44,099 bases of DNA. Origin: Escherichia phage TR1. This document shows, piece after piece, positions 1-44,099 of this stretch. The number at the start of each line of letters is the position of its first letter. Positions within the stretch are counted from its first letter, which is position 1. The stretch lies in the sequence record OP087522.1; one strand, given 5' to 3'. The notes beneath the pieces were generated by a model, which made no database searches, was not told the DNA's origin, and worked only from the letters and a program-made list of their open reading frames with translations. Made by a program: the position numbers and the translations under genes.

Positions 1-46
1 TTGTGACCTCCTTTGTTGATGTAGGATTATACCATATTACAGACGT

Positions 47-69
47 AAAAAAGCCCTCAAGAAGAGGGC
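47..69 (-). terminator. rho-independent terminator after small gene 123..305
   Basis: Hairpin GCCCTC-N5-GAGGGC (53-69) followed by a T-run on the minus strand (A-run 47-52 on plus). Confidence 0.45.
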
Positions 70-122
70 GAATTATCGAACAACAACGAGAGAGATGAAA
101 CAACCAGAGAGTAGAACTTCTT

Positions 123-305
123 TTACTTTCGCTCACGAACGTAAGTTACTAGGAATTTGTGGTAATCCGGGTCGGCACCAGACATTACCTTTACTTTCGC
201 TACCGCTTCCTCTGAGGACTCAGCGGCAACCGACGCGATAAATTCTTGCTGACAATTCTTACAGCTTCGACCCATTAAGCGGATTGAAAGCTTAACATCC
301 CACAT
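123..305 (-). CDS. hypothetical small protein (60 aa)
   Basis: ORF with AAGGAG Shine-Dalgarno about 8 nt upstream of the ATG at 305; terminator downstream. Confidence 0.5.
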   Translation of the reverse strand: MWDVKLSIRLMGRSCKNCQQEFIASVAAESSEEAVAKVKVMSGADPDYHKFLVTYVRERK

Positions 306-321
306 AATGAATCTCCTTTAT

Positions 322-397
322 TGGTGTTCCGCGCTGGACTCGAACCAGCAACTAAGACTTAGGAGGTCTTTGCGTTATCCTGTTACGCCAGCAGAAC
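322..397 (-). tRNA. tRNA-Arg (anticodon CCU, reads AGG)
   Basis: Hand-folded cloverleaf on minus strand: acceptor GTTCTGC/GCGGAAC (one G-U), U8, D-stem GCGT/ACGC with GG in loop, anticodon stem AAGAC/GTCTT, loop CU-CCU-AA, T-arm GCTGG-TTCGAGT-CCAGC, discriminator A, encoded CCA. Confidence 0.6.
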
Positions 398-569
398 AAA
401 TATTTAAGTAGCGATTGCGCTATTTAAAGATTGCTGGTTACGCCTCCAGCGTCGAGTTTCTCGACCGGTTATTGAGGTTTGCGCCTTATCCTCTTTGGCC
501 AACTTGCCATGTACGCTACTTAATTAGCAATGGACTTTGTGTTGCGCTCCGTGCGCCGTTCTAGCTTGG

Positions 570-833
570 CTAGCTCGTATGCCTACGAGATAAATAATAA
601 TACTTTCCTGTCAGTGATGCAATCTCTTTTTCATACCTAACGAAATCCAGCGTGCTTTTACAAACCATTAGGTCAACATTTGAGTTAACAATCTTCCCGC
701 AAACTGTACAGATTAGCTTTGTCCTACACCCATCCTGATACGAATCCTCAAACCAACTTATGCGTCGGAATAATCTATATTTATGCTTATGTAGAATTCC
801 GACCTTAAACATTAGTGACTTGATCTTATTCAT
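570..833 (-). CDS. hypothetical protein (start probably at internal Met, TAATG overlap with upstream stop; ORF track gives 570..863)
   Basis: ORF track; ATG at 833 overlaps stop of 826..1062, suggesting translational coupling. Confidence 0.4.
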   Translation of the reverse strand: MNKIKSLMFKVGILHKHKYRLFRRISWFEDSYQDGCRTKLICTVCGKIVNSNVDLMVCKSTLDFVRYEKEIASLTGKYYYLSRRHTS

Positions 834-1062
834 AAAGGCTATTCCCATTCTCATCGTGGCCAACGCGACCTTTTCTATACCCAGCTATCCACACAAATTT
901 ATCCCTCGCAATTAGCGTAGACACAGGACCCCAAACCTGAGTAATCAGTGCTGCGACAACTTTATCGTCTTTCTTCTTTGCGCCCAACTTTCCGTACTCG
1001 TCGTTCAGCTTGTCAGCCTGGCGCTTAACTGCGTTGAAGTATGCATCTTCTAATCCGAACAT
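826..1062 (-). CDS. hypothetical protein (78 aa)
   Basis: ORF track; promoter cassette immediately upstream (1092-1134); GAGAGGG RBS-like sequence before ATG. Confidence 0.5.
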   Translation of the reverse strand: MFGLEDAYFNAVKRQADKLNDEYGKLGAKKKDDKVVAALITQVWGPVSTLIARDKFVWIAGYRKGRVGHDENGNSLYE

Positions 1063-1091
1063 TTTCTGCCCTCTCGTTGTTTGATTGGTTG

Positions 1092-1134
1092 ATTATATGG
1101 CATCAATGCCTGTCACGTTTAGCTATTCGTGCTG
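1092..1134 (-). promoter_or_regulatory. promoter cassette copy: palindrome TAGCT-N5-TGCTG (1120-1134), 22-bp spacer, -10 TATAAT (1092-1097)
   Basis: Matches the repeated architecture seen at 12 other sites; conserved leader CAACCAATCAAACAACGAGAGGG follows. Confidence 0.55.
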
Positions 1135-1277
1135 TCTACATCTGGCCCTCTATCAAAAGTTGCTAATACTTCGTCTGTGTCGCCATCGCACTCAAACGTG
1201 TCACTGTATTTCTCATTGAAGTAGATTAAATCCTCAACAAATTCATCACATTTCGGGAATAAACATGTGTTAAGCAT
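1119..1277 (-). CDS. hypothetical small acidic Cys-containing protein (about 52 aa, below ORF-track cutoff)
   Basis: Manual translation (MLNTCLFPKCDEFVEDLIYFNEKYSDTFECDGDTDEVLATFDRGPDVDSTNS); stop codon lies inside the promoter palindrome; start overlaps upstream gene end. Confidence 0.3.
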   Translation of the reverse strand: MLNTCLFPKCDEFVEDLIYFNEKYSDTFECDGDTDEVLATFDRGPDVDSTNS

Positions 1278-1428
1278 TTTTCTTATCCTCGCCCTTATTT
1301 AGACCACACTTTTCCTCACGCTCTTTCCAGATATTCATTAACTCAAAGTACATCATGGCAATCTCGCCAGTCTCAGCATCATGCATCATTCTCTTAGCCC
1401 ACTGGCTTGGTTTTTCGTAGTTATCCAT
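1270..1428 (-). CDS. hypothetical small protein (about 52 aa)
   Basis: Manual translation (MDNYEKPSQWAKRMMHDAETGEIAMMYFELMNIWKEREEKCGLNKGEDKKNA); AAGG about 11 nt upstream of ATG. Confidence 0.3.
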   Translation of the reverse strand: MDNYEKPSQWAKRMMHDAETGEIAMMYFELMNIWKEREEKCGLNKGEDKKNA

Positions 1429-1446
1429 CTAATCGCATGCCTTAAA

Positions 1447-1581
1447 TTATAGTTCGTTAGAATGCGTTTTAGCATCGTCTACGGCTGCCGAAATAATGTA
1501 AATAATCGCGAAGCCCAGAGACCACAACAACCATGGTAAAGCCTCAACTAAAACCTCGTCAATCATAAGTTCCGTGTGCAT
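1447..1581 (-). CDS. hypothetical small membrane protein (about 44 aa, one predicted TM helix)
   Basis: Manual translation (MHTELMIDEVLVEALPWLLWSLGFAIIYIISAAVDDAKTHSNEL); hydrophobic core; GGAAA RBS-like sequence upstream. Confidence 0.3.
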   Translation of the reverse strand: MHTELMIDEVLVEALPWLLWSLGFAIIYIISAAVDDAKTHSNEL

Positions 1582-1591
1582 CTTGTTTTCC

Positions 1592-1771
1592 TTAAATCTT
1601 GTTCAATTGCTCAAGAATTTCGTAAGCCAGTTCTCTAGCTTGCTCTTCTGTTAAGTGGATGGTGTGAACTTGAGGTTCGTCACGCATTCCGCAAGCCTGA
1701 GCAATGATGAATGTTGCGTAGCCGTCGGAGTGGTTAGCCTGAAGTTTTGGTTCTGATTGTCGGAATCTCAT
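1592..1771 (-). CDS. hypothetical small protein (about 59 aa)
   Basis: Manual translation; ATGA start/stop overlap with gene 1768..1977. Confidence 0.3.
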   Translation of the reverse strand: MRFRQSEPKLQANHSDGYATFIIAQACGMRDEPQVHTIHLTEEQARELAYEILEQLNKI

Positions 1772-1977
1772 TCTTCAATTACCTCGTATTCGCCTTCTTG
1801 CAAACTAATCTCGTTGCCGATTGTTACTAAATCAGTATCACGAATCGCCTGAACTGATAAGCTACCATCTTTATACTTACCGGAAACATCAACAATATCA
1901 CCAACCTGGAAACCGCAATCAGCAAGGCTAAGTTCGTCACCATCAGCAATGTCAACTTCAATAATCTTGATTCTCAT
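1768..1977 (-). CDS. hypothetical acidic small protein (69 aa)
   Basis: ORF track; GGAG RBS before ATG; promoter cassette upstream (2009-2051); D/E-rich. Confidence 0.5.
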   Translation of the reverse strand: MRIKIIEVDIADGDELSLADCGFQVGDIVDVSGKYKDGSLSVQAIRDTDLVTIGNEISLQEGEYEVIEE

Positions 1978-2008
1978 CTCTATACTCCATCGTGTTGTCG
2001 ATGTGGTA

Positions 2009-2051
2009 ATTATGCCTGATTTCTCCGGCGATTGTTTAGCAATTCGTGCTA
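2009..2051 (-). promoter_or_regulatory. promoter cassette copy: palindrome TAGCA-ATTCG-TGCTA (2037-2051), 22-bp spacer, -10 CATAAT (2009-2014)
   Basis: Exact spacing measured in sequence; palindrome overlaps stop codon of gene 2049..2579. Confidence 0.55.
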
Positions 2052-2579
2052 TTGTCCATTCATGAGTAACTTAGCTTTCCTATAAAACTCCATCGCCACC
2101 TCAACCTCTTCCTCACTGTACCGCAAGTGGTATGGTAGTCTACTAGTGTGCTCACCTTCGTATACTTTGAGGTTAGGTTCCCATCTCTCCTCTAGGATTG
2201 CGGGATGAACGTAAACCCTATCGCCAATTAGACATGTAAGATTCATCTTGTCGAGTTCTGGAATAAGCTCATCTTTAATGCGTGCAAATAGGCCAATTTC
2301 TCGCCCAACAAATGGCTTCAACTTGCGCACGCCTTCGTATATGGATTTAACCACGAACACACCTTTCCCGTGCCTTCCCATTCTCCTAATGACTTTAATG
2401 AGCACAGCAAGCTCACTACCTTCGTAGATTGACGACGCATCAGGCTTACCCCAAAATACCTGGGCTTGTCGATACCCGTTCTCATTGATTGCTACTCGTA
2501 GCGGAGGTAAACCATCTTTTTCTGCGATTTCAATTACCCGCTCATCTGTCAGTTTATCTTCGGTGAAATCAAACATCAT
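2049..2579 (-). CDS. hypothetical protein, internally deleted paralog of the 527-aa protein at 5233..6816
   Basis: N-terminus (FDFxEDKL...LPPLRVAINxNGYRQ) and C-terminal block (GKxGKGV...RKxKPF...RIKDxLxPxLDxxNxTCLIGD) align to the ends of the 527-aa ORF; central region absent. Confidence 0.6.
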   Translation of the reverse strand: MMFDFTEDKLTDERVIEIAEKDGLPPLRVAINENGYRQAQVFWGKPDASSIYEGSELAVLIKVIRRMGRHGKGVFVVKSIYEGVRKLKPFVGREIGLFARIKDELIPELDKMNLTCLIGDRVYVHPAILEERWEPNLKVYEGEHTSRLPYHLRYSEEEVEVAMEFYRKAKLLMNGQ

Positions 2580-3124
2580 TTAGCCTCCTTAATCATTTCC
2601 TGGTATGCAGATAGTGCGAGCAGGGCACCTTCAAGTTTTTCACCACTCAAGTGGATAATGCTCGGGGTGACTGCCAAAAGTCGTTTCTTGAATCTCTCAA
2701 TGGTAGCCGCCTCTTTATCAGCTTCCTGTTTCTTCTTCTCCCGATTGCCAGTCCAGTGCGCTCCGTTCTCAATATATATAACAAGGTACTTATCAGCGCC
2801 GTCGCCATCAAATTGCCTTGCGTTTGTCTGCTCCCCTTCGTCATCAATCCAGATAAACTTGTATCGCGCCCTCTTGTTTGCGTCTCGCAAGTCCGTCATT
2901 CGTGACACAGTGTTGTAGATGTATGAGTTCTTAAGCTCAGGTAATGACCTGTCTGCCAAATTTAATATCTCATCTGTTTCGGTGTCATACTCCATTTCCG
3001 GGTACGACCTTCCGCGAATCATTTTGAATATCTGGCTGACTGGAACCTTAAACTCACCACTTTCCGATTCCATCGCCTTTCGTACCATCTCACGGATAAC
3101 TTCACCAAGCGTTACTTTCTGCAT
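2576..3124 (-). CDS. hypothetical early protein (182 aa)
   Basis: ORF track; first gene of leftward transcription unit leaving the 3125-3827 control region. Confidence 0.55.
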   Translation of the reverse strand: MQKVTLGEVIREMVRKAMESESGEFKVPVSQIFKMIRGRSYPEMEYDTETDEILNLADRSLPELKNSYIYNTVSRMTDLRDANKRARYKFIWIDDEGEQTNARQFDGDGADKYLVIYIENGAHWTGNREKKKQEADKEAATIERFKKRLLAVTPSIIHLSGEKLEGALLALSAYQEMIKEAK

Positions 3125-3316
3125 TTCAAATACCTCGTTGTTGTGTGCTGCGTTTCAGTGATTACCATAGTGCCAGTGATTTACGTGTCGGTCAATGTAT
3201 ATTTTAGTATATTTCATCATAGATACGCTTTTTATCCATAGCAGCCCTATCTGCACTGGATGTAACCTTGCTGTATCCGCTGTGTACAGTTTTTCGAGGT
3301 AATTTCCTATATATGT

Positions 3317-3357
3317 GCCTTTTTGTTCTGACAAGTGTCATCCTATTCTGACAAGTG
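3317..3357. promoter_or_regulatory. tandem operator-like palindromes (TTCTGACAAGTGTCA; second copy a perfect 18-bp palindrome TTCTGACAAGTGTCAGAA), 23 bp centre-to-centre
   Basis: Direct reading: two copies at 3317-3331 and 3340-3357. Confidence 0.5.
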
Positions 3358-3397
3358 TCAGAATATAACAGAGGAATATATCAACTATTTCATCTAT

Positions 3398-3470
3398 GAG
3401 CGGTATACACAGTATACATATAATAATAATAATAATAATAATAAAGAAGAAGTATATATATATTATATAC
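3398..3470. repeat. repeat element with (AAT/TAA)8 microsatellite and flanking TATACACAGTA / ATATATAT blocks; second copy at 22843-22905
   Basis: Microsatellite 3421-3444; aligned by eye to 22843-22905, which has 5 units. Confidence 0.6.
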
Positions 3471-3639
3471 TTATAGTGTATATCCAGTGTATATGTCGCG
3501 TAAAAACCGTAGGTTAGTGGTCACTTACTTTTATGACCACACTGAGTATACATTAGTTACACGTATACAGGAAATGGTCCAGCCAGAATCAAAATCAACT
3601 TGTATGGTAGTCCATCCACCATTCATTCACCATCACATC

Positions 3640-3742
3640 AATAATTGCAAATTCTGCAACAATCAAAAACATCATTGCATCAGATGCAATATTGCTATAT
3701 GTGCAATAATGAGATGAATCATTGCAATAACTGCAATAATAC
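3640..3742. repeat. iteron-like cluster of at least 7 TGCAAT(AA) / ATCATTGCA repeats
   Basis: Direct reading of repeated 6-9-mers within about 100 bp of non-coding DNA. Confidence 0.5.
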
Positions 3743-3766
3743 ATAAACCCAACGAATAGCACTTTT

Positions 3767-3810
3767 TGCTAATGACATTCATTGGCGGCGGGACCATAAT
3801 GAATCCATCA
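3767..3810 (+). promoter_or_regulatory. promoter cassette copy (plus orientation): palindrome TAGCA-CTTTT-TGCTA (3767-3781), 23-bp spacer, -10 CATAAT (3805-3810)
   Basis: Same architecture as minus-strand copies; leader CCATCAACAACGAGGAGAG then ATG at 3828. Confidence 0.5.
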
Positions 3811-3827
3811 ACAACGAGGAGAGAGAT

Positions 3828-4025
3828 ATGAAACTTAAAGACGAAGCGTATGAGCAGCTAAAGCAGGAATGCGCTCTGATTGGGTTGAACGAGATGTACA
3901 GCGATATGGTTTTGCGCGGCAAGATTGATATTGACCTCGCTAAGCAATTCCAGTCAGATGATGAGTATCTATGTTGTGATGGCTTGGGCTGTGACGAATG
4001 TTTACCCTGGCAAGGAATGAGATGA
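3828..4025 (+). CDS. hypothetical small protein (65 aa, Cys-rich C-terminus)
   Basis: ORF track; GAGGAG RBS upstream. Confidence 0.5.
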   Translation: MKLKDEAYEQLKQECALIGLNEMYSDMVLRGKIDIDLAKQFQSDDEYLCCDGLGCDECLPWQGMR

Positions 4026-4216
4026 TGAAAGTTAAGTGCTTAAATAATCTTAATGATGGAACCTGGGAATTTAGAAACGGAAAGCATTACATTTATGATG
4101 AAATGTATGGTTACGTAGTTGGTGACAACTTCAAACCAGTTTACTGCTACATTGATGATGAACGTGTCATTGCAGCAATTAAAAATAGGCTTATTTTTGA
4201 AACAGTAGAAGGTTAG
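4022..4216 (+). CDS. hypothetical small protein (start at ATGATG overlapping upstream stop)
   Basis: ORF track 3998..4216; start adjusted to 4022 for coupling. Confidence 0.4.
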   Translation: MMKVKCLNNLNDGTWEFRNGKHYIYDEMYGYVVGDNFKPVYCYIDDERVIAAIKNRLIFETVEG

Positions 4217-4217
4217 C

Positions 4218-4421
4218 ATGAAGCTACTTTGCACCAATATCATTAAAGACTTTAACGACGCGTTCAATAAGGGCTCTGAATACAACGCTACCGATTTCAA
4301 AGATGACATGTGCCTTGTTACCGGAGAGCGTCCACATAAGCATCACGACAAGTTTCAGGCTCTTAAATGCCTTGATTACGTCGTCATCCCAGGCATCGCA
4401 ACTTTTAAGGTGATTGAATAA
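4218..4421 (+). CDS. hypothetical small protein (67 aa)
   Basis: ORF track; tightly packed after previous gene. Confidence 0.45.
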   Translation: MKLLCTNIIKDFNDAFNKGSEYNATDFKDDMCLVTGERPHKHHDKFQALKCLDYVVIPGIATFKVIE

Positions 4422-4582
4422 TGCTATTACCATCTGAGATTAACTATTTTGATCTGGAAGTTATTAGTTCTTACAGCGGCAAGGGCTGGCCTTGCGGGGA
4501 ATGGTTCAACGAGGACTTGCTTGAATCTCACGAGATTATGCTTAAGGCGATTGAGAAGGCGAGAAATAGCACGAATTGCTAA
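4421..4582 (+). CDS. hypothetical small protein (about 53 aa)
   Basis: Manual translation (MLLPSEINYFDLEVISSYSGKGWPCGEWFNEDLLESHEIMLKAIEKARNSTNC); stop TAA lies in promoter palindrome. Confidence 0.3.
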   Translation: MLLPSEINYFDLEVISSYSGKGWPCGEWFNEDLLESHEIMLKAIEKARNSTNC

Positions 4583-4609
4583 AGCCCTTCGGGGCTTTTG
4601 TTGTATAGT
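4567..4609 (+). promoter_or_regulatory. promoter cassette copy with embedded hairpin: palindrome TAGCA-CGAAT-TGCTA (4567-4581), spacer containing GCCCTTCGGGGC hairpin, -10 TATAGT (4604-4609), leader CATCGAAACGAAA
   Basis: 22-bp spacing measured; hairpin plus T-run in the spacer may double as a terminator for the upstream gene. Confidence 0.5.
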
Positions 4610-4641
4610 TTCCTCATCGAAACGAAAGAGAACAAGTAATC

Positions 4642-4806
4642 ATGTTTGACAACTTTTACGACGCGATGGAAGAGGCAGTTTTCAGGGCCTCGCTTGATGG
4701 AAAGATTTACGGTTTAGTTCAGAAAGTTGATAAGATTGTTGTGCGTATCGTGCGCAAATCAGTACCAAACAAATTCATGTGGACTACAAAAGAGAGGGCT
4801 GAATAA
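4642..4806 (+). CDS. hypothetical small protein (about 54 aa)
   Basis: Manual translation (MFDNFYDAMEEAVFRASLDGKIYGLVQKVDKIVVRIVRKSVPNKFMWTTKERAE). Confidence 0.3.
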   Translation: MFDNFYDAMEEAVFRASLDGKIYGLVQKVDKIVVRIVRKSVPNKFMWTTKERAE

Positions 4807-5159
4807 TGACTACTACCATAACTAAAAATTTCATTAGCAAAGACAACCAACTGTTTAAAGCTCGCGTTAAAGATGGTGTCGAGCAAATCAAGAAAGATGG
4901 CAAATGGGTTAATCTGGAAGAACGTGGTAAATACATTAAGACCAGAACGCTTTACGTGACACATGTTAACCACAAATCTGGCGTTAAGAAGGATTTCAAA
5001 GAAGGAAAGAGATACCAGGTGCTAATGCATAGCGGGATGGGTCAGTCTGCTGGTTACATTTACGACGAAGATGGTAATGCATGGCAGCTATATCGAAGCG
5101 AAGATGTTGGTTTCTACACTCTTTGCCAGACTTACCTATTTGAATCATCTTACAAATAG
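4806..5159 (+). CDS. hypothetical protein (117 aa)
   Basis: ORF track; ATGA overlap with upstream gene. Confidence 0.5.
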   Translation: MTTTITKNFISKDNQLFKARVKDGVEQIKKDGKWVNLEERGKYIKTRTLYVTHVNHKSGVKKDFKEGKRYQVLMHSGMGQSAGYIYDEDGNAWQLYRSEDVGFYTLCQTYLFESSYK

Positions 5160-5232
5160 CAGCACGAATTGATAATGCATTATAAGCGGCTGTTGATATA
5201 ATGGCCGCTCAGAAACAATACGGAGAGAAGTA

Positions 5233-6816
5233 ATGTTTGATTTCAACGAAGATAAACTATCTGTTGAACAAGTTATGGCGATTGCCGCGACCGACAACCT
5301 CCCACCGCTTCGCGTGGCCATTAATGCAAATGGCTATCGGCAGTCTCAATCATTCTGGAAAACACCTGTGGAGATTGACGCAGGTAATGACAAGTACCCT
5401 GTAATATCTCTAGGCAATGACATTGATGTTGTTGGTAAGCTCTCGGCAAATATTGCTCGCTCAGTTCAGTTCCCAGAGTCATCAGCATACATGCACTTTT
5501 TGGGTTGTGTGTCCGCTGCGATGCTAGGGCGCTTTACTGTTGAGTATCACGGAACCCAGCAGCCAACATCGCTTTACGTGGTAACTAGCCAGCCGCCATC
5601 TACTGGTAAGTCAGCCATTAACTCTCTGTCAATTGCGCCAATGATTGCTGAGACTGAGCGTTTGAACGAGGTGCGTAAACGTGACCGCAAAAAGATTATG
5701 GCTAAGCTGTCTGCGCTAGCAAAAGAAATGAAACAGGAGAAGTCACCATCTGAGATGGCTTCACTGTTTGAGGAGAAGGAAGATTTAGAGGAAAAGCTCG
5801 AGAAGCTGTGCGATATCGTATTCCCGGTCTCAGATACTACGCCAGAAGGTCTTGCACGAATCAACAACCGCCAGGGTAACTTTGCGGTCATCTCGGATGA
5901 GGCAACAAGCGTCAACTCATTATTGGGCATGACATACGGTGATGGTTCCAAGAAAACGAACAGCGAGCTTGTACTTAAAGCGTGGGATGCTGGTAACGTA
6001 TCTATTGCCCGCGCTAACGCAGAAAACAACATGAGTTTCGTGGCAATGGGGTGCATCTCTGTAATTGCTCAGGATGAAACAATCAATGCGATTATGAATG
6101 CTGGTGCGCGTGGTATTGGTGTTTCCGAGCGTTTCCTTCTGGTGCGTGAAAAGTCATTTCTTGGAGACCGCGTGTTTGTTGATGAGAATGGCGATTCAAC
6201 ATACGAGGCTATTGATGGTGGTCTTAAGGCAGGCTATTTCCGTCTCGTTCATGAAATTATGAATGAAGTTGAAGTGAAACTGACAGTAAGTGCGTCATCC
6301 ATGCGCTACCTTAACCGAGCTCGCCAGGAAATGGAACCGCATCTTGGTGATGGCGGTAAATATTCCCACACGATGTTACGTGGTGCTCTTGGTAAATTTG
6401 ATAAGCAAGCAATCCGTATTGCCTCAGTATTGCACGTTATTCGCAACTGGTTCGCACCGGCAGGGTCGAGTCCGCAGAAATCAAGAGAGATTGAGCTTGA
6501 AACAATGCAAGAAGCGGTTATGATTTTCCACGAGTTAAGCAAGACTTATTTGTCGTCCGCTAGTGCTGCTGGTCATGCTGGTGATAATGCTGAAATGAAT
6601 AAGCTGGTTGATATCCTGATTAAGCAAGGTAAGAATGGGAAGGGTGTTGTTGGCGTTCGCTCACTGTATGAAGCAGCACGCAAAGTTAAACCTTTTGAAG
6701 GACAGGCTGGCGTAATGACTCGCATCAAGGACCACTTGGTTCCTATGCTTGATGAGAAAAACTATACATGCCTGATTGGTGATAAGATTTACATTAATCC
6801 GCGATTGTTGGGGTGA
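5233..6816 (+). CDS. large early protein with P-loop-like motif (VTSQPPSTGKS); function unknown, possibly replication-associated NTPase
   Basis: ORF track 527 aa; GGAGAGAAG RBS; motif read from translation; family assignment not verifiable without a search. Confidence 0.6.
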   Translation: MFDFNEDKLSVEQVMAIAATDNLPPLRVAINANGYRQSQSFWKTPVEIDAGNDKYPVISLGNDIDVVGKLSANIARSVQFPESSAYMHFLGCVSAAMLGRFTVEYHGTQQPTSLYVVTSQPPSTGKSAINSLSIAPMIAETERLNEVRKRDRKKIMAKLSALAKEMKQEKSPSEMASLFEEKEDLEEKLEKLCDIVFPVSDTTPEGLARINNRQGNFAVISDEATSVNSLLGMTYGDGSKKTNSELVLKAWDAGNVSIARANAENNMSFVAMGCISVIAQDETINAIMNAGARGIGVSERFLLVREKSFLGDRVFVDENGDSTYEAIDGGLKAGYFRLVHEIMNEVEVKLTVSASSMRYLNRARQEMEPHLGDGGKYSHTMLRGALGKFDKQAIRIASVLHVIRNWFAPAGSSPQKSREIELETMQEAVMIFHELSKTYLSSASAAGHAGDNAEMNKLVDILIKQGKNGKGVVGVRSLYEAARKVKPFEGQAGVMTRIKDHLVPMLDEKNYTCLIGDKIYINPRLLG

Positions 6817-6819
6817 TAG

Positions 6820-7155
6820 ATGTTTCTACTCGACGTATACAAGTTCTGCGAAGGATACAAGAACTTCAACCGCCAGCACCTGGCAAGATTCATCTACAAG
6901 CACAAGGATTGTGCAAGGATGGCTAAGGCCGCTGGAGTTGATGAAAGGTATTTTGCATCTAGTTGCTCGAAGGAGTTTATGGCGAGAATGCTTACGGCTG
7001 GTTATCTTGATGGAGTTAATGGCGTGTACTGGTCAAAGGGTTCAGGCAAGAGGACATTCCAGTTTGAGTTTATGAGCCTTGAAGGTAAGTCTAGTGCTTA
7101 TGTTAATGAGATGATGAATATAGCAACCATGAGTGACGAAGAATTGTTTGCATAA
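6820..7155 (+). CDS. hypothetical protein (111 aa)
   Basis: ORF track; followed by bidirectional terminator. Confidence 0.5.
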   Translation: MFLLDVYKFCEGYKNFNRQHLARFIYKHKDCARMAKAAGVDERYFASSCSKEFMARMLTAGYLDGVNGVYWSKGSGKRTFQFEFMSLEGKSSAYVNEMMNIATMSDEELFA

Positions 7156-7186
7156 AAATAGCCCCATTACGGGGCTTTTTTGTTTT
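7154..7186. terminator. bidirectional rho-independent terminator between convergent genes
   Basis: Hairpin GCCCCATTACGGGGC (7161-7175) flanked by A-run and T-run; overlaps the last codons of the spanin gene. Confidence 0.6.
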
Positions 7187-7553
7187 TCCTGAATATTACC
7201 AAAAGCAGAATGATGATGATGCACAACATAATTCCACTTCCAACCCACGGGATTGCAGAAGAATCATTGTTTGTGATTTCAATCTTCTCAGCTGTGATTG
7301 TTGACGCTTTGATTGAGTTATCAGAAGTCTTCTTACCGCTTGAGCTATCAAGAGTGTCAACATTAGAGTTCTTCAACTCAGCCTTTGCATTGGAACTTGA
7401 ATCAACCTTGTTTGTCAGACCTACGCCAACCTTATTGTTCTCCGCTCCAGCCTGGGCGCTAATCTCTGGCTTACTGCCAATCAATCCGGTCAGTGCTGAT
7501 GTTGCCGAACAACCAGAAAGCAGAATCACCGCAGCAATTAATACAACCTTCAT
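7167..7553 (-). CDS. unimolecular spanin (lipoprotein signal plus C-terminal TM anchor)
   Basis: N-terminal signal with lipobox LLSGC and C-terminal hydrophobic helix IMLCIIIILLLVIF in one 128-aa protein; sits last in the lysis cassette, as in T1-type phages. Confidence 0.65.
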   Translation of the reverse strand: MKVVLIAAVILLSGCSATSALTGLIGSKPEISAQAGAENNKVGVGLTNKVDSSSNAKAELKNSNVDTLDSSSGKKTSDNSIKASTITAEKIEITNNDSSAIPWVGSGIMLCIIIILLLVIFRKNKKAP

Positions 7554-8035
7554 TTACCAACCCCACTTAAGCATAATTTTATTTCCTCGTTGCGCCTGTT
7601 CACGAGCCCCTTGACGACAACCTTCTTACCATTCTTGGTTATCTTGTTCCACATCCCGAGAGCCTTGCAACCCTCCTCAATCTTACCTTGGTTAATAAAC
7701 CTTACTGCCGTGGACTTCCTCATTGCAGAGCCGCCAACGTTATAACTAAAACTGATTAATGCCGCTCTTGTTTCTGGAGAGATAGGGTATGTCACCGCAT
7801 CCTGAACATACTTCCCATGAATCTGAATGTGCTTCTCAAGCAGATTCCGGCACTCCCTGTTACTGTACCTCTTACCCCATACAACATCAGGGCCAGTAAT
7901 GCCAGCACAGACCGTAGGGATTCCTGCAATGTCCATGTAAGGCTTGTACTCAACGCCCTCTACAAGCTCAATAATCGGCGCTGCGATGTATATTGCCGCT
8001 GCCGTCGCTGCACTAATTACCAGCTTCTGCTTCAT
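7550..8035 (-). CDS. endolysin, T4-lysozyme-like muramidase with N-terminal SAR-type signal-anchor
   Basis: Weakly hydrophobic Ala/Gly-rich N-terminal segment (LVISAATAAAIYIAAPII) followed by E-x10-D-x5-T catalytic spacing (ELVEG...YMDIAGIPTVCAG). Confidence 0.65.
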   Translation of the reverse strand: MKQKLVISAATAAAIYIAAPIIELVEGVEYKPYMDIAGIPTVCAGITGPDVVWGKRYSNRECRNLLEKHIQIHGKYVQDAVTYPISPETRAALISFSYNVGGSAMRKSTAVRFINQGKIEEGCKALGMWNKITKNGKKVVVKGLVNRRNEEIKLCLSGVGK

Positions 8036-8250
8036 TACTTACTCCTAATATTGATAGCTTTTTTTAAATCTCCTGACTCCAGCGCCTTCCTGATTGCCTG
8101 GCTATCCTTAAACTTCCAGTAAGCTCCCCACAACCCGAAAACAACAAGAGCTATAAGGCTGATTATTGCGATTGTCATTTGACCAGTTGCGGCGCCAGTT
8201 ACAGCCGCCCCACCTGTTGATGCCGTAGCGGCGTTAATTACTTCCCTCAC
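8035..8250 (-). CDS. holin (likely pinholin); GTG start at 8250 with AGGTGA RBS; ORF track alternative start 8328
   Basis: Gly/Ala-rich TM segment plus second TM (TIAIISLIALVVFGLWGAYW), charged C-terminus; about 71 aa from the GTG start. Confidence 0.55.
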   Translation of the reverse strand: MREVINAATASTGGAAVTGAATGQMTIAIISLIALVVFGLWGAYWKFKDSQAIRKALESGDLKKAINIRSK

Positions 8251-8378
8251 GTGATCACCTTTAAATCCTAATTTGTCAATAGATAGTGTAAATATAATAC
8301 AGTAGGCAAGTGTGGATTGTAAGCACAAAAAAGGGGAGCCAAAAGGCCCCCCGCTTGCAAATCTATGTTTTTGATGTG

Positions 8379-8552
8379 TTAATCTGCGATAATAAATTCC
8401 ACCAAAGAGCCATCAATCGGCGCAAGGATGTGAGTCATATCGTCGCCATAAATCTTGTAGTAACCGCTACCAAGATGCTCGCCGCTGTATGGCTGATTCT
8501 CAGTAAACGGAAGCGTCTTTGAGTTGTTTTTCACGCAGTATAGTTTAGTCAT
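8379..8552 (-). CDS. hypothetical small protein (about 57 aa) heading the lysis operon
   Basis: Manual translation (MTKLYCVKNNSKTLPFTENQ...); AGAGGA RBS; promoter cassette upstream. Confidence 0.35.
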   Translation of the reverse strand: MTKLYCVKNNSKTLPFTENQPYSGEHLGSGYYKIYGDDMTHILAPIDGSLVEFIIAD

Positions 8553-8583
8553 TTTTGAATCCTCTGTTGTTTTCGATTTGGTG

Positions 8584-8626
8584 ATTATACCTAATTGCTG
8601 TGGCGATTGTTTAGCGATTCGTGCTA
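8584..8626 (-). promoter_or_regulatory. promoter cassette copy: palindrome TAGCG-ATTCG-TGCTA (8612-8626), 22-bp spacer, -10 TATAAT (8584-8589)
   Basis: Measured spacing; palindrome overlaps stop of dNMP kinase gene. Confidence 0.55.
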
Positions 8627-9165
8627 TTTATTGCATCAATCACTTTTTCTGTAGTTATTTTAATATCACCTTCAATAACATCAATATCAATTTCCCTTGC
8701 GCAGAGGCCGCTAATGTATGACCTACTATCTCCTTCGAAAGTGTAACCAGGTCTATGAAGCCTAACCAATGTAACCTCAACACCACTTTCAATTAGTGGC
8801 TCAATTTCACTTGCAAATCCACCATCTGAACAGATGTGGCAACCATTGCCAAGAGACTGAGCTAGCCTTTTACCGAAAACTTCATCACCAAAAACTGGCT
8901 TCATCACTGATTCGCTAATCCAAATCATAAATTGACGAACAGTCATTCCACCAAGAAATTCATGTGGTGATTCTTTGTACTCTCGATCATCGTAATTCTT
9001 AATAAATCCATCAAACTCATCGCTTGATAGCATGCTCTTAGCCACATTAAACATAGGCGATTTGAAAGAAACCTTATCCTTGCAAATTCCAAGTTTAACA
9101 ATGATATCTGCAACTGTATCTTTTCCAGCACCTGGGGGTCCATTAAGGATGATTAACTTTTTCAT
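8611..9165 (-). CDS. deoxynucleoside monophosphate kinase (T4 gp1-like P-loop kinase)
   Basis: LIILNGPPGAGKDTVADII P-loop and VTLVRLHRPG block resemble T4 dNMP kinase as recalled from memory. Confidence 0.6.
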   Translation of the reverse strand: MKKLIILNGPPGAGKDTVADIIVKLGICKDKVSFKSPMFNVAKSMLSSDEFDGFIKNYDDREYKESPHEFLGGMTVRQFMIWISESVMKPVFGDEVFGKRLAQSLGNGCHICSDGGFASEIEPLIESGVEVTLVRLHRPGYTFEGDSRSYISGLCAREIDIDVIEGDIKITTEKVIDAINSTNR

Positions 9166-9214
9166 TTTATTTACTCAATTTTAATGGGGCCATTTAAAAC
9201 CCCATTGATTTTAT

Positions 9215-9763
9215 TTATTTAGAATTCAGATTTTCTACACCATGAGATTTAAGGCCGCTGTGAACATTATAACCATAATCACAAACCTGATAAGTGGTTA
9301 TCCCTAGAGACCTAAAGTGATTTATTACATTCGGGCTATCATCCCAGGCCGCCGTAATTCTTTCAATCCCAATTGAATTTAAGAATTCCTCTTTAATTAT
9401 CGTATCCTTCCTGTTGTCCGAAGCTGATCGCATTACCATTACGTTGTATTTGCATCCATTTTTAGTAAGCCAATCAAGTGACTCATCTAGAACATGATCA
9501 GACCTTCCTGTTAAAATGATTATGTATGCGCCGCTATCATAAAGCGAATTCATTACGCTTATCGTATCATTAAATGGAGAATCAAATCTGCTTAGTGAGT
9601 TAAATTCAATCCACGACTCGGTAAGGTGAGGGTCAGTTTTTGGGATCTTATCAAGTCTGTGAGCCCCGTCAGAAAGCGTTCCGTCATAATCAAAAATATA
9701 AACTGGCTTACCTTTGAAGTCATTGTTAATTGATTTTTTTATCATTGAATATAGTTGTTTCAT
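9215..9763 (-). CDS. HAD-superfamily phosphatase (putative nucleotidase)
   Basis: HAD motif I FDYDGTLSD, motif II TGR, C-terminal WDD acidic motif. Confidence 0.6.
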   Translation of the reverse strand: MKQLYSMIKKSINNDFKGKPVYIFDYDGTLSDGAHRLDKIPKTDPHLTESWIEFNSLSRFDSPFNDTISVMNSLYDSGAYIIILTGRSDHVLDESLDWLTKNGCKYNVMVMRSASDNRKDTIIKEEFLNSIGIERITAAWDDSPNVINHFRSLGITTYQVCDYGYNVHSGLKSHGVENLNSK

Positions 9764-9793
9764 TTTTGTTTACCATCTCGTTTGTGTTTGATT

Positions 9794-9836
9794 AATATAC
9801 CCAGATTTCTCTGGGATTTATTAACAAAAAGTGCTA
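9794..9836 (-). promoter_or_regulatory. promoter cassette copy: palindrome TAACA-AAAAG-TGCTA (9822-9836), 22-bp spacer with hairpin, -10 TATATT (9794-9799)
   Basis: Measured in sequence. Confidence 0.5.
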
Positions 9837-9840
9837 TTTA

Positions 9841-10980
9841 TTACATTCCAGGTCGATAGATATGACGACCAACCTCGCCAAACTCTTTGTGATAAACAAT
9901 CGCGGCAGCCTGACGATATGAGCGCCACCCCCCTCGTGCTGCATACGCATCCTTGCTTGCTAGTGCTGGATGTACTTCGTCAATACCAAGAGTGCACTCT
10001 GTTACTGTTGCGTGGTGAAAATGCCCGGAATGGCAATAAACGAACTCGCATTCACCAAAGTCTTTCCTGTAATCAGTTGCCATAGCTGCAAGTCTACCTT
10101 CCGCTTTCTTCATTGTGTGACCATGAGTGTAGCCAAGTAGTGTTGAGCCAAATCTTGTCTTGTGCATAATCGCAGGGCTTACATCAACAAAGACACGACT
10201 CTCATTTTCATAAAATGCAGCCATCGCAGCCCGAAGCCAGATCATGCCGCTTTGGTCATGATTTCCCTCGATAATTTGAATGTCAACACTTTTATGCTTT
10301 TTAAGCATCTTTTCTACAGCGCCACGAATTGATCTAATTGCGATGTAGACTAACTTAGCGTAACGGCTATCTTGGTCAAGGCAGTGGCCACTAGCTGGAG
10401 TTACCGCCTCAAGGCCATCTGAGTGGAGATAATCACCACCAACAAGGATGACTGCCTTTTCTGAAGCTGGCGAAACTGATATTGCATGGTCAAAGTATGA
10501 GCCCATTAGTTTTTCTGCCGTTGCCGTGTCATAATTTTCACCAGACTCGTGGCGATGGGCCATCATTCCAATATGTATGTCGAAAATTGGATACAGTGTC
10601 ATTAGGTCAGGGTTTGTATCTTTGCCTGAATGCTTAACTTCCTCACACTTTGGCAACTCAGAACAGAAAGCCTCTCGCGCTTGCTCGAGCATAATTTCAA
10701 GGCGTTCATTATCAACGCTCGTCTTAACCCAGCGCAGCTTCTCATTCCCATCCGCATCAATCATGGTTGAAGTACCCTTGACTAAATAGCCGTCCGGCAC
10801 TAACTTCTTGATACCATCATTGCCATGCCCAAACAAACCACTCTTAGCTAACTTACTGCGACGAAGTTCAACGTTGCGAATGTTCATGTCGTACTTCTCC
10901 GCAATCGCCTTGTTAGTCATGCCGTTTTTAAGTTCTTCGATTAGCTGATCGTTGGTAATCTTTGCTACTGTCATTTTCAA
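9841..10980 (-). CDS. calcineurin-like metallophosphoesterase with N-terminal HTH domain
   Basis: N-terminal about 60 aa helix-turn-helix-like (NKAIAEKYDMNIRNVELRRSKLAKSG) fused to GDYLH / GNHD / GHFH phosphoesterase motifs. Confidence 0.6.
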   Translation of the reverse strand: MKMTVAKITNDQLIEELKNGMTNKAIAEKYDMNIRNVELRRSKLAKSGLFGHGNDGIKKLVPDGYLVKGTSTMIDADGNEKLRWVKTSVDNERLEIMLEQAREAFCSELPKCEEVKHSGKDTNPDLMTLYPIFDIHIGMMAHRHESGENYDTATAEKLMGSYFDHAISVSPASEKAVILVGGDYLHSDGLEAVTPASGHCLDQDSRYAKLVYIAIRSIRGAVEKMLKKHKSVDIQIIEGNHDQSGMIWLRAAMAAFYENESRVFVDVSPAIMHKTRFGSTLLGYTHGHTMKKAEGRLAAMATDYRKDFGECEFVYCHSGHFHHATVTECTLGIDEVHPALASKDAYAARGGWRSYRQAAAIVYHKEFGEVGRHIYRPGM

Positions 10981-11055
10981 ATCCTTAGTTCATCACGATA
11001 AAATATAAGATAGTAAAGCTAAACAGTGGTACTAATACTACTAGGGCGGCGTACT

Positions 11056-11307
11056 TCATACAACCTCCTTCAGCCAGTAATCAATTAAATTCGCACTAAT
11101 TGCTAATTTCTCGTCCAGGTCAGTCATGCAGAGATTGCCGCACGCTGGCGAGTAATAAATCTGAACCCACTTTCCATCCTTCGTCTTCGCATTAACATCC
11201 GCATAGTCAGGAGGAAACCAATCAGCAATAGGTATCGCCCTAAACTTAGCACCACTACTCCCACGCACCAAATCATAATGCTCAGGCTGAAAATCTAATC
11301 CAAACAT
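11056..11307 (-). CDS. hypothetical protein (83 aa)
   Basis: ORF track. Confidence 0.45.
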   Translation of the reverse strand: MFGLDFQPEHYDLVRGSSGAKFRAIPIADWFPPDYADVNAKTKDGKWVQIYYSPACGNLCMTDLDEKLAISANLIDYWLKEVV

Positions 11308-11309
11308 AA

Positions 11310-11552
11310 CTAACCCTTCGTTATCTTAAATTTGAATCCCTGCTCTTTCAGGAGCTCATTTGTGTCTATCGTTACGCCAGGCTTAACCCTGACATACTTG
11401 CGCGGCCTTTCATCCATGTACGTAAATTTACCGTTGAAAATAACGCTGATATCTTTTATATCAAAATACTTAGATATCATCTTAATGTCATCCTGAAGCC
11501 CAGCCTCTGCGCAGTGGGTCCATACCGCGGCCCTTCCTGTTTCAACTATCAT
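11310..11552 (-). CDS. hypothetical protein (80 aa)
   Basis: ORF track. Confidence 0.45.
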   Translation of the reverse strand: MIVETGRAAVWTHCAEAGLQDDIKMISKYFDIKDISVIFNGKFTYMDERPRKYVRVKPGVTIDTNELLKEQGFKFKITKG

Positions 11553-11674
11553 AAGCCGTATGCCATTTTCAGGTATTCACGAGCGCACATCCATGACCAT
11601 TGTGAATTATTCTTAACAGCGTCAATCGCATAAACCTGTGCAATCTCGAACATCTCTTTATCTAAGATTTTCAT
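11549..11674 (-). CDS. hypothetical small protein (about 41 aa)
   Basis: Manual translation; TAATG coupling with upstream gene. Confidence 0.25.
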   Translation of the reverse strand: MKILDKEMFEIAQVYAIDAVKNNSQWSWMCAREYLKMAYGL

Positions 11675-11895
11675 TATTTAAAATCCTCTGGGCAATCTTT
11701 CTTCATCTCTGCAATGTCTGCAACCATTCGGTCGCGCCACGTTTCGATATCAGTTCGCAAGTAATCTTCCTCAAAACTATAATCCAGGCAACGAGCCAAA
11801 TCCCAAACATCACCTTTATATCCAGCCTTGTGCAACTCCTGCGATGCCATTGCCTGAAATAACTCCCACTGCTTGTCAAAGGTTAAAATCGCCAT
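11674..11895 (-). CDS. hypothetical acidic protein (73 aa)
   Basis: ORF track; ATGA overlap with upstream gene. Confidence 0.45.
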   Translation of the reverse strand: MAILTFDKQWELFQAMASQELHKAGYKGDVWDLARCLDYSFEEDYLRTDIETWRDRMVADIAEMKKDCPEDFK

Positions 11896-12095
11896 TACTC
11901 AGATACCTCATCAAATTTCTCGCCAAACGCGTTTTTAACAGTTTCTAAATCGTCTTTGTAAGTTGGGCTGACTTCAAATGCGTAGTTGACATCTTCAACA
12001 TCAATAAGAATATAACCATCATCTGTGATAGCAAGTGAGTATTGGTAACCGGTCTTGCGTGATTCGTAGAATTTTCCAGTATAGATAGTAGCCAT
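11895..12095 (-). CDS. hypothetical acidic protein (66 aa)
   Basis: ORF track; promoter cassette and leader CATCGAAACGAAA upstream. Confidence 0.5.
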   Translation of the reverse strand: MATIYTGKFYESRKTGYQYSLAITDDGYILIDVEDVNYAFEVSPTYKDDLETVKNAFGEKFDEVSE

Positions 12096-12133
12096 TTTCT
12101 TTCTCTCTTCGTGTGTTTCGTTTCGATGAAGTG

Positions 12134-12176
12134 ATAATACACCACTTCATCAATTCGTCTTTAGCAATTCGTGCTA
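12134..12176 (-). promoter_or_regulatory. promoter cassette copy: palindrome TAGCA-ATTCG-TGCTA (12162-12176), 22-bp spacer, -10 TATTAT (12134-12139) inside an inverted repeat
   Basis: Measured; palindrome overlaps stop of VRR-NUC gene. Confidence 0.55.
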
Positions 12177-12593
12177 TTTTCTAATCATCTCTGCGAATGC
12201 AGCAAGAAAACCATCTCTGCCGTAGGCAACTCCTGCGAAACCGCCTGATTCCCTTACGCTTTTTAGGAATGACTTTTGCTCATCACTTACTGGGCTAGCC
12301 TGTGTTTTCCCAGCCCTCTTTAGCTCTATTGCGCCAAATGGATAACTTCCTCGTAATGACTCAGGTATTAGAAATAGGCAGTCTGATACGCCTTTAAGAA
12401 GTCCTTTAGCCTGGTCTTTCCTTGCCTGACCAATGCTCTTCATTGATTCATTAACTGTGTGCCAGTAAACAACCTGCGGATAGTTATACTTAACCCAATC
12501 AGAGCAAAAGATTTGTTCGTCGTCTTCCTTCGGGCATGACTTCACCGGGCCGCCATAGAACTCGAGGTAGTCAGTTTTGTCTGTAACTTTCAT
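12174..12593 (-). CDS. VRR-NUC family nuclease
   Basis: Pattern ...DCLFLIPE...GAIELKRAGKTQ... consistent with PD-(D/E)xK VRR-NUC domain; adjacent to helicase. Confidence 0.5.
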   Translation of the reverse strand: MKVTDKTDYLEFYGGPVKSCPKEDDEQIFCSDWVKYNYPQVVYWHTVNESMKSIGQARKDQAKGLLKGVSDCLFLIPESLRGSYPFGAIELKRAGKTQASPVSDEQKSFLKSVRESGGFAGVAYGRDGFLAAFAEMIRK

Positions 12594-14584
12594 AACAATT
12601 CTCCAAAATTCTTAAAAGCGATTATATCTTTACCTTTGCCGTTTTTTCTATGTGTAACCTGCACTGGTGCGCGGAACTTATCTACGTTCGCCATAATCAT
12701 TCTCGCATTGCGAAGTCTGCCAATTCTTGTGGCTTCAGCGCGATTCTCTATATGAGCAAGGCAGAAGTTCTTCCATAGCACGCTGCAAACTCGATGGTCA
12801 GACTCGGGGTTGAAGAATTCCCATGCATTAAACCGATCTCCGTTATGAGCCATGATATTGTACTTAACAACAATTCCGGTTTGATTCTTACTTAAGCCAA
12901 CTTGAAAATCATAAACACGAAGGTAATCACCACGACGATACATCTTACCTGTAAGGTTAGCATTGGGGTCTTTAAGCATCTCTCCGCACTCTCGACAGAC
13001 CTTCGCTGCTATATCATTGCGAGTCCCGCACCCTTTTTTGATAATAGCCTTTGTCTGCAGGTCTGTAATATCTTCACAAACTGTAAAAGTAAAGAAGTGC
13101 TCACATCTCTTTCCGTCAATCTTATTTCCGCATCTACGAGCAAAAGGCGAATTCTCGTATGAGCAAATTGGGCACACTCGAACCTCTGAATCACCATTGC
13201 GTGATGACTTAAACTTCTCGGCCTGAATCTCTTCAATTATTGGATCAAAGTAAAGTTCAGCCATATCATCAAGTGCGCCAGCAAAGTCCAGGACTAAGTG
13301 GTCATCCTTTTTCATACCAATTTCAATATGTTTCTTCTTGAGAATTCGCATTCCACGACCAAGAAGCTGAATCATTAATGTCAGGCTTCCAATCTTGCGG
13401 AGTATGACACTTGTGTCCCACGGAGGCACCGAAACGCCTGTGGTTAAGCATCCAATCTGAAAAATAATCTTGTACTTTCCGGTCTGGCATTCATCTAGAA
13501 TTTCCCTTCTCTTCTTCTCACCAGTGGAATCAGTGATTATCGCGTAAGGATAACCATCGGGTAGAGCAGCAGCCGCTTCATCGCAGTGCATTTTACCAGC
13601 GCAAGTTACCAGTGCGGCGTTACGTGTTTCAAGTATTTTGATAACGAACCCCATTATCTTTTGTGTCATCGTCTGGTTTTCGTGAATCTTTGCAGCCATT
13701 GCATCCATTTCTTTTTTGCTGAAATCCTTAACGCCATCACTTCCATCAGGTGCAAACTCGCTAAGGTCATAACCCAAATCACCAACCTCACCGTAAACAG
13801 TTGGAACAACGAATCCCAAATCAACCAGGTAACTGGTCGGAACTTGCATTACCGTCTTGCGCCAGAAGCCACGAATATTTGGGTTACTAACTACAATGTG
13901 GTCGTTGTTACGATACGGGCTACCAGTCAAGCCGAATATACGGAGCTCGCGACCATACTTCTCTTTGCAGCGGCGCTTCATTTCAGTGATGATTAGTGTG
14001 TACTGCGCACGACCAGTTCCAAGCAATCCGGTATTCACTCCATCCTTGAAAACCATTTCGCCTTTCTTGGTGCTCATTTGCTCAAATGTCTCTTCGTTCT
14101 CTTCAGCTTCTACGATATCCATGTGGTCCACCATGTGTGCCTCATCTATTGCGATAACCGCAGGAACATAGTCACCAAGACCCTTAAACAATCCATTGGC
14201 AGCCGTTCCTTCACTAGCCACTATGGTTGGGTAATAAACTGATTTAACGTTAAGGCCAGCGCAATATACGCTATTACGAATGCCAAAGCTGCGAAGTTCT
14301 TCAGCGTTCTGACTGATAATTTCAGACTGGCGAGAAAGTACCATATAAGGAAGGCCAAGTTGCTCCATGCGTTTACCAATCATGGCAATAATGATTGTCT
14401 TGCCAGCCGATACAGACAGGTCTGCGATGAACGGAGCTTCGTACTTAGCAATATTCTTGCCGATTTGGTCGAATGTCACGCACTGGAATGGATACGGCGT
14501 AATATCTCCAAACTGATAGTCTCTCTGAATCTGCTTAATCTTTTCTTGGTCAAAGTTTGCCACTAAGCGTTCTACTGGAAGCAT
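12590..14584 (-). CDS. SF2 DNA helicase (DEAH box) with C-terminal Cys-rich zinc-finger region
   Basis: Walker A SAGKT, DEAH motif (IAIDEAHMV), C-terminal CPIC...CxxC clusters. Confidence 0.7.
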   Translation of the reverse strand: MLPVERLVANFDQEKIKQIQRDYQFGDITPYPFQCVTFDQIGKNIAKYEAPFIADLSVSAGKTIIIAMIGKRMEQLGLPYMVLSRQSEIISQNAEELRSFGIRNSVYCAGLNVKSVYYPTIVASEGTAANGLFKGLGDYVPAVIAIDEAHMVDHMDIVEAEENEETFEQMSTKKGEMVFKDGVNTGLLGTGRAQYTLIITEMKRRCKEKYGRELRIFGLTGSPYRNNDHIVVSNPNIRGFWRKTVMQVPTSYLVDLGFVVPTVYGEVGDLGYDLSEFAPDGSDGVKDFSKKEMDAMAAKIHENQTMTQKIMGFVIKILETRNAALVTCAGKMHCDEAAAALPDGYPYAIITDSTGEKKRREILDECQTGKYKIIFQIGCLTTGVSVPPWDTSVILRKIGSLTLMIQLLGRGMRILKKKHIEIGMKKDDHLVLDFAGALDDMAELYFDPIIEEIQAEKFKSSRNGDSEVRVCPICSYENSPFARRCGNKIDGKRCEHFFTFTVCEDITDLQTKAIIKKGCGTRNDIAAKVCRECGEMLKDPNANLTGKMYRRGDYLRVYDFQVGLSKNQTGIVVKYNIMAHNGDRFNAWEFFNPESDHRVCSVLWKNFCLAHIENRAEATRIGRLRNARMIMANVDKFRAPVQVTHRKNGKGKDIIAFKNFGELL

Positions 14585-14625
14585 TTTAAATATCCTGATA
14601 GTTCTTTAGTTCGTTGCATTGATGT

Positions 14626-14667
14626 ATAATAACAGCCATCGAACCCATTGTTTAACAAAAAGTGCTA
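14626..14667 (-). promoter_or_regulatory. promoter cassette copy: palindrome TAACA-AAAAG-TGCTA (14653-14667), 21-bp spacer, extended -10 TGTTATTAT
   Basis: Measured. Confidence 0.5.
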
Positions 14668-14680
14668 TTGAGGTAATGAG

Positions 14681-15154
14681 ATGTGTGAAATCGACAAGCG
14701 AACTATTAACGGCAATAACGGAACCGTGCGCACAAAAGACAAAAAGCAACGCAAACGACCATCAGGCTACTACGTATTGAAAGATGAGGTAAAGGCTGGG
14801 CTACGTGCTCGCCTGGAGATGGTTCTTGATTTCTACGGTACAAAGGCGAACATCGCAAAGCAGTTAAATGTGTCCAACCAAGCTGTATCGGAATGGTTTA
14901 ACCGCGGTATGATTTCGGCTCGAGGGGCTCAGCGAGCACATAATGCGTACAAGCGAAATAAGGAGGGATTTCGAGCTACATTCTGCCGACCAGACCTGCA
15001 ATTCGACGGAAACGGAAAACCGCTAACACTTCGATGCAAGAAGCGCCATATGCTTCGCGTAGTTACCGATGCAGAACTAGCAACAAAGCCACCCTGTCGA
15101 CCATGGCGCAAGAATAAGATTGCTAACGAGGCAGCACGAAAAGCTAAAGATTAA
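14681..15154 (+). CDS. HTH DNA-binding protein (Cro/YdaS-like helix-turn-helix), putative transcriptional regulator
   Basis: HTH signature ANIAKQLNVSNQAVSEWFNRGMIS; basic N-terminal region. Confidence 0.55.
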   Translation: MCEIDKRTINGNNGTVRTKDKKQRKRPSGYYVLKDEVKAGLRARLEMVLDFYGTKANIAKQLNVSNQAVSEWFNRGMISARGAQRAHNAYKRNKEGFRATFCRPDLQFDGNGKPLTLRCKKRHMLRVVTDAELATKPPCRPWRKNKIANEAARKAKD

Positions 15155-15160
15155 ATAATT

Positions 15161-15193
15161 GGATGTGCCATAATCGGTACATCCTTTTTTTAT
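15161..15193 (+). terminator. rho-independent terminator
   Basis: Hairpin GGATGT...ACATCC followed by T7 run. Confidence 0.5.
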
Positions 15194-15206
15194 TGGAGAG
15201 AAGAAA

Positions 15207-15686
15207 ATGAACTGGCATGATTATTTTTACTATGTAGATGGCAAATTGCATTGGAAGATTAGCACTGCAAGACGTGTTAAGGTTGGCGATGAGTGCAACT
15301 CACTATCTACATCTGGCTATTACAAAGTGTCTGTTAATGGCTTTAGGACTTATGTACATAGAGTTGTGTGGGAGATGTTTAATGGAGAGCTTCAAAATGG
15401 CGACTACATTGATCATATAAACCATAACAAATTAGATAACAGAATAGAAAACCTAAGAGTAACAACAAATCAAGGTAACTCAAGAAATTGCAAGCTTAGC
15501 GTTTTATCAACAAATGGTTATTGTGGAGTGGCAAAGCTAAATCACGGAAAATTTAAGGCTCACATCAAGGTTGACGGCAAGCATCTACACCTTGGGAACT
15601 TCGATACTCCAGAGCAGGCGTATAAAGTAAGAATTGAAGCAGAGAGAAAATACAACTTTCACGAAAATCACGGGTTAAGCAAATGA
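15207..15686 (+). CDS. HNH-AP2 homing endonuclease (paralog family copy 1)
   Basis: MNWxDxFxY N-terminus, HRVVWE...DHINHNKLDNRIENLR HNH core, AP2-like GV...G.F.T.E.A C-terminal domain. Confidence 0.75.
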   Translation: MNWHDYFYYVDGKLHWKISTARRVKVGDECNSLSTSGYYKVSVNGFRTYVHRVVWEMFNGELQNGDYIDHINHNKLDNRIENLRVTTNQGNSRNCKLSVLSTNGYCGVAKLNHGKFKAHIKVDGKHLHLGNFDTPEQAYKVRIEAERKYNFHENHGLSK

Positions 15687-16606
15687 ATTACGATAAGAAT
15701 GAAGTTATACCTAAGATGGCCGGATTGTGGAAATCATTTTATGCAAAGGAACTTGGTTGGAATGATAGACACCTAAGTAAGAAGCACGGACCATGCCCAT
15801 ACTGCTTTGGCACTGACAGATTCAGATTTACCGACGAAATAGGCAGTGAAAAAGGAAATGGCGCGGCAGTTTGTTCGAAATGCGGAAGTGACTCCGGTAT
15901 AGGATGGGTCATGAAGTGCACTGGATCGTCCTTCGCCGATTCAGTAAATTTGCTTGGTGACTGGCTGAACTTAACACCAATTGAGGTTATAGTTAAAGCA
16001 AACAAGCAAGCATCAAGAACCCAGCTCTACAAAATGGGCGCACAGATTGATCACGAAAGATGCCTGGAGATAATGGAAAGGACTGAGAGAGTAGAATCTA
16101 CTCCACTCAGCATATACGAGGGTATTTATAGCGAGTTTGGTTTTGATGCTGGCAGGACAAAATCAGGCGAACTAATACACGCAGTGCCGTGCTTTATGGC
16201 TTATAGTGACGGCATATCAGAAGAAATGTGCAATGTAATGTTTATCAATGAAGAAGGGGGTGTTAGTTATGCTGCAAAAGATTATACTCGCCAGTCTATT
16301 GCTGTTATTGGCACCTTTAAAGATGATGAGTACGCTTATCTGGTCGATAATTGGATTGATGGTGTTCGCGTTCATCTTGCTACTGGCAAACGCTGTGTGC
16401 TTGTTTGCCACTCTAGCTACAACATGGAGATGGTTGCTTATGCGCTTAGAAACTACAAGCTGAGAGTGGCATGCAAGCTTGATAGGGAATTGCTTTGCGT
16501 TGCGGATGACAGGAACGTTGACGTGGTAATACCAAATGATGAATACTCATTCAAGAGCGGTATCAGGAAGAAGATATATAAAGCGAGTGATTTATTGAAT
16601 AGTTAA
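15683..16606 (+). CDS. DNA primase (zinc-ribbon CPYC...CSKC plus TOPRIM-like region)
   Basis: N-terminal Cys4 zinc-binding motif GPCPYCFGTDRFRF...CSKCG typical of phage primases; ATGA coupling with upstream HNH. Confidence 0.5.
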   Translation: MNYDKNEVIPKMAGLWKSFYAKELGWNDRHLSKKHGPCPYCFGTDRFRFTDEIGSEKGNGAAVCSKCGSDSGIGWVMKCTGSSFADSVNLLGDWLNLTPIEVIVKANKQASRTQLYKMGAQIDHERCLEIMERTERVESTPLSIYEGIYSEFGFDAGRTKSGELIHAVPCFMAYSDGISEEMCNVMFINEEGGVSYAAKDYTRQSIAVIGTFKDDEYAYLVDNWIDGVRVHLATGKRCVLVCHSSYNMEMVAYALRNYKLRVACKLDRELLCVADDRNVDVVIPNDEYSFKSGIRKKIYKASDLLNS

Positions 16607-16628
16607 CCTCCTTCGGGAGGTTTTTTTA
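16607..16628 (+). terminator. rho-independent terminator after primase
   Basis: Hairpin CCTCCTTCGGGAGG plus T7 run. Confidence 0.65.
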
Positions 16629-16693
16629 TGCCTTAAAGATGCTACAATCCAAATTAGCAATTAGTGCTATTTTACAAATGGAGACTTTACACA

Positions 16694-19171
16694 ATGGCAA
16701 TTTATGACTTAGGAACAGCGTCTCTGGCCGCTAATGGCGAGGTGACTGGCGTAGGGACAACATGGAAGGCGCCCCTTACACTGATTAGAGTTGGTGCAAC
16801 CATCGTATTTAAAACTGAACCAGTACAAATTTACACCATCTCTGAAATTATCAGTGATACTCAGATTAATGTTTATAACCCCAATTCTGAGACCGTTCCT
16901 GCCGGAACTGGTTACGCGATTCTTGCTCACGATGGAATTACCGTTCAGGGTTTAGCTCAGGATGTTGCTGAAACTCTCCGTTACTATCAATCAAGGGAAT
17001 CAGAGGTCGCAACAGCAGTTGATGTTTTTAAGGCTTTTGATCAGGATAAATTTTCAAGTGATGTAAGCCGAGTTAACACACAATTTGGAGAAATTACTGC
17101 TATTGGTGCTCAGGTCTCATCTGATGCCGCCAAAGTGACCACCGATAAGAATGCAGCGGCAGCAAGTGCAACCAGCGCATCCGCTGACAAAGATGCGGCA
17201 GCTGCATCAGCGCGGGAGGCGGCAGATTATGCGGCGTCACTTGACACACAGAACATATTAAGAAAAGACTTGGCGCTATCAGACTTAACTGACAAGCCAC
17301 TAGCAAGGCAGAACCTTGATGTTTACTCCAGGGATGAGACTGACTCAAAAATAATTAATGATTTGTCCGAGAGAGGAGGTGAACTCATTAATTTGAAAAG
17401 GGGCGGTCTTACATCAAACTTATCGACTACGATTGCTGATTTTTACCAGAATACAGTTATTAACCTTGTTACAGATTACGGTCTTGTTGGTGACTTTGAT
17501 CCCACCACTGGCGTATCTAACGGAACAAATAACGTCACTGCACTTCAGGAAGCAATCAATGATGTTATTTCCAACGGAGGTAATGTGACATTAAGATTCC
17601 CGTCAGGGAAGTTTAGATTTAAGCGTCTAAACACATACAAGCCAGGTGGCGTAGCTGTTACTTTAGGTGTTGAGGGTGCAGGTTTAAAGAATGTAATTAT
17701 TGAGGGGGATGGATTCTCAACCGAACTCTATTGCGATGATATTGGAAGATTGTTCGGGCTTTATGCTGCGAACAACGTTATCATCCGAAATATGAAGGTG
17801 ATAGGTTACGGGGGCGGTGCTACTTCGCCATCTAGAGAAAGAGACCAGGCATTCGCGTTGGGTTATAAATGCAAGAGCGTCATTTTCGATAATGTTTACA
17901 TTGATAACTTCTACGGTGACTGCATCTATTTTGGTGGAGATCTTGAGAATGGCGCAATAACAGGAAAATTCTCTAGAGATGTAACAGTAAGGAATTGCAT
18001 ACTTAAGGAGCGTTACGGCAACGGCATTCGATCCTGGGACGCATCAGGTGGCGGCACACGATCCCGTTTGGCAATGGCTGTTATCGACGTCGTAGGCCTG
18101 AAAGTACATGACAATATTATTTACGGAGAAATAGATCTAGAACCAAACTCGTCAGGCCAGAATATGCAGTATGTGGAAATCCATGACAATACATTCCGCA
18201 GTGCTGGAGTTATCCCAGTAACCAACCCTTACGAGTGTGAGCCATTGTACGAAGGAACAGCCACGATAAGAGGCGGTGTAACACTGCAAACTGTTGCGTC
18301 AAACTTGACGACCGCATCAATCACAATTCGCGATAACGCAATTGAGTACGGGCGAATTCGAATTACTGGTGGTTCAAATGCAGGTCATGTGTTGTGTCAT
18401 GGCAATAGGATACGTCGTGGTGGGTTTTTTATTGGGCATTATTCTGGAACAAACAACAACCCTAACATGATCATTAGGGATAATCATGTTGATGCTGGGT
18501 TCAATGGTAGTGACGATTACAACATGGAAGACTGGATTACTGTCGGAAGCATCCCTTTAGCTGCATTCTTTATACAAGGCAGCCTTTCATCATGTCGCGT
18601 TATTGGTAATACATGTGGAAGCCAAGATGCTAGTTTTTCTAATATGTTTTATCTTCTTAACACCACGCAAACAGGTGGGGTAGATATTGAGGCGGGCGGC
18701 GGTAGTAACCAGTGGGTGGAAAACATTGCAGTTAACACCACTGCTCTTCGTAACTACACAACGCGAACTACAGACCTTGATATTGGGAACTCCGTAATGC
18801 CAAACTCTGGGGTTGGTCGAACTGAGTTTACTAAGCAGTTAGCGAGAGTATTAATTAATCCTGTCGTTAATGTGACCGTTTCGGGAAGTAACCAGAAGAT
18901 ACAATTTAATACAAATCCCGGTAATAAATATAGATTAACTCATAGTGCAAGCTCTAGTGTAGATGGAATAACTGGCTACACTGAGGAAGCCGGGATGCAA
19001 ATACAAATAAGGAGTTCATCAGCTTCTGCATCAAACACTTTGACATTAAAATCTAGTTCAAGTTTTTATATGAAAGGAGGAGTAGACGCGACCTTGAAAT
19101 CAACTAGACACATTATTATGGTTGAGTTAATAGAGCCAGAGGGGTGGACTGAGGTATATAGAAACTTTTAA
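16694..19171 (+). CDS. tail fibre / tailspike-like protein with right-handed beta-helix (pectate-lyase-like) central domain
   Basis: Ala-rich segment AAAASATSASADKDAAAASAREAADYAAS; repeated motifs NVIIRN, DNIIYG, HDNTF, IRDNAI, IRDNHV typical of parallel beta-helix; GGAGA RBS; start taken at ATG 16694, not the upstream GTG of the ORF track. Confidence 0.55.
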   Translation: MAIYDLGTASLAANGEVTGVGTTWKAPLTLIRVGATIVFKTEPVQIYTISEIISDTQINVYNPNSETVPAGTGYAILAHDGITVQGLAQDVAETLRYYQSRESEVATAVDVFKAFDQDKFSSDVSRVNTQFGEITAIGAQVSSDAAKVTTDKNAAAASATSASADKDAAAASAREAADYAASLDTQNILRKDLALSDLTDKPLARQNLDVYSRDETDSKIINDLSERGGELINLKRGGLTSNLSTTIADFYQNTVINLVTDYGLVGDFDPTTGVSNGTNNVTALQEAINDVISNGGNVTLRFPSGKFRFKRLNTYKPGGVAVTLGVEGAGLKNVIIEGDGFSTELYCDDIGRLFGLYAANNVIIRNMKVIGYGGGATSPSRERDQAFALGYKCKSVIFDNVYIDNFYGDCIYFGGDLENGAITGKFSRDVTVRNCILKERYGNGIRSWDASGGGTRSRLAMAVIDVVGLKVHDNIIYGEIDLEPNSSGQNMQYVEIHDNTFRSAGVIPVTNPYECEPLYEGTATIRGGVTLQTVASNLTTASITIRDNAIEYGRIRITGGSNAGHVLCHGNRIRRGGFFIGHYSGTNNNPNMIIRDNHVDAGFNGSDDYNMEDWITVGSIPLAAFFIQGSLSSCRVIGNTCGSQDASFSNMFYLLNTTQTGGVDIEAGGGSNQWVENIAVNTTALRNYTTRTTDLDIGNSVMPNSGVGRTEFTKQLARVLINPVVNVTVSGSNQKIQFNTNPGNKYRLTHSASSSVDGITGYTEEAGMQIQIRSSSASASNTLTLKSSSSFYMKGGVDATLKSTRHIIMVELIEPEGWTEVYRNF

Positions 19172-19175
19172 CAAT

Positions 19176-19204
19176 AAAAAAACCCCGCCTATGCGGGGTT
19201 TTTA
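19176..19204. terminator. bidirectional rho-independent terminator between convergent tail-fibre and SSB genes
   Basis: Hairpin CCCCGC-CTAT-GCGGGG flanked by A-run and T-run. Confidence 0.65.
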
Positions 19205-19207
19205 CTA

Positions 19208-19636
19208 TCAAAATGGAATATCATCTTCAAAAGTCTGATTCTGCTGTGGTTGTTTTTGCTGCTGCTGCTGTTGCGGCTGCTGTTGCTGTTGATGTTGTTG
19301 TTGTGGTGCTGAATCACCACGCTGACTAAACTCAAGTCGCGGGTTATTCATGTTGATTGTTACGTAAGTCTTTCCATCCTTATCACGAACATCAACAGCC
19401 AACGTTTCGCAACTTACGCTAACAATCTTTCCTTCCTGAAATGCCTCGTCATACCATGCAAGCATTGATTCTTTTGCAAAGAATACAGCCCTGTAATTGT
19501 TCCAGCAAGTTTCATTATCTTTGTTCTTATATCTTTCTGACAAGTCTATAGCATACATTTTCCATAAACCATTTGAATTGCTGCCTTCTTTTGTGAATGG
19601 CTGGCGGCGAATTGTACCGGTAATTACGTGACTCAT
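19208..19636 (-). CDS. single-stranded DNA-binding protein with Gln-rich linker and acidic DDIPF tip
   Basis: C-terminal ...FEDDIPF as in bacterial SSB tails; poly-Q encoded by CAG/CAA run at about 19240-19310. Confidence 0.6.
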   Translation of the reverse strand: MSHVITGTIRRQPFTKEGSNSNGLWKMYAIDLSERYKNKDNETCWNNYRAVFFAKESMLAWYDEAFQEGKIVSVSCETLAVDVRDKDGKTYVTINMNNPRLEFSQRGDSAPQQQHQQQQQPQQQQQQKQPQQNQTFEDDIPF

Positions 19637-20007
19637 TTCATTTCCTCTCTGTTTATAAATTCGGATTTAAACTTTGATTTTATATCCAACAACTCATTGT
19701 ACGCATCTATAGGTAGCAGGTGATACTTTGTTGAGTAAAACTTTCTATTGTACATCCATCTACCGAAGTACTTTCCTGTTTTCTTGTGTAAGCAAACACC
19801 TTTATATCCAAGTGAATTATTTTTATTGGCACCCCTGTTTTGTTGGTTTTCTACCCTATTGCATTTCCTTAAATTTGCAACGTTGTTGTTTGATGGATTA
19901 CCATCAATATGATCAATCTCAAAGCTACCTAGCAAATCCTCTCCAGAGTTAACGCAATATGCAATGCGATGCACTTTTAGTCTTTTATTGTCTTGGTATA
20001 TTGACAT
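19633..20007 (-). CDS. HNH endonuclease (shorter divergent copy)
   Basis: HRIAY...EIDHIDGNPSNNNVANLR HNH core plus GYKGV AP2-like start. Confidence 0.6.
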   Translation of the reverse strand: MSIYQDNKRLKVHRIAYCVNSGEDLLGSFEIDHIDGNPSNNNVANLRKCNRVENQQNRGANKNNSLGYKGVCLHKKTGKYFGRWMYNRKFYSTKYHLLPIDAYNELLDIKSKFKSEFINREEMK

Positions 20008-20186
20008 ATAACCAAGATGATCCGGCTTTCCTACAACTAATCCGGCCTTAGCCTTTTTTACCGCGAATCTCCTGCAAAGGTTTCCATCTTAATCTATTTT
20101 GAATAACTTAGATAAGTATTCAAAGCTCAAATTCTTACCATTCATTCTTTTCTATCTGTTTTGTTGGGGCATAAGCCCCGTTTTAT

Positions 20187-20837
20187 TTAGAATGTGTCGA
20201 TTTGTTGTGATTCTACTTCAACCTTTTCGTCAGCACCACTTTTTTCTGCAACTTTCTTTGGTGTTGCTGGGTTGAATCCAGTTGCTGCATTGGCTTCAAT
20301 CTCTGCCTTGCGCTCGATAATGTGAGGTTCGAAAACCTTCCATCCCGCCGCGTCTAGTGATTGCTTGGCCTCTTTCCAGACTTTACGTAACTCATCAAGC
20401 GTGTTGCACTTCTCTAGCTCGCGCTTGAAGTCTTTAACACCTTTAGCTGCGAGATTGCCATCGTCATCTGCCTGACTAAGACCTAAAGCTGCTGTAATGC
20501 CGTAGCGTCTAGCATATGTAAGAGCAGAGCCGTAACCTTGAGCGTCATTCTTGCTGATTGGGACAATCATTAAGAAGCTAACCCACTCTCCTGACTCAGC
20601 ATGAAATAGCTTTGTCTCAACCTTCATTCTATTAGTTTGCTCGTCATCTAGGACGCTTTGAAACATAACCAAACCACACTCATCCAAACCAGGCTCAACG
20701 GCTGCTAAAACATCATCTAAGGTTGCATACTTGTTTTTAAGGTGCGAGTTCTGCTTAGAGCGCTCAGCCTTTGCAAACATTGCTTTTGCAGTGTGTAGCG
20801 CGTTTAAAATTGATTTGCATGATTCTGAAATTTGCAT
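20187..20837 (-). CDS. Erf-family single-strand annealing recombinase
   Basis: Pattern KYATLDDVLAAVEP...GSALTYARRYGITAALGL recalled as Erf-like; sits with SSB and exonuclease. Confidence 0.55.
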   Translation of the reverse strand: MQISESCKSILNALHTAKAMFAKAERSKQNSHLKNKYATLDDVLAAVEPGLDECGLVMFQSVLDDEQTNRMKVETKLFHAESGEWVSFLMIVPISKNDAQGYGSALTYARRYGITAALGLSQADDDGNLAAKGVKDFKRELEKCNTLDELRKVWKEAKQSLDAAGWKVFEPHIIERKAEIEANAATGFNPATPKKVAEKSGADEKVEVESQQIDTF

Positions 20838-20866
20838 CTTTAACCTCGTTCGTTTTTGATGGGATA

Positions 20867-20909
20867 ACTATACCTGAGCTATCCATTGTTGTTTTAGCAA
20901 TTTGTGCTA
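20867..20909 (-). promoter_or_regulatory. promoter cassette copy: palindrome TAGCA-ATTTG-TGCTA (20895-20909), 22-bp spacer, -10 TATAGT (20867-20872)
   Basis: Measured. Confidence 0.55.
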
Positions 20910-21385
20910 TTTCCGTGATTTCTATGAAATCCCAACTTAACCTCTTCGCTTTTTCTTGCTCTAGCGGCTTCCTCGATTGAGTCAAAACACCCAATGTGAT
21001 ACTCGTAACCATCCACACCCATTCTTGCTACATATTTTGATAGCCTTGGCACCCAACTAACACCCAGAACTCCGGTTTTGTTTGTTTTTCTCAATGACTG
21101 ATTCATGGCATTTCCTTGCCTATTCACCAATCGCAAGTTCTCAATCCTGTTATCATTTCTAATGTGATTTATGTGATCAACAAATAAACCACTAGGTATT
21201 TTACCATTTACGATATCCCATATAATTCTGTGAACCTTGTGCTCCCTGCCATCGTACCTCAACCTTACATAACCGTTAGTCTTACTTACATTTCCAGCAA
21301 CTTTACCAATGCAACCTCTAGTTCCGCTCATTATCTTCCATATCAAATTAACCCCATCGTAATCAAAAATTTCAGACCAGTTCAT
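20894..21385 (-). CDS. HNH-AP2 homing endonuclease (paralog family copy 2)
   Basis: MNWSEIFDY..., HRIIWD...DHINHIRNDNRIENLR, AP2-like GVSW...GCFDSIEEAARAR. Confidence 0.75.
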   Translation of the reverse strand: MNWSEIFDYDGVNLIWKIMSGTRGCIGKVAGNVSKTNGYVRLRYDGREHKVHRIIWDIVNGKIPSGLFVDHINHIRNDNRIENLRLVNRQGNAMNQSLRKTNKTGVLGVSWVPRLSKYVARMGVDGYEYHIGCFDSIEEAARARKSEEVKLGFHRNHGNSTNC

Positions 21386-22343
21386 CTCTGTATTTCCTCA
21401 TATCCCACTCAGGTACATCTAAATCAATCTCTGTTGCACCCATCGCATATCCGGGCCACACATCATTCTCTTTGCACTTCTTGTAAGTTGCAAGGGCCTC
21501 TAGATACATTCTACGACCAACCTTCAGTTGCTCTTCTGTAATATTGTAAAGCATTGGTAAGTAAGGTGCCTCTTTCTCGATTGCAAGTAACCTTACTTTT
21601 GTTCTTCTTTTCTCGTTAAAAGCCCTGACGAAAACATCGTGCTGAAGGGCCATTTTTGCGAGATACCCGTGCTTGAATGCAAGCCTCCCAAACTCCTGAG
21701 GTGATGCGCTGGCTGTCGTCTTCAGGTCTGTAATGCATACAACTCCATCAATTACATCTACGTGGTCTATTCGAATCTTCACTCCTACACCGAGAATCTC
21801 ACCAAATATTGATAACTCTTTCTGCGCCGTTTCGCTATTCACGATTTTATTATATGCCGGAATATTGCAAAGAACCTCACGCATGGCGACCACTTCGTCA
21901 TAGTCTGCTGCGCTAACCAGCTCCTTACCCTCCACAAGCGCTTGGGCGCTCTCCTGCTGCTCAATTAACCATTTAACACTCCAATCCTCACCAGAGCGAT
22001 ACATCATCTCTACAAGCTCGCTATACCCCTTCCCTGACGTGCCAGCTACACCAACTTTTTTAAGTGCTGCCGATAATGCTGTCTGACTTGTAATTAAACC
22101 ATCAATCGCATCAAGGTCGGTTGCTCGCAAGTACTCTTTATCGAACACATCTTGTTCTAGAATCATACAGTGAGATAAAGTGCCAAACTTAAGCGCCTTA
22201 CTATCATTGTTTCGCTGCTTGAACTTCCACTTAGCTGGAGAACCCTGGATAATCTCGACAAGTGAACTGCCAGAGATGTGATCAGTCTCAGAGTGGTAAG
22301 ACTCGCTGCTTAACTCCTCTCGCGTAAAAACTTTAAAGCCCAT
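21372..22343 (-). CDS. PD-(D/E)xK exonuclease (recombination exonuclease)
   Basis: Motif IDHVDVIDGVVCITDLKT (D...D-x-K); adjacent to Erf and SSB. Confidence 0.55.
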   Translation of the reverse strand: MGFKVFTREELSSESYHSETDHISGSSLVEIIQGSPAKWKFKQRNNDSKALKFGTLSHCMILEQDVFDKEYLRATDLDAIDGLITSQTALSAALKKVGVAGTSGKGYSELVEMMYRSGEDWSVKWLIEQQESAQALVEGKELVSAADYDEVVAMREVLCNIPAYNKIVNSETAQKELSIFGEILGVGVKIRIDHVDVIDGVVCITDLKTTASASPQEFGRLAFKHGYLAKMALQHDVFVRAFNEKRRTKVRLLAIEKEAPYLPMLYNITEEQLKVGRRMYLEALATYKKCKENDVWPGYAMGATEIDLDVPEWDMRKYRDELV

Positions 22344-22346
22344 ATT

Positions 22347-22694
22347 TTATTCCTTAACCTTAACTACCTTAACAGATTTCAAATCTTCTTCAGTGAAGCA
22401 CCCGGTCAGAACATCTCGGGCTTCTTCTTTGGTCTCGAATCTGTCAGCCTCGTTTTTATCCGTTGTGTATCCAGCAGGGCCACCAAAGTAGCAATCGCCG
22501 AACAGTGCGTTGTTTTTCTCTTTGATAATGTAGTAGGTCATTTCTCTATCTCTCTGGTTGTTTGCTTTCGATGGGTTAACTATATATTCGGCACGGTAGC
22601 TAGTCCAATTGGTTTTGCCAATCGTTGACTCAGACTTACGCGTGAATCCTTGTAATTTCGTGTAGGCATTGCCAATGGTTACGCTTTCTGGCAT
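22347..22694 (-). CDS. hypothetical protein (115 aa), first gene leftward from second control region
   Basis: ORF track. Confidence 0.5.
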   Translation of the reverse strand: MPESVTIGNAYTKLQGFTRKSESTIGKTNWTSYRAEYIVNPSKANNQRDREMTYYIIKEKNNALFGDCYFGGPAGYTTDKNEADRFETKEEARDVLTGCFTEEDLKSVKVVKVKE

Positions 22695-22842
22695 CTCGGC
22701 CCAGCTATAGCTTAATGTAACTAGTGTGTATATCGTGTATACCGTTTCTCGCTAAGGGTGCATCGGTATAGCTGCCGCGCAATACTGTATAAATCCACAT
22801 GATATTAAAATTATAACCGGAACACTCTATAGAAGTAGTTAC

Positions 22843-22905
22843 ATGATATACACAGTAATATATAATAATAATAATAAGAGTAAAAGCTTGATATATATAG
22901 ATATT
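22843..22905. repeat. second copy of (AAT)n-containing repeat element (5 units) with GTATAC/GTAAC motifs nearby
   Basis: TATACACAGTA-ATATATAATAATAATAATAA aligned by eye to 3398-3446. Confidence 0.6.
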
Positions 22906-23002
22906 TTAATGTAACTAATGCGTAACTAGGCGTAACAGCGCGTATACCATTTTCCGCGGACGAGATTGTATACACCGAGTTACATCGGTTACGCGTATAC
23001 AA

Positions 23003-23046
23003 TAGCACGAATAGCTAAAGACTCCGTAATCATCCTTTGCTATAGT
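23003..23046 (+). promoter_or_regulatory. promoter cassette copy (plus): palindrome TAGCA-CGAAT-AGCTA (23003-23017), 23-bp spacer, -10 TATAGT (23041-23046), leader CATCGAAACGAAA
   Basis: Measured. Confidence 0.55.
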
Positions 23047-23086
23047 TACTCCATCGAAACGAAACACACTCACTAAGGAATACAAA

Positions 23087-23317
23087 ATGACTAACTTCAT
23101 CAAATCAGCAATAATCGCGGCAGCAGTAATCATGACTGTAGGTTGTTCTTCCGGACCCCGACCTGACGGTTGGTGCGCGACTGAAGTTAACGGCTCATGT
23201 GTTGCTAAATGGAAAGGAGGTGTAGTTGTAGCTTCAGGTGAAACAGATATCCGCTGGGATGGTATCAAAAACTTCTCTGGATCAGTTAAAGATCATGGCA
23301 CAAAGGAGTGGAAATAA
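23087..23317 (+). CDS. small lipoprotein (76 aa), candidate Cor/Llp-like superinfection-exclusion protein
   Basis: Signal peptide with lipobox (IMTVGCSS); beside the J-like tail tip gene on the opposite strand with its own promoter. Confidence 0.5.
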
Positions 23318-24279
23318 TGCCTCAGGGTATCTTGATAGACTTGAATGACGGAAGACCGAGAATGGAGATAACTGCAGGTTTAAGAGCGCCATCAGTAACA
23401 GGAAGCCTTAGCAGTAACTCCACGTTTAATTCCGCCAATGGCACTAGAGACTTCGGACTAACAATGACTCAAGGATCTGAGGCCTTCATATTGCCGACAA
23501 AGGCTATTGACGTTTATGACTTCAACTTCATACCTGAGGTTTATTTCATGAATGGATTTTCCAGGGTCAATAACTCAACTGGAAGGATAAGTATAGGTAA
23601 CTTTAACGGCTCATCAGGACGTTTGATTGGATTTGGTGCGCAAGGTTTTGAGGTTCTTGGTGCATCACCAGGCAGTGAGGGGTTATTTGTCAGTGATTCG
23701 ACTAACTTCACTGCAATAACATCAAACAGTAGACTCCTGACTGCTCAGTATGTCGGAACTGTGACTGTGAATGGAAGCTATACACTCCCGGTGACTGGAA
23801 TACCGTTTGGAAGGTGGAATAACCCAAATGTCACCCTTGAGTTTGACGGGGAAAGAATACTATGTAGAAACAATACCTACACAGGAATTGATAATGTATC
23901 AGCATCAGTAACTATCGATCTTGTTATATTCAACAATACAGCACCAACCGCAGGGCCTGGTTTAACAATTTCAAACGCCTCTGGCCAGATAGTGTTTTCC
24001 AGCGTCAAGCGACCTTTTGTACTAAGTGGATTCCTCCAGCTTTCCAACTCATACCAATCAATAGGTAATGGGTTTTTCCCAATACTAAGGTGCGGCGCGA
24101 TGGTTGAGGTTACTGGTGGATACAACAACCTTAGATACAAGGGCGTTGCAATGTCAAATGGTCAGGTTAGGGCGCATAAAGGAAGTGTTTATGGTAACTA
24201 CTCAACGAAGTCTGGCGCGCGGTTCCCATTCAACACCAACATCTCAATGCGGTTACCGTACATACCAAACATGTACTAA
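23317..24279 (+). CDS. Asn/Ser/Thr/Gly-rich protein (about 320 aa), function unknown (possible receptor-binding or exclusion partner)
   Basis: AAGGAG RBS; TAATG coupling with lipoprotein gene; start taken at ATG 23317. Confidence 0.5.
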   Translation: MPQGILIDLNDGRPRMEITAGLRAPSVTGSLSSNSTFNSANGTRDFGLTMTQGSEAFILPTKAIDVYDFNFIPEVYFMNGFSRVNNSTGRISIGNFNGSSGRLIGFGAQGFEVLGASPGSEGLFVSDSTNFTAITSNSRLLTAQYVGTVTVNGSYTLPVTGIPFGRWNNPNVTLEFDGERILCRNNTYTGIDNVSASVTIDLVIFNNTAPTAGPGLTISNASGQIVFSSVKRPFVLSGFLQLSNSYQSIGNGFFPILRCGAMVEVTGGYNNLRYKGVAMSNGQVRAHKGSVYGNYSTKSGARFPFNTNISMRLPYIPNMY

Positions 24280-24308
24280 AAAAGCCCCCAGAAGGGGGCT
24301 ATATTTTA
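24277..24308. terminator. bidirectional rho-independent terminator
   Basis: Hairpin GCCCCC-AGAA-GGGGGC with A-run and T-rich flank. Confidence 0.6.
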
Positions 24309-27300
24309 ACTCCATACTCCAACTACAACCATTCCTCCACCTGGTAGGTTAACAGTGATTCCGTTACCGTTAATCTGAACAGTGTTGCTTGTTCCGTTAA
24401 ACGCGAAGTTACCATTGTTAGCGTAAAGGCTTCCTCTAACGGTGGCATTACTTAGTTCAGCAAAACCAGATTTATCAATAGCCCACCCCTGACTTCCTTG
24501 AACGTAGTCATTTGATTGAATTCTTTTACCAATCTTGGCATTAGTGATTGATCCATCCTTGATCACGGCGCTCTGGATGAACACCTGGTTGCTCTCAACA
24601 ACAAAAGGCAATGACCACTGACCGGAACCAGATCCAATCCCGTTACTGATAGCGAATCTGTTTGCGTCAAAGATGAACTGACTCTTAACGCCAGTACCAC
24701 TGCCAACAAGCTCCATGCTCATCCCTGCGCTATACTCAACCCCATTATATTTTAGACCTAACTTAACACCGTACTGAGCGCCAGCGGATTCCGCATCAAC
24801 CCATGAGTCAAGTTTTTCATTAAGTGCAGCCTGAGTATCTCCAAGCTGAGCGCTCAAAGCAGTATCGGCAGTGGTCCTTGCTTCTGTTTCGGTGGCTAGT
24901 GCCGTCTGAACCTCAGTTATGGAAGCTACAACCTCACCATCAATCTGCGCTTTAAGCTGCGTGAGAGCCTCTACGCGCGCCTGAGTTTCATCAGCAATAA
25001 GATTCACCGCCTGAACGTATTCAGCCTTTCTGGCACCATTCTCCTTTGTCATGCGGCGAACATCAGTGTCATTTGCTAATGCGTTCTCGATGATTGCCTC
25101 AGCCTGATTCTGAATGTCCTGATTCTTTTGAATCGCATTCTGTTCGAGATATTTGAATCCTTCCGAACCTTCAATGTCAACTTTGATATATTCGTTGATA
25201 ATGTTGGCATCGTCAGTGCTCATACCTCTAGCGAAATCAGACCAGTCAGAGGTGTTGCCGATTCTGTCAATTAATCTTGCACGATACCAGATAACCTTGC
25301 CTGGCTGAATTGGCGTGTGCCAGTATTCATAGGCTGGATAAGGAAGCAGCGTCAGCAAGCTCGCGTTATCATGGTTGTAAGTACCGTCACCGTTATCAGC
25401 AACTTGCTGAAGTTCAGTGTAAGCTGTGTCGCCTGAGCCTTCAGGGAATCCCCATTTAACACGAATGCCAAACACCTCATCAGTTGAAGCAGTAATAACG
25501 GTTGGCGCAGATGGGCTACCAATCTTGCCAGTTAGCGATACAGTTACAATATCAGACCAGGCAGAGACGTTTTCAGTATCTGATACGCTGCGAACCCTAA
25601 CGTCATAGATTCCTGCGTAAATACCTTCAATATCAACTTCTGTGCTAGCTGTTCTGGGTACGTTAATCCAGTTACCATTCTCTTTCCTCCACTGAACATT
25701 GTATGTTTTAGCGTATGGCGCTTTGTCCCACCCTATTACCATCGTCTCAACCGATAAACCCTGAACAACCTTGCTGTAGCTTGATACTGTTAAGTTCTCA
25801 GGTGGCGACAATCTGTCAGGTTCTACAATTGAAGTAGGGCGGTCTATAATGTTAACGCCGTAGTCAATCTCGTCATATTTGTTCGGGTCGTACTCAACAG
25901 CAGTAATTGTGTACTGGAACGAGTCCTGACCATCAGTATCTGCTTTTTGAATACCAGTCACAACATATTGCTGAAGTGCCAGATTGTCCTTGTCGATTGC
26001 GAAAACAGTATCTGGCTGAGCTACAAAACTGAACGCCGTGTTCAGGTTAATAGTTCTACCATCTTCAGATACGCTTGCGATAGTTCTAGCCTCTGGGCTA
26101 CCGTCCGGTTTGTTAAGCAGGATTCTGTCACCAGGTGCTGCATCAACTTTAAACGGAGTAAAAACCTGCAATCCTTGCACAGATTCGATTCGACCAGAAA
26201 GGTTTAACTGATAGTTGCTCGACCATGCTGCGTCATTAACCGCAATAACCTCGCCAATCATCGGAATCATACCTTCTAACCCAGTTGTGAAGCTGATAGT
26301 TTCGCTTCTCAGGTTGGTTTTTAGAAGCCATCTTCCGCGCCTGTTTGCTTCACTTCTGCGAGTGCAGCCAATAGCAGTTAAATCAACAGGGTTAAATCCA
26401 AAGCGGCGGGTTGCCTCTAATTCAAATACCGGCTGTACATCTTGCTGATAGTTATTCTCCACATCATCAAACTGTACGTTCGCAGTAGTGTAAAGACTCT
26501 TTTCGCTAGCGAATGTGCGGCTGAATAATCCATTTACAACGTTATCGTTCGTGAAGATGTAAGATGGATTGCGAGGCTTATCAACTACGATGCCAATCTT
26601 TTCGCCATCATAGAATGTCAGGCCGCGGAATATTGAGCAGATATCACGAATTAGTGTGTATGCCTCAACCTTATTCTGTACAACCATATCGCAAAGATAA
26701 CGAGGTTCCATTCCACCTTTACCATCTGGAACCATCTGGTCGCAGAATTGTGCAGCTTCATACAAGCCCCACTTATCAATCTCTACACCTAACTCTCGCT
26801 GGTCAAGTCCATATCTGCGGTTTGTCACTAAGTCATAAAGAACCCATGCTGGGTTATTTGACCACGCCATTTTAAATAAACCATTCCATGTGCCGCTGTA
26901 AGTTCTGCTTTCAGGGTTATAGTTTGTTGGGACCTGAATTAACTTCCATCGCTTCTTGATAGAGATTGTTGGGATTCCGTTAGGGAACAGGTCAGAGCCG
27001 AACTCAACGTAAACCAGAGCAGTAAGCGGATAGCGGAATTTAGCGTCAATTACTTCCTGATAGGTTGTAATCTGCATTCCATTAACCAGCGTGCTACTTG
27101 TTGAGTCTGCTGTAATCTTACGGATGCGAACCAGCGCACTATCAAATTCAGCGGGAAGGTTTACACGTATGCTACGGTCGTAACCAGTTGTTGTTTTCCC
27201 GTTTGCAACTCCGCGAGTATATTGCTGATATGCCCCACCATTAACTGACAAGTCAATTGCATACTCGCAAGTTGTGCCATTCAGGTCTCCGTTACTTTCT

Positions 27301-27695
27301 TGTTTGATCAGTCGAGGCCAAAAGAGTTTAACTCGAATCGCCGAAAGCTGGCTGTTATTAACCGCAATGATGTACGGGGTATCGTTCGTAATTTCCCTGG
27401 AAGCCTGAATCTCTGAGTTCGCACCGTCAAGCCCAGCGATATAGTCCTGATATTGCGTACCAGCGCGAAACTCGGCGCGAACACCTTCATAGTTGTAGGT
27501 GCCATTCTGATTTTGCACTGGAACATCAGCAAGGTATAAATCCTTCAATGAGAAGTTAGGGTCCACCTCTCCGTCAGCAACCGCAAGTAATACCTTAACC
27601 TTGTTAAGTGAAATTAGGTTATCTTCCTGCTCCACTGGTTGATGCTGCTTCTGGCTACCGCCTTTGGCACCATAAATCTTAATTTCTTCAGCCAT
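24306..27695 (-). CDS. tail tip / host-specificity protein (lambda J-like); ORF track start 27734, likelier start 27695
   Basis: Over 1100 aa, last gene of lambda-like I-K-L-M block; N-terminus KIYGAKGGSQKQHQ resembles the start of lambda J. Confidence 0.7.
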   Translation of the reverse strand: MAEEIKIYGAKGGSQKQHQPVEQEDNLISLNKVKVLLAVADGEVDPNFSLKDLYLADVPVQNQNGTYNYEGVRAEFRAGTQYQDYIAGLDGANSEIQASREITNDTPYIIAVNNSQLSAIRVKLFWPRLIKQESNGDLNGTTCEYAIDLSVNGGAYQQYTRGVANGKTTTGYDRSIRVNLPAEFDSALVRIRKITADSTSSTLVNGMQITTYQEVIDAKFRYPLTALVYVEFGSDLFPNGIPTISIKKRWKLIQVPTNYNPESRTYSGTWNGLFKMAWSNNPAWVLYDLVTNRRYGLDQRELGVEIDKWGLYEAAQFCDQMVPDGKGGMEPRYLCDMVVQNKVEAYTLIRDICSIFRGLTFYDGEKIGIVVDKPRNPSYIFTNDNVVNGLFSRTFASEKSLYTTANVQFDDVENNYQQDVQPVFELEATRRFGFNPVDLTAIGCTRRSEANRRGRWLLKTNLRSETISFTTGLEGMIPMIGEVIAVNDAAWSSNYQLNLSGRIESVQGLQVFTPFKVDAAPGDRILLNKPDGSPEARTIASVSEDGRTINLNTAFSFVAQPDTVFAIDKDNLALQQYVVTGIQKADTDGQDSFQYTITAVEYDPNKYDEIDYGVNIIDRPTSIVEPDRLSPPENLTVSSYSKVVQGLSVETMVIGWDKAPYAKTYNVQWRKENGNWINVPRTASTEVDIEGIYAGIYDVRVRSVSDTENVSAWSDIVTVSLTGKIGSPSAPTVITASTDEVFGIRVKWGFPEGSGDTAYTELQQVADNGDGTYNHDNASLLTLLPYPAYEYWHTPIQPGKVIWYRARLIDRIGNTSDWSDFARGMSTDDANIINEYIKVDIEGSEGFKYLEQNAIQKNQDIQNQAEAIIENALANDTDVRRMTKENGARKAEYVQAVNLIADETQARVEALTQLKAQIDGEVVASITEVQTALATETEARTTADTALSAQLGDTQAALNEKLDSWVDAESAGAQYGVKLGLKYNGVEYSAGMSMELVGSGTGVKSQFIFDANRFAISNGIGSGSGQWSLPFVVESNQVFIQSAVIKDGSITNAKIGKRIQSNDYVQGSQGWAIDKSGFAELSNATVRGSLYANNGNFAFNGTSNTVQINGNGITVNLPGGGMVVVGVWS

Positions 27696-27775
27696 ATCAC
27701 AAAGCCTCATGTTTGTTTTGATCATTTGTGCCATTCTACACTAAATAAAAAACCCGCACTAGGCGGGTATGATAT

Positions 27776-28348
27776 TTAAGCATTGTCTTCAGAATAGCTT
27801 CCCGCACTAAACACGGAGCCGCCAACCGTTCTATAACCATATGGAAGGCAAACTGGATAACCAGCCGCTACCGTGTTTACAGCAGAGCCGAATGCGTAAG
27901 AAGCTCTATTGCTTGTCTGGTTACTTTGGTCTTTTAATCCGGTAGCTTGAGGTGAAAGAAGCTGGGCAATGCCGCCAGCAGCCAGAGAAACACCAGCGCC
28001 AATCAAGTAAACCTGCCCAGTGAAGATGCCAACTGTAATAAGCGCGGCACCTAGTATTGTCTGAAATAACCCACCAGACTTACGACCCTGCGGAACTGGA
28101 AGAATGCGTATCTCCTGAACGGCGCTAAAATCAGCAACTCTATGCTCATTAACATTTCTACCATCCACAAAAATTGCATACCTGGTGTTTTGCCCCACAT
28201 GGCTATTCATGAACTCCTTGAAGGCTGGAATCTGAGAACAAAGCGCCCTCATTGCCTCAGGCACACTGTTTACTGCCATTTGGTGAACCTTGCCAAACTT
28301 GCGACCTAGAGATAGGCCTAACTTAATATCAATCAGTTTCTGGGTCAT
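27776..28348 (-). CDS. tail assembly protein (lambda I-like)
   Basis: Size, position between K-like and J-like genes, hydrophobic C-terminal half. Confidence 0.55.
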   Translation of the reverse strand: MTQKLIDIKLGLSLGRKFGKVHQMAVNSVPEAMRALCSQIPAFKEFMNSHVGQNTRYAIFVDGRNVNEHRVADFSAVQEIRILPVPQGRKSGGLFQTILGAALITVGIFTGQVYLIGAGVSLAAGGIAQLLSPQATGLKDQSNQTSNRASYAFGSAVNTVAAGYPVCLPYGYRTVGGSVFSAGSYSEDNA

Positions 28349-29087
28349 AAATTACATCCTCTGGTAAATCCTTATGGCGAACAATGCGAACAGTTCGCTC
28401 GCGCCAGTAATCGGAATAAATATCTACAGAACTCATTTTACCATAAAGGTGATGTATGAATCTGTTGTTGCCAATGTAGATTCCTGCGTGGTTAGTAACC
28501 TCGCTTTGTACTTGCATCATGATCATTGAGCCAATTGGAATATCTGAAGTTTTTACTAGCTCAAAACCTTCCTTAACCCAGTTGTCGTCATAGATATTTT
28601 CCCCGTACCTCTTCTCCCACCACGGGTAATTAACTCGGTAGTCGTTTAGTTTGACGCTGTATTTTTTGTGAAATCCCATGACTAACTCCCAGCAATCAAA
28701 GCTACCCAAACCCCACGGTCGACCAATCAGTGGCATTGTTGATGGTTCAAGTATCCTCATGTCTCCTTCTGGAATACTGACGATAACATAAGGGATCTCG
28801 CACTCGTTGCAGCTACAGATATCCGCTGGGCTAGGTCTTGTTGTCGCACCATCACCAGTGTGGGAGTGAACTACGTAAACAATTGACTCGTTATCAACCA
28901 GATTAAATGCAATGTCGGCATACTCATTTGAATCAAGTACAAACTCATTTTCAGGGTCTTTGCTGACATTGGTTATTCTATGATACTTCTGCGCACGACC
29001 CTTCTGCGTAACAACTCCACAGCACTCATGCGGGTAAACTTCCTTTGCGTGCTGGAAAATTTCCAGTTTAACCTTTGAACTTAACAT
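28329..29087 (-). CDS. tail assembly protein K-like (JAB/MPN plus NlpC/P60)
   Basis: HSHTGDGATTRPSPADI (JAB-like) and Cys/His peptidase motifs; start moved to ATG 29087 (GAGGGA RBS) from ORF-track 29174. Confidence 0.65.
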   Translation of the reverse strand: MLSSKVKLEIFQHAKEVYPHECCGVVTQKGRAQKYHRITNVSKDPENEFVLDSNEYADIAFNLVDNESIVYVVHSHTGDGATTRPSPADICSCNECEIPYVIVSIPEGDMRILEPSTMPLIGRPWGLGSFDCWELVMGFHKKYSVKLNDYRVNYPWWEKRYGENIYDDNWVKEGFELVKTSDIPIGSMIMMQVQSEVTNHAGIYIGNNRFIHHLYGKMSSVDIYSDYWRERTVRIVRHKDLPEDVIYDPETD

Positions 29088-29100
29088 TAATAAATCCCTC

Positions 29101-29868
29101 TTAGTTCTGATTGGCCTTTGCCTGAAGGCTTGCTGCCGCACAACCGCCGAAATCCAATTGATTGTTAGCGCCAAATCTAATTTTGCAACTGTTTACCGTT
29201 CCGGAGCAGAAGTCTAATGAGGGATCACTAACTGGGTTATCATCTTTATCAAAGTATCGGTTTCCAGCATAGGCGCAACCATTGCCGCTACGATACCAGC
29301 CACGAGAAGCCCAATAGCAAACTGACTGAACAAGTCGCGCTGGAATGTAAATTCCATCCATATCCATTGGGCTACTTAGCTCAAACGAGGCAGTCTTGTA
29401 GTCAACCTGCTTTGGTCGCTCAATGAAGTAAACGAATCGTCGATAGTCCCCATCAGCGATGCTTCCGTCTTCATTGATGTTATCGCGCGTAGTAATCCAG
29501 ATAGTAACCTTAGCCTTAACTAGACCATTGTATTCACGAATCAATGCGCTAATGCGCTGGTCTACGTTTGATACTGTCAGAGTAACCTTGTTTGCCTTGC
29601 CGTCAGAAGTCATATTGATACCCGAGATACCAAATGGTCGGGGCCCATACTCTTCACCGCGGAAGGTAATTGTCTTCTCTGGCAGTGGCTCTCCGTTCAT
29701 TTGGGCCAGCATGATTTCCTCTGGCGTGTATGAGATGTTTTCATTGTGGAAATTATAAACGAGACTACCAAATGCCGTCCCATCAACCTGGATTAGTGTC
29801 ACAATCTCGCCAGGGAAAAGGCTTTGCAACTGATTTTCAAACTTTGGACTTAACATGATTTTCTCCAA
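29101..29868 (-). CDS. minor tail protein (lambda L-like)
   Basis: Position and size; C-terminal Cys cluster. Confidence 0.55.
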   Translation of the reverse strand: MEKIMLSPKFENQLQSLFPGEIVTLIQVDGTAFGSLVYNFHNENISYTPEEIMLAQMNGEPLPEKTITFRGEEYGPRPFGISGINMTSDGKANKVTLTVSNVDQRISALIREYNGLVKAKVTIWITTRDNINEDGSIADGDYRRFVYFIERPKQVDYKTASFELSSPMDMDGIYIPARLVQSVCYWASRGWYRSGNGCAYAGNRYFDKDDNPVSDPSLDFCSGTVNSCKIRFGANNQLDFGGCAAASLQAKANQN

Positions 29869-29895
29869 TAAAAAAAGCCCCTAATGGGGCTTAGT

Positions 29896-30246
29896 TTAAC
29901 GCATTGAGCTAAAGACTTCCACGAATTGCATGCTTACAGTCTGAACTTCGCTACTTAATGGCGTTACACTGATGCTATCTTGCTGAATAACAAACATAGA
30001 AGTATCGCCTTGCGGTGTTCTCCAGAAGAATGGTGTGATGATGTGATTGAAACAGAAATCCATAACCTCACGCCAGTTCTTGTTTGTGTAAGTCATCTGG
30101 TAGCTGCGCTTATTGCTGCGGTATCCTCCCGTCCCTCTTTGTTCATAACCATTGCCAAAGCTAACAATACGCACGTTATTGGTGTTAGAGAATGTCGCGC
30201 CTCCATTTTGAATCTGAGTGCAAAAATTAAACGTATCTAGAGCCAT
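29896..30246 (-). CDS. minor tail protein (lambda M-like)
   Basis: Position directly downstream of tape measure region; size about 116 aa. Confidence 0.5.
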   Translation of the reverse strand: MALDTFNFCTQIQNGGATFSNTNNVRIVSFGNGYEQRGTGGYRSNKRSYQMTYTNKNWREVMDFCFNHIITPFFWRTPQGDTSMFVIQQDSISVTPLSSEVQTVSMQFVEVFSSMR

Positions 30247-30247
30247 A

Positions 30248-30718
30248 TTATTTACCCCCGTGATTTTTGTGATAATTAAGGGCTATCTCTGCGCTTTTTC
30301 TCGCTTTTACAGCCTCTTCAAAATTGCTTGTTGTTAATAGAATTCTCTTACCTATCTTTGATATAAATTTTTTCTTTGTTTTGCAGTAACTAACCCCGAC
30401 AACGCCAGTTTTATTTGATGAGTACATGCTTTTGTTTTTCATGTTATCACTCTTCGTTACCAGTCTTATGTTTGATATGTTGTTGTTTTTTCTAGAGTGG
30501 TCAATGTGATCAATTTCCATGTCATCAGCTATTCTTCCATTAAACATTTCCCATACAACCCTATGGGCCATTACCTTTACACGCTTGTATTGAACGATTA
30601 TGTAACCTCTCTTTTCACAAAAGAAACCAGCAACATCGCCAATATTGTATTGTATTGCTGGCTTTATCTTCCAATAAAGAACGCCATTTCTATAATCAAA
30701 AATATCATTCCAGTTCAT
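30248..30718 (-). CDS. HNH-AP2 homing endonuclease (paralog family copy 3) inserted between tape measure and M-like gene
   Basis: MNWNDIFDY..., HRVVWEMFNG...DHIDHSRKNNNISNIR, AP2-like C-terminus; own promoter cassette. Confidence 0.75.
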   Translation of the reverse strand: MNWNDIFDYRNGVLYWKIKPAIQYNIGDVAGFFCEKRGYIIVQYKRVKVMAHRVVWEMFNGRIADDMEIDHIDHSRKNNNISNIRLVTKSDNMKNKSMYSSNKTGVVGVSYCKTKKKFISKIGKRILLTTSNFEEAVKARKSAEIALNYHKNHGGK

Positions 30719-30746
30719 TTTATCTCCTTATGATTTTAATGAGTTG

Positions 30747-30789
30747 ATTATAGCAAGCCAAATCCTTTTGGCTTTACCATTTTGTGCTA
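30747..30789 (-). promoter_or_regulatory. promoter cassette copy: palindrome TACCA-TTTTG-TGCTA (30775-30789), 22-bp spacer with hairpin, -10 TATAAT (30747-30752)
   Basis: Measured; overlaps tape-measure stop codon. Confidence 0.5.
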
Positions 30790-33558
30790 TTAGTTGAAAC
30801 CTCTCAAATAAGCAAAGGCTCTGCCGCCCTGCTGGAAAGACTGAGCAATCTCTTCTGCTACAATTGCCTTAACGCCATTTTGCAGCGCCTTGGCCTGTTC
30901 CGGGTCGCTTCCAATCCCACTATTAACGTTAACGGTTATTCCGCTAACATTAACATCTGCACCACCAGAAACCAAGCCGCCATTTGCATAGCCCGAAGGC
31001 CCGCCTACAACACCGCCATTTGCGTAACCTCTCATCAATGCGTAAAGGTTTTTAACACCAATCCTGCTTGTTGCTTCTTTTGTGAATACAAACTCCCCCT
31101 TATGTACAGTGCCTGCTGGTTGATATTTTCCACCGTCTCCAGTGTAACCGCCGCTAGCAAAGCCACCGCCAATCGCAGATGCGATAGACCCAATCGCGCC
31201 ACCAGTACCACCAAAGCTACTTAAGCTAGACTCGATAGCCTTAACAATAAGAAGCTGAGTTGCAATTCTTGCAATCTGCTTGAGTATGTTTACAGTAAAC
31301 TCCCTGAAGTTTGTTTCTCCAGTGGTTACAAGGTCAGTAATCTGGTCAGTAATGCCTTCAAATACCTTAGTGGTTAAACTTCCGGCAATTGAGAAAGCAT
31401 CTGTAGCGCTTTCAGCCCAGTTAGCAAAGGATTGATTCACGCCAGCAAGCCAGTTTTCACGTAGCGCATCCTCTTGAGCATAGAAATTACGCCTTGCTTC
31501 GAGTAAAGCCTGAAAATCAGTGTCATCTACAGAGCCACCTTTGTTTAACTGATTGGACTGAAGCGACTGAATCTCTCTGGCTCTCTGCTTCTCACGAGAT
31601 GATAATCCGGCGCCAAAACCAATGTTATTTGCTTCGTTGTTGATCTGAAGAATCTTCTTCCTGTTATCCTCAGCTAACTTATTAGCTCTTTCCTGCAAAA
31701 CAATCTGATCGCCAAGTTCAGCTTTCTGCCTTGCTAGTTCCAGAACTTTATCTTTCTCGAGAATAAGTCTTGCTTGCTCCCTTCCTATTGTACCAGCTGC
31801 TTGCCGCTCCTCAAGTATTGCAAATTTAGCCTCTTCCTCAAGAAGCTTTCTCCGCTCAGTACTAATCGCCTTTGTCTGACCGCCAACATCCTGAAGCAAT
31901 CTTAACTGAGCCTCAAGAGCAAGCACCCCTGATTCATAATTGATGGTAAGGTCTCTGGCTTCCTTTGGTGCTTTCGTTTTTGCTGGCTTATTCCTTTCTG
32001 CCTCGGCCTTCTTGGCTTCATCAAGCTCTCGCTGGCGAAGCTGAATAACCCTATTTGCCTGAGCTATAGCTTCAGCATTACCGCTCCTAGCGATTACCGC
32101 AGCTTGCTTCCTGGCGTCTGCAAGTGACTTCTCCGCTCCAGCCACTCGATCAAGAGCTAAGTACTCCTTGCCGATTAGATCAACTTGCTCAGCAACGTAT
32201 CTGTTTCCATCAATTAGAGCCTGATTGACGTCCTTTTCTAGAATGCTTGCAAATTCCTGAATTGCTGCGCTGTTTCTTGCCGCCACGTTTGTTAGCGGAG
32301 AGTTCACAAGGCCCTGTACCGCAACATCGTTGTAGTAGCTTACTGCCTTCGCGTTCTCGAACCAGCTATCCTGAATCTTCGCAGCCTCTAGCCTGTGCTG
32401 CTCTATTTGTGCGTTAACCTGCGTGAAGTTTGAAGCATCTTTATATCGCTCAACCAACTCTCTGGCTTCATCATAACTCACGCCAACATCAATCAGCTTC
32501 AGAATTGCCTCTTGCGCCCCGTCACGTGTTGATACGAATGACTTCGCGATATCTTCAGCTGTCTTACCTGATGCTTCCGAAATCTTAGCGATGCTAACAC
32601 TTAGCTGTCGAGCTGCCTCATCCGTAACCCCTAGCGTTTCCTCAACTGCTTTTCTTGCTGCCTTTATTGCCGATTCGCTCTGGTAAATACTTACCGCAGC
32701 ATAAGCAAAGCCAGCACCGAGGACGCCTGCGGCTACTGTGAGCGGGTTAAGATATGAGAGAAGGAATCTTGCAGTATTGGCGATGCCGCCAAAGCTATCT
32801 TTAATCTGCCCACCTTGCTGGATTGCAATTAGCCATATTGGAATGCCGCCAGCAAGAGATGTGCCGATATCTGTAATCTGTGCAGGAAGCTGAGAGATGG
32901 CATTCTTATATTGGCCGGCACTTAATCCTGATTTTTGGAATGCTGCTGCTTGCCTGCCAAGATTCTCTACCGTCCTTTGAGTTGCCGTTCCAATCTGATT
33001 AATTAATGGCGCTGCCTGCGCTGTTACACCTAGTTGAGATGCCTGAAGCTTAAGGTATTCTTCCCTCGTAAGGCTTGCCGCCTGAGCCTGGCGCTCAAGT
33101 GATGCGATAAATCTATCTGCCGCTGCTTTTGCTGCTGCTTTCTCTTTCGCTGCTTGAGCCGCTGCCCTACCCTCTTCAGTGAGAGCCGCGCGAGAACGAG
33201 CGAGCTTTGCATTCTGCGTTTCAAGCGCCTCCCCAAGGCGGAAAAACTCCTCATCAGGAACTACGCCAGCAGCAAACGCCTTATCAAGACCTACCGCTGC
33301 CTCTTGCAGCTTGCGGAACTTTGCGGCCGTTGGGTCAATAGCTGTTTGCAACTTAGCTAGTGACGCTTGTTGTTCCGCCAGTGCTCTAGCAGTGTCTCTC
33401 GCCTGGGTTCTTGCAACCTGCTCAGCATTAACGAACTCACTAATCCCAGAGGCTGCTTGTTGGTTTGCCTGCCTGAACTTTTGTAGGGATTGTGTACCCC
33501 TGTCTACTTGCGAGACGTCGACCGCTAGCGTGATGCCAGCAATTTCATTAGTTGCCAT
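30790..33558 (-). CDS. tail tape measure protein; ORF track start 33609, likelier start 33558
   Basis: About 920 aa, Ala/Gln/Glu-rich coiled-coil with Gly-rich C-terminus; follows G/G-T chaperone genes; GGAGA RBS at ATG 33558. Confidence 0.75.
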   Translation of the reverse strand: MATNEIAGITLAVDVSQVDRGTQSLQKFRQANQQAASGISEFVNAEQVARTQARDTARALAEQQASLAKLQTAIDPTAAKFRKLQEAAVGLDKAFAAGVVPDEEFFRLGEALETQNAKLARSRAALTEEGRAAAQAAKEKAAAKAAADRFIASLERQAQAASLTREEYLKLQASQLGVTAQAAPLINQIGTATQRTVENLGRQAAAFQKSGLSAGQYKNAISQLPAQITDIGTSLAGGIPIWLIAIQQGGQIKDSFGGIANTARFLLSYLNPLTVAAGVLGAGFAYAAVSIYQSESAIKAARKAVEETLGVTDEAARQLSVSIAKISEASGKTAEDIAKSFVSTRDGAQEAILKLIDVGVSYDEARELVERYKDASNFTQVNAQIEQHRLEAAKIQDSWFENAKAVSYYNDVAVQGLVNSPLTNVAARNSAAIQEFASILEKDVNQALIDGNRYVAEQVDLIGKEYLALDRVAGAEKSLADARKQAAVIARSGNAEAIAQANRVIQLRQRELDEAKKAEAERNKPAKTKAPKEARDLTINYESGVLALEAQLRLLQDVGGQTKAISTERRKLLEEEAKFAILEERQAAGTIGREQARLILEKDKVLELARQKAELGDQIVLQERANKLAEDNRKKILQINNEANNIGFGAGLSSREKQRAREIQSLQSNQLNKGGSVDDTDFQALLEARRNFYAQEDALRENWLAGVNQSFANWAESATDAFSIAGSLTTKVFEGITDQITDLVTTGETNFREFTVNILKQIARIATQLLIVKAIESSLSSFGGTGGAIGSIASAIGGGFASGGYTGDGGKYQPAGTVHKGEFVFTKEATSRIGVKNLYALMRGYANGGVVGGPSGYANGGLVSGGADVNVSGITVNVNSGIGSDPEQAKALQNGVKAIVAEEIAQSFQQGGRAFAYLRGFN

Positions 33559-33595
33559 ATTGTCTCCATAATAAAAAAGCCACCCCGAAGGATGG

Positions 33596-34224
33596 CTATC
33601 GCTTAGCATTCATCATATCTAAAGCTTTCGCTTCAAGTATTCTGATATCGTTAAGTACCATTTCGTCATCATCTATTTTATAGACTTTGAACAAGAATGG
33701 AAGGCAATTATAGTCAAGGCCAGTAGCGCCTGATGCGCCAACTCTCCATTGTGTGGACATTGCACAGTATACGTCCCAGCTTTGCATCATTGTTTCATCA
33801 AAGTGCAACTCTTCAGGCTCCTCACCTTCATAGTCGGAACGTTTCATTCCGATAGCTTCGAGTTCGGCGTCAGTTGGTGGTGACTGGTATTGTAAGTATA
33901 CTGCGCGTTTTAGTTTTTTACTCGCTGACCTGCAAGTGCTTTCATGTAGCTATCCATCAGTGATGGCACGGCGCCTGGGAAAAGGTTTGCAAACTCATCA
34001 ACGTTCTCATCGTTAAATGGCTCTTCTAAGTCCCAGTCAGAGCAGATTTCATTAATCAGTTCCTTAGTACTGAAGTTTTCACGATTAAGAATCTCCTGCA
34101 ACTCGGATGATTTCTTGTGCTTAACGGTCAATACAACTTCAGCATCTTCACCATTCGCCAGTTGAAACTTAACTGGGAGTTTAAAGTCAGGCAGCGCCTT
34201 GAGTGAAAGTTTAAATTTGGCCAT
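33596..34224 (-). CDS. tail assembly chaperone G-T fusion made by programmed -1 frameshift at AAAAAAC (33913-33919)
   Basis: Slippery heptamer at the 3' end of the G ORF; the -1 frame is open from that site into ORF 33596..33847. Confidence 0.6.
33910..34224 (-). CDS. tail assembly chaperone (lambda G-like)
   Basis: 104-aa ORF immediately upstream of tape measure, ending GTA AAA AAC TAA. Confidence 0.65.
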   Translation of the reverse strand: MAKFKLSLKALPDFKLPVKFQLANGEDAEVVLTVKHKKSSELQEILNRENFSTKELINEICSDWDLEEPFNDENVDEFANLFPGAVPSLMDSYMKALAGQRVKN

Positions 34225-34269
34225 CTCGTTATCTCCTTTGTTTATGATTTGGTGATTGTATCACATAAA

Positions 34270-34650
34270 TTATTTGGTGTGGAAGTGCGCGGCTTTATTT
34301 GCAAATTCATCAGTTGCTGAGCCGATTGACCAAAGTTTAGTCATTACTTCATTAATTTCTTTTTGGCTAACATCAGCCTCGCGATTGAATTCTTTGTTAA
34401 CAACCTTAACACTCAGGGTGTAAATCATAACCTTACGTTCGCATTCAATTTCTGACGTTTTCATGATTGCATCTCTCATCTCATGAGCATCAATTGCACT
34501 AACTTTTGATAACTCACCATGAACGAGACTGAAGCTCATGTTCTTACACATGTTTACAGCTTTTGCCATGTCCATTTCTTTCTGTTTAGTTTCACCAATG
34601 TTACAACCAGTTAAAGTAAGTGCGATTACTGCGGCGATGATAGCTTTCAT
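34270..34650 (-). CDS. lipoprotein (126 aa) inside the tail gene cluster
   Basis: Signal peptide with lipobox LTLTGC; own promoter cassette (34687-34729) and terminator upstream. Confidence 0.55.
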   Translation of the reverse strand: MKAIIAAVIALTLTGCNIGETKQKEMDMAKAVNMCKNMSFSLVHGELSKVSAIDAHEMRDAIMKTSEIECERKVMIYTLSVKVVNKEFNREADVSQKEINEVMTKLWSIGSATDEFANKAAHFHTK

Positions 34651-34686
34651 TTTGATTTCCTTCGTTCATTTCGTTTCGATGAATGA

Positions 34687-34729
34687 ACTATACAGCAACC
34701 CACGGCTTAGTCTTTAACAAAAAGTGCTA
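34687..34729 (-). promoter_or_regulatory. promoter cassette copy: palindrome TAACA-AAAAG-TGCTA (34715-34729), 22-bp spacer, -10 TATAGT (34687-34692), leader CATCGAAACGAAA
   Basis: Measured. Confidence 0.55.
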
Positions 34730-34733
34730 TTAA

Positions 34734-34764
34734 TAAAAAACCCTCCGAAGAGGGTTAATTTTTA
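34734..34764. terminator. bidirectional rho-independent terminator after major tail gene
   Basis: Hairpin CCCTC-CGAA-GAGGG flanked by A7 and T-rich runs. Confidence 0.55.
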
Positions 34765-35421
34765 TGCCAGTTCAGAAGCTACAGAACTCAGCCTTCCGCG
34801 GATGGACACCGCGATGGATACCGTTTCAATTTCGTTAACACCAATGCTTGGGGTGTCGTTGAAAGCGATAGTACCAGACTGAAGACGCATCTCCTGTGCA
34901 CGCGGCACGAACAGACGAATTGCAACAACCTGACCTGACTCATCGTAGTTACGCAGAATCGGATATACCGGGTTGGTGTATTCGTGCGCGAACGTGTAGG
35001 TGTTAGTTACCGCAGATTTATAGGTCGGAATCTGCTGTTCACGGTCATCGGACAAGCACTGGAAGTTAACGAATTGCTGTTCGCCACCGTCAGTAGATAC
35101 GTCCTGAACGCACGGAACTTCGAACCAGGAGGTGATCTTGACAACTTCACCAGTTAAGCCAGCCGGGAACTTTGTGGTGCTGGAGGTATCAATACCTTCA
35201 ACAGTTACTGACGTACCAGTGATTGCAGTCACTCGAACTTGCTTGTCAGCTAGAAGCGTTGAAGCAGAAGAGGTGAAAAGCAGGTAATCACCAACGACCA
35301 AACCAGACGCGTCAGATACAGTTAAAACAGGGGTAACTGCGTTAGAAATTGCAGTTACGTCGATTGCAGCTCCGCGAGAGCCTTCTACGAAGACCTGCGT
35401 GCCATTGCTGAGATGGGCCAT
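34762..35421 (-). CDS. major tail protein
   Basis: Position upstream of chaperone/tape-measure genes; 219 aa; strong terminator after it, consistent with a highly expressed structural gene. Confidence 0.55.
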   Translation of the reverse strand: MAHLSNGTQVFVEGSRGAAIDVTAISNAVTPVLTVSDASGLVVGDYLLFTSSASTLLADKQVRVTAITGTSVTVEGIDTSSTTKFPAGLTGEVVKITSWFEVPCVQDVSTDGGEQQFVNFQCLSDDREQQIPTYKSAVTNTYTFAHEYTNPVYPILRNYDESGQVVAIRLFVPRAQEMRLQSGTIAFNDTPSIGVNEIETVSIAVSIRGRLSSVASELA

Positions 35422-35436
35422 GTATTTTTCCTTTTG

Positions 35437-35838
35437 TTAGTCTAGACGAACATAAAAACGAACCGGGATAAACCACCCAGACTTGGATTTGATAACCGGG
35501 TTAACAACTCCAGACTCATAAATGGTCCCGCTGTCAAGCATTGTACCATCAACGATAGATTCTGCCAATTGATTAGCTATTTGTCTCGGCTTATCAATCC
35601 CAGTCCCCGGACTGAAGAACACTGAAATCTGCACCATGCCAACGTAGTATTTGCACTTCCTGCTTAACCCGTATGTTACTGTGTCAACTTCTGTGTAGTC
35701 GTACTTAAGCCAGATTGAGCCGTCCGCAGGAGGCGCAAAGGCAGCGTTCTCCCAAGCAACTGGATATCTGACAGGAAATTCATTTACCAACAAATCGTTG
35801 ACGAATTTCCTTGCTGCTAATGATAATTCATATTGCAC
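35437..35838 (-). CDS. tail-completion / tail terminator-like protein
   Basis: Position between head-tail joining genes and major tail protein; 133 aa. Confidence 0.4.
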   Translation of the reverse strand: MQYELSLAARKFVNDLLVNEFPVRYPVAWENAAFAPPADGSIWLKYDYTEVDTVTYGLSRKCKYYVGMVQISVFFSPGTGIDKPRQIANQLAESIVDGTMLDSGTIYESGVVNPVIKSKSGWFIPVRFYVRLD

Positions 35839-36265
35839 GGCGAGCCTCCTCTACTGCTTCCTGGAAATACCTACCCAGCCTTGCTTGCACCACACCTAAA
35901 ACGCCAGCTGGAGCCTGGCTTGAAGCTCCGTATTCAAGGTCGACCGCGTAATCAAGTCGATTGGTGATATAAATAACACTTGTAGCTTTTGAGTTGGCAA
36001 CCGCTCTAGCCTGTCTGGCGAGATATGTTTTGGTCTGGCCGCCAGTCTGGTCGTACTCATTGAGTGACTGCTGAGCTGGTGAGTTTGCGGAGATTTGCCA
36101 GTTAGCCTTGAATCTGCCGGTATCGACGGGTGAAAGGTCAACAATTGCGTTTGCTGTCTTGATAACCGTATTGGATACCACAATCCCAAAACCATCCTCC
36201 GCTCTGTCAATCCAGTCAGCAATAGATTTCTCAAACGTAACTACACTCCCCATGTTTCTAGCCAT
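35828..36265 (-). CDS. head-tail joining protein (putative); start uncertain (ORF track 36358)
   Basis: Gene order; start adjusted to remove long overlap with upstream gene. Confidence 0.4.
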   Translation of the reverse strand: MARNMGSVVTFEKSIADWIDRAEDGFGIVVSNTVIKTANAIVDLSPVDTGRFKANWQISANSPAQQSLNEYDQTGGQTKTYLARQARAVANSKATSVIYITNRLDYAVDLEYGASSQAPAGVLGVVQARLGRYFQEAVEEARRAI

Positions 36266-36629
36266 AAGTAGCCACCCTGCGAAGAATCGGACGATAACCA
36301 ACAGTCGTCCCTGTTGGTTTAACGGGGCGCGGGTCAACAACAACAAAAGTCTCACCATCGACTTTGATCTGATAACCCTGCTTGATTTCTACCTGGGCCG
36401 TGAAGATTCCGCGCTTATCGCCAAACTGGATAAACTCGCCATCGATATCGCGAGTCTTGATCTCTCGCACCAAGCCCTTTAGTTGGAATTTTCTTGCTGG
36501 AACCTCAACCTCAACTCCGTTAACGATTTCAACATACCCAGCGCCAGTGCTCATCTCGTAAACGCCATTGGCATCACTAAAGAAGTTAATGCCAGCGCGA
36601 GTGATTGATTCGATTTCATTGTAGTTCAT
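36258..36629 (-). CDS. head-tail joining protein (putative); start at ATG 36629 (ATGA coupling)
   Basis: Gene order; ORF track 36258..36719 trimmed to the coupled start. Confidence 0.4.
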   Translation of the reverse strand: MNYNEIESITRAGINFFSDANGVYEMSTGAGYVEIVNGVEVEVPARKFQLKGLVREIKTRDIDGEFIQFGDKRGIFTAQVEIKQGYQIKVDGETFVVVDPRPVKPTGTTVGYRPILRRVATYG

Positions 36630-37042
36630 CGGCAACCGCACCCACCGCCAGCAGCGGAAGTAATCAATCCAAATCCGCCGCCTTTCTTGCGGAGAAGTGC
36701 CTTGTACATGCGACCCCAAGAGGAAGATGATAAGTCACCCTGGATTGCTGATTGATTATCATAAGTGATAGAGAACTCACCGCTCAGTGCGTAACTTGCC
36801 ATTCTACGACTGTATGTTTCCAAGCCTTCATTCTCCCCCTTAAATGCGCCATCAGAAAGCATCAGGTGTAGTGCATAAAGGCCCACAGCGCGATCTGCAT
36901 CATTACCAAACTTATCCGCACATACGTAGAGACGCGCCAAATCGATCCACACATTAATTGATTCATCATCCACTGCCTTGAGCGCAGGAACAAGCGATCG
37001 CATAAACGCCAAGATTTCATCATTCATATTAGCTCCATACAA
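36626..37042 (-). CDS. head completion / connector-like protein (putative)
   Basis: Gene order downstream of capsid gene; 138 aa. Confidence 0.4.
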   Translation of the reverse strand: MYGANMNDEILAFMRSLVPALKAVDDESINVWIDLARLYVCADKFGNDADRAVGLYALHLMLSDGAFKGENEGLETYSRRMASYALSGEFSITYDNQSAIQGDLSSSSWGRMYKALLRKKGGGFGLITSAAGGGCGCR

Positions 37043-37068
37043 TAAAGGACGCCGAAGCGCCCTGTTTG

Positions 37069-37314
37069 TTATTTGTACTCGTTACCGGTCTCAGCTTCGG
37101 AGATAGTTTTCGGTTCTTTGCGCTTTTTCTTGCTAATAACTTCTTGCGCGATCTGCTTGGTTGTTTTGGCGTCACCTTCGATAGTGAGCTTGCCCTCTGC
37201 GATTAAACGCTTAAGGCCGTCGCAAATTACGTCAACCTCGAAAGTGTCACCAGGCAAATATTTCTCACCCTTGTAAACGATAAGGCAAGCACCAGTGTGT
37301 TCTAAACTAATCAT
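37069..37314 (-). CDS. hypothetical structural-module protein (81 aa)
   Basis: ORF track; -10-like TTATAAT upstream at about 37349-37368 (plus coordinates). Confidence 0.45.
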   Translation of the reverse strand: MISLEHTGACLIVYKGEKYLPGDTFEVDVICDGLKRLIAEGKLTIEGDAKTTKQIAQEVISKKKRKEPKTISEAETGNEYK

Positions 37315-37378
37315 CTTTGTCTCCTTTGTTTATCTGATTGGGTGATTATAACCCAACAATTCCATTTGGTACAGGCGT

Positions 37379-37402
37379 AAAAAAGCCCTCCGAAGAGGGC
37401 GA
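37379..37402 (-). terminator. rho-independent terminator after major capsid gene
   Basis: Hairpin GCCCTC-CGAA-GAGGGC plus T-run on minus strand. Confidence 0.6.
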
Positions 37403-37406
37403 TTTA

Positions 37407-38351
37407 TTATGCAAATGTGATGCCTTTGATTACTGCCATTGTCAGAGGGCGGTAGACAATCAAGCCAGTTGCCTTGGAAGTTACAGGATATTTGAAATGT
37501 AAATCCTTCGGCTGACCAGGTAAAACGTTTGTAACTTCCGGAATCTCGATGCTCATGTTGAGCGGATCCTTTTCAAACGCCAGCGCAGCTTTACCGCCAG
37601 CACCATCGTAGTTATCCAGGAACTGCATAAAGCGCAGGGTTACGCCTGGGTTGTTACGAGTAAACAACTCGCCATAGCTCAGGGTTGTATTATCAACAAG
37701 GCGCTGCATTACACGGCGAGCGGAAGCTGGCAGCAGAATGTCAGTTACATGGTGGAAGCCCTGTGTGCTGGTTTCTACAGCATCAATCATTGCGGTAACG
37801 TCGTTAACCGCGTTAATTGGATTGCTCCAGTTTGGAGTTGCAACAACGTTGTTGATGTTCGGCTGGTTAAATACGCTTACGATGCCGTGAGGTGCAGAGC
37901 CAGACCATACCAGTTTATCAAGCAGGTTGTCGTGAGCTTCAAAAGCCAAAGCCTGTTTGCGAGCGGACAGTGACTGACCAGTAGCAGCGCCAACTTTAAT
38001 CTCATCAACTGAGATCATAAACGCATTACCGAAGCGGAATACTTTACCCTGCTTCTCGGTCATGAAAGCATCAACCAGCGGCAGGTCGTCAGAGTAATCA
38101 GCGATGATCTGAGCAATACCAACACCATCGAACTCAGGGTATTCGAAGTATTTCGCGTGACCAGGGATTTCGTTGGTTACTGGGAAGATGTTGACAACTG
38201 AGTTGTCTGCGTATTCTTTTTCGTAAGCGCGATTCAGTGATGCGGTTAACTGCTTAACGGTCCAGATACCAGCAGCATCAGCCTTATCTACGCCCATTTG
38301 CTCTAGGTGAGCGGTGATTTTTGCTTGTTCTGCATCAAATTTAATGGCCAT
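37407..38351 (-). CDS. major capsid protein
   Basis: 314-aa ORF flanked by strong terminators, preceded by extended -10 promoter; order portal - scaffold - capsid. Confidence 0.6.
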   Translation of the reverse strand: MAIKFDAEQAKITAHLEQMGVDKADAAGIWTVKQLTASLNRAYEKEYADNSVVNIFPVTNEIPGHAKYFEYPEFDGVGIAQIIADYSDDLPLVDAFMTEKQGKVFRFGNAFMISVDEIKVGAATGQSLSARKQALAFEAHDNLLDKLVWSGSAPHGIVSVFNQPNINNVVATPNWSNPINAVNDVTAMIDAVETSTQGFHHVTDILLPASARRVMQRLVDNTTLSYGELFTRNNPGVTLRFMQFLDNYDGAGGKAALAFEKDPLNMSIEIPEVTNVLPGQPKDLHFKYPVTSKATGLIVYRPLTMAVIKGITFA

Positions 38352-38387
38352 TCTTGTTTATTCCTTTTCAGTTAGGTATGTACGAGT

Positions 38388-38430
38388 CAATTATACACTA
38401 GTTTGAGGACCGCGCAATGATTCTATCATG
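38388..38430 (-). promoter_or_regulatory. sigma70-type promoter with extended -10 (TGTATAAT) upstream of capsid gene
   Basis: TG-n-TATAAT at 38390-38397 (plus coordinates), about 39 nt from the ATG. Confidence 0.4.
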
Positions 38431-38446
38431 ACCAAGCGGAAGGTAT

Positions 38447-38476
38447 AAAAAAACCTCCCGAAGGAGGTTGTTTATT
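38447..38476 (-). terminator. rho-independent terminator
   Basis: Hairpin CCTCCCGAAGGAGG with T-run on minus strand. Confidence 0.6.
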
Positions 38477-38493
38477 TGTGCATTCGGATTTTG

Positions 38494-38988
38494 TTAAGCC
38501 ACAGTTGAGTCTGCGGATTGAATCAGCTGAACTTCAACCAGTGCGCCATCAACGCTTTCACTAGCTGATACATAGCCACCAGCAAATGTGAAACCAGTTC
38601 CCCAGGTAGAACGTCCCACTTTAGCGGCAACAACGCCACTTTCATTTACGTAAACTTTGTCACCAAATGCCGGAGCAGCTGCAAGAGTAGTGCGAACCCA
38701 AATACGACCAGAAGTCATTACGTTAACTGCCTCAAGGTCGCGAGCCTGACCATCTGGAGTCTCGTAGTGAGAACGAACAACAACGCCGTAAGGTTTAATT
38801 GCAGTTCCTGATATAGCCGGAAGGGCAACAACCTTGTGACCATCTACTGGCTGAGCGGTGCTAACACCTACGAATGTTCCAACCGGGATGCGAGTGGCAT
38901 CTTTGCCACCAACTACACAAGCACCATCGATATTATACAGGGAAGTATCAGCTACCATACCTGCCAGAGCTACAGAACGAATTGCCAT
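38494..38988 (-). CDS. head protein (possible decoration/structural protein)
   Basis: 164 aa, Gly/Val/Ala-rich beta-type composition; position between scaffold-like and capsid genes. Confidence 0.4.
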   Translation of the reverse strand: MAIRSVALAGMVADTSLYNIDGACVVGGKDATRIPVGTFVGVSTAQPVDGHKVVALPAISGTAIKPYGVVVRSHYETPDGQARDLEAVNVMTSGRIWVRTTLAAAPAFGDKVYVNESGVVAAKVGRSTWGTGFTFAGGYVSASESVDGALVEVQLIQSADSTVA

Positions 38989-38999
38989 TATCTATCTCC

Positions 39000-40112
39000 T
39001 TACTTTTTAATTTTAGCCAGACGAGCACGTGGGTCTAATTTCTTAGGTTCGTCAGCTTTGTCAGATTTGTCGGAAGCTACGGTAGCTTTACGAACTTCAG
39101 CCATTTTATCAGAATCCTTGGCAATGTCGAACGCTGCGTCGATGTATGCGTCGGATTTATCAGCAACATCAAGGCCGGAAACTTCTTTAACGTAAGCTAC
39201 TTTGATGCCTTTAGCATCCAGACCATCAGTCTTAATTCCAACCTCTGCGGCTACAGTAACCAGAGCGGCAAGTGCTTCAGCGTCGGCTTTAGCAGCTTTA
39301 ACGGCTTTCTCGATTTCAGCAGGCATCGCGTCTACTTTAGCCTTCAGCGCATCACGCTCAGCTTCAATGCAGTCGGCTTTGGTTTTAGCGTCAACTGCAT
39401 CTTTTTTAATAGCTTCAATGTGTGCGGCAACTTCTGGAGCGATTTCGAACTCCTGGGCGCCATCCAGTTTAATCTTAACCATTTCTTTAACATCCTCTTT
39501 AATAGAATCAACGCTGTCAGTATACGGGTTTTCCTGTTCTGCGTCCATATTCAATTTTGCAACACCTGCGCGACCTTTGTATACCATTGCAACGTGATTA
39601 ACAATAATGTTAGTTTGCAGTGCATCAAAACGAACCCAGTCAGGTGGAATTTCATCTTGGGACTCGTAATCACCATCAAGCTTGTATTCACCAGTCTCAT
39701 CACTCCCCCACCCTGGTGATTCAACATCAACGGTTGAGTAGCCTACAGATAACTCGGCGGCAATGCCAGATTTAGCTTTCTCGATTGATTCCTTGTCGTA
39801 AACGGTTAGTGGAACTACCACGTTCGAATCCTGACGCATTGCTGAGCCAGACACTGAGCCTACAACTACCTGCTTGGCATTATCAACGTTAACAAACACG
39901 TGGCCTAAGGTAATCGGCTTGCCCTGATAACTTGCAAGAGAATCAGCTTTAAAGACCTCTGAAGCTGGCCTAAATTCGCGTCGTTCCGAGCCATCTGGCA
40001 GGTAGTATGATTGCACGCCTACGCGAGCAACCACAGGTGTATCTACCAGGAATCCGTTTTCGTCAAATCGCGCTTTAACTTTTGCACTGTCATAACGAAT
40101 TTTAGCTTTCAA
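39000..40112 (-). CDS. head morphogenesis protein (protease/scaffold-like, C-terminal coiled-coil)
   Basis: C-terminal half Ala/Lys/Glu/Asp-rich (KAKADAEALAALVTVAAEVG...); directly downstream of portal. Confidence 0.45.
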   Translation of the reverse strand: MKAKIRYDSAKVKARFDENGFLVDTPVVARVGVQSYYLPDGSERREFRPASEVFKADSLASYQGKPITLGHVFVNVDNAKQVVVGSVSGSAMRQDSNVVVPLTVYDKESIEKAKSGIAAELSVGYSTVDVESPGWGSDETGEYKLDGDYESQDEIPPDWVRFDALQTNIIVNHVAMVYKGRAGVAKLNMDAEQENPYTDSVDSIKEDVKEMVKIKLDGAQEFEIAPEVAAHIEAIKKDAVDAKTKADCIEAERDALKAKVDAMPAEIEKAVKAAKADAEALAALVTVAAEVGIKTDGLDAKGIKVAYVKEVSGLDVADKSDAYIDAAFDIAKDSDKMAEVRKATVASDKSDKADEPKKLDPRARLAKIKK

Positions 40113-41403
40113 TTACAATCTCCTCTTTTGGTGATTCTTCTTGTGCGGGCTGCTCAGTTACAATCGAACCTTCACCAATCTTAACCTCAGGGGCTAATGC
40201 GCGCAAGGTATCTCGTGCTTCATCTGCGTCCATTACTCCGTTAGTGATGAGAGTGGCGATTGAATCAACGTTATTCTTCAGTATTTCAGCGCGGTCCTTC
40301 TTCGATTCCTGAGCTAGCGGATTAAACTCAACTGACCATTCCTGCTCGGTTGTGATGAACGGGATTAAAAAACCAAGAACAGGGAGTAATTCTTCATTTC
40401 TCTTGCGGTCGATTAGTTTATGGAATGTCTCCAGTGCTGTGTTTTGGCTTGATGATACACCGCCAACGTTACGGCCTTTGAGGATGATTTCATGAATACC
40501 GCTCAGGGCAACAATCCTGTCGAATTTCTTATCCAGGAATCCATCAATCCCGCCAATATCTGAATTAAGAACGCTGTACTCTTCAGACTCTGCATCGATA
40601 CCAATTGCACGACCAACGCCGGAATTATCATCAACCTGAGCCAGCCTTAACCTTGCCGCGCCAAAACCTTCTGCGTCGTCACACAATTCAGCAAGCCCCT
40701 TCGCCTTCCATACCGCCTGTTGCTTACGGCGCAATAACTGGGTTGCCAGTTTCTCGCACGTCTGATAATCCTTGATTGCCTCCAGTAGGTCAGGAACCAG
40801 AACGCTAGCACCCCACCCATCATTGCCGAGACGCAATGAGCTAGGAATCTTCTCTCCATCCATAATGTGAACTCGAGAGTAATGCACATCATAAAACGTG
40901 GAGCTACCTTCAGGTGTTATGCGGTACGTTAGTGGTTTTCCAAATCGAACATTGCGAGGATTCTCCTCCTTCGCTTGCACCCTCACCTGACTGCGATCGT
41001 ATACTCGAAGCGATTCAAGTTCAGCACCTTCACGTACCGGACTAGTTAGCGCACGATTATCCTTAACGATAGCCACAATAGCTGAGCCGCCGAACAACCT
41101 CGCCCATGACCATGCGTCAGAGATTGACTCGTTGACCTTTAGGTAATCCCACCTTGACCAGAATTCACCCTCGTTATCAATGCCATCAATATGGAAACCT
41201 GCGGCGATTGCTGTCTCTGGGATGGTATCGACGATGCGGCGAACCAGTGAGTTAGACACGTAAAGTGAATCGGCGAATGGTGGCGCAAGGTAAGTGTTGC
41301 CGAATTGCCCGTAAATCTCGCTACCATCACTAGTTCCACCCAGGAACTGCGTGGCGTATGAATCTGCTTTTACCATTTTCTTGCTCCAATAAAAAAGCCC
41401 CAT
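40102..41403 (-). CDS. portal protein
   Basis: 433 aa immediately downstream of terminase large subunit. Confidence 0.65.
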   Translation of the reverse strand: MGLFYWSKKMVKADSYATQFLGGTSDGSEIYGQFGNTYLAPPFADSLYVSNSLVRRIVDTIPETAIAAGFHIDGIDNEGEFWSRWDYLKVNESISDAWSWARLFGGSAIVAIVKDNRALTSPVREGAELESLRVYDRSQVRVQAKEENPRNVRFGKPLTYRITPEGSSTFYDVHYSRVHIMDGEKIPSSLRLGNDGWGASVLVPDLLEAIKDYQTCEKLATQLLRRKQQAVWKAKGLAELCDDAEGFGAARLRLAQVDDNSGVGRAIGIDAESEEYSVLNSDIGGIDGFLDKKFDRIVALSGIHEIILKGRNVGGVSSSQNTALETFHKLIDRKRNEELLPVLGFLIPFITTEQEWSVEFNPLAQESKKDRAEILKNNVDSIATLITNGVMDADEARDTLRALAPEVKIGEGSIVTEQPAQEESPKEEIVIES

Positions 41404-41425
41404 TTAAGAGGCTAGTTTATCACGC

Positions 41426-42997
41426 TTATTTAATTCCTGCTAATCGCATCATTCTCGCTTTAGGGTCTTCTGCGATGTTCAGTACCAGGTTGACAGCCAT
41501 CGTCAAACAGTCTATCTGGTCATCGTGCGAGTGAGAATCATCTGCCGTAAATGCTGCAATCTCTGTTAGCAATCCGTTAAGCCAATTTGCTGACTCAGGC
41601 AGGATAACGTTGCCAGCCTTAATCTGAGGAAGTGCACTCATTACGCGAGTCAGCTTGTCGTTATCTGGCACGTATGGCTCGATAGGCGTTCGCATAACCC
41701 TTCCTGCTGATTGAATCAGACCTATACCAGATGCTTTCTTCTCTATGATGATTTTACGAAGGATACCATCTGTCTGATTGGATGCCCTTGCCATCCTCTC
41801 GAAGTCTAATAGCTCTGCCTCTAGCTCTGGCGCCTCCCATTTACCACGTCGCTGGTCTAACAGGTAAATCTTGCCATCCTTATAGCCCCAGAGTTGCAGT
41901 ACACTAAAGTCACTGTAGCTTTTAGTGGTCATCGCGGTATCAAGCGTCATGAACCTGTAATCGTACTTAGCTGGCGGTCGCAGGGTGTCACTAATGCGCT
42001 GGAGCCAGTCTACGTTAATCAGGTTGCCACCTAGAGCTACAGGCTCCTGAGCATATTGACTAAGGAATGTGTAAGGATCAGCATCACGCATGGCTATCAA
42101 GTCTTCTATTGATTCCTTTGCTGGGAAGTAGCTGTAATACTTAACCCCATCGCGCTCTACAAATGGCGAAGAAAGAACGTCATCTATAAACTGCTGCCTA
42201 ATCCATTCAGGAAGCGTGTCGGCGTATTCTTCCGTGACTATTGCTGGAATTTTAACTACGTCGAATTTTATCCCCATCTGCCCTGACTCCATGAAGTGAC
42301 TAGTGTCAAGAACATGAAGCCTTTGCTGAACGGCTAATATTGGAGTCTCTTTTCCCTTAACTGAACTCGCCCTTCGTGAGCGAATTGTGTTCTTGAGAAG
42401 CATATTAACAGCCTCCCTCCTTACATTACTAAGCGCATCATCTGGCTTCAGCGGGTCATCAAGCATTATGCATCCACTGTAATCATCGGTCATGTAACCA
42501 CCACGCGAACCAGTCACCTGTCCAGCCATTGCCTTAGATATCGATTCAAACCTCACCTTTCCATCTTCATCTAGAACCTGAATCTCATCATCCCTGCAAG
42601 TCCCAAATGAGCAAGGCCAAAGTTCCTGAAACTCCTTTGACTTAATCAGGTCGCGCACACGCTTTGAGTTACGCTTAACCAATGAGTCAGAGAACGACAA
42701 ACTAAGATTTCTAACCTTCTTAATCTTGATCATGCTATATACAGGGAAATGTATACTAAAGAGCTCGGTTTTGGCTGATCCAGGAGCTACGTTTATGATG
42801 GTATCCTTTCTCTTACCATCAAGAATCTCATCTATGACACGACAAAGGTATTTAGCATGCCAATTCATTTTGAATCTCTCGCCTTGCGTTATCTGAAAGA
42901 AGCACCGCAAGAACCCTTCGAAACTATGCTCAGAGATTGCCTTTATAGCCATCTTTTCAGCGTGAGTCAGTTCATCCCAGACTATTAATTCACTCAT
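41426..42997 (-). CDS. terminase large subunit
   Basis: ATPase region (INVAPGSAKTE) and C-terminal acidic nuclease-like motif (TADDSHSHDDQIDCLTMA); 523 aa. Confidence 0.75.
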   Translation of the reverse strand: MSELIVWDELTHAEKMAIKAISEHSFEGFLRCFFQITQGERFKMNWHAKYLCRVIDEILDGKRKDTIINVAPGSAKTELFSIHFPVYSMIKIKKVRNLSLSFSDSLVKRNSKRVRDLIKSKEFQELWPCSFGTCRDDEIQVLDEDGKVRFESISKAMAGQVTGSRGGYMTDDYSGCIMLDDPLKPDDALSNVRREAVNMLLKNTIRSRRASSVKGKETPILAVQQRLHVLDTSHFMESGQMGIKFDVVKIPAIVTEEYADTLPEWIRQQFIDDVLSSPFVERDGVKYYSYFPAKESIEDLIAMRDADPYTFLSQYAQEPVALGGNLINVDWLQRISDTLRPPAKYDYRFMTLDTAMTTKSYSDFSVLQLWGYKDGKIYLLDQRRGKWEAPELEAELLDFERMARASNQTDGILRKIIIEKKASGIGLIQSAGRVMRTPIEPYVPDNDKLTRVMSALPQIKAGNVILPESANWLNGLLTEIAAFTADDSHSHDDQIDCLTMAVNLVLNIAEDPKARMMRLAGIK

Positions 42998-42999
42998 TG

Positions 43000-43506
43000 T
43001 TACGCTCTCGTATTTAGGTAGCCTTTATTTTCAGAGCCATGATTTTCATGATATCCGTTCAATTTGTCATACTGCGACCTTGCCAATGCAGCCTCCTCTA
43101 TAGTGTCCTTGTAGCATATGAAGACTGTTTTACCAAACTCTCTAGCCTGAACAAGCCATCTATTCTCTCTTTTGCACCAGCTTACACCGTTTATTCCGCT
43201 TTTATTTCTTGATGATAGTGATCTGTTATTTGAGTTCTCTTTATTGCTTACTAACCTTAAGTTCTCTATTCTATTGTCACTTCTATTTTGGTTTATGTGA
43301 TCTATGTACATGCCTTTAGGGATTGCTCCATTGTGCATCTCCCACACCACCCTGTGACACCTGTATGCTTTTTGTCTATACTTTAGTATCACATAGCCAA
43401 ATTTATCAACTCTTCCGGCCACCTCTCCAACCTTTGATACATTTGCTACTTTTACCTTTCTTATTAAAAGCCCGTCTCTATATTCAAAAATATCATGCCA
43501 ATTCAT
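43000..43506 (-). CDS. HNH-AP2 homing endonuclease (paralog family copy 4) inserted between TerS and TerL
   Basis: MNWHDIFEY..., HRVVWEMHNG...DHINQNRSDNRIENLR, AP2-like C-terminus; own promoter cassette. Confidence 0.75.
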   Translation of the reverse strand: MNWHDIFEYRDGLLIRKVKVANVSKVGEVAGRVDKFGYVILKYRQKAYRCHRVVWEMHNGAIPKGMYIDHINQNRSDNRIENLRLVSNKENSNNRSLSSRNKSGINGVSWCKRENRWLVQAREFGKTVFICYKDTIEEAALARSQYDKLNGYHENHGSENKGYLNTRA

Positions 43507-43534
43507 ATGATCACCTCGCTAGTTTGTTGGGCCC

Positions 43535-43577
43535 ATTATCTCATTGATTGGGCCTCTTCTTTTAACAAAAAGTGCTA
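43535..43577 (-). promoter_or_regulatory. promoter cassette copy: palindrome TAACA-AAAAG-TGCTA (43563-43577), 22-bp spacer with hairpin, -10 GATAAT (43535-43540)
   Basis: Measured. Confidence 0.5.
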
Positions 43578-44099
43578 CAGCTTACTAATCACAGACTCCA
43601 GCGCTTCCTTCATCGTGCCAACGTCGTTAGCTGAAGAGTTATTGCTTATAGTAATCTCCTGCGGCTTATCGATGCCAAGTTCTTTGGAAATCATGCCAGG
43701 GTTAACAATGCCAGACGCTGCCAGCTGATACTTCTGCTCGCGAATCACGGAATCAATGAATGCAATTACCTCGTCATAACCCGCCGACTTCCTCCATTTC
43801 TCTATTGCGCTATGGGTAACACCGCAGTAAAGGCAGAATCCTGTTAGTGTGAAGACTCGTGGCTTGTGCACCAGATTCTCGGTTACGACACCCTGGAAGC
43901 TGGCTGTCTCAATTGCCTTGATTGCCTGGCTCTCAGCCCATGAGAAGTATTTCACGGCCAGGTCGAATAGCTGCTCTGGGGTCATTATTCGGTTTTTGGA
44001 CAGAGTTGTAATGTCAGAATACTTTTTGTTGTACATGGCTTTGAAGTTGCCAGAGCGAATCTTTTCTTGCGCCTGGCTGGTGAAGTTTTCGTCTTTCAT
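43575..44099 (-). CDS. terminase small subunit (starts at window edge)
   Basis: 174 aa with HTH-like N-terminal region; position immediately upstream of TerL (separated by HNH insertion). Confidence 0.55.
   Translation of the reverse strand: MKDENFTSQAQEKIRSGNFKAMYNKKYSDITTLSKNRIMTPEQLFDLAVKYFSWAESQAIKAIETASFQGVVTENLVHKPRVFTLTGFCLYCGVTHSAIEKWRKSAGYDEVIAFIDSVIREQKYQLAASGIVNPGMISKELGIDKPQEITISNNSSANDVGTMKEALESVISKL

Follow-up and report, generated by a model that had tools for sequence, protein, structure and literature searches.

Phage TR1 of Escherichia carries on the minus strand a short sequence with the outline of an arginine tRNA, and this locus raises the question of whether the gene is a working tRNA and, if so, what it does for the phage. 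We analyzed the whole sequence record OP087522.1, a stretch of 44,099 nucleotides which is referred to below as the window. A first-pass annotation, made from the letters alone, had proposed a tRNA-Arg(CCU) with an encoded CCA end that serves the rare AGG codon, and had offered two purposes for it: support of late-gene translation, or replacement of host tRNA lost by depletion or to anticodon nucleases. The features discussed below are collected in Table 1.

Table 1. Positions of the features discussed in the text (TR1 numbering unless another genome is named)
Feature	Position	Strand	Remarks
tRNA-Arg(CCU) gene	322-397	minus	76 nt including encoded CCA (324-322); anticodon loop CUCCUAA
Promoter-like element (inferred)	594-622	minus	-35 TTGCAT (622-617), 17-nt spacer, -10 TATTAT (599-594)
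Predicted transcription start	near 586	minus	From the promoter-like element
Leader (5' UTR), non-coding	398-586	minus	189 nt; conserved and structured; upstream of the tRNA
Leader hairpins	573-561, 556-544, 465-451, 450-433, 422-409	minus	From alignments; loop of 450-433 is AGGCGTAA
Small ORF, 60 aa	123-305	minus	Shine-Dalgarno AAAGGAG at 319-313
Intrinsic-terminator-like hairpin	47-69	minus	GCCCTC-TTCTT-GAGGGC + TTTTTT; just before terS
terS	44099-43575		After the terminator-like hairpin, across the record ends as in TR2
Late packaging/structural operon	24200-44099	minus	
Major capsid protein	37407-38351	minus	AGR 0/9 Arg codons
Scaffold/decoration protein	38494-38988	minus	AGR 0/7 Arg codons
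Protease	39000-40112	minus	AGR 1/13 Arg codons
Major tail protein	34762-35421	minus	AGR 1/9 Arg codons
Tape-measure gene	30790-33609		Diverged from both TR2 and IME542
HNH_3 homing-endonuclease ORF	43000-43506	minus	
HNH_3 homing-endonuclease ORF	30248-30718	minus	
HNH_3 homing-endonuclease ORF	20894-21385	minus	
HNH_3 homing-endonuclease ORF	15207-15686	plus	
PNKP-type phosphatase	9215-9763	minus	
P-loop ORF	8611-9165	minus	Adjoins the phosphatase; weak match (AAA_18)
TR2-like blocks	123-2000, 4040-7155, 8611-15154, 38494-44099		About 99-100% identical to TR2
IME542-like blocks	7550-8328, 15207-30718		About 99-100% identical to IME542, a UCU-tRNA phage
Slot tRNA of IME542 (NC_048208)	17666-17740		tRNA-Arg(UCU); unannotated in RefSeq
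Slot tRNA of Rtp (NC_007603)	4893-4969		tRNA-Arg(UCU); unannotated in RefSeq
Slot tRNA of one more relative	3487-3561		

Identity and integrity of the tRNA gene

ARAGORN returned a single tRNA for the whole window, an arginine tRNA with anticodon cct, exactly where the first-pass annotation had placed it. The Rfam match and the predicted fold agreed, and the strand, length, anticodon and encoded CCA given there proved exact as well. Rfam family RF00005 matched positions 325-397 of the minus strand (59.3 bits, E = 1.9e-10; gathering score 29). The match spans model positions 1-71 of 71 and contains no pair flagged as non-canonical, and the CCA lies directly 3' of the discriminator. Both the minimum-energy and the centroid structures calculated with ViennaRNA are the canonical cloverleaf (-24.4 kcal/mol), with stems of 7, 4, 5 and 5 bp, an anticodon loop of 7 nt and a variable loop of 4 nt. 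The anticodon C34 C35 U36 is followed by A37 and A38, and the D loop, AACAGGAUA, contains G18, G19 and A20. The z-score of single-sequence folding was just -1.94. This is weak thermodynamic evidence, and the case for the TR1 tRNA is therefore carried by the covariance-model score and by covariation.

For the covariation analysis, 13 tRNAs from the same genomic slot in the Drexlerviridae were aligned and the pairs of the cloverleaf were counted. Pairing was retained in 99.6% of the stem cells, and double (compensatory) changes were seen at 11 of the 21 pairs; none of 500 shuffles was as good, and slid controls gave 0-2. The nucleotides U8, A14, G18, G19, A20, U33, C35, U36, A37, T54, T55, C56 and A58 were invariant in all 13 tRNAs, and the G53:C61 pair was likewise present and invariant. 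It is known that A20 and C35 are the main identity elements by which E. coli ArgRS recognizes tRNA-Arg. Both are unchanging in the 13 slot tRNAs and are found also in E. coli argW and argU. Judged by this alignment, the slot tRNA family is under structural selection as a tRNA, and positions 322-397 of TR1 are a real, intact and apparently functional tRNA-Arg(CCU).

A second or degenerate tRNA was not detected by ARAGORN in the 170-nt gap upstream of the gene, and a permissive Rfam scan of positions 1-1300 gave, besides the tRNA, chance-level matches only.

The same slot in related phages

TR1 is a T1-like siphophage of the Drexlerviridae, and its genome is colinear from base 1 with that of TR2 (Braunvirinae, Christensenvirus). 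All 76 nt of the tRNA are identical in TR2, TR3, CY1 and Rao1, which are Braunvirinae of the Christensenvirus type and in which both the coordinates and the flanking genes are those of TR1. TR2 nevertheless contains large genome blocks unlike TR1, in places where TR1 resembles phage IME542. Some 30 further phage records, among them those of Rogue1, JK06, the AHP24 group, phiEB49, Sf12 and Sd1, contain a tRNA 93-97% identical to that of TR1, and in the Phleasolo group the identity is 82%. The Rogunavirinae (Rogue1, JK06, AHP24, phiEB49, Sf12, Sd1) have the anticodon of TR1, in the same slot, which likewise precedes a small ORF and terS. They differ from TR1 by a few compensatory substitutions in the stems (A-U versus G-C at 27:43, and G-C versus A-U at 49:65) and by diverged leader sequences. 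With an identity of at least 93% and the order promoter/leader, tRNA, small ORF and terS, the TR1 gene belongs to this Drexlerviridae slot.

The first-pass annotation implied that the gene was new, and in this respect it has to be corrected. TR2 and TR3 already carry calls for the gene, as tRNA-Arg-CCT at the TR1 coordinates in the former and as tRNA-Arg in the latter, and an arginyl-tRNA "recognizing the rare codon AGG" was described for Rogue1 in 2012 (PMC3496638). A tRNA-Arg(CCU) for AGG in T1-like coliphages is therefore a catalogued feature that is already known. Four more phages have been listed with "1 arginyl-tRNA" (PMC4070988), and the publications on the Rogunavirinae gene date from 2012-2014. 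Scans of IMG/VR for new relatives returned, apart from one uncultivated genome, only contigs that appear to be known isolates.

Annotation of the slot is uneven. The UCU tRNAs of IME542 and Rtp are not called in RefSeq (Table 1), annotation of the CCU tRNA is absent from CY1, Rao1, JK06 and others, and in IMM-001 (MF630922) a "hypothetical protein" has been called over the tRNA at 4427-4502. Correct annotation would be worthwhile, since some deposited relatives have no call for the tRNA or have a protein over it. In phiEB49 the tRNA-Arg is followed, at a distance of 1 nt, by a further tRNA called as Val(AAC) (678-754 of the compared sequence), and in Phleasolo by an odd 93-nt tRNA-like call (691-783 of the compared sequence); TR1 has neither. 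In the BUCT-XGG-1 copy (601-677 of the compared sequence) the D loop is one T longer and the acceptor stem is interrupted by a U5-U68 mismatch, and these oddities are either decay or a sequencing error.

Depending on the phage, the slot in Drexlerviridae contains a CCU tRNA, a UCU tRNA or none. A UCU tRNA was found in Rtp, IME542, ACG-M12, CEB_EC3a and IME253. These phages share with TR1 the genomic slot, the promoter and the leader, and the T arm and acceptor stem of their tRNA are nearly identical to those of TR1. They differ from TR1 in that their tRNA reads AGA, and AGG to a lesser extent, has a variable loop of 5 nt and resides in AGA-biased genomes. The near-identity of the T arm and acceptor stem indicates that the CCU and UCU slot tRNAs are one phage tRNA lineage; a U5-G68 wobble is common to both types. 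The D arm and the anticodon arm of the Rtp-type UCU tRNA, about 37 nt, agree with host argU at all but 1 nt. Such a match suggests a modular exchange or chimera, possibly by gene conversion with argU.

The host tRNA-Arg(CCU) is E. coli argW. The phage and host tRNAs share the anticodon, the loop CUCCUAA, the 4-nt variable loop, the GGAUA motif of the D loop with A20, A73 and the encoded CCA, but each stem differs. A blastn search of the TR1 tRNA against 5,426 E. coli genomes (E <= 1e-5) gave zero matches. Since no E. coli genome matched and all stems are unlike argW, the TR1 tRNA is not a recent capture from the host, and derivation as a copy (paralogue) of argW was rejected on these grounds. 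The anticodon-arm/T-arm pattern of the TR1 tRNA was absent from all 185,579 bacterial species genomes. A looser T-arm/acceptor pattern had a sole match, in a 21-kb contig from human gut binned as an "Odoribacter" MAG (CAKVCR010000010.1). The cluster of nine tRNAs on this contig (1629-7655) points to phage DNA, probably from an unrelated phage that was placed in the wrong bin. Beyond the T arm and acceptor, its tRNA-Arg(CCU) has nothing in common with the Drexlerviridae lineage, and the contig had no megablast match in the phage collection.

Drexlerviridae (T1-like) phages are virulent. The possibility that the tRNA is derived from an attP or integration site was considered and rejected, as the TR1 tRNA is full length and no integrase is annotated in the near-identical TR2 and IME542 genomes.

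Proposed transcription unit and structured leader

The tRNA is preceded by a promoter-like element and a long non-coding leader and followed by a small ORF, a terminator-like hairpin and terS (Table 1). A scan of TR1 positions 1-1300 for consensus promoters found nothing; the promoter-like element was missed because its -35 hexamer matches at only 3 of 6 positions. Its position and spacing are nevertheless conserved in three subfamilies and in T1, the equivalent position being occupied by TTGACT-17-TAGTAT in the Rogunavirinae, TTGACA-17-TATATT in BUCT-XGG-1 and TTGACC in T1. Host RNA polymerase would thus transcribe the TR1 tRNA, probably from this conserved sigma-70-type promoter about 190 nt upstream, into an RNA comprising the structured leader, the tRNA and the small ORF. 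The ORF is probably co-transcribed with the tRNA, since its Shine-Dalgarno sequence starts 3 nt after the CCA. Excision of the tRNA would be carried out by host RNase P and 3' trimming enzymes, with the CCA encoded as in E. coli tRNA genes.

The small ORF is 99% identical to TR2 CDS 123-305 and gave no Pfam match. A homologous small ORF follows the slot in IME542. In T1, the ORF downstream of the slot has no homology to the 60-aa ORF of TR1, the leader alone being shared, and a terminator is annotated at the equivalent place before terS.

The leader has its own conserved structure. RNAalifold analysis of the leader alignment gave 36 pairs, of which 11 had changed on both sides. In the pair count 98.7% of cells were paired and 11 of 34 pairs showed double changes, a result that 500 shuffles failed to equal, and slid controls did not exceed 1. 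Overall, 5-7 hairpins with compensatory changes can be drawn. The TR1 leader has no Rfam match, and its 5' half recurs, conserved and without annotation, in 88 phage records. Phage T1, which has no tRNA, retains the promoter block and the final leader hairpin, CCGC-AGACCCGTAA-GCGG, which runs straight into the ORF; nowhere else in the T1 genome was the motif of this hairpin matched. The presence of the leader in T1 without the tRNA indicates that in TR1 the tRNA sits inside an older structured 5' UTR.

Downstream, the late operon contains 28 terminator-like sites against 17.4 +/- 3.6 expected, and promoter-like sites are not enriched. About ten of the terminators are strong intergenic intrinsic-terminator hairpins, for example those at 41413, 38469, 37400, 34756, 33597, 29892, 27768 and 24300. 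With a late operon so rich in terminators, a cis-acting regulatory role of the leader is conceivable. We regard as doubtful, yet worth recording, the fuller proposal that the tRNA was a later insertion into an older leader, one that starts at the sigma-70-type promoter right before the packaging and structural operon and acts as a cis-acting regulatory RNA, possibly an antiterminator of the HK022 put type. If true, the leader would let RNA polymerase read through the approximately ten late-operon terminators, and the RNase P cut at the tRNA would define the 3' end of the leader. The structured leader is the sole element of this locus with the potential to lead beyond what is already known.

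Two other ideas about the leader were considered and abandoned. A leader peptide or attenuator sensing tRNA-Arg could be imagined from a 13-codon leader ORF (MASWPKRIRRKPQ) with two AGG codons. Its ATG is absent in CEB_EC3a and another relative, its frame is not conserved in IME542, Rtp and a further relative, and this stretch of the leader serves as the 3' strand of a helix that covaries. Pairing of the last leader hairpin with the T arm appeared in a single-sequence fold of leader plus tRNA, and it needs a stem identity that is peculiar to TR1 and not conserved in relatives.

Codon usage and the probable role of the tRNA

Codons were counted in genes called alike in every genome as greedy non-overlapping ORFs, so that the calls are approximate, and a 50-kb core region of E. 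coli MG1655 served as the host reference (Table 2).

Table 2. AGG and AGA usage in phages grouped by slot tRNA, and in the host reference
Genomes	AGG per 1000 codons	AGA per 1000 codons	AGR share of Arg codons	AGG/AGR
TR1 (CCU tRNA)	10.4	14.0	0.46	0.43
TR2, Rogue1, Sf12 (CCU tRNA)	12.3-14.3	7.6-9.4	0.39-0.47	0.60-0.63
IME542, Rtp, ACG-M12 (UCU tRNA)	8.4-10.1	11.4-14.0	0.39-0.46	0.39-0.42
T1, TLS (no tRNA)	5.0-5.2	6.9-8.1	0.25	0.38-0.43
E. coli MG1655 core region	1.14	2.29	0.06	0.33

The first-pass annotation had called AGG one of the rarest codons of enterobacteria, and in the host reference it is indeed very rare, at 2% of arginine codons against 19.7% in TR1. It had also suggested a comparison of codon counts, in which AGG turned out to be about 9-fold commoner in TR1 ORFs than in the host; the contrast in AGG and AGA persists in genes of at least 200 aa. 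Given the predictor match, the right isotype and the enrichment of AGG, the first-pass reading of this gene as a tRNA for AGG stands.

In T1 and TLS the AGR share of arginine codons lies below the 37-40% expected from base composition, whereas AGR usage is almost doubled in the tRNA-bearing Drexlerviridae compared. The balance between the two codons also shifts with the type of tRNA: the pooled AGG:AGA ratio was 557:350 in CCU-tRNA phages versus 369:527 in UCU-tRNA phages (z of about 8.6, a significance that is overstated since codons were treated as independent, and the comparison is between related phages with kinship ignored). In six more CCU phages, for which partial loci were used, AGG/AGR was 0.46-0.72. 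Thus, both the AGG:AGA balance and the AGR load track the slot tRNA, as codon compensation predicts.

TR1 itself has an AGG/AGR value typical of UCU phages despite its CCU tRNA, because its genome is a mosaic of TR2-like and IME542-like blocks (Table 1). About half of the genome is IME542-like at 99-100% identity. When the codons of TR1 are divided by ancestry, AGA:AGG is 57:57 in the TR2-like genes and 119:75 in the IME542-like genes, and 188 AGA codons lie outside the reading of the CCU tRNA. The CCU tRNA is imperfectly matched to codon demand in this recombinant. With a CCU tRNA and about half of its genes AGA-rich, TR1 would offer a convenient test case for the speed of codon re-adaptation after a tRNA swap.

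Based on these data we consider that the TR1 gene is best explained, and with good probability, as a functional phage tRNA-Arg(CCU) acting in classical codon compensation, a reading already in print for the Rogue1 homologue (PMC3496638). Host ArgRS would be expected to charge the tRNA, as the identity nucleotides A20 and C35 are present, and the charged tRNA would decode AGG only. In E. coli this codon depends on the argW tRNA, which is very scarce, with a weak contribution from argU, so an additional phage tRNA would raise the capacity for AGG decoding during infection, with a probable benefit to fitness. The phage CCU tRNA might also indirectly free the host UCU tRNA for AGA.

Which genes would profit is seen from the distribution of the codons. 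There are 17 AGG codons in the tape-measure gene, 11 in that of the terminase large subunit and 6 each in those of the portal and the tail-tip protein, and AGG is also concentrated in tail-fibre and lysis genes, in small early genes and in the HNH endonucleases. The proposal that the tRNA supports late-gene translation therefore holds only in part: it suits the AGG-containing late genes just named, but not the most abundant late proteins, which have 0-1 AGG codons. As the highest-expressed late genes are nearly without AGR (Table 1), translational selection against these codons persists despite the phage tRNA. The most extreme AGR usage in TR1 is that of the four HNH_3 ORFs, in which AGR makes up from 8/9 to 16/16 of the arginine codons. 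The benefit of compensation in TR1 would thus fall on moderately expressed genes and on the selfish HNH genes. T1 and TLS thrive without a tRNA, which means that the slot tRNA is dispensable for Drexlerviridae.

This dispensability leads to the question of whether the tRNA is a nearly neutral passenger, brought in by module exchange and of little consequence in the TR1 recombinant. It arrived with the TR2-like block, while about half of the TR1 genes have the AGA-rich signature of the UCU lineage; T1 and TLS are without any tRNA, and the irregular BUCT-XGG-1 copy may be a case of decay. However, the structure of the tRNA is strongly conserved over three subfamilies with compensatory substitutions, the slot is filled in every Braunvirinae and Rogunavirinae genome examined, and AGR usage rises with the presence of a tRNA in the way described above. 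Covariation, together with a slot that is almost always occupied, makes a neutral passenger unlikely, and we leave this explanation only a small place.

Another explanation, in line with the second purpose proposed by the first-pass annotation, is that the phage tRNA substitutes for host tRNA-Arg(CCU) cleaved or depleted by an anticodon nuclease of the host or of a prophage. Phage tRNAs are known to neutralize tRNA-targeting defences, according to three reports (PMC10264068, PMC11555353, PMC11464382), and the models would be the tRNA-Lys of T5 acting against PARIS and a phage tRNA-Tyr acting against retron Eco7. In TR1, the PNKP-type phosphatase and the adjoining P-loop ORF (Table 1) could form an RNA end-healing module, and the relatives Rtp and TLS have annotations of a T4 Stp-like "activator of PrrC" and of pnk. 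The presence of end-healing ORFs and of Stp-like peptides in relatives indicates that Drexlerviridae probably meet tRNA-cleaving defences. All four stems of the TR1 tRNA, moreover, differ from those of argW.

The anticodon loop, however, is identical to that of argW, so that there is no escape mutation in the loop of the type proposed in PMC10264068. A literature search found no defence nuclease specific for tRNA-Arg(CCU), an absence that is not proof. PARIS has been reported to target Lys, Thr and Asn tRNAs and HepS to target Thr, Ile and Ser tRNAs, while colicin D is said to prefer tRNA-Arg(CGN). Furthermore, a switch of anticodon between CCU and UCU that follows AGG:AGA usage is predicted by compensation and not by evasion of a nuclease. 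An anti-nuclease role of the TR1 tRNA is for these reasons pure speculation, and we consider it very improbable.

One possible reading of the paired phosphatase and P-loop ORFs is a split polynucleotide kinase-phosphatase; an RNA ligase was not noticed in TR1.

It is equally improbable that the tRNA is kept mainly as a processing or regulatory element, an RNase P/RNase E signal within a structured 5' UTR whose cleavage separates the leader RNA from the downstream mRNA (the small ORF and, possibly by read-through, terS and the late genes), with decoding secondary: the tRNA does have the last leader hairpin on one side and the Shine-Dalgarno sequence of the next ORF on the other, and the leader is older than the tRNA, independent of it as in T1 (where promoter, leader and hairpin are followed directly by the ORF) and covaries on its own, but T1 manages without a tRNA at this slot, the anticodon type covaries with codon usage, and the anticodon, the ArgRS identity nucleotides and the tertiary nucleotides are invariant in 13 diverged homologues, which a mere signal would not need. 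Because of this invariance a pure processing role seems unlikely on comparative grounds.

Overall, the data favour codon compensation. A single slot that contains CCU, UCU or nothing, with the codon balance following, is a compact natural experiment in its favour. The comparative codon result is of modest value, and it comes at a time when anti-defence roles of phage tRNAs are being emphasized.

Decoders of AGR codons are known in other coliphages, namely the tRNA-Arg(UCU) of T4-like phages and the tRNA-Arg of Stx-converting lambdoid phages, and they follow the same logic, the decoding of AGA and AGG which are rare in the host. A search with the Rtp-type UCU tRNA as a query matched 1,717 phage records, and Tequatrovirus and Stx2a-converting phages are among them. 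Compared with the TR1 gene, the tRNAs of T4-like and Stx phages belong to other lineages and stand in other contexts, in tRNA clusters or beside stx, and their anticodon is mostly UCU and not CCU.

Follow-up and report, generated by a model that had tools for sequence, protein, structure and literature searches.

The window analyzed here, the whole stretch of 44,099 nt from Escherichia phage TR1 (OP087522.1), represents a T1-like coliphage (Drexlerviridae, Christensenvirus) and is about 95% identical to TR2, TR3, and CY1. It carries 15 copies of a promoter cassette (Table 1), which is the main promoter type of this phage. The sequence-only reading had listed 13 of them. Twelve of its coordinates were exact, the palindrome placed at 3767-3781 really lies at 3757-3771, and two cassettes, 5159-5178(+) and 15131-15150(+), had been missed. 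In all 15 cases, the cassette and the downstream gene share the same direction. Nearly all early and DNA-metabolism units are served by the cassettes, and HNH and lipoprotein genes of the late region are also preceded by them, in agreement, at the level of the sequence, with what had been proposed. In many cases, the cassette and the terminator of the unit before it are fused. The upstream ORF ends at the TAA of GCTAA in four cassettes and at the TAG of ATAGCAC in three, and two further upstream stop codons overlap box position 1; GCTAA does supply stop codons, but the statement that it usually does so was too strong. The copy at 16654-16670, which had been called ambiguous, is a box alone, and boxes are present at the equivalent positions of T1 (34902) and TR2 (16621). 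A weak match at 11090-11106 is also a box alone. In addition, the window encodes a Cro/XRE-like protein with a single HTH.

Table 1. Promoter cassettes and associated features of the window (start positions are predicted)
Feature	Span (strand)	Box	-10 region and predicted +1	Associated elements and downstream genes
Cassette 1	1073..1135 (-)	1135-1116 ACAGCACGAATAGCTAAACG	TATAAT 1097-1092; A at 1085	826-1062, followed by tRNA-Arg and small ORFs in the direction of terS, across the window end
Cassette 2	1990..2052 (-)	2052-2033 ATAGCACGAATTGCTAAACA	CATAAT 2014-2009; 2002	TAG in box is the stop of ORF 2049-2579
Cassette 3	3756..3819 (+)	3756-3775	19-bp gap; CATAAT 3795-3800; 3807	
Cassette 4	4566..4628 (+)	4566-4585	TATAGT 4604-4609; 4616	Leader ATCGAAACGAAA; terminator-like hairpin in spacer, 4581-4598
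Cassette 5	5159..5221 (+)	5159-5178, degenerate GCAGCACGAATTGATAATGC	TGa-TATAAT 5197-5202	Upstream of DUF3987 gene 5233-6816
Cassette 6	8565..8627 (-)	8627-8608	TATAAT 8589-8584; 8577	8379-8552, then terminator (8352-8333), lysis genes
Cassette 7	9775..9837 (-)	9837-9818	TATATT 9799-9794	Spacer hairpin CCCAGA..TCTGGG; polynucleotide kinase and ATPase genes
Cassette 8	12115..12177 (-)	12177-12158	TATTAT 12139-12134; 12127	-10 between arms of inverted repeat GAAGTG/CACTTC
Cassette 9 (helicase promoter)	14607..14668 (-)	14668-14649	17-bp gap; TATTAT 14631-14626	-10 overlaps a perfect + strand TATAAT (14625-14630) facing the HTH regulator gene
Cassette 10	15131..15193 (+)	15131-15150 GCAGCACGAAAAGCTAAAGA	CATAAT 15169-15174	-10 in loop of terminator 15161-15184; upstream of HNH (15207) and primase genes
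Cassette 11	20848..20910 (-)	20910-20891, 15/15 to marbox consensus	TATAGT 20872-20867	Erf recombinase, HNH, SSB genes
Cassette 12	23002..23065 (+)	23002-23021	19-bp gap; TGc-TATAGT 23041-23046	Leader ATCGAAACGAAA; upstream of lipoprotein gene 23087
Cassette 13	30728..30790 (-)	ATAGCACAAAATGGTAAAGC	TGc-TATAAT 30752-30747	HNH gene (30248-30718) amid tail genes
Cassette 14	34668..34730 (-)	34730-34711, 15/15 to marbox consensus	TATAGT 34692-34687	Late-region lipoprotein-like gene 34270-34650
Cassette 15	43516..43578 (-)	GTAGCACTTTTTGTTAAAAG	TGa-GATAAT 43540-43535	HNH gene 43000-43506, large terminase; TAG in box is the terS stop
Box-only copy	16654..16670 (-)		No -10 or leader	Between primase terminator and lateral tail fibre gene
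Cro/XRE-like HTH regulator gene	14681..15154 (+)			Core gene of Drexlerviridae

The cassette begins with a 20-bp box, ATAGCAC-(GAA/TTT/AAA)-TTG(C/T)TAAAnn, which is followed by a gap of 18 bp (17–19), a G at -14, a TATAAT-like hexamer (including TATAGT, TATTAT, TATATT, CATAAT, and TATAAT), 6 nt, and A(+1)TCGAAACGAA. Among 90 cassettes, the gap between the box and the -10 is 18 bp in 71, 19 bp in 13, and 17 bp in 6. Counted from TTGNTA, the distance to the -10 in the window is 22 bp (12/15), 23 bp (2/15), or 21 bp (1/15), which is the range that had been given. The box extends from about -50 to -31, and its centre near -41 (-40.5 if +1 is the conserved A) corresponds, as far as the sequence can tell, to the proposed position of a class II activator. 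The lack of a canonical -35 was confirmed: in the window, the hexamers that lie 17 bp ahead of the -10 share on average 1.67 of 6 positions with TTGACA, and the mean across the phage cassettes is 1.67–1.76. Only cassette 3 has a fair -35 as well (ATGACA, 5/6).

A common leader had also been described, and CATCGAAACGAAA is indeed exact in four window cassettes and recognizable in most. The seventh base after the hexamer is an A in 14 of the 15 window cassettes and in 70 of 80 across genomes. In line with the spacer hairpins found in the first inspection, the spacer/-10 segment is structured beyond shuffled sequences (mean z = -2.5, 80 cassettes from 5 genomes). Within the 80 boxes, positions 9–11 are exclusively A/T, 78 boxes have a G at position 13 and 74 have a pyrimidine (C/T) at position 14, and G4, C5, C7, and G13 are among the most conserved positions.

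The motif turned out to be strongly enriched. The dyad TAGCA-N5-TGCTA occurs six times in exact form in the window, versus 0.09 expected, and 15 times with up to one mismatch, versus 2.0 expected, a number that was not reached by any shuffle. Canonical -35/-10 promoter-like sites were not enriched in the window (47 versus 37 ± 7 in shuffles). The suggested search of related phages revealed the same cassette with 15–25 copies per genome in T1, Rogue1, TR2, Klebsiella phage TSK1, Vc1, and Motto. The window and five of these phages (T1, Rogue1, TSK1, Vc1, Motto) have one and the same box consensus, and the box is invariant across genera, in phages of E. coli and Klebsiella as well as in other Drexlerviridae phages. 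A weight matrix built from T1, Rogue1, and TSK1 alone recovered the window cassettes. When sites were picked solely by a -10, 5 nt, and a CATCGAAA-like leader, a box was present 18–19 bp upstream in 30 of 35 cases; the coupling of box and -10 is thus also seen in sites selected by the downstream part only.

The box was compared with the consensus of the marbox, to which the host stress regulators MarA, SoxS, and Rob bind, GCAHWWWWTGYYAAA or AYnGCACnnWnnRYYAAAYn (PMC6900184, PMC8811837). With up to one mismatch, GCAHWWWWTGYYAAA yielded 12 sites in the window versus 1.4 in shuffles, and 16–22 sites in T1, TR2, Rogue1, and TSK1 versus about one. Among the 80 cassettes, 66 fit with at most one mismatch and 34 exactly, and four window boxes match at 15/15 positions. 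The pattern CAC(G/T)-N7-AAA of the phage boxes equals the recognition pattern of MarA and RamA (PMC8811837). All 15 window cassettes have the forward orientation, with AAA on the side of the -10 and the downstream gene and GCAC on the far side. In class II promoters, a forward marbox overlaps the -35 (PMC12052159, PMC6900184). Forward sites in Salmonella are concentrated around -41; the class II promoters there, for which a poor -35 has been reported, agree with the -35 hexamer in 1.9 positions on average, and at micF sigma70 is displaced from the -35 (PMC10268841). The phage cassettes agree with class II promoters in sequence, orientation, spacing, and the quality of -10 and -35.

Given this resemblance of the box to a marbox in its sequence, its orientation, and its spacing, it is probable that the phage uses a host antibiotic-resistance regulator of the MarA/SoxS/Rob type for the expression of its genes, and the cassettes are rather likely to be sigma70-dependent class II promoters of the MarA/SoxS/Rob (RamA) type. 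An unusual recognition mode of RNA polymerase, which had been suggested, is not needed. A monomeric host activator of this family would bind the near-consensus 20-bp marbox, and its two helix-turn-helix motifs would read GCAC and AAA, which are 7 bp apart. It would substitute for recognition of the -35 and keep RNA polymerase at the -10, which is a good one and often accompanied by a G at -14. Transcription would begin with the conserved A that lies 7 nt behind the hexamer and run into the A/C-rich leader ATCGAAACGAA. Rob would be the likely default activator, because it is constitutive and abundant, and RamA may have this role in Klebsiella.

The phages do not seem to bring their own version of such an activator. 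No MarA/SoxS/Rob-like ORF was found among the six-frame ORFs of five genomes (best E = 0.13), and no MarA-like Pfam domain in ten larger ORFs or seven ORFs of the 11–16.6 kb region. The searched literature on T1-like phages yielded no binding, activation, or transcription-start data. In a Keio screen with the T1-like phage LL5, rob, marA, and soxS were not recovered; this screen used single knock-outs, and strong defects alone were scored (PMC7229145). The three genes are redundant, which bears on a screen of single knock-outs. We know of no precedent for a virulent phage that depends on stress-linked activators. The database hosts of Vc1 and Motto, which carry the same cassettes and have about 45% G+C each, are Vibrio cholerae and Pseudomonas aeruginosa, respectively. 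If these hosts are real and lack marbox-binding activators, the host-factor model would need another protein.

The sequence-only reading had seen the box as a palindrome for a dimeric factor, with the HTH protein at 14681-15154 as the candidate. Such a phage protein would bind the dyad centred at -42 and activate transcription in the manner of lambda cI at PRM, which appears unlikely to us. The strong enrichment of the dyad would fit, and the marbox consensus alone does not account for the conservation of T2 and A3 of the box (n = 80). The regulator gene is part of the core of the Drexlerviridae, with 830 phage records, and adjoins a cassette in every genome examined, and its product has a Cro-like fold, which is usually found in dimers on dyads. 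However, the full 5/5 dyad is present in 34 of 80 sites, positions 4/14 are complementary in 48/80 and positions 7/11 in 0/80, conservation beyond the dyad is asymmetric (C7, T11, A17, A18), and all sites have a single orientation relative to the -10. The most common deviation (C/T at position 14) and the changes at positions 11–12 disrupt the dyad, but the marbox consensus permits them, and the variation among sites follows the degeneracy of the marbox. The start of the recognition helix (residues ~65–70) varies widely among homologues that are 48–86% identical, whereas the genomes that encode them have one common box. Helix 66–75 is variable, and after it only R75, G76, I78, and S79 are conserved; co-variation of the box with the recognition helix was thus not observed. 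A regulator needed at every promoter would have to be expressed from an independent promoter, but that of the regulator gene in the window combines a perfect -10 with a poor -35. Moreover, in a phage-specific operator, the agreement with the marbox consensus (about 22 bits), with its orientation, and with its spacing would all have to be due to chance. Taken together, the HTH protein is probably not the reader of the box.

Given the additional conservation of T2 and A3, the quasi-dyad may have a second reader. Host Rob, MarA, or SoxS might activate early, and a phage protein, e.g., the Cro-like regulator, might later displace the activator and shut off early transcription. This dual code is quite unlikely in our view, though the marbox fit together with the extra conservation at marbox "n" positions that form the dyad would be in accordance with it. 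The same is true for the divergent arrangement of the regulator gene and the helicase cassette, in which the -10 hexamers overlap (TATAATA, 14625-14631) and a box lies in the 5′ leader of the regulator gene itself. This arrangement is kept in T1, Rogue1, TSK1, and TR2. The box-only copy, which covers the probable start of the promoter of the tail fibre gene, would also be in accordance with a dual code. Against it stand the variable recognition helix and the lack of the dyad in more than half of the sites.

The cassette does not fit a sigma54 promoter (TGGCAC-N5-TTGCW), since the box has AG for GG, an N3 spacing, and a TATAAT-like -10 at a fixed distance; just two sites of the window come near the sigma54 consensus, and neither has a connection with a cassette. 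The box also does not conform to the UP element, an A/T-rich tract at -59 to -38 with the alpha-CTD consensus, because the G/C positions named above are among the best conserved. Action as a UP-like element for RNA polymerase alpha, as a stoperator or roadblock (the UP element and stoperator options were raised by the TLS authors, PMC11447400), or as an RNA hairpin (processing or antitermination) in read-through transcripts is very improbable: box-only copies without a -10 directly before the terS and tail fibre start codons of T1 and Rogue1 and the many cassettes overlapping terminator-like hairpins would agree with it, but the fixed 18-bp distance to the -10 argues for contact with RNA polymerase at initiation, stoperators are a property of temperate-phage repressors, and the 5-bp stem is weak and broken in variants such as TAGCTA, TCGCTA, ATGGTA, and TTGATA.

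Regarding control by host activators, there is about an even chance that in Drexlerviridae (T1, TLS, Rtp, Klebsiella Webervirus) most early and middle transcription is wired to the host activators of antibiotic, oxidative, and bile stress via class II marboxes of consensus type, 15–25 in each genome. In this case, salicylate, paraquat, bile, and mar/ramA-up multidrug-resistant mutants would all influence phage development, and the activators would be titrated by replicating phage DNA. The quasi-dyad over the marbox might then allow a competition between the Cro-like regulator and the host factor as a temporal switch. Klebsiella Webervirus phages are used in therapy.

In phage lambda, a weak -35 is rescued by a protein at about -42 or across the -35, i.e., by cI at PRM and by CII at PRE, PI, and PaQ. 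The cassettes are likewise phage promoters with a weak -35, but lambda encodes its own activators, which bind as oligomers to dyads or direct repeats. In the CII site, TTGC-N6-TTGC, the register is 10 bp and the -35 lies between the two elements, whereas TAGC and TTGC of the phage box have a distance of 9 bp and a position further upstream. T4 middle promoters, which are used via MotA and AsiA ("sigma appropriation"), combine a sigma70 -10 with a MotA box in place of the -35. The MotA box TGCTTtA resembles TTGCTAA of the phage box, but it is centred at -30, 11–13 bp from the -10, in contrast to the 22 bp between TTGNTA and the -10 of the cassette. Pfam scans of the ten larger ORFs and the seven ORFs of 11–16.6 kb revealed no MotA or AsiA homologue.

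The same asymmetric forward 20-bp marbox over the -35, with its centre near -41, is found at micF, lpxC P2, lpxL P1, and rfaY P1, and the cassettes share with class II MarA/SoxS/Rob/RamA promoters the 18 bp to the -10, a canonical -10 and start, and the lack of a recognizable -35. At micF of E. coli MG1655, ACAGCACTGAATGTCAAAAC is followed by 18 bp, TAGAAT, 7 nt, and the micF 5′ end; the marRAB marbox of MG1655 is, in reverse reading, ATGCCACGTTTTGCTAAATC. The phage boxes have the same strand sense as at micF, opposite to the class I mar box. Unlike host class II promoters, the cassettes, at which host-factor binding is predicted, occur in a virulent phage with 15–25 copies per 45–50 kb, have a conserved leader, and are often fused to a terminator hairpin, and their boxes are much nearer to the consensus than most host marboxes.

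For phage TLS, a 21-nt direct repeat, aaATAGCACnnnTTGnTAAAA, has been described (German, Kropinski et al. 2024, PMC11447400). It precedes start codons by about 76 nt and, according to the authors, occurs in T1, Rtp, and Rogue1 as well. Canonical sigma70 promoters were likewise rare in that study, with only three found. The function of the repeat was left open, with stoperator, enhancer site, and UP element as options (PMC11447400). The TLS repeat is the same element as the box, with the same consensus, the same A/T/G subtypes defined by the central triplet, and the same orientation with transcription. In the TLS paper, the repeat was not linked to a -10 at fixed spacing or to a marbox (PMC11447400). 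While the repeat itself was thus published in 2024, the fit of the box to the E. coli marbox consensus is new in the present analysis.

The window belongs to a T1-like siphophage of E. coli that shares 94–96% identity with TR2, TR3, CY1 and Rao1 over most of its length and is collinear in gene order with TR2 (Drexlerviridae, Braunvirinae, Christensenvirus). Most genes are encoded on the minus strand, and plus-strand blocks are found at 3.8–7.2 kb, 14.7–19.2 kb and 23.1–24.3 kb. The recurrent cassette described in the sequence-only reading was confirmed and slightly extended. For the motif TAGCA-N5-TGCTA, six exact occurrences were counted against 0.09 expected, and 15 with up to one mismatch against 2.0 expected, a count that was reached by none of the shuffles. 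Twelve of the 13 palindrome positions were exact, one had to be moved from 3767 to 3757, and two further cassettes were found. A site that had been regarded as ambiguous (16654–16670) turned out to be a box without the promoter part. Alignment of the sites by the direction of the downstream gene revealed the common order aaATAGCAC-(GAA/TTT/AAA)-TTG(C/T)TAAA, a TATAAT-like hexamer and a CATCGAAACGAAA-like sequence. As had been proposed, the distance from TTGNTA to the -10 box is nearly fixed, with 22 bp in 12 of 15 cassettes, 23 bp in two and 21 bp in one. The window cassettes were recovered by a weight matrix trained on T1, Rogue1 and the Klebsiella phage TSK1 only. When sites in five genomes were picked solely by a -10 box, 5 nt and a CATCGAAA-like leader, the box was present 18–19 bp upstream in 30 of 35 cases, showing that the coupling of box and -10 is not a search artefact. 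The TAA of GCTAA does terminate the upstream ORF in four cassettes, but this is not the usual case, as had been claimed; in three others the stop codon is the TAG of ATAGCAC.

The anatomy of the promoter part was analyzed with 80 non-redundant cassettes from the window, TR2, T1, Rogue1 and TSK1. The commonest -10 hexamers are TATAGT, TATTAT, TATATT, CATAAT and TATAAT, preceded by G at -14 in 63 and by T at -15 in 33 cassettes. A pyrimidine-rich stretch of 6 nt follows directly 3′ of the hexamer, the seventh base is A in 70 cassettes, preceded by C in 52, and the leader downstream of this conserved A is A/C-rich (ATCGAAACGAA). The match to TTGACA at the -35 position is poor, with means of 1.67/6 in the window and 1.76/6 in all cassettes, and the window shows no enrichment of promoter-like sites with a canonical -35 and -10 (47 versus 37 ± 7). 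Judged by these features, the cassettes qualify as sigma70 promoters with a good -10, no -35 and a predicted start site, and the geometry of a class II activator without a -35 had been recognized correctly. Many cassettes are fused to the terminator of the preceding unit, either with a G+C hairpin that ends at the -10, which then doubles as the U-tract, or with a hairpin that encloses the -10. The segments of spacer and -10 are unusually structured (mean z = -2.5 for the 80 cassettes of five genomes). The hairpins enclosing the -10 have arms such as GGGGTA..TACCCC and no U-tract on their 3′ side. Cassette 3 alone has a fair -35 in addition (ATGACA, at 17-bp spacing), which overlaps the end of the box, and its gap between box and hexamer is 19 bp. 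This cassette could be an immediate-early promoter that needs no activator.

Cassettes and associated features (window coordinates unless another genome is named)
Feature	Genome	Position	Strand	Remark
tRNA-Arg (anticodon CCT)	window	322-397	-	amid small early ORFs
A+T-rich stretch	window	3335-3520		(TAA)n-like runs
Cassette 3	window	3756-3800	+	additional ATGACA
Structured spacer/-10 segment	window	4581-4598		
Further cassette	window	5159	+	
Terminator	window	8352-8333		between cassette and lysis genes
Structured spacer/-10 segment	window	9800-9815		
TATAATA overlapping helicase cassette -10	window	14625-14631	+	faces regulator gene
Box of helicase cassette	window	14649-14668	-	
Helix-turn-helix regulator gene	window	14681-15154		
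Further cassette	window	15131	+	
Structured spacer/-10 segment	window	15161-15184		hairpin encloses -10
HNH endonuclease gene	window	15207-15686		own cassette
Region of box-only copy	window	16640-16670		reverse to tail fibre gene
HNH endonuclease gene	window	19633-20007		
HNH endonuclease gene	window	20894-21385		
Box-less module	window	22579-22584	-	
A+T-rich stretch	window	22700-23000		(TAA)n-like runs
HNH endonuclease gene	window	30248-30718		own cassette
Box-less module	window	34255-34260	-	
Box-less module	window	~37340-37345	-	
HNH endonuclease gene	window	43000-43506		own cassette
Counterpart of box-only copy	T1	34902		
Counterpart of box-only copy	TR2	16621		
Box without -10	T1	8362		
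Box without -10	T1	25021		
Box without -10	Rogue1	21764		

The cassettes are located upstream of small early genes and of the DUF3987, helicase, primase, recombination and kinase genes, and one precedes a unit that leads to the lysis genes, with a terminator in between. The HNH and lipoprotein genes embedded in the structural gene region are likewise preceded by cassettes, as had been noted. Three of the five HNH genes of the window have a cassette of their own, and at least two of these three share a similar N-terminus, MNW.DIF.YR.., as if the HNH gene and its promoter moved together as one unit. The tRNA-Arg gene has a similar location in TR2 and Rogue1. At the helicase cassette, the -10 TATTAT on the minus strand overlaps a perfect TATAAT that faces the gene of the divergent regulator, and the box falls in the 5′ leader DNA of that gene. 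The TATTATA/TATAATA overlap is kept in T1, Rogue1, TSK1 and TR2, and it looks like a mutually exclusive pair of divergent promoters.

The oriented 20-mer box fits the marbox, to which the AraC-family activators MarA, SoxS and Rob bind as monomers and for which the consensus 5′-GCAHWWWWTGYYAAA-3′ has been published (PMC6900184). With at most one mismatch, GCAHWWWWTGYYAAA occurs at 12 sites in the window versus 1.4 in shuffles, and at 16–22 sites versus about one in T1, TR2, Rogue1 and TSK1; four window boxes match at 15 of 15 positions. It is very unlikely that a phage-private operator would by chance fit about 22 bits as well as orientation and spacing, and by our estimate this holds even when the number of known E. 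coli motifs (a few hundred) is taken into account.

The sequence-only reading had instead interpreted the box as a palindrome that is bound by a dimeric factor, with the helix-turn-helix protein of the phage as a candidate. However, the full 5/5 dyad is present in only 34 of the 80 cassettes, and it is one of the sequences allowed by the marbox consensus (left half YnGCA, right half TGYYA, or TRRCA on the opposite strand). The most frequent deviation from the dyad, C/T at box position 14, corresponds to a marbox Y, and the variants at positions 11–12 (TAGCTA, TCGCTA, ATGGTA) break the dyad at marbox n positions. Positions 9–11 contain only A/T, the conservation is asymmetric and extends into A17 and A18, and the orientation relative to the -10 is identical at all sites. 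The near invariance of T2 and A3 goes beyond what a marbox accounts for, so that the quasi-dyad could have a second reader. The candidate itself is the product of a core Drexlerviridae gene (830 phage records) that is always divergent to the helicase gene. Pfam yielded only weak matches to P22_Cro and YdaS, and the AlphaFold model (29 homologues, pLDDT 88) has one helix-turn-helix and resembles the Cro proteins of Xfaso1, N15 and P22 best, and not MarA or Rob. The homologues share an invariant N-terminal arm (DKRTINGNNG..R) and an invariant C-terminal segment, whereas the start of the recognition helix is highly variable across homologues whose genomes have the same box. Taken together, the interpretation as a palindrome read by a dimer of the phage helix-turn-helix protein is probably wrong. 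The invariant residues of the arm are D5, R7, N10, G11, N12, N13, R17, D20 and R24 (within residues 1–30), the C-terminal segment (residues 96–119) includes two cysteines, and both are more conserved than the recognition helix. A profile of MarA, SoxS and Rob, the MarA query of which was validated against 1BL0, did not retrieve such a protein from all six-frame ORFs of five genomes (best E = 0.13), and Pfam revealed no AraC-type helix-turn-helix in ten larger ORFs or in seven ORFs of the 11–16.6 kb region; the remaining small early ORFs were covered by the profile search alone. A phage-encoded reader of the marbox is thus not apparent.

Several other candidates were rejected. TTGCTA does not qualify as a true -35, because the spacer is 22 bp and no -10 was found 17 bp downstream. 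A MotA box, CII TTGC repeats and OxyR ATAG-N7-CTAT, compared by their known consensus sequences, have the wrong register or position. A boxB-like or other RNA hairpin would have a stem of only 5 bp that is broken in several variants and has variable loops, a sigma54 promoter has a different spacing and GG in place of AG, and, against an UP element, the conserved box positions are G/C.

The repeat element itself has already been published. In the re-annotation of phage TLS (2024), a 21-nt direct repeat, aaATAGCACnnnTTGnTAAAA, was described at 21 places, co-oriented with transcription and some 76 nt before start codons, with subtypes A, T and G; it was stated to occur also in T1, Rtp and Rogue1, only three sigma70-like promoters were found, and stoperators, enhancer-binding sites or UP elements were suggested as functions (PMC11447400). 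Other genome papers on T1-like phages that were consulted, among them those of KanT1 and SU57, do not mention it, and a full-text literature search for ATAGCAC yielded primer noise only. In the searchable literature, no paper ties the marbox, MarA or SoxS to T1-like phages or Drexlerviridae, and no mapped transcription starts were found for these phages; the identification as a set of class II marbox promoters appears to be new. A Keio screen with phage LL5 did not recover rob, marA or soxS, although it addressed single deletions of redundant factors and strong phenotypes only (PMC7229145). The IMG/VR matches listed for a composite pattern of box, 18 nt and TATAGT were only contigs of 41–53 kb, which is the Drexlerviridae genome size, and therefore the cassette seems a hallmark of this family. 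The same cassettes are present in Vc1 and Motto (both about 45% G+C), for which Vibrio cholerae and Pseudomonas aeruginosa, respectively, are the recorded hosts, so that these phages would distinguish a host factor from a phage factor only with verified host labels. Either the two labels are doubtful, or the protein that reads the box is not confined to Enterobacterales. T1-like records that name Campylobacter, Vibrio, Pseudomonas or Stenotrophomonas as host are close relatives of enterobacterial phages.

Some elements deviate from the common architecture. Flanked by the primase terminator and the lateral tail fibre gene, the box-only copy immediately follows an extended -10, TGcTACAAT, and a protein bound there would repress and not activate. 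The boxes without -10 in T1 and Rogue1 precede the small terminase and large tail fibre start codons by 20–35 nt, and they are unaccounted for by the promoter model. Three modules combine a good -10 with a similar leader (e.g., TATAGTtaacCCATCGAAAGC, TGaTACAATcaccaaATC) but have no upstream box. Two are situated among the structural genes, and the three may represent a second, box-independent promoter class. Of two very A+T-rich stretches with (TAA)n-like runs (e.g., ATATATAATAATAATAATAAG near 22860), the one at 22700–23000 is part of the intergenic region between divergent genes that precedes cassette 12, and it might serve as an origin or as some other regulatory region.

From the sequence features of the cassettes, we infer binding, activation and start sites as follows. 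A host marbox-binding monomer would dock on the box at about -50 to -31, stand in for -35 recognition and recruit the sigma70 holoenzyme to the -10/G-14 element, and the transcript would start at the conserved A. Rob, being constitutive and abundant, would be the expected default, MarA and SoxS would dock under stress, and RamA, the marbox-binding counterpart in Klebsiella and Salmonella, would do so in Klebsiella. To our knowledge, annotators have found almost no canonical promoters in T1-like phages, and the steering of host RNA polymerase has been a question since the T1 genome was sequenced. The class II marbox reading assigns a directly testable candidate function to the repeat of 2024. 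If it is true, the clinically important mar/sox/rob/ramA resistance regulon would be tied to the productivity of T1-like phages, which often contaminate laboratories and are candidates for therapy. Phage infection would then be predicted to act in synergy or antagonism with antibiotic-stress states, and a set of compact, strong, activator-dependent promoter-terminator modules would be at hand.

A promoter belongs to class II if its marbox is in forward orientation and overlaps the -35 (PMC12052159, PMC6900184). In Salmonella, forward marbox sites are clustered near -41, and class II promoters have a canonical -10 and start site, with a mean match of only 1.9 positions at the -35; structures of micF complexes with Rob or SoxS show a displacement of sigma70 from the -35 (PMC10268841). 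MarA places one helix-turn-helix on CGTG (= CACG) and the other on TTT (= AAA), with 7 bases in between, and the micF recognition pattern is CACT-7-AAA (PMC8811837). The phage boxes read CACG-AATTGCT-AAA or CACT-TTTTGTT-AAA. The class I marRAB box, which is backwards at its promoter, reads ATGCCACGTTTTGCTAAATC on the other strand and has TTTTGCTAAA in common with the T-type box of the phage. The class II micF promoter of E. coli MG1655 consists of ACAGCACTGAATGTCAAAAC, 18 bp, TAGAAT and 7 nt up to the micF 5′ end. The phage cassette agrees with micF in strand sense and in the gap, which is 18 bp in 71 of 90 cassettes, 19 bp in 13 and 17 bp in six. In summary, at the sequence level the phage cassettes have every characteristic of a class II marbox promoter.

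Follow-up and report, generated by a model that had tools for sequence, protein, structure and literature searches.

HSV-1 OBPC (UL8.5) corresponds to the C-terminal, DNA-binding part of UL9, the origin-binding helicase, and has been proposed to compete with it. The papillomavirus E2 repressors (E2-TR and E8^E2) and Tn5 Inh are shortened forms that antagonize the full-length protein; they arise through alternative starts or splicing of one gene, and to our knowledge, none of them is a helicase paralog derived by internal deletion. Recruitment of a helicase by a second protein is known as well: winged-helix contacts of ORC and Cdc6 recruit MCM, and papillomavirus E2 recruits E1.

T1-like phages often contaminate laboratory cultures and fermentations and are also candidates for phage therapy. 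Their "DNA helicase" belongs, with AgaPH and the N4 dns-type proteins, to the SF6 MCM-like phage replicative helicases that carry a DUF3987 domain (PF13148; phrog_2373). A winged helix-turn-helix has been described for this DUF3987/SF6 helicase family (PMC4889955), and 5′-3′ helicase activity has been measured for a PriCT-DUF3987 protein (PMC11724360). Here we analyze a locus of a T1-like phage that encodes, apart from its DUF3987 helicase, a small protein built of the two ends of that helicase. In the literature on DUF3987, Drexlerviridae, Braunvirinae, and T1 replication, we did not find the relation between the two proteins described.

Results

The window, by which we mean the whole 44,099-nt stretch of DNA that was analyzed (Escherichia phage TR1; OP087522.1), is a complete, or nearly complete, T1-like siphovirus genome (Drexlerviridae, Braunvirinae). 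It shows the usual T1-type layout: besides the terminase and structural genes and the lysis cassette, it encodes the recombination proteins Erf and exonuclease VIII, a DnaG-type primase (15683..16606), and an SNF2-like helicase. One replaced segment aside, positions 1500 to 7200 are 99% identical to Escherichia phage Rao1 and ~96% identical to TR2, TR3, and CY1 (Christensenvirus). Two early operons diverge from the intergenic region at 3125-3827, and each contains one gene of the pair considered here. The rightward operon begins at 3828 and includes, as a late gene, the DUF3987 gene (5233..6816, plus strand; 527 aa) for an MCM-like (SF6) AAA+ helicase. The leftward operon is rich in tiny accessory open reading frames (ORFs). 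Its first gene (2576..3124, minus strand; 182 aa) encodes a DUF7174 protein (Pfam PF23796, E = 2e-47; phrog_4841) and is the constant upstream partner of the gene that follows it near the head of the operon, that of the mini-paralog (2049..2579, minus strand), 2.65 kb from the helicase gene. An earlier note on this DNA, made from the letters of the window, had the mini-paralog and helicase genes flanking the control region on opposite strands; the strands are as it said, but the DUF7174 gene separates the mini-paralog from 3125-3827.

Pairwise alignment of the two translations by BLASTP bears out the two-block similarity of 2049..2579 (minus strand) to 5233..6816 (plus strand) on which that note was built. 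Residues 2 to 46 of the mini-paralog (2442..2576, minus strand) match helicase residues 1 to 45 (5233-5367, plus strand) with E = 9e-20; the match is real, and 31 rather than ~29 of its 45 positions are identical. In the helicase, this segment forms three helices (11-21, 25-33, and 36-41), a short module that precedes the motor. The second shared block, also rightly placed at the C-terminal side, aligns residues 53 to 129 (2193..2423, minus strand) with helicase residues 451 to 526 (6583-6810, plus strand; 36/77 identical, 57/77 positives, E = 1e-23) and is the winged helix of the helicase. The reading of the long protein as an MCM-like helicase with a C-terminal winged helix agrees with Kazlauskas et al. 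and with the helicase activity measured in PMC11724360. At the profile level, the matches run both ways, the mini-paralog matching the phrog_2373 "DNA helicase" profile (E = 1e-22) and the helicase matching that of phrog_7327 (E = 5e-55), the family of the mini-paralog.

What lies between the two blocks is missing from the mini-paralog. Helicase residues 46 to 450 have no equivalent, a gap of ~405 residues and not the ~350 first estimated, and with them is lost the entire DUF3987 domain (Pfam, residues 81 to 432, E = 6e-40), including, as had been recognized, the Walker A motif PPSTGKS (residues 121 to 127; 5593-5613, plus strand), which is invariant in the helicase alignment. Pfam detects no DUF3987 match in the mini-paralog; an AAA+ core, Walker A or B motifs, and a lid are all absent from it, and its predicted model is without a P-loop fold. 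It therefore cannot be a helicase. Its tail is indeed unique but is 47 aa long (residues 130 to 176; 2052..2192, minus strand), not 50, and has no counterpart in the helicase by BLASTP. This family-specific segment consists of a variable, low-confidence linker and then a conserved amphipathic helix (residues 156 to 173; 2061-2114, minus strand; motif YSEEEVEvAmEFYRKAKlL) that is absent from all helicases. Taken together, the comparisons show a protein that, by its predicted composition, is a noncatalytic, internally deleted paralog of the phage's own MCM-like (DUF3987/SF6) replication helicase.

We considered the gene downstream of the helicase as a source of the tail and rejected it; hhalign of the tail against phrog_2794 orthologs gave a probability of 0.4% and E = 0.15. 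In two genomes, L013 and L022, tblastn alignments ran beyond the helicase stop, and the next gene is in frame with the helicase.

Counted from the ATG at 2579, the mini-paralog has 176 aa. The true start is likely the second ATG, at 2576 (MFDF..., 175 aa), since all orthologs and the helicase begin with MF(D/N)F and AGGAGG is found 7 nt upstream. By reading of the sequence, this Shine-Dalgarno (SD) motif falls at 2584..2589 (minus strand), within the last codons of the DUF7174 gene, whose stop codon TGA (2576-2578) overlaps the ATG codons of the mini-paralog. In every genome or contig examined, the most divergent relatives included, the mini-paralog comes directly after the DUF7174 gene with this stop/start overlap, and it lies opposite the helicase operon wherever the contig is long enough. 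The arrangement shows translational coupling to DUF7174, with the mini-paralog predicted to be cotranslated from the early operon. Its stop codon is overlapped by a 17-nt intergenic element of the Drexlerviridae, ATAGCACNNNTTGNTAA (2036..2052, minus strand), which occurs 16 times in the window versus 1.5 times expected and matches a 21-nt intergenic repeat reported for phage TLS (PMC11447400). The copy at 2036..2052 marks the 3′ boundary of the unit formed by the DUF7174 gene and the mini-paralog.

The mini-paralog is a full-length member of phrog_7327 (E = 4.1e-68; residues 2 to 176 against profile positions 1 to 179 of 179), a family (ACLAME 1084) that databases label "hypothetical" or "unknown function." Its relatives SU57_0002, bas01_0066, phiEB49 gp73, and JK_55P of Jk06 have the same synteny and show no difference in kind. 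The best 120 clusters (90% identity) from a search of 5.8 billion proteins are 160 to 187 aa long, 108 of them 173 to 177 aa, and among these 120 clusters the tail segment YEGEHxSRLPYHLRYSEEEVExAxEFYRKAK ranks with the best-conserved parts of the protein. Divergent members, at 36 to 40% identity, have the same architecture; the linker is variable, and the terminal-helix motif, roughly (Y/H)xxxEVxxA-h-x-h-(Y/W)(R/Q)xxKxL, is always kept. A profile search of 1.84 billion representatives returned only 51 matches, comprising ~10 full-length clusters (50% identity), fragments, and helicase C termini. This is thus a small family, restricted to T1-like phages.

Related phages do carry both genes. Among isolates, ~110 of the 748 records with the helicase also have the mini-paralog, and these belong to Braunvirinae, Rogunavirinae, and Nouzillyvirus; T1-type Tunavirinae and Klebsiella phages are without it. 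The best matches of the window's copy are 69% identical among isolates and 91% identical in metagenomes. Queried separately against Pfam at E ≤ 10, the two blocks and the tail yielded no usable match, and searches with the whole protein found nothing in PDB sequences, in NCBIfam, or, at E ≤ 0.01, in PADLOC.

The AF2 model of the mini-paralog (61-sequence alignment; pLDDT 83.6, pTM 0.70) begins with a disordered MFDF-EDKL stretch, followed by helices 12-22, 26-34, and 37-42 (pLDDT ~90) and a canonical winged helix (H56-70, E74-76, H77-84, H97-111, E115-118, and E121-124), and it ends in a low-confidence linker (~140-150) and the terminal helix (156-173). The N module and the winged helix are predicted to pack as one compact unit, and an independent BFVD model of the 140-aa product of phage DTL superposes on these two modules with a root mean square deviation of 1.5 Å over 141 columns. 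A structure search of BFVD found family members and helicase fragments only, with no annotated analogues among them. Winged-helix domains of MCM, ORC, Cdc6, and kleisins are structural neighbors, at only 7 to 16% sequence identity; these matches are generic for the fold and say nothing about common partners. One ortholog, in UDF157lw, is annotated as HEPN in GenBank, an assignment that we rejected, as no HEPN profile match was obtained and the model has no four-helix HEPN fold.

The N module is net acidic (net charge −1 to −3), and the winged helix is basic in mini-paralog and helicase alike (pI 9.1 to 9.5; ~9.5 in the mini-paralog). DNA binding is not assured, however, because the "recognition" helix of the winged helix is acidic to neutral.

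In genome pairs with unsaturated dS, Nei-Gojobori estimates of dN/dS were ~0.14 to 0.25 for the mini-paralog versus 0.02 to 0.04 for the helicase of the same pairs. Selection on the mini-paralog is purifying and 5 to 10 times looser than that on the helicase. These values, the full-length family match, the conserved tail, and the synteny uphold the view of the earlier note in that this is a gene under selection and not a decaying one. The roles that the note put forward (competitor, regulator, or decoy) would all fit the anatomy of the protein. In mini-paralog-bearing phages with a common helicase type, the terminal blocks of the helicase are 90 to 93% identical and those of the mini-paralog 66% (N) and 55% (C); the C block of the mini-paralog drifts to 26 to 55% identity, whereas helicases stay at 93%.

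The gene is mosaic. Compared with TR2, the window has had a segment of ~1.4 kb (~2160-3594) replaced between flanks that are 100% identical, and across this pair dS is 0.006 for the helicase and 0.86 for the mini-paralog. The left breakpoint lies inside the mini-paralog, at the linker between winged helix and tail, and the right one borders a conserved intergenic block. The allele of the window is thus a recombinant, whose tail derives from the Christensenvirus lineage and whose N module and winged helix derive from a different one, and its intact cassette occupies the place of a dead allele in TR2 and Rao1. Similarly, in L012, FP, and OzMSK, the N module and winged helix of one type are joined to the tail of another. 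The DUF7174 gene is mosaic as well, with 27 to 96% identity across relatives in an identity matrix, and its types assort independently of those of the mini-paralog.

Nonsense or frameshift mutations have independently disrupted the mini-paralog in 6 of the 26 lineages inspected. In the TR2/TR3/CY1/Rao1 clade, TAG is found at codon 12 (TR2 and Rao1), with a second stop in Rao1; TR3 and CY1 are placed with this dead allele by inference from equal tblastn identity. Stops occur at codon 142 in vB_EcoS-12210I, at codon 143 in DTL, and near codon 38 in CEB_EC3a; IME542 has a stop and a frameshift, and OzMSK/Msk has two stops. One more lineage, L023, has other small genes in place of the mini-paralog. 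Because six lineages are disrupted and one is without the gene, the mini-paralog is clearly accessory and, to judge from these genomes, dispensable for growth on laboratory hosts. Pseudogenes in relatives, which the earlier note would have counted against function, therefore do exist, in TR2 and Rao1 among others, but they stand against purifying selection and more than 100 intact clusters. Rapid change, exchange of cassettes, and frequent loss are no less typical of genes for host interaction or counter-defense.

In neighbor-joining trees of both blocks, the mini-paralogs fall inside the helicase tree, branching off only after the helicases of mini-paralog-free phages (58 to 72% identity) had split away. 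This placement is consistent with one duplication plus an internal deletion in the mini-paralog-bearing lineage. Compared with its own helicase, the mini-paralog is saturated at synonymous sites in six of six genomes tested, and the nucleotide identity of the blocks is 51 to 67%. Gene conversion between the two was considered and, because dS is saturated in all six genomes, rejected for recent events. The separate locus and saturated sites also mean that the mini-paralog is not a product of the helicase gene.

One divergent genome, L033, bears on the relation between the mini-paralog and its cognate helicase. There, the two share 13 private residues out of 119 aligned, versus 0 to 2 for noncognate pairs. 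Among them are NGMRY for NGYRQ, AGKGFVSLR for NGKGVVGVR, and CMIxxRVY for CLIGDKIY, and the shared residues are encoded by different synonymous codons in the two genes. The helicase of L033 is 82% identical overall, and its end modules differ. For this one genome, the match indicates either an old gene conversion or a possible coevolution of matching surfaces. Among the phages with the common helicase, where the helicase blocks are nearly invariant, no covariation of the two proteins is visible. L033 is the only informative genome for this signal; the contigs P0244, P0245, P0251, P0253, and P0275 end before the helicase, and no isolate genomes with their mini-paralog types were found.

The divergent early control region (3125..3827), between the two operons, was examined by a repeat scan, a promoter scan, and a 10-phage alignment. 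It contains a symmetric, operator-like palindrome (3344-3365), with the symmetry preserved in the variants of other phages (TTCTGACA/TGTCAGAA versus TTCCTACA/TGTAGGAA); an (AAT)n run (3421-3447), present in 10 of the 10 phages aligned; G(C/T)GTA repeats ~10 bp apart (~3476-3512); and, over 200 bp (3580-3780), a conserved block whose TGCAA-type repeats include the palindromic GCAATATTGC. Just downstream of the GCAATATTGC-bearing block lies the best predicted sigma-70-like promoter (3772-3800). The 200-bp block is found, at 78 to 96% nucleotide identity, in every phage with the window-type helicase and only there; in L033, L028, L029, and L031, it is not detectable except for a 24-nt element containing ATAGCACNNNTTGNTAA. 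An Rfam search of positions 1900 to 5300 gave one sub-threshold chance match only and hence no sign that the conserved intergenic block is a known RNA. DUF7174 is a better candidate than the mini-paralog for the operator at 3344-3365, because the left half of the control region covaries with the type of DUF7174, not with that of the mini-paralog, and because the palindrome is also found in L023, which has no mini-paralog.

Discussion

We tentatively favor the idea, to which we give not quite an even chance, that the mini-paralog is a noncatalytic accessory protein that binds the ligand or ligands of the helicase end modules and thereby modulates replication, most simply as a competitor. Compared with DUF3987 helicases, the mini-paralog has an N module and a winged helix that are homologous to the helicase ends and have the same predicted fold, but it is motorless, has a terminal helix of its own, and evolves 5 to 10 times faster. 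Since the ligand-binding periphery is kept without the motor, we imagine that it would bind what the helicase end modules bind. Given the basic winged helix, one candidate ligand is nucleic acid, at or close to the conserved block of TGCAA repeats or the origin; given the acidic N module, another is a replisome or loading partner. By occupying either, the mini-paralog could tune the initiation of replication or the loading of the helicase, in the simplest case by competition or negative modulation. The terminal helix might supply a function that the helicase lacks, such as dimerization or contact with a second partner. The apparent nonessentiality of the gene would fit the role of a modulator.

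OBPC offers a parallel for such a role. Like the mini-paralog, it is motorless and shares the ligand-binding module of a helicase, in its case the initiator helicase of the virus. It differs in being nested in frame in the UL9 locus and in consisting of a C-terminal piece only, whereas the mini-paralog is a separate, diverged paralog on the opposite strand that retains the two ends and has a new helix in addition; moreover, UL9 is an SF2 helicase and not MCM-like. The E2 repressors and Tn5 Inh also keep a binding or dimerization module in a shortened version, but theirs comes from the same gene as the full-length protein.

A related but doubtful possibility is that the mini-paralog is a trans-acting partner that coevolves with the end modules of the helicase, serving as a switch that sets the time and place of helicase loading or as a decoy of those modules against a host sensor. 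It would then bind the same origin element, the same loading partner, or the helicase ring itself.

One can also envision, with some skepticism, a role in counter-defense or host takeover, in which the mini-paralog would mimic the helicase ends and so absorb an immune sensor or sequester a host replication factor; the benefit would then depend on the host strain. Much in the behavior of the gene is in keeping with this: it sits at the head of an early operon with many tiny accessory ORFs, it changes several times faster than the helicase, genomes that are otherwise identical differ by a replaced cassette (as the dS values against TR2 show), the types of DUF7174, N module plus winged helix, and tail are shuffled among genomes, and isolates grown on laboratory hosts have lost it repeatedly, each time independently. 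A mimic, however, should stay near the helicase, yet the C block of mini-paralogs has drifted to 26 to 55% identity while helicases remain at 93%. Nor does the mini-paralog match any PADLOC model or known anti-defense family, and we know of no sensor that targets DUF3987 helicases.

It seems unlikely that the mini-paralog acts positively, as a loader or origin marker that would use the shared modules to attach to the origin, or to the helicase itself, and would bring in or assemble the helicase, in the manner of ORC/Cdc6 with MCM or of E2 with E1. The helicase is MCM-like, and winged helices of MCM, ORC, and Cdc6 mediate loading contacts; the residue matching in L033 and the presence of both genes in early operons would also suit such a role. 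Still, most Drexlerviridae with the same helicase have no mini-paralog, and it cannot be a required loader because replication goes on in six lineages whose copy is broken and in one that has none.

We consider it improbable that the DNA-binding modules of the helicase were recruited to regulate transcription, whether by repression or by activation, through the palindromes or repeats of the early region. The basic winged helix, the place of the gene in an operon that starts at the control region, and the operator-like palindrome at 3344-3365 with its preserved symmetry are what such a regulator would call for, but a phage that has no mini-paralog possesses this palindrome too, the left half of the control region follows DUF7174, and the TGCAA block is constant while mini-paralogs diverge. 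That the gene is a nonfunctional remnant of a duplicated helicase gene, by chance still open in the window phage, is hardly credible: the independent nonsense and frameshift alleles, including those of the closest relatives and the two stops of Rao1, are what one would expect of a remnant, but the idea is contradicted by dN/dS well below 1, by the 173- to 177-aa frame kept in more than 100 distinct clusters, by the conservation of the nonhomologous tail and of the SD motif and stop/start coupling, and by an architecture that persists to ~36 to 40% identity.

Our findings give phrog_7327, previously catalogued without function, a defined origin and architecture. A motorless paralog that keeps exactly the peripheral modules of the helicase marks those modules as a functional interface. 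The mini-paralog is thus a natural tool for finding the ligand of the helicase end modules and a handle on the initiation of replication in T1-like phages. If it acts as a loading switch or decoy, it would be a natural, separately encoded "periphery-only" helicase paralog, of a kind not described for phage replicative helicases; if it modulates the loading of the helicase, it would be a new example of phage replication controlled by a truncated paralog.

Variants of the mini gene and its neighbors

The mini protein, the 176-aa helicase paralog without the motor domain, shares with the 527-aa helicase an invariant start, the acidic-aromatic peptide MF(D/N)F-x-E/D-D/E-K-L (5233-5262 in the helicase gene; 2550-2576, minus strand, in the mini gene). 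The peptide falls in a predicted disordered stretch and, judged by its sequence, looks like a candidate short linear interaction motif. The C-terminal tip of SSB is also acidic-aromatic, and the shared peptide is reminiscent of it in this character.

The tail helix of mini appears to have been lost in two phages. Independent nonsense mutations at the neighboring codons 142 and 143, in vB_EcoS-12210I (6004-6531) and DTL (8004-8525), delete the tail helix only, leaving the N-terminal module and winged helix as a product of 140 or 141 aa. Beyond the stop, both alleles keep the tail sequence in frame, and the DTL copy retains a perfect match to the family consensus. The adjacent stops could reflect coincidence, recent laboratory selection against tail function, or read-through. 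Relative to phage TR2, a cassette of about 1.4 kb (window positions ~2160-3594) has been swapped between flanks that are 100% identical; it carries most of mini together with the DUF7174 gene and the leftmost two-thirds of the control region, and one of its breakpoints lies within mini, at the linker joining winged helix and tail.

No homology was found between the mini tail and the product of the 111-aa phrog_2794 gene (6814-7155) that follows the helicase. That gene starts one codon past the helicase stop in the same reading frame, an arrangement kept in most relatives. The GenBank name "HEPN domain-containing protein" for the mini ortholog of UDF157lw (1036-1596) was unsupported by profile and fold searches; the annotations of small neighboring ORFs there (about 40 to 100 aa; "30S ribosomal protein S24e," "transposase" and "fusion protein") look likewise unreliable.

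Elements of the control region

Within the intergenic region, positions 3404-3512 hold an (AAT)9 run (3421-3447), a simple repeat kept in all 10 aligned phages. Imperfect inverted repeats rich in GTATAC flank this run, and about four G(C/T)GTA motifs, spaced about 10 bp apart, come after it. As a sequence layout, an AT-rich unwinding element with iterons, this resembles a replication origin; the GenBank records of many relatives are linearized in this region.

Farther right, a noncoding 200-bp block (3580-3780) contains TGCAA-type repeats, among them the perfect palindrome GCAATATTGC. In Braunvirinae, Rogunavirinae and Nouzillyvirus phages with the window-type helicase, conservation of the block is 78-96%, whereas the rest of their intergenic region is divergent; the block was not found in phages with diverged helicases. 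This block may be an origin, or an enhancer or operator for the rightward early promoter (3772-3800).

The window contains 16 copies of the element ATAGCACNNNTTGNTAA, against 1.5 expected, and most of them are intergenic. Examples lie on the minus strand (2036-2052, 9821-9837, 12161-12177, 14652-14668, 16654-16670, 20894-20910 and 34714-34730) and on the plus strand (3756-3772 and 4566-4582); the inspected copies, at 2036-2052 and 3756-3772, are oriented with transcription. It corresponds to the 21-nt repeat aaATAGCACnnnTTGnTAAAA of phage TLS, for which promoter-like, enhancer or "stoperator" roles are candidates (PMC11447400).

Finally, positions 3315-3365 contain a direct repeat of TTCTGACAAGTGTCA and the perfect palindrome TATTCTGACA/TGTCAGAATA. 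Its counterpart in two other phages, P818 and L017, is TTCCTACA..TGTAGGAA, with both arms altered jointly, as expected of a dimeric operator. Because this site is found together with particular DUF7174 types, and also in one phage without mini, DUF7174 is suggested to be a DNA-binding regulator of the leftward operon, of which its gene (2576-3124, minus strand) is the first.

Follow-up and report, generated by a model that had tools for sequence, protein, structure and literature searches.

A probable genome-end control region in the largest non-coding gap of the T1-like Escherichia phage TR1

The DNA studied here (Escherichia phage TR1, OP087522.1; the whole stretch of 44,099 nucleotides is called the window below) is a near-complete genome of a T1-like phage of the Drexlerviridae with 97% identity to the phages TR2, TR3 and CY1. 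We think it quite probable that its non-coding stretch at 3125-3827 is the 'genome-end' control region of this phage, that is a piece of constrained non-coding DNA in which several cis-acting elements lie side by side. T1-like phages are among the commonest contaminants of laboratories and fermentations and they are also candidates for phage therapy. The T1 counterpart of the region is known in outline, and we found no description of its internal anatomy in the searchable literature. Two recent papers on TLS (PMC11447400) and on SU57 give neither an origin nor a precisely sequence-defined pac and leave the function of the intergenic repeats unexplained.

Results and Discussion

The gap and its conservation

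The gap comprises 703 bp between a leftward gene and a rightward gene (3828..4025), the former being

2576-3124, minus strand: first leftward gene, encoding a DUF7174 protein of 182 aa.

An earlier note, made from the sequence of this DNA, had placed the gap between divergent gene clusters and called it the largest non-coding stretch, and both hold true: it ranks first among the intergenic gaps, followed by one of ~414 bp, as counted on the annotation of the 97% identical phage TR2. Every element listed in that note is present at a level above chance and the corrections given below are minor ones. Its overall reading as an operator and promoter hub stands insofar as the gap is a conserved non-coding cis-acting hub between divergent clusters with a rightward promoter at its end, but it had not considered the start of packaging, the function for which the homologous region is best documented in relatives.

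The gap is as conserved as the adjoining gene: among five phages from two subfamilies 66% of its columns are invariant, compared to 63% in the neighbouring gene and 32% at the third codon positions of the latter. Of the repeats listed in the note, the TGCAA repeats described below have arms that are kept across 19 phages.

Start of packaging

Two features are needed to describe how packaging would begin:

3589-3616, minus strand: pac cut zone, taken from record breaks and PhageTerm termini of relatives; predicted start of leftward headful packaging.
43575-44099, minus strand: TerS, the small terminase, of the P22 gp3 family (Pfam PF16677 GP3_package, E 4e-12; TR2 annotation).

In relatives the pac cut is made in this region and packaging proceeds leftward from there, and presumably this is so in the window phage as well, because the termini of four relatives and the record starts of T1 and TLS fall there. 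The end of SU57 maps to 3589|3590, that of MSK to 3607|3608 (PhageTerm position 36,862, P 1.6e-9, forward direction) and that of UDF157lw, whose record was re-ordered by PhageTerm, to 3614|3615, while the break in the record of Rao1 (mode of linearisation undocumented) maps to 3615|3616; these positions were assigned to the window phage by homology. Virion termini at this site were thus found, in relatives only. The T1 record opens within a homologous gap of 700 bp and carries a terminal repeat (repeat_region) annotated at 1-2800, and the TLS record opens within a homologous gap of 783 bp, to which pac of TLS has been mapped by restriction analysis. All records starting at a terminus run leftward in the orientation of the window, which together with the terminal repeat of T1 and the 'forward' assignment of MSK indicates unidirectional packaging with terminal redundancy. 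In the SU57 paper, too, the end determined by PhageTerm is located in this UTR, and the equivalent part of T1 is said there to contain pac.

The longest run in the gap that is invariant in five phages, AAAATCAACTTGTATGGTAGTC (22 bp, 3591-3612), overlaps the cut zone and contains the small dyad ATGG-TAGT-CCAT. In phages of the Rogunavirinae this position is taken by another block, which is likewise a dyad (CAACTAGTTG). When we scanned IMG/VR with the invariant 20-mer, seven contigs were obtained, all of them known isolates that added nothing new about the ends. Headful packaging would begin with a terminase cut at 3589-3616, overlapping the invariant block, and would proceed leftward via the DUF7174 gene toward the terminase genes, with the TerS gene reached ~3.6 kb after the cut zone. 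The packaging cut is narrowed in this way to a zone of 28 bp that overlaps the invariant dyad block, and a defined pac would aid the prediction and engineering of transduction as well as a consistent linearisation of T1-like genomes.

The pac end regions of T1 and TLS resemble the region described here in that a gap of ~700-780 bp lies between the same divergent gene clusters, with the AT core in the centre and the 21-nt repeat and the promoter at the right end. Their sequence is largely different, and compared with T1 only the TGCAA part and the 21-nt repeat can be aligned. A further difference to T1 concerns the termini, as those determined by next-generation sequencing in the window lineage lie ~75 bp left of where the T1 record start aligns; base 1 of T1 aligns to ~3690, inside the T1 counterpart GTTGCA-N5-TGCAAC. 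In TLS, pac was assigned by its resemblance to P22 (AGATTT). A P22-like pac sequence was rejected for the window phage since its gap contains neither the P22 pac motif nor AGATTT. What connects it with P22, where gp3 recognises a 22-bp pac site, is a TerS of the gp3 family (PF16677) and an invariant block of also 22 bp; here, however, the site is found 3.6 kb upstream of the TerS gene and not inside of it. The pac of P1 depends on Dam methylation, and as 3125-3827 contains no GATC and the TGCAA units are located only to the right of the cut zone, a pac of the P1 type was rejected as well.

The TGCAA array

To the right of the cut zone the repeat searches revealed

3640-3740, no strand: TGCAA array of three 23-bp inverted-repeat units (O1 3640-3663, O2 3671-3693, O3 3717-3740) and a half-site (3702-3710).

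The earlier note had counted at least seven TGCAAT repeats, in agreement with the seven exact TGCAAT/ATTGCA sites found between 3644 and 3737; the 44 kb window has 54 such sites in all, which gives this clustering a Poisson P of ~2e-11 or, corrected for the number of windows, ~9e-9. Its description of these repeats as iterons has to be revised, as they form inverted-repeat units unique to this locus and the AT core with its GYGTAWN repeats offers the better origin candidates. No second occurrence of the cluster was found in the window. Among the 19 phages the arms of the array are conserved and the spacers vary, with O2 being ATCATTGCA-N5-TGCAATATT in 19, and TLS has no TGCAA array.

The TGCAA units probably bind a protein, either for pac recognition or for promoter control. 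Most likely they would help a TerS of the P22 gp3 type to recognise pac, and alternatively or additionally they may act as upstream control sites of the adjoining promoter. Counted against a role of TerS is that the proteins are 67% identical between phages whose arrays are >85% identical; the identity of TerS amounts to 67% with Veterinaerplatzvirus and to 52% with TLS, and gene and site are also physically linked, which clouds covariation.

Repeat arrays beside the cut are known from the pac hexamers of P1, from pacL and pacR of SPP1 and from the R sites in cosB of lambda. Similar to them, the unique array of short repeats described here lies within ~130 bp of the terminase cut zone, but it is one-sided and located on the side that is not packaged first. 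T1 has been reported to begin packaging at a site between the lambda genes P and Q. In a comparison with lambda 'esp', the best match of the T1 gap to lambda 39.6-44 kb was the 13-mer TTGTTGCATGGTG, which straddles base 1 of T1 within a TGCAA-type palindrome, a suggestive position; an equally good score was reached by 5 of 30 shuffles.

Promoters and a candidate operator

The elements that may control transcription are the following:

3754-3774, plus strand: one copy of the 21-nt direct repeat (aaATAGCACnnnTTGnTAAAA) that lies between genes in the T1 family; the start codon follows 74 nt downstream.
3772-3800, plus strand: predicted sigma-70-like early rightward promoter ATGACA-17-CATAAT (consensus scan, 10/12 matches).
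3125-3320, minus strand: putative leftward promoter zone with invariant blocks, among them a minus-strand TTGACC (3189-3194; 17-nt spacing to CACTAT).
3326-3365, no strand: TTCTGACAAGTGTCA, present twice with an offset of 20 bp; the second copy forms a palindrome and candidate operator.

A plus-strand promoter cassette next to the TGCAA repeats had already been proposed in the note. Its sigma-70-like part could be confirmed, as ATGACA-17-CATAAT shows two hexamers at a spacing within 16-18 bp that are conserved in relatives, the -10 hexamer being kept as TATAGT, TATATT or CATAAT among the 19 phages, and it is followed by the RBS GAGGAG at 3816-3821 and the ATG at 3828. As a cassette it is not special to this site but one of 16 copies of a published repeat found genome-wide. 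This 21-nt repeat has been described for TLS with unknown function (PMC11447400), and its consensus aaATAGCACnnnTTGnTAAAA was taken from the same source. We found 16 matches in the window where 1.5 are expected; 15 matches have at most two mismatches, flank genes and are oriented along the local gene strand. The copy in the gap, with ATAGCACTTTTTGCTAA at 3756-3772 showing 0 mismatches, represents the exact consensus and does not differ from the published repeat: it belongs to a multicopy family, is intergenic, points along transcription and stands 74 nt before the start codon, where ~76 nt is typical by definition. Because it abuts the conserved -35/-10 pair we favour its reading as an UP element or activator site. 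Rightward early transcription would start at the predicted promoter 3772-3800, preceded by this one copy of the repeat.

For the opposite direction no promoter was found at threshold when the minus strand of the leftward zone was scanned for the consensus, and since the scan gave no site there the leftward promoter is assigned from reading the sequence. Invariant runs in the left part of the gap are located at 3130-3139, 3151-3163, 3180-3189 and 3303-3315, and the DUF7174 allele changes together with the left ~295 bp.

As stated in the earlier note there are exactly two copies of TTCTGACAAGTGTCA, which is among the very few exact 15-mer repeats of the window, but they are located at 3326-3340 and 3346-3360 and not at 3317-3357. 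The second copy had been called a perfect 18-bp palindrome, which it is not, because in TATTCTGACA-AG-TGTCAGAATA (3344-3365) the central AG is not self-complementary. The first copy shares bases with TTGTCA, a -35-like hexamer of the minus strand, where no promoter passed the scan, and it is degenerate in Sd1, 12210I and BEK1-1. On reading the TR2 gap, the left half of which differs, TTCTGACAAGTGTCA was not seen; the near-identical gaps of CY1 and Rao1 were outside this search. In the palindrome TTCTGAC-N4-GTCAGAA the arms are invariant among the five phages and the centre varies, and the same pattern of conserved half-sites with a variable centre applies to O2. The comparison supports what would be expected of a protein-binding site. 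We regard the palindrome at 3344-3365 as a candidate operator that goes together with the allele of the adjacent DUF7174 gene, and a candidate binder is the DUF7174 protein, whose fold is weakly winged-helix-like.

The AT core and its twin

The central part of the gap contains four further elements, and a related module is found elsewhere in the window:

3403-3417, no strand: GTATAC pair at the left edge of the AT core (CGGTATACAC, invariant).
3413-3477, no strand: AT core, candidate DNA unwinding element, 92% A+T, with (AAT)8, a purine run and a (TA) run.
3476-3513, plus strand: three to four direct GYGTAWN repeats with 9-11 bp phasing.
3489-3568, no strand: imperfect dyad of ~80 bp made of oppositely oriented repeats.
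22695-23086, no strand: twin module in the second divergent gap, with shared vocabulary and a homologous core.

Both the (AAT)8 tract and its GTATAC flanks were correctly recognised in the note: TRF gave a tract at 3420-3444 with 8.3 copies and 100% match, and GTATAC occurs at 3403, 3412, 3546 and 3563, the window total being 16 compared to 6.7 expected. The AT core is the least stable duplex of the whole window at lengths of 40, 60 and 100 bp (60-mer 3418-3477, z 5.65), and 21 nt of the microsatellite (3423-3443) are invariant in the five phages. The phased repeats read GTGTATA at 3476 and 3487, GCGTAAA at 3498 and CCGTAGG at 3507. The same phased layout was observed in TR2 (GTGTAAG, GCGTAGC and twice GCGTAAC), in T1 (twice GCGTAAT, followed by a GTATAC site that keeps the phase) and, for both the window and TR2, in the second gap. 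The dyad includes GTGGTCA-N10-TGACCAC (3517-3523 / 3534-3540) and a GTATAC/GTTAC cluster at 3546, 3556 and 3563.

In the second gap the near-identical stretch TATACACAGTA-ATATATAATAATAAT is found. The twin carries GTGTATA at 22726 and 22735, a sigma-70-like GTTACA-17-TATAAT at 22838-22866, an AT core with (AAT)n at 22855-22914, phased repeats at 22911, 22922, 22932 and 22942, an inverted cluster at 22968-22995 and a copy of the 21-nt repeat at 23002, and it is conserved at 80-93% across the family. Its AT core is the second least stable segment of the window with z 4.8, the next one having 3.15. In T1 the two AT cores likewise rank first and second (z 5.59 and 5.37; next 3.7) and the repeats of the two gaps are only loosely alike, and TLS has two AT cores with repeats of its own, TGTTCACG and TTTGTTCTTTTTGT, that are common to both gaps. 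Concerted evolution of the two modules is clear in TLS and the window phage and loose in T1. The analysis thus separates elements unique to the locus (the TGCAA array) from those being present twice (AT core and phased repeats), and it proposes specific proteins as candidate binders.

A module found twice, each time in a divergent promoter gap, could also represent operator arrays of a transcription regulator. Extended to the whole region this gives a purely transcriptional hub, with all repeats being operators or activator sites of divergent early promoters, phage or host regulators binding to the palindrome, the GYGTAWN arrays and the TGCAA units, and no special role in packaging or replication, which we regard as unlikely. 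That both module-bearing gaps separate divergent gene clusters and contain promoter-like sites would follow from it, but it leaves unexplained that, in two subfamilies, no other segments of the genome are as unstable as the two AT cores. The TGCAA array lies at about -45 to -165 relative to the rightward promoter, yet the 15 remaining copies of the 21-nt repeat all lack such a cluster in their vicinity. Variable spacers between conserved arms suit dimeric regulators, the phage has proteins annotated as transcription regulators and the TTGCAT half-sites are similar to that of CytR, GTTGCATT; against all this stand four independent terminus assignments that fall inside 28 bp in genomes of 44-46 kb, and the pac mapping of T1 and TLS that points to the same gap.

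Candidate origins

For the genome-end control region that we prefer, the proteins of interest at the AT cores are

5233-6816, plus strand: DUF3987 helicase-like protein of 527 aa, candidate initiator-helicase (Pfam PF13148, E 6e-40).
2049-2579, minus strand: 176-aa paralog of the DUF3987 helicase, in which only the N-terminal 45 aa and the C-terminal winged-helix domain are kept.

An origin, which the note had considered possible, is still plausible. The two AT-core modules are most likely candidate origins, each of them combining a DNA-unwinding element with initiator sites. This is suggested by the AT-rich unwinding elements (3418-3477 ranking first and the twin at 22855 second, T1 being alike) and by at least three helically phased direct repeats beside the unwinding element at both modules. 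The DUF3987 helicase may act at these candidate origins; across the gap its C-terminal winged-helix domain is encoded a second time, as a stand-alone version, and this ORC/Cdc6-like domain is common to the C-terminus of the helicase and the 176-aa paralog. In T1 the DUF3987 protein is annotated as 'DNA helicase' (T1 ST9 annotation), and its comparison with PDB sequences gave nothing useful. The GC skew, proposed in the note as a check, turned out to be uninformative on the origin: it tracks the direction of the genes and switches sign at 3-4 kb, 7 kb, 14-15 kb, 19 kb and 23 kb.

The ori of lambda consists of iterons and an AT-rich tract, and the satellite phage P4 has two cis elements with iterons, ori and crr, that lie apart from each other and are bound by the winged-helix domain of its primase-helicase alpha. 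In a similar way an easily melted AT-rich core is found here beside phased short repeats, in two modules 19 kb apart, the helicase has a C-terminal winged-helix domain and the primase of T1 is annotated as P4-alpha-like. Moreover, the TLS repeat TGTTCACG is similar to the iteron of P4, TGTTCACC. Different from these systems, DUF3987 is of another family than the helicase of P4 alpha, the repeats are 7-mers spaced by one turn and not 18-22-mers, and the predicted modules are located in promoter gaps and not within an initiator gene. With these likenesses in mind we tentatively suggest, as a possibility less probable than its opposite, that 3403-3570 and 22726-23000 are paired replication origins of the T1 family comparable to ori and crr of P4, with DUF3987 as initiator acting via its winged-helix domain, the paralog as regulator and one of the origins fused to pac. 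If true, replication, early transcription and packaging would all be launched from one hub of 700 bp.

It is quite unlikely that the region is chiefly a replication origin with the TGCAAT repeats as initiator iterons, the termini of the relatives then being artefacts of sequencing or ends that arise from replication. Repeats flanking an AT core are classic for an origin, but the TGCAA units are inverted and not phased direct repeats, are located 160-260 bp away from the AT core and beyond the cut zone, and are missing both from the second module and from TLS. The termini, for their part, are one-sided and directional as PhageTerm expects of pac phages, and they agree with the classical restriction mapping in TLS, even if the DUF3987 helicase gene, encoding a winged-helix domain like that of origin-recognition proteins, is only 1.4 kb away and, in the TLS (PMC11447400) and SU57 papers, T1-like phages have no known origin.

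Coding status

Judged from its sequence, the stretch 3125-3827 is non-coding. The note had dismissed the six-frame ORFs as repeat artefacts, and indeed they are not conserved, as in four relatives the start codon is lost or stops or frameshifts occur; a coding potential of the gap was rejected since its ORFs are broken in relatives. A search of the gap against Rfam at a permissive threshold resulted in best E values of 0.31 and 0.72, which are under the gathering scores and at chance level. RNAalifold predicted a large fold at 3480-3625, which arises because the repeats are arranged as a dyad. As covariation is seen in 0 of its 33 pairs and enters the score as a penalty, the fold reflects DNA symmetry and not a conserved RNA structure, and with no Rfam family match and no compensatory changes in these pairs a structured non-coding RNA was rejected. 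That small proteins or a small RNA are encoded here and that the conservation is due to their product is hardly credible, because, although two short ORFs (3645..3746 on the plus and 3672..3797 on the minus strand) are still open in most relatives and BEK1-1 and TR2 each have one tiny hypothetical gene annotated in the gap, start codons vary, longer ORFs contain stops or frameshifts, the indels of the gap are not multiples of three, Rfam has no match below E 0.3 and the predicted pairs do not covary.

Two further observations concern the gap as a whole: the 5'UTR motif CAACAACGAGG is common to leftward and rightward genes, and 3133-3143 and 3809-3819 form a perfect 11-nt inverted repeat.

Genome setting and constraint on the gap

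At 44,099 bp, the window is the almost complete genome of a T1-like, Christensenvirus-like siphovirus (Drexlerviridae, Braunvirinae), and its first 12 kb are 97% identical to Escherichia phages CY1, TR2 and TR3 and, in the aligned part only, 98% identical to Rao1. Using the TR2 annotation as gene map, the region 3125-3827 is the largest non-coding stretch of the genome, as the earlier note had stated. This gap is flanked by a leftward gene cluster on one side and a rightward one on the other, including:

2576..3124, leftward: DUF7174 gene, first gene of the leftward cluster
5233..6816, rightward cluster, after small genes: DUF3987 helicase-like gene

After the DUF7174 gene the leftward cluster continues with some ten small genes, a tRNA-Arg and, across the window ends, the small terminase and structural genes. 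The tRNA-Arg (anticodon CCT; 322-397, minus strand) lies among the small leftward genes also in TR2 and SU57, and a 168-aa ORF (43000-43506, minus strand), whose TR2 counterpart is annotated as HNH endonuclease, separates the small terminase gene from the large one. The 16-nt sequence ACAGATATCCGCTGGG is present in two exact copies, at 23243-23258 and 28815-28830, 5.6 kb apart and both coding, one copy in the lipoprotein/DUF6453 area and the other in the tail assembly area.

The comparison with relatives, proposed earlier as a check, revealed that the gap is under constraint. We aligned it with phiA2-1, Sd1, 12210I and BEK1-1, which carry the whole gap and belong to two subfamilies, and found 66% invariant columns, compared to 63% in the neighbouring DUF7174 gene and 32% at its third codon positions. 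The two longest invariant runs cover 3591-3612 (22 nt) and the microsatellite itself, 3423-3443 (21 nt). The ORFs of the gap, previously regarded as artefacts, are interrupted in the relatives by stops or frameshifts or have no start codon there, an Rfam search of the gap gave no match and a consensus fold of 3480-3625 no compensatory pairs; the constraint therefore operates at the DNA level.

Genome ends of relatives map to the gap

The T1 GenBank record, in which bases 1-2800 are annotated as terminal repeat, has its start in the homologous gap of 700 bp; from there the first gene in one direction lies at a distance of 162 bp and the DUF7174 homologue in the other at 538 bp. The TLS record, for a phage whose pac (the packaging-start site of headful packaging) was positioned by restriction mapping, opens within the homologous 783-bp gap. 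Our gap is the counterpart of the pac-containing end region of both phages. The SU57 paper reports a PhageTerm end in the UTR matching the gap and places pac in the corresponding T1 region. For MSK the published PhageTerm terminus is base 36,862 in forward direction (P 1.6e-9), and PhageTerm also served to re-order the UDF157lw record. In window coordinates the ends are:

3589/3590: SU57 end
3607/3608: MSK end
3614/3615: UDF157lw end, in the alignment nearly level with that of Rao1
3615/3616: Rao1 end

All four mapped ends fit in 28 bp overlapping the invariant block AAAATCAACTTGTATGGTAGTC, which holds a small dyad (ATGG-TAGT-CCAT); Rogunavirinae have another block at this position, likewise a dyad (CAACTAGTTG). 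These ends, together with the pac placement in T1, TLS and SU57, lead us to regard 3589-3616 as the pac cut zone, as mapped in the relatives and inferred for the phage studied here. Records beginning at the end all run leftward in window orientation, toward the terminase genes, in agreement with the T1 terminal repeat. The earlier note described a real region and was partly right in calling it an operator/promoter hub and possibly an origin, but it missed the genome ends. In this well-known phage family a region with a pac, a promoter and a probable origin is an element of ordinary kind, but its fine anatomy appears not to be described in the literature searched.

A TGCAA array beside the probable cut zone

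The reported TGCAAT repeats are indeed clustered, with seven TGCAAT/ATTGCA sites within 94 bp against 0.1 expected (P ~2e-11; ~9e-9 corrected). Reading both strands shows these ‘iterons’ to be three inverted-repeat units of 23 bp and one half-site:

3640-3663: inverted-repeat unit O1
3671-3693: inverted-repeat unit O2
3702-3710: TGCAA half-site
3717-3740: inverted-repeat unit O3

A comparison of 19 phages showed conserved arms (ATCATTGCA / TGCAATATT) and variable spacers of 5-6 bp, a signature of putative dimeric protein-binding sites. The cluster is a single locus in the whole genome, and a pac must be unique in its genome; no such cluster accompanies the 21-nt repeat described below at its 15 further positions. 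The T1 record begins at the equivalent of ~3690, where T1's own GTTGCA-N5-TGCAAC unit starts. T1 has been reported to begin packaging in the lambda P-Q interval; the best match between this interval and the T1 gap is a 13-mer spanning T1 base 1, which is not significant alone as 5 of 30 shuffles equalled it. Owing to its uniqueness, the T1 base-1 position and the dimeric-site signature we favour the array as a candidate pac-recognition site for a P22-gp3-type small terminase (43575..44099, minus strand), which would recognise pac via the array and cut 25-130 bp away. Nearly as likely is an upstream control of the early promoter. The array is absent from the TLS gap. TLS carries two tandem copies of a palindromic 14-mer, AGACCAATCGGTCT (index 680-708 in window orientation), just upstream of its 21-nt repeat copy and thus at the array's position; the pair may be an analogous protein-binding element of different sequence.

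A repeat array beside the cut is also found in the P1 and SPP1 pac and lambda cosB sites, to which the gap may be likened in this respect. A P1-type pac was rejected, as the gap is without GATC and has the array on one side only. The small terminase resembles P22 gp3, yet the gap lacks the P22 pac sequence.

The 21-nt repeat and the predicted rightward promoter

The proposed plus-strand promoter cassette turned out to be a repeat already known across the T1 family: ATAGCACTTTTTGCTAA at 3756-3772 is a match to the 21-nt direct repeat aaATAGCACnnnTTGnTAAAA, and the gap contains one member of this published family. A sigma-70-like promoter (ATGACA-17-CATAAT) is present at 3772-3800. The describers of the repeat called it unexplained and named a stoperator-like, an enhancer or an UP-element role as possibilities (PMC11447400). 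The copy directly adjoins the -35 of the promoter, whose -10 is retained in 19 relatives, and the ATG at 3828 lies 74 nt on. The window has 16 matches to ATAGCACnnnTTGnTAA (1.5 expected):

First eight: 1119, 2036, 3756, 4566, 5159, 8611, 9821, 11090
Last eight: 12161, 14652, 16654, 20894, 23002, 30774, 34714, 43562

They fall into three spacer classes (TTT, GAA, A/T-AA), the same as reported for TLS, and are oriented with the local gene strand wherever compared to the ORF list or TR2 annotation. The match at 11090 (plus strand), with two mismatches and surrounded by minus-strand genes, may be a chance hit. None of the 16 precedes the DUF7174 gene. A perfect 11-nt inverted repeat, CCTCGTTGTTG / CAACAACGAGG, is present at 3133-3143 and 3809-3819, and both divergent first genes therefore have CAACAACGAGG just before their start codons, which suggests a common translation-initiation or leader element.

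Twin AT-core modules as candidate origins

The (AAT)8 tract is a trinucleotide run at 3420-3444 (8.3 perfect copies) inside a 60-bp core of 92% A+T; two of the four GTATAC sites found in the gap, a class already noted before, lie on its left side. To its right are:

3476, 3487, 3498, 3507: three to four GYGTAWN repeats, spacing 9-11 bp
3546-3568: repeats of this kind in opposite orientation

Together they form an imperfect dyad of ~80 bp. The second divergent gap (22695-23086), between a 115-aa gene and a Cor-type lipoprotein gene, is built alike and 80-93% conserved across the family. It contains two GTGTATA and a core of (AAT)n/(TA)n, together with four repeats in phase (GTAAC/GCGTAAC/GCGTATAC), an inverted cluster and a 21-nt repeat copy. 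The stretch TATACACAGTA-ATATATAATAATAATAA is almost identical in the two gaps and has the same orientation in both, and AAGTAAAAGGTTGATATATATAGATATT from the first gap of Sd1, 12210I and BEK1-1 recurs with two base changes in the window's second gap.

By nearest-neighbour energies the two cores are the least stable window segments at 40, 60 and 100 bp (z 5.65 and, for the second gap, 4.8; third place 3.15), as they are in T1 (5.59 and 5.37; third 3.7). TLS has comparable cores in both gaps flanked by its own repeats (TGTTCACG, TTTGTTCTTTTTGT), and TR2 has CGTAAC-type repeats in the first gap where the phage studied here has GTATAC-type ones. Such lineage-specific repeats, common to both modules, point to a phage-encoded protein as their putative binding partner. 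An easily melted core beside phased repeats is the anatomy of an origin, and the modules are candidate replication origins, resembling iteron origins and, in being two in number, P4 ori and crr; operator arrays of a regulator would look similar. According to both the TLS (PMC11447400) and the SU57 paper, no origin has been located.

A 176-aa protein (2049..2579) is made up of two parts of the DUF3987 helicase, its first 45 aa with 69% identity and its last 77 aa with 47%. This indicates that the helicase has a predicted DNA-binding domain of the initiator kind and that the other side of the gap encodes a copy lacking the helicase part. For the DUF7174 protein (182 aa here, 159 aa in TR2) a model (pLDDT 78) gave only weak winged-helix-like hits, and the DUF7174 allele switches in concert with the leftmost 295 bp of the gap, palindrome included. 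This palindrome involves the 15-mer TTCTGACAAGTGTCA, present twice as noted earlier, although at 3326-3340 and 3346-3360, ~9 bp from the coordinates first assigned. The second copy, described as a perfect palindrome, is a 10+10 inverted repeat, TATTCTGACA-AG-TGTCAGAATA (3344-3365), and not perfect because its two central bases are non-complementary. Compared to TR2, CY1 and Rao1, ~2500-3420 is a mosaic replacement: in these phages a divergent allele and other repeats (CGTAAC-type) stand in place of the DUF7174 gene and the adjoining ~295 bp of the gap, in which the palindrome lies. Everything right of the (AAT)n tract is 85-97% identical to these phages.

Follow-up and report, generated by a model that had tools for sequence, protein, structure and literature searches.

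In phage T4, the Rad50/Mre11-like pair gp46/gp47 includes an Mre11-class nuclease that helps convert host DNA to 5′-dNMPs, which a gp1-family kinase recycles. In T1 and TLS infections, too, the host chromosome is degraded and its nucleotides are reused; by 2024, no gene had been assigned to this degradation (PMC11447400). In T5, host DNA degradation requires the metallophosphatase A1, which also suffices for it and is described as similar to nucleases of DSB repair and proofreading (bioRxiv 10.64898/2026.04.02.716235). The fate of the nucleotides differs between these phages: T5 disposes of them, whereas T1 reuses them. Three T1 genes (AY216660) are annotated as an exonuclease (CPTT1_064), a polynucleotide kinase (CPTT1_014), and a deoxynucleotide kinase (CPTT1_016), based on HHpred matches at 99% to SbcD, T4 Pnkp (5UJ0), and T4 Dnk; their TLS counterparts are named Gp09, Gp14, and gp66 (PMC11447400). 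The annotations of this trio and the idea that it supplies nucleotides are already published, in the re-annotated T1 record, the 2024 TLS paper (PMC11447400), and the 2026 Drexlerviridae paper (PMC13164509).

The DNA analyzed here is a 44,099-nucleotide stretch from Escherichia phage TR1 (OP087522.1), referred to at its full length as the window. It belongs to a Drexlerviridae (T1-like) coliphage, and TR2, TR3, and Rao1, which are annotated, share 99.7% identity with it. An initial annotation had described three neighboring minus-strand genes, encoding a dNMP kinase, a HAD-family phosphatase, and a metallophosphoesterase (MPE) with an N-terminal HTH domain. All three were confirmed as ORFs, they lie contiguously, and the SH3 gene follows them. 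The features of the locus are listed below.

8333-8352: terminator after the SH3 gene
8379..8552, minus strand: gene of the lysis module for a stand-alone SH3 protein (DUF7244), outside the trio (Pfam PF23896, 7.9e-27; PMC13164509)
8584..8627, minus strand: second DR-type cassette, for the SH3 gene that comes next, within the 3′ end of the kinase gene (DR at 8627-8609; −10 hexamer TATAAT at 8589-8584)
8611..9165, minus strand: kinase gene, 184 aa (phrog_139, NMP-kinase fold)
9183-9206, minus strand: 7-bp hairpin AATGGGG...CCCCATT in the HAD-kinase intergenic gap, read directly from the sequence
9215..9763, minus strand: HAD phosphatase gene, 182 aa (Pfam HAD_PNKP, phrog_415, PDB Pnkp matches)
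9794..9837, minus strand: DR-type cassette before the HAD gene (DR at 9837-9819; −10 hexamer TATATT at 9799-9794)
9800-9815: small palindrome overlapping the HAD-gene cassette
9841-10980, minus strand: HTH-MPE gene, ORF of 379 aa with a TTG start (9841..10974 from the probable ATG start; phrog_704, "DNA repair exonuclease" family)
9844..10614, minus strand: metallophosphoesterase catalytic domain, residues ~123-379 (family-invariant metal motifs)
10843..10953, minus strand: N-terminal three-helix HTH, residues ~10-46, LuxR/GerE/sigma-70-region-4-like (AF2 and profile matches)

As judged from their sequences, the three ORFs are real genes and not chance, because each has hundreds to thousands of homologs and deposited phage genomes match the region at 99.7% identity. 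The MPE gene likely starts at ATG 10974 and not at TTG 10980, since an AAGGA Shine-Dalgarno sequence lies 7 nt upstream of the ATG and both the deposited TR2 CDS and 376-aa homologs agree with it. The motifs quoted in the initial annotation were all found (LIILNGPPGAGKDTVADII in the kinase; FDYDGTLSD, TGR, and WDD in the HAD protein; GDYLH, GNHD, and GHFH in the MPE protein). PHROG, Pfam, and structure searches upheld the three enzyme-family calls, and neither the kinase nor the phosphatase was placed in an unrelated family. The proteins are 64% (MPE), 54% (HAD), and 43% (kinase) identical to their T1 orthologs, with identical domain content, and the SH3 protein is 43% identical to T1 CPTT1_066. 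The T1 genes are arranged differently: the MPE gene is at a distance from the HAD and kinase genes, and these are split by an HNH homing endonuclease. The trio is therefore ordinary in itself, its genes being annotated in near-identical genomes and its arrangement and interpretation being in print.

The HTH attributed to the metallophosphoesterase is real. The AF2 model places helices at residues 10-18, 23-29, and 34-46, weak profile matches are found to FixJ, VraR, NarL, and GerE, and members of the family match Sigma70_r4_2 (1.5e-9), GerE (2.4e-8), HTH_8, and HTH_23. The fusion had been called unusual, a description that does not hold: a very large family of phage and prophage proteins is built this way as a rule (4,647 clusters at 50% identity; 2,015 phage records). 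The five metal motifs that mark the binuclear metallophosphoesterase superfamily (DxH, GD, GNH(D/E), H, and GHxH) are complete. In 45 diverse homologs, D134/H136, G182/D183, N240/H241, H286, and G319/H322 are invariant and H320 is at least 90% conserved; conservation of H186 is likewise at least 90%. The protein adopts the MPE fold, and its nearest structures are the DNA nucleases PolD DP1, SbcD, and Mre11. Family motifs are of the Mre11/SbcD type, with DxHLG as motif I and lGDflH.D as the motif II consensus, in which a His stands three residues after the Asp; motif II aligns with GDLLH of T. maritima Mre11, at a profile E-value of only 0.016. The Pseudomonas putida MPE nuclease (PDB 6nvo) and SbcD, which are Mn-dependent DNA nucleases of the same superfamily, give weak profile matches and significant structural ones, with sequence similarity limited to the metal-binding motifs. 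Unlike the window protein, these two are encoded in cellular repair operons, where their respective partners are Lhr/ligase and SbcC, and they have no HTH. A PDB search with the full MPE sequence alone returned a weak FixJ HTH as its sole match. On structural grounds, the MPE protein is thus predicted to be a DNA nuclease of the Mre11/SbcD/PolD-DP1 class.

Alternatively, the HTH-MPE protein could be a small-molecule or protein phosphoesterase, such as a cyclic-nucleotide phosphodiesterase directed against host signaling immunity or a lambda-PPase-like phosphatase, or it could be a transcription regulator of the late genes that usually follow it. Foldseek scores for the non-nuclease MPEs Rv0805, Vps29, and GpdQ are close to those for Mre11 (the E-values of the Rv0805 and GpdQ phosphodiesterases are similar to that of Mre11), the HTH is sigma-70-region-4/LuxR-like, and in several lineages the gene is directly upstream of lysis or terminase genes, a position comparable to those of the lambda NinI phosphatase and late activators. 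We regard a non-nuclease role as improbable.

The predicted nuclease had also been likened to a fusion of the functions of T5 A2 and A1. Neither of these resembles the MPE protein significantly: BLASTP gives E = 0.25 and 0.6, hhalign reaches 13.7% over 19 columns at the GNHD motif, hmmsearch returns E = 0.066, and the PHROGs differ (phrog_704 versus phrog_1745 for A1 and phrog_1725 for A2). As only the GNHD/SNHD motif neighborhood aligns, we rejected the idea that the MPE protein is homologous to A1 or its HTH to A2. T5 A1 is 556 aa long, carries SNHD where the MPE protein has GNHD, and is largely restricted to Demerecviridae. What the two phages have in common is a predicted metallophosphoesterase, a DNA-binding function, and a phrog_415 HAD phosphatase in one operon. 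The link to T5 is an analogy of structural class only, and of the three proteins, only the HAD phosphatase falls in one PHROG with a pre-early protein of T5, Dmp. The likeness to T4 is that the window kinase shares phrog_139 with gp1 and that the MPE protein, like gp47, falls in the Mre11 structural class. The window differs in having a fused HTH instead of a Rad50/SbcC-like ATPase, no hydroxymethyl-dCMP chemistry, and adjacent genes where those of T4 are scattered. No SbcC/Rad50-like partner gene was found in the TR2 stretch, in the complete T1 record, or beside the MPE gene in the other loci examined.

By its sequence, the HAD protein is assigned as a stand-alone T4-Pnkp-type DxDxT phosphatase with a complete set of catalytic residues. 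It matches Pfam HAD_PNKP at 1.4e-16 (61 bits versus a cut-off of 27.6), and its PDB matches are Pnkp1 and T4 Pnkp. Residues D25, D27, T85, K124, and D142 are invariant in 26 homologs and correspond to D165, D167, S211, K258, and D278 of T4 Pnkp, where such positions act as the nucleophile Asp, the acid-base Asp, the Ser/Thr, the Lys, and the Mg-binding Asp of the phosphatase (PMC3592404). The protein shares the DxDxT fold, the catalytic residues, and the D-x-RKD-x-x-x-K-E-E signature with T4 Pnkp/PseT and Pnkp1 (PDB 4xrp). It is a single domain of 182 aa whose match is confined to Pnkp residues 156-297, so that the fused N-terminal polynucleotide 5′-kinase domain is absent, and the kinase encoded next to it comes from the other (gp1) family. 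Deposited annotations name the HAD protein "polynucleotide kinase." T5 Dmp, a 5′-dNMPase, shares phrog_415 with it (3.5e-59 for the HAD protein versus 3.6e-57 for Dmp), but BLASTP between the two reaches no better than E = 0.019. The HAD protein is nearer to T4 Pnkp (hhalign 97.5%, over the residues given above) than to Dmp (73.8%, E = 2.9e-5).

The kinase falls in phrog_139 (2.2e-44) together with T4 gp1, and both proteins align to one region of that profile (positions 82-256 versus 83-261). Its model (pLDDT 90.5) has an NMP-kinase/phosphomevalonate-kinase fold, with adenylate, shikimate, and phosphomevalonate kinases as Foldseek matches (best TM 0.58/0.62); 1DEK is outside the best 50. The P-loop reads GPPGAGKDT, with G14, K15, D16, and T17 invariant, and PDB searches with the single sequence and with a profile gave P-loop matches only. 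Direct comparison with T4 gp1 by hhalign and hmmsearch aligns 30-37 residues at the P-loop only, as does hhalign with the T4 Pnkp kinase domain; the substrate is therefore decided by neither alignment. From the PHROG and the NMP-kinase fold, the protein appears to be of the T4 gp1 type, with dNMPs as putative substrate.

These assignments bear on the possibility that the trio is an end-healing or repair set that mends tRNA or DNA cut by host defense nucleases. The HAD 3′-phosphatase and the P-loop kinase would then be a split Pnkp, and the MPE protein a 2′,3′-cyclic phosphodiesterase or 3′-end cleaner. The closest characterized relative of the HAD protein is indeed the 3′-phosphatase domain of T4 Pnkp, and its deposited name fits such a role. 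Moreover, Clostridium thermocellum Pnkp joins a P-loop kinase to an MPE phosphoesterase (PMC2190708), and the P. putida MPE nuclease leaves mixed 3′-PO4/3′-OH ends, which would call for a 3′-phosphatase (PMC7826289). However, the kinase belongs with dNMP kinases of the gp1 type, its match to the kinase domain of Pnkp being confined to the P-loop, and no annotated ligase gene is present in T1 or in the TR2 stretch examined. The MPE protein, for its part, has a fold closest to DNA exonucleases, bears a DNA-binding-type HTH, and is mostly encoded where the HAD and kinase genes are missing. An end-healing set is therefore very improbable.

Each gene had been credited with its own promoter cassette. 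The cassette repeated in the window consists of a DR, ATAGCACnnnTTGnTAAA, a −10 hexamer at a fixed 38 nt, and a conserved leader; the DR consensus aaATAGCACnnnTTGnTAAAA has been published for TLS as a Drexlerviridae element (PMC11447400). There are 14 DR copies in the window versus 2.4 expected (0/100 shuffles), and 13 of the 14 are followed by a −10 hexamer at the fixed distance. A full copy precedes the HAD gene, and none precedes the kinase gene, the HAD-kinase gap carrying the hairpin only. Upstream of the MPE gene, a −10-like TATATT and a cassette-like leader with a Shine-Dalgarno sequence occur without a DR. The claim thus stands for the HAD gene, fails for the kinase gene, and applies only in part to the MPE gene. 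A sigma-70 consensus scan found no site in the gaps upstream of the MPE and HAD genes and a weak 9/12 match at the HAD-kinase junction; such a scan misses DR-type cassettes because a 22-nt gap separates TTGnTA from the −10 hexamer. In an exact-pattern search, the DR was found at the T1 and TR2 loci only, with no exact match at non-Drexlerviridae loci, and relaxed copies were present in Webervirus. Given this distribution, the DR found no support as a binding site of the HTH-MPE protein. DR cassettes flank the HAD-kinase pair at equal relative positions in T1 and in the window.

To place the trio more widely, gene neighborhoods were compared in ∼40 loci, and records were counted in three separate tblastn censuses; bacterial loci were found by searching genome contigs with a five-sequence alignment. 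The same trio, in the same order, is found in Webervirus, where the coding regions overlap, and in an unrelated Yersinia myovirus, at 36-39% identity. In T1, the MPE gene (40822-41955) ends a helicase-resolvase-Dam operon, and the HAD-HNH-kinase genes are at 4948-6534. The MPE gene occurs with neither HAD nor kinase gene nearby in Jerseyvirus, Dhillonvirus, Jedunavirus, and one Casjensviridae phage. Among the bacterial-genome loci, 27/29 have no HAD or kinase gene within 6 kb of the MPE gene, and the HAD gene is absent from that distance in 29/29. Among Salmonella phages, MPE records number 373, compared with 43 for the kinase and 44 for the HAD protein. The trio is accordingly not an obligatory module. 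Prophages within complete bacterial chromosomes also carry the MPE gene, and its recurrent position is the early/late boundary, adjoining lysis or terminase genes: four prophage loci have a large terminase 0.5-3 kb downstream of it, and other loci have helicase or primase genes on its upstream side. In Drexlerviridae, the exonuclease-holin-endolysin-spanin block persists in 508/522 genomes, and kinases are variable occupants of that gap (PMC13164509).

This distribution would suit two independent units, in which the HTH-MPE protein is a core nuclease acting on phage DNA, for example by trimming the ends, hairpins, or branches of replication or recombination intermediates before packaging, and the HAD and kinase genes form a separate, mobile, DR-bounded unit for the nucleotide pool that happened to insert alongside in this lineage. 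The distant T1 loci, the DR cassettes flanking the pair alike in T1 and the window, the persistent exonuclease-to-spanin block with its variable kinases, the MPE genes without HAD or kinase neighbors, the terminase and helicase or primase genes around the prophage copies, and the Salmonella record counts all favor such a separation. Against it, the order kept in the Yersinia myovirus and the overlapping Webervirus reading frames would be unusual without functional coupling, no SbcC/Rad50-like partner accompanies the MPE gene, and RecE/Erf/SSB and a resolvase already serve recombination. We consider two units a credible though somewhat doubtful account.

Our preferred interpretation, offered tentatively and at somewhat less than an even chance, is that the trio converts DNA, most plausibly the host chromosome, into phage DNA precursors. 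The three genes would form the tail end of an early DNA-metabolism operon (helicase, resolvase, small ORFs, and the trio) in a T1-like phage without a DNA polymerase of its own. The MPE protein would be a divalent-metal-dependent DNA nuclease, tethered to DNA by its own HTH and needing no Rad50/SbcC partner. The HAD protein, as a Pnkp-type aspartyl-phosphatase, would strip phosphate monoesters from DNA ends, oligonucleotides, or nucleotides, with 3′-phosphates as the likeliest substrate. The gp1-type kinase would convert dNMPs to dNDPs, which host Ndk would convert to dNTPs. The scheme builds on the family and fold assignments, the intact catalytic residues, the operon position, and the same-order trio in unrelated phages; from these we infer the nuclease activity, the substrate of each enzyme, the host chromosome as target, and a single shared pathway. 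The nucleotide-recycling reading of the initial annotation is reasonable, and a published study reached it independently (PMC13164509); its T5 parallel survives as analogy only.

Several observations weigh against the precursor pathway. The MPE gene is apart from the pair in T1 and alone in the four phage lineages and 27/29 bacterial loci noted above. Its presence in prophages counts against a role in host destruction; temperate phages are not generally known as destroyers of host DNA. Its position at the early/late boundary fits a role on phage DNA equally well. A Dmp-like HAD protein would work against the kinase, with dNMP phosphatase and dNMP kinase activities encoded in one operon. The P-loop-only profile matches between the kinase and T4 gp1 and the Mre11-like Foldseek scores of non-nuclease MPEs also tell against the scheme. 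Finally, host DNA could be degraded by other phage-encoded nucleases, namely, a RecE-type exonuclease (T1 record), a VRR-NUC/RecU-like resolvase, and HNH endonucleases. A more specific proposal, that the HTH-MPE protein is the T1-type host-chromosome nuclease, a single-chain functional counterpart of T5 A1 plus A2, and that MPE-HAD-kinase is a portable "degrade, trim, re-phosphorylate" cassette moved between Drexlerviridae and the Yersinia myovirus, is unlikely as a whole.

Even so, an HTH-tethered MPE of the Mre11/SbcD class is an obvious and cheaply testable candidate for the host-DNA degrader of T1-type phages. Its candidacy gains from the finding that T5 A1, a member of this structural class, suffices for host DNA destruction. 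Literature searches found neither functional data nor escape mutants for the MPE gene in Drexlerviridae. The candidate nuclease is present in 508/522 Drexlerviridae and, across all phages, in ∼2,000 records. According to Roberts and Drexler (1981), as cited in PMC11447400, classical mutants of T1 with a defect in host DNA degradation had a higher transduction frequency. A role of the MPE protein in this process would therefore matter for transduction, and it would be equally relevant to the assessment of T1-like therapeutic phages.

As judged from sequence similarity, the window is a T1-like coliphage: its region 8400-11100 shares 99.7% identity with the Escherichia phages TR2, TR3, and Rao1 (Drexlerviridae; Braunvirinae; Christensenvirus). 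ORF calling located three adjacent genes exactly where the initial annotation had placed them, with all of the peptide motifs that it quoted.

Genes of the trio
9841-10980, minus strand: HTH-metallophosphoesterase (MPE), 379 aa
9215-9763, minus strand: HAD phosphatase, 182 aa
8611-9165, minus strand: dNMP kinase type, 184 aa

The MPE start codon is most likely the ATG at 10974, because an AAGGA Shine-Dalgarno sequence lies 7 nt upstream and this start agrees with the deposited CDS and with 376-aa homologues. A helicase, a VRR-NUC-type nuclease, and five small ORFs are encoded upstream on the same strand, and a 57-aa ORF, a terminator, and a holin-lysozyme-spanin cassette lie downstream. What the initial annotation had observed was essentially correct, except for a promoter detail and the description of an unusual fusion, and its nucleotide-salvage interpretation of the trio is plausible as a prediction.

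The MPE protein (9841-10974) belongs to phrog_704, "DNA repair exonuclease" (2e-147). An exhaustive search yielded homologues in 4,647 50%-identity clusters at E ≤ 1e-3 and 1,061 at ≤ 1e-30, mostly 370 to 420 aa long and sharing a conserved core from about residue 60 to the end. The residues D134, H136, G182, D183, N240, H241, H286, G319, and H322 are identical in all of 45 diverse members, and at least 90% of these keep H320; all five metallophosphoesterase motifs are therefore intact, as are T194 and D202 of the family-specific VTPxSGHxLDxDxRY segment. The AF2 model (pLDDT 90.0), together with these motifs, supports a calcineurin-like phosphoesterase with an N-terminal HTH.

Architecture of the MPE protein in the AF2 model
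Residues 10-46: three-helix HTH
Residues 65-89: beta-hairpin
Residues 91-106: helix
Residues 123-379: MPE domain

Family members match Sigma70_r4_2 (1.5e-9), GerE (2.4e-8), HTH_8, HTH_23, and others, and the family profile weakly matches VraR, NarL, and GerE. The HTH is a family-wide property, and therefore the HTH-MPE fusion is ordinary for this family. The top Foldseek match of the model was Thermotoga maritima Mre11 (E = 7e-8), closely followed by Rv0805, PolD DP1, Vps29, and GpdQ, all with low TM-scores. TmMre11/SbcD was also the best PDB sequence match of the MPE-domain profile (E = 0.016), in an alignment that pairs DxHlG..W and GD(F/L)LH, including the histidine 3 residues past the motif II aspartate. 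In T1, the orthologue CPTT1_064 (64% identity) carries the annotation "exonuclease, HHpred 99% to E. coli SbcD". Neither the TR2 stretch nor the T1 record contains a gene for a Rad50/SbcC-like partner. The MPE protein is most probably a DNA nuclease, a predicted activity, that engages DNA via its own HTH. On a Borborobacter arsenicus scaffold, a second, different metallophosphoesterase gene (7197-7904; phrog_1649, 1e-50) directly follows the HTH-MPE gene, with a kinase-family gene approximately 3 kb downstream.

The initial annotation described the pre-early functions of T5 accurately: there, A1, a predicted metallophosphatase resembling double-strand break repair and proofreading nucleases, is both necessary and sufficient to degrade host DNA, A2 is a predicted DNA-binding protein, and Dmp is a dNMP phosphatase (2026 preprint, 10.64898/2026.04.02.716235). 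Its proposal that two T5 functions are fused in the MPE protein is unsupported as homology: BLASTP against A1 gave E = 0.25, and the HTH region compared with A2 gave 0.6; hhalign aligned just 19 columns, around GNHD/SNHD, at 13.7%; hmmsearch gave only E = 0.066; and A1 and A2 fall in PHROGs 1745 and 1725 versus 704 for the MPE protein. The likeness to T5 consists of the structural class of nearest neighbors, common to the MPE protein and A1, and of an operon with a phrog_415 HAD phosphatase in both T5 and the window.

The call of a HAD-family phosphatase is borne out by Pfam HAD_PNKP (1.4e-16, above threshold), by PDB matches to Pnkp1 (4xrp, 1.2e-5) and T4 Pnkp, and by a 26-sequence profile that aligns with T4 Pnkp residues 156-297 (97.5% probability, E = 8e-12). 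The invariant D25, D27, T85, K124, and D142 of this profile correspond to T4 Pnkp D165 (nucleophile), D167 (acid-base), S211, K258, and D278 (Mg2+), residues with published roles (PMC3592404). The protein consists of the phosphatase domain alone and lacks a fused kinase. Like T5 Dmp, a characterized 5′-dNMPase, it falls in phrog_415, but its profile match to Dmp is weaker than that to T4 Pnkp (73.8%, E = 2.9e-5). Being near to both, it could by family membership be a 3′-end phosphatase or a nucleotidase alike.

Pfam returned only sub-threshold P-loop matches for the kinase, which was assigned to phrog_139, "dNMP kinase" (2.2e-44); T4 gp1, from the T4 record, matches the same region of that profile (1.8e-65). 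The P-loop GxxGxGKDT is invariant across 27 homologues, and the motifs DGGF..E and R.H..G..F..DSR are conserved in the same alignment. A confident AF2 model (pLDDT 90.5) has a generic NMP-kinase fold, matching archaeal adenylate kinases at E~1e-4 and, with the best TM-score (0.58/0.62), an animal phosphomevalonate kinase. Profile comparisons with gp1 and with the T4 Pnkp kinase domain aligned the P-loop alone, and the assignment as a T4-gp1-like dNMP kinase is therefore supported through phrog_139 and the HHpred note in the T1 record (99% to T4 Dnk), which concerns a 43% identical orthologue (CPTT1_016). The family is represented in 1,445 phage records; in unrelated virulent phages, its gene often has a dUTPase or DNA ligase gene as a neighbor. 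Many homologues in the kinase alignment conserve a C-terminal acidic tail, EW(E/D)DD-IPW, which the window's kinase lacks. The tail is similar to the DDDIPF tip at the C-terminus of bacterial SSB and could be a candidate docking peptide.

The motif AAATAGCAC, seen in two intergenic regions, is the 21-nt direct repeat (DR) aaATAGCACnnnTTGnTAAAA published for phage TLS (PMC11447400). The window contains 14 copies of the DR element, ATAGCACnnnTTGnTAAA, at ≤3 mismatches versus 2.4 expected (0/100 shuffles).

DR sites found by scanning the window
Minus strand: 1117, 2034, 8609, 9819, 12159, 14650, 16652, 20892, 30772, 34712, 43560
Plus strand: 3756, 4566, 23002

A TATAAT-like hexamer follows at a fixed 38 nt start-to-start in 13/14 copies, and after it come a conserved A/C-rich leader (CATCGAAACGAA-like), then a Shine-Dalgarno sequence and a start codon. 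The remaining copy, at 16652, lacks a -10 and runs antisense to the gene annotated as primase. TTGnTA and the -10 are 22 nt apart, more than a canonical sigma-70 -35/-10 pair allows, which is suggestive of a phage-specific class of promoters that might depend on a putative DR-binding factor. The initial annotation gave each gene its own promoter cassette. A full cassette does precede the HAD gene, and a second one, positioned before the following gene, lies within the 3′ end of the kinase; in front of the kinase gene there is just a hairpin, and the MPE gene has only a -10-like TATATT and a leader and Shine-Dalgarno sequence resembling the cassette. T1 carries DR copies at equivalent places, just before the HAD gene (CPTT1_014) and at the kinase stop codon; therefore, HAD and kinase look like one DR-bounded unit. 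At the junction between them, T1 has an inserted HNH homing endonuclease gene (5465-5959) where the window has a 49-nt gap containing the hairpin. A perfect small palindrome (9800-9815, CCCAGA-GAAA-TCTGGG) lies just past the MPE stop codon, in the HAD cassette between its DR and -10; it could be a weak terminator/attenuator of MPE transcription or an operator inside the promoter.

We tentatively propose a pipeline of the three enzymes: the Mre11/SbcD-class nuclease, tethered by its HTH, would act with the Pnkp-type phosphatase and the gp1-type dNMP kinase to feed host-derived nucleotides to phage replication driven by the host polymerase. Such a module is favored by the order MPE-HAD-kinase in a Klebsiella Webervirus, with overlapping coding regions, and in an unclassified Yersinia myovirus, whose three proteins are 36 to 39% identical to the window's, and by three further loci where a kinase-family or PMK-like kinase gene lies close to MPE. 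The main rival, only slightly less likely, is that the nuclease serves an independent core function on phage DNA and that HAD-kinase is a separate nucleotide-pool unit inserted beside it. The module is weakened by T1, where the MPE gene closes a helicase-resolvase-Dam operon and HAD-HNH-kinase lies elsewhere on the map, and by the absence of HAD and kinase genes from the ~7-kb flanks of the MPE gene in Jerseyvirus AG11, Dhillonvirus SECphi4, Jedunavirus KpV52, and Rhodobacter phage RcAqua. Salmonella phage records (373 with MPE versus 43 with kinase and 44 with HAD) also count against it, as do 29 bacterial-genome loci, several of them prophages since they lie inside complete chromosomes or very large scaffolds, with HAD within 6 kb of the MPE gene in 0/29 and a kinase-like gene nearby in only 2/29.

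The most constant property of the MPE gene is its position at the early/late boundary: immediately ahead of holin in Drexlerviridae, between the lysin and terS in SECphi4, following the endolysin in RcAqua, 0.5 to 3 kb upstream of the large terminase in four prophages, and upstream of an endolysin in one other. This placement, beside lysis genes or 0.5 to 3 kb upstream of the large terminase, recurs across unrelated phages and prophages: SECphi4, RcAqua, Yersinia vB_YenM_22 (L013), and loci L015-L020 and L026. A metagenomic contig from a distant phage (L005; MPE 39% identical to the window's) has two such genes around MPE, one for thymidylate synthase (5160-5993), encoded on the opposite strand approximately 2 kb upstream, and one for a P-mevalo_kinase-family (gp1-like) kinase (10265-10924) 1.1 kb downstream, again linking the MPE gene to nucleotide metabolism.

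The trio's annotations and the salvage reading are already in print: the T1 record (AY216660) carries all three annotations, and the TLS paper names a polynucleotide kinase, a dNMP kinase, and a "proof-reading exonuclease" (PMC11447400). [quoted passage not shown] Kinases and SH3 occur together in only 7 instances among the 522 (PMC13164509). The 57-aa ORF just downstream of the kinase (8379-8552, minus strand) encodes a stand-alone SH3 protein of the Drexlerviridae lysis module (DUF7244, Pfam 7.9e-27; 43% identical to T1 CPTT1_066), and the window is therefore one of these rare cases. T1 and TLS break down the host genome and recycle its nucleotides, and the TLS authors could not identify the early gene responsible (PMC11447400). 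The one worthwhile lead is the MPE nuclease as a candidate for the missing T1 host-DNA degradation gene.
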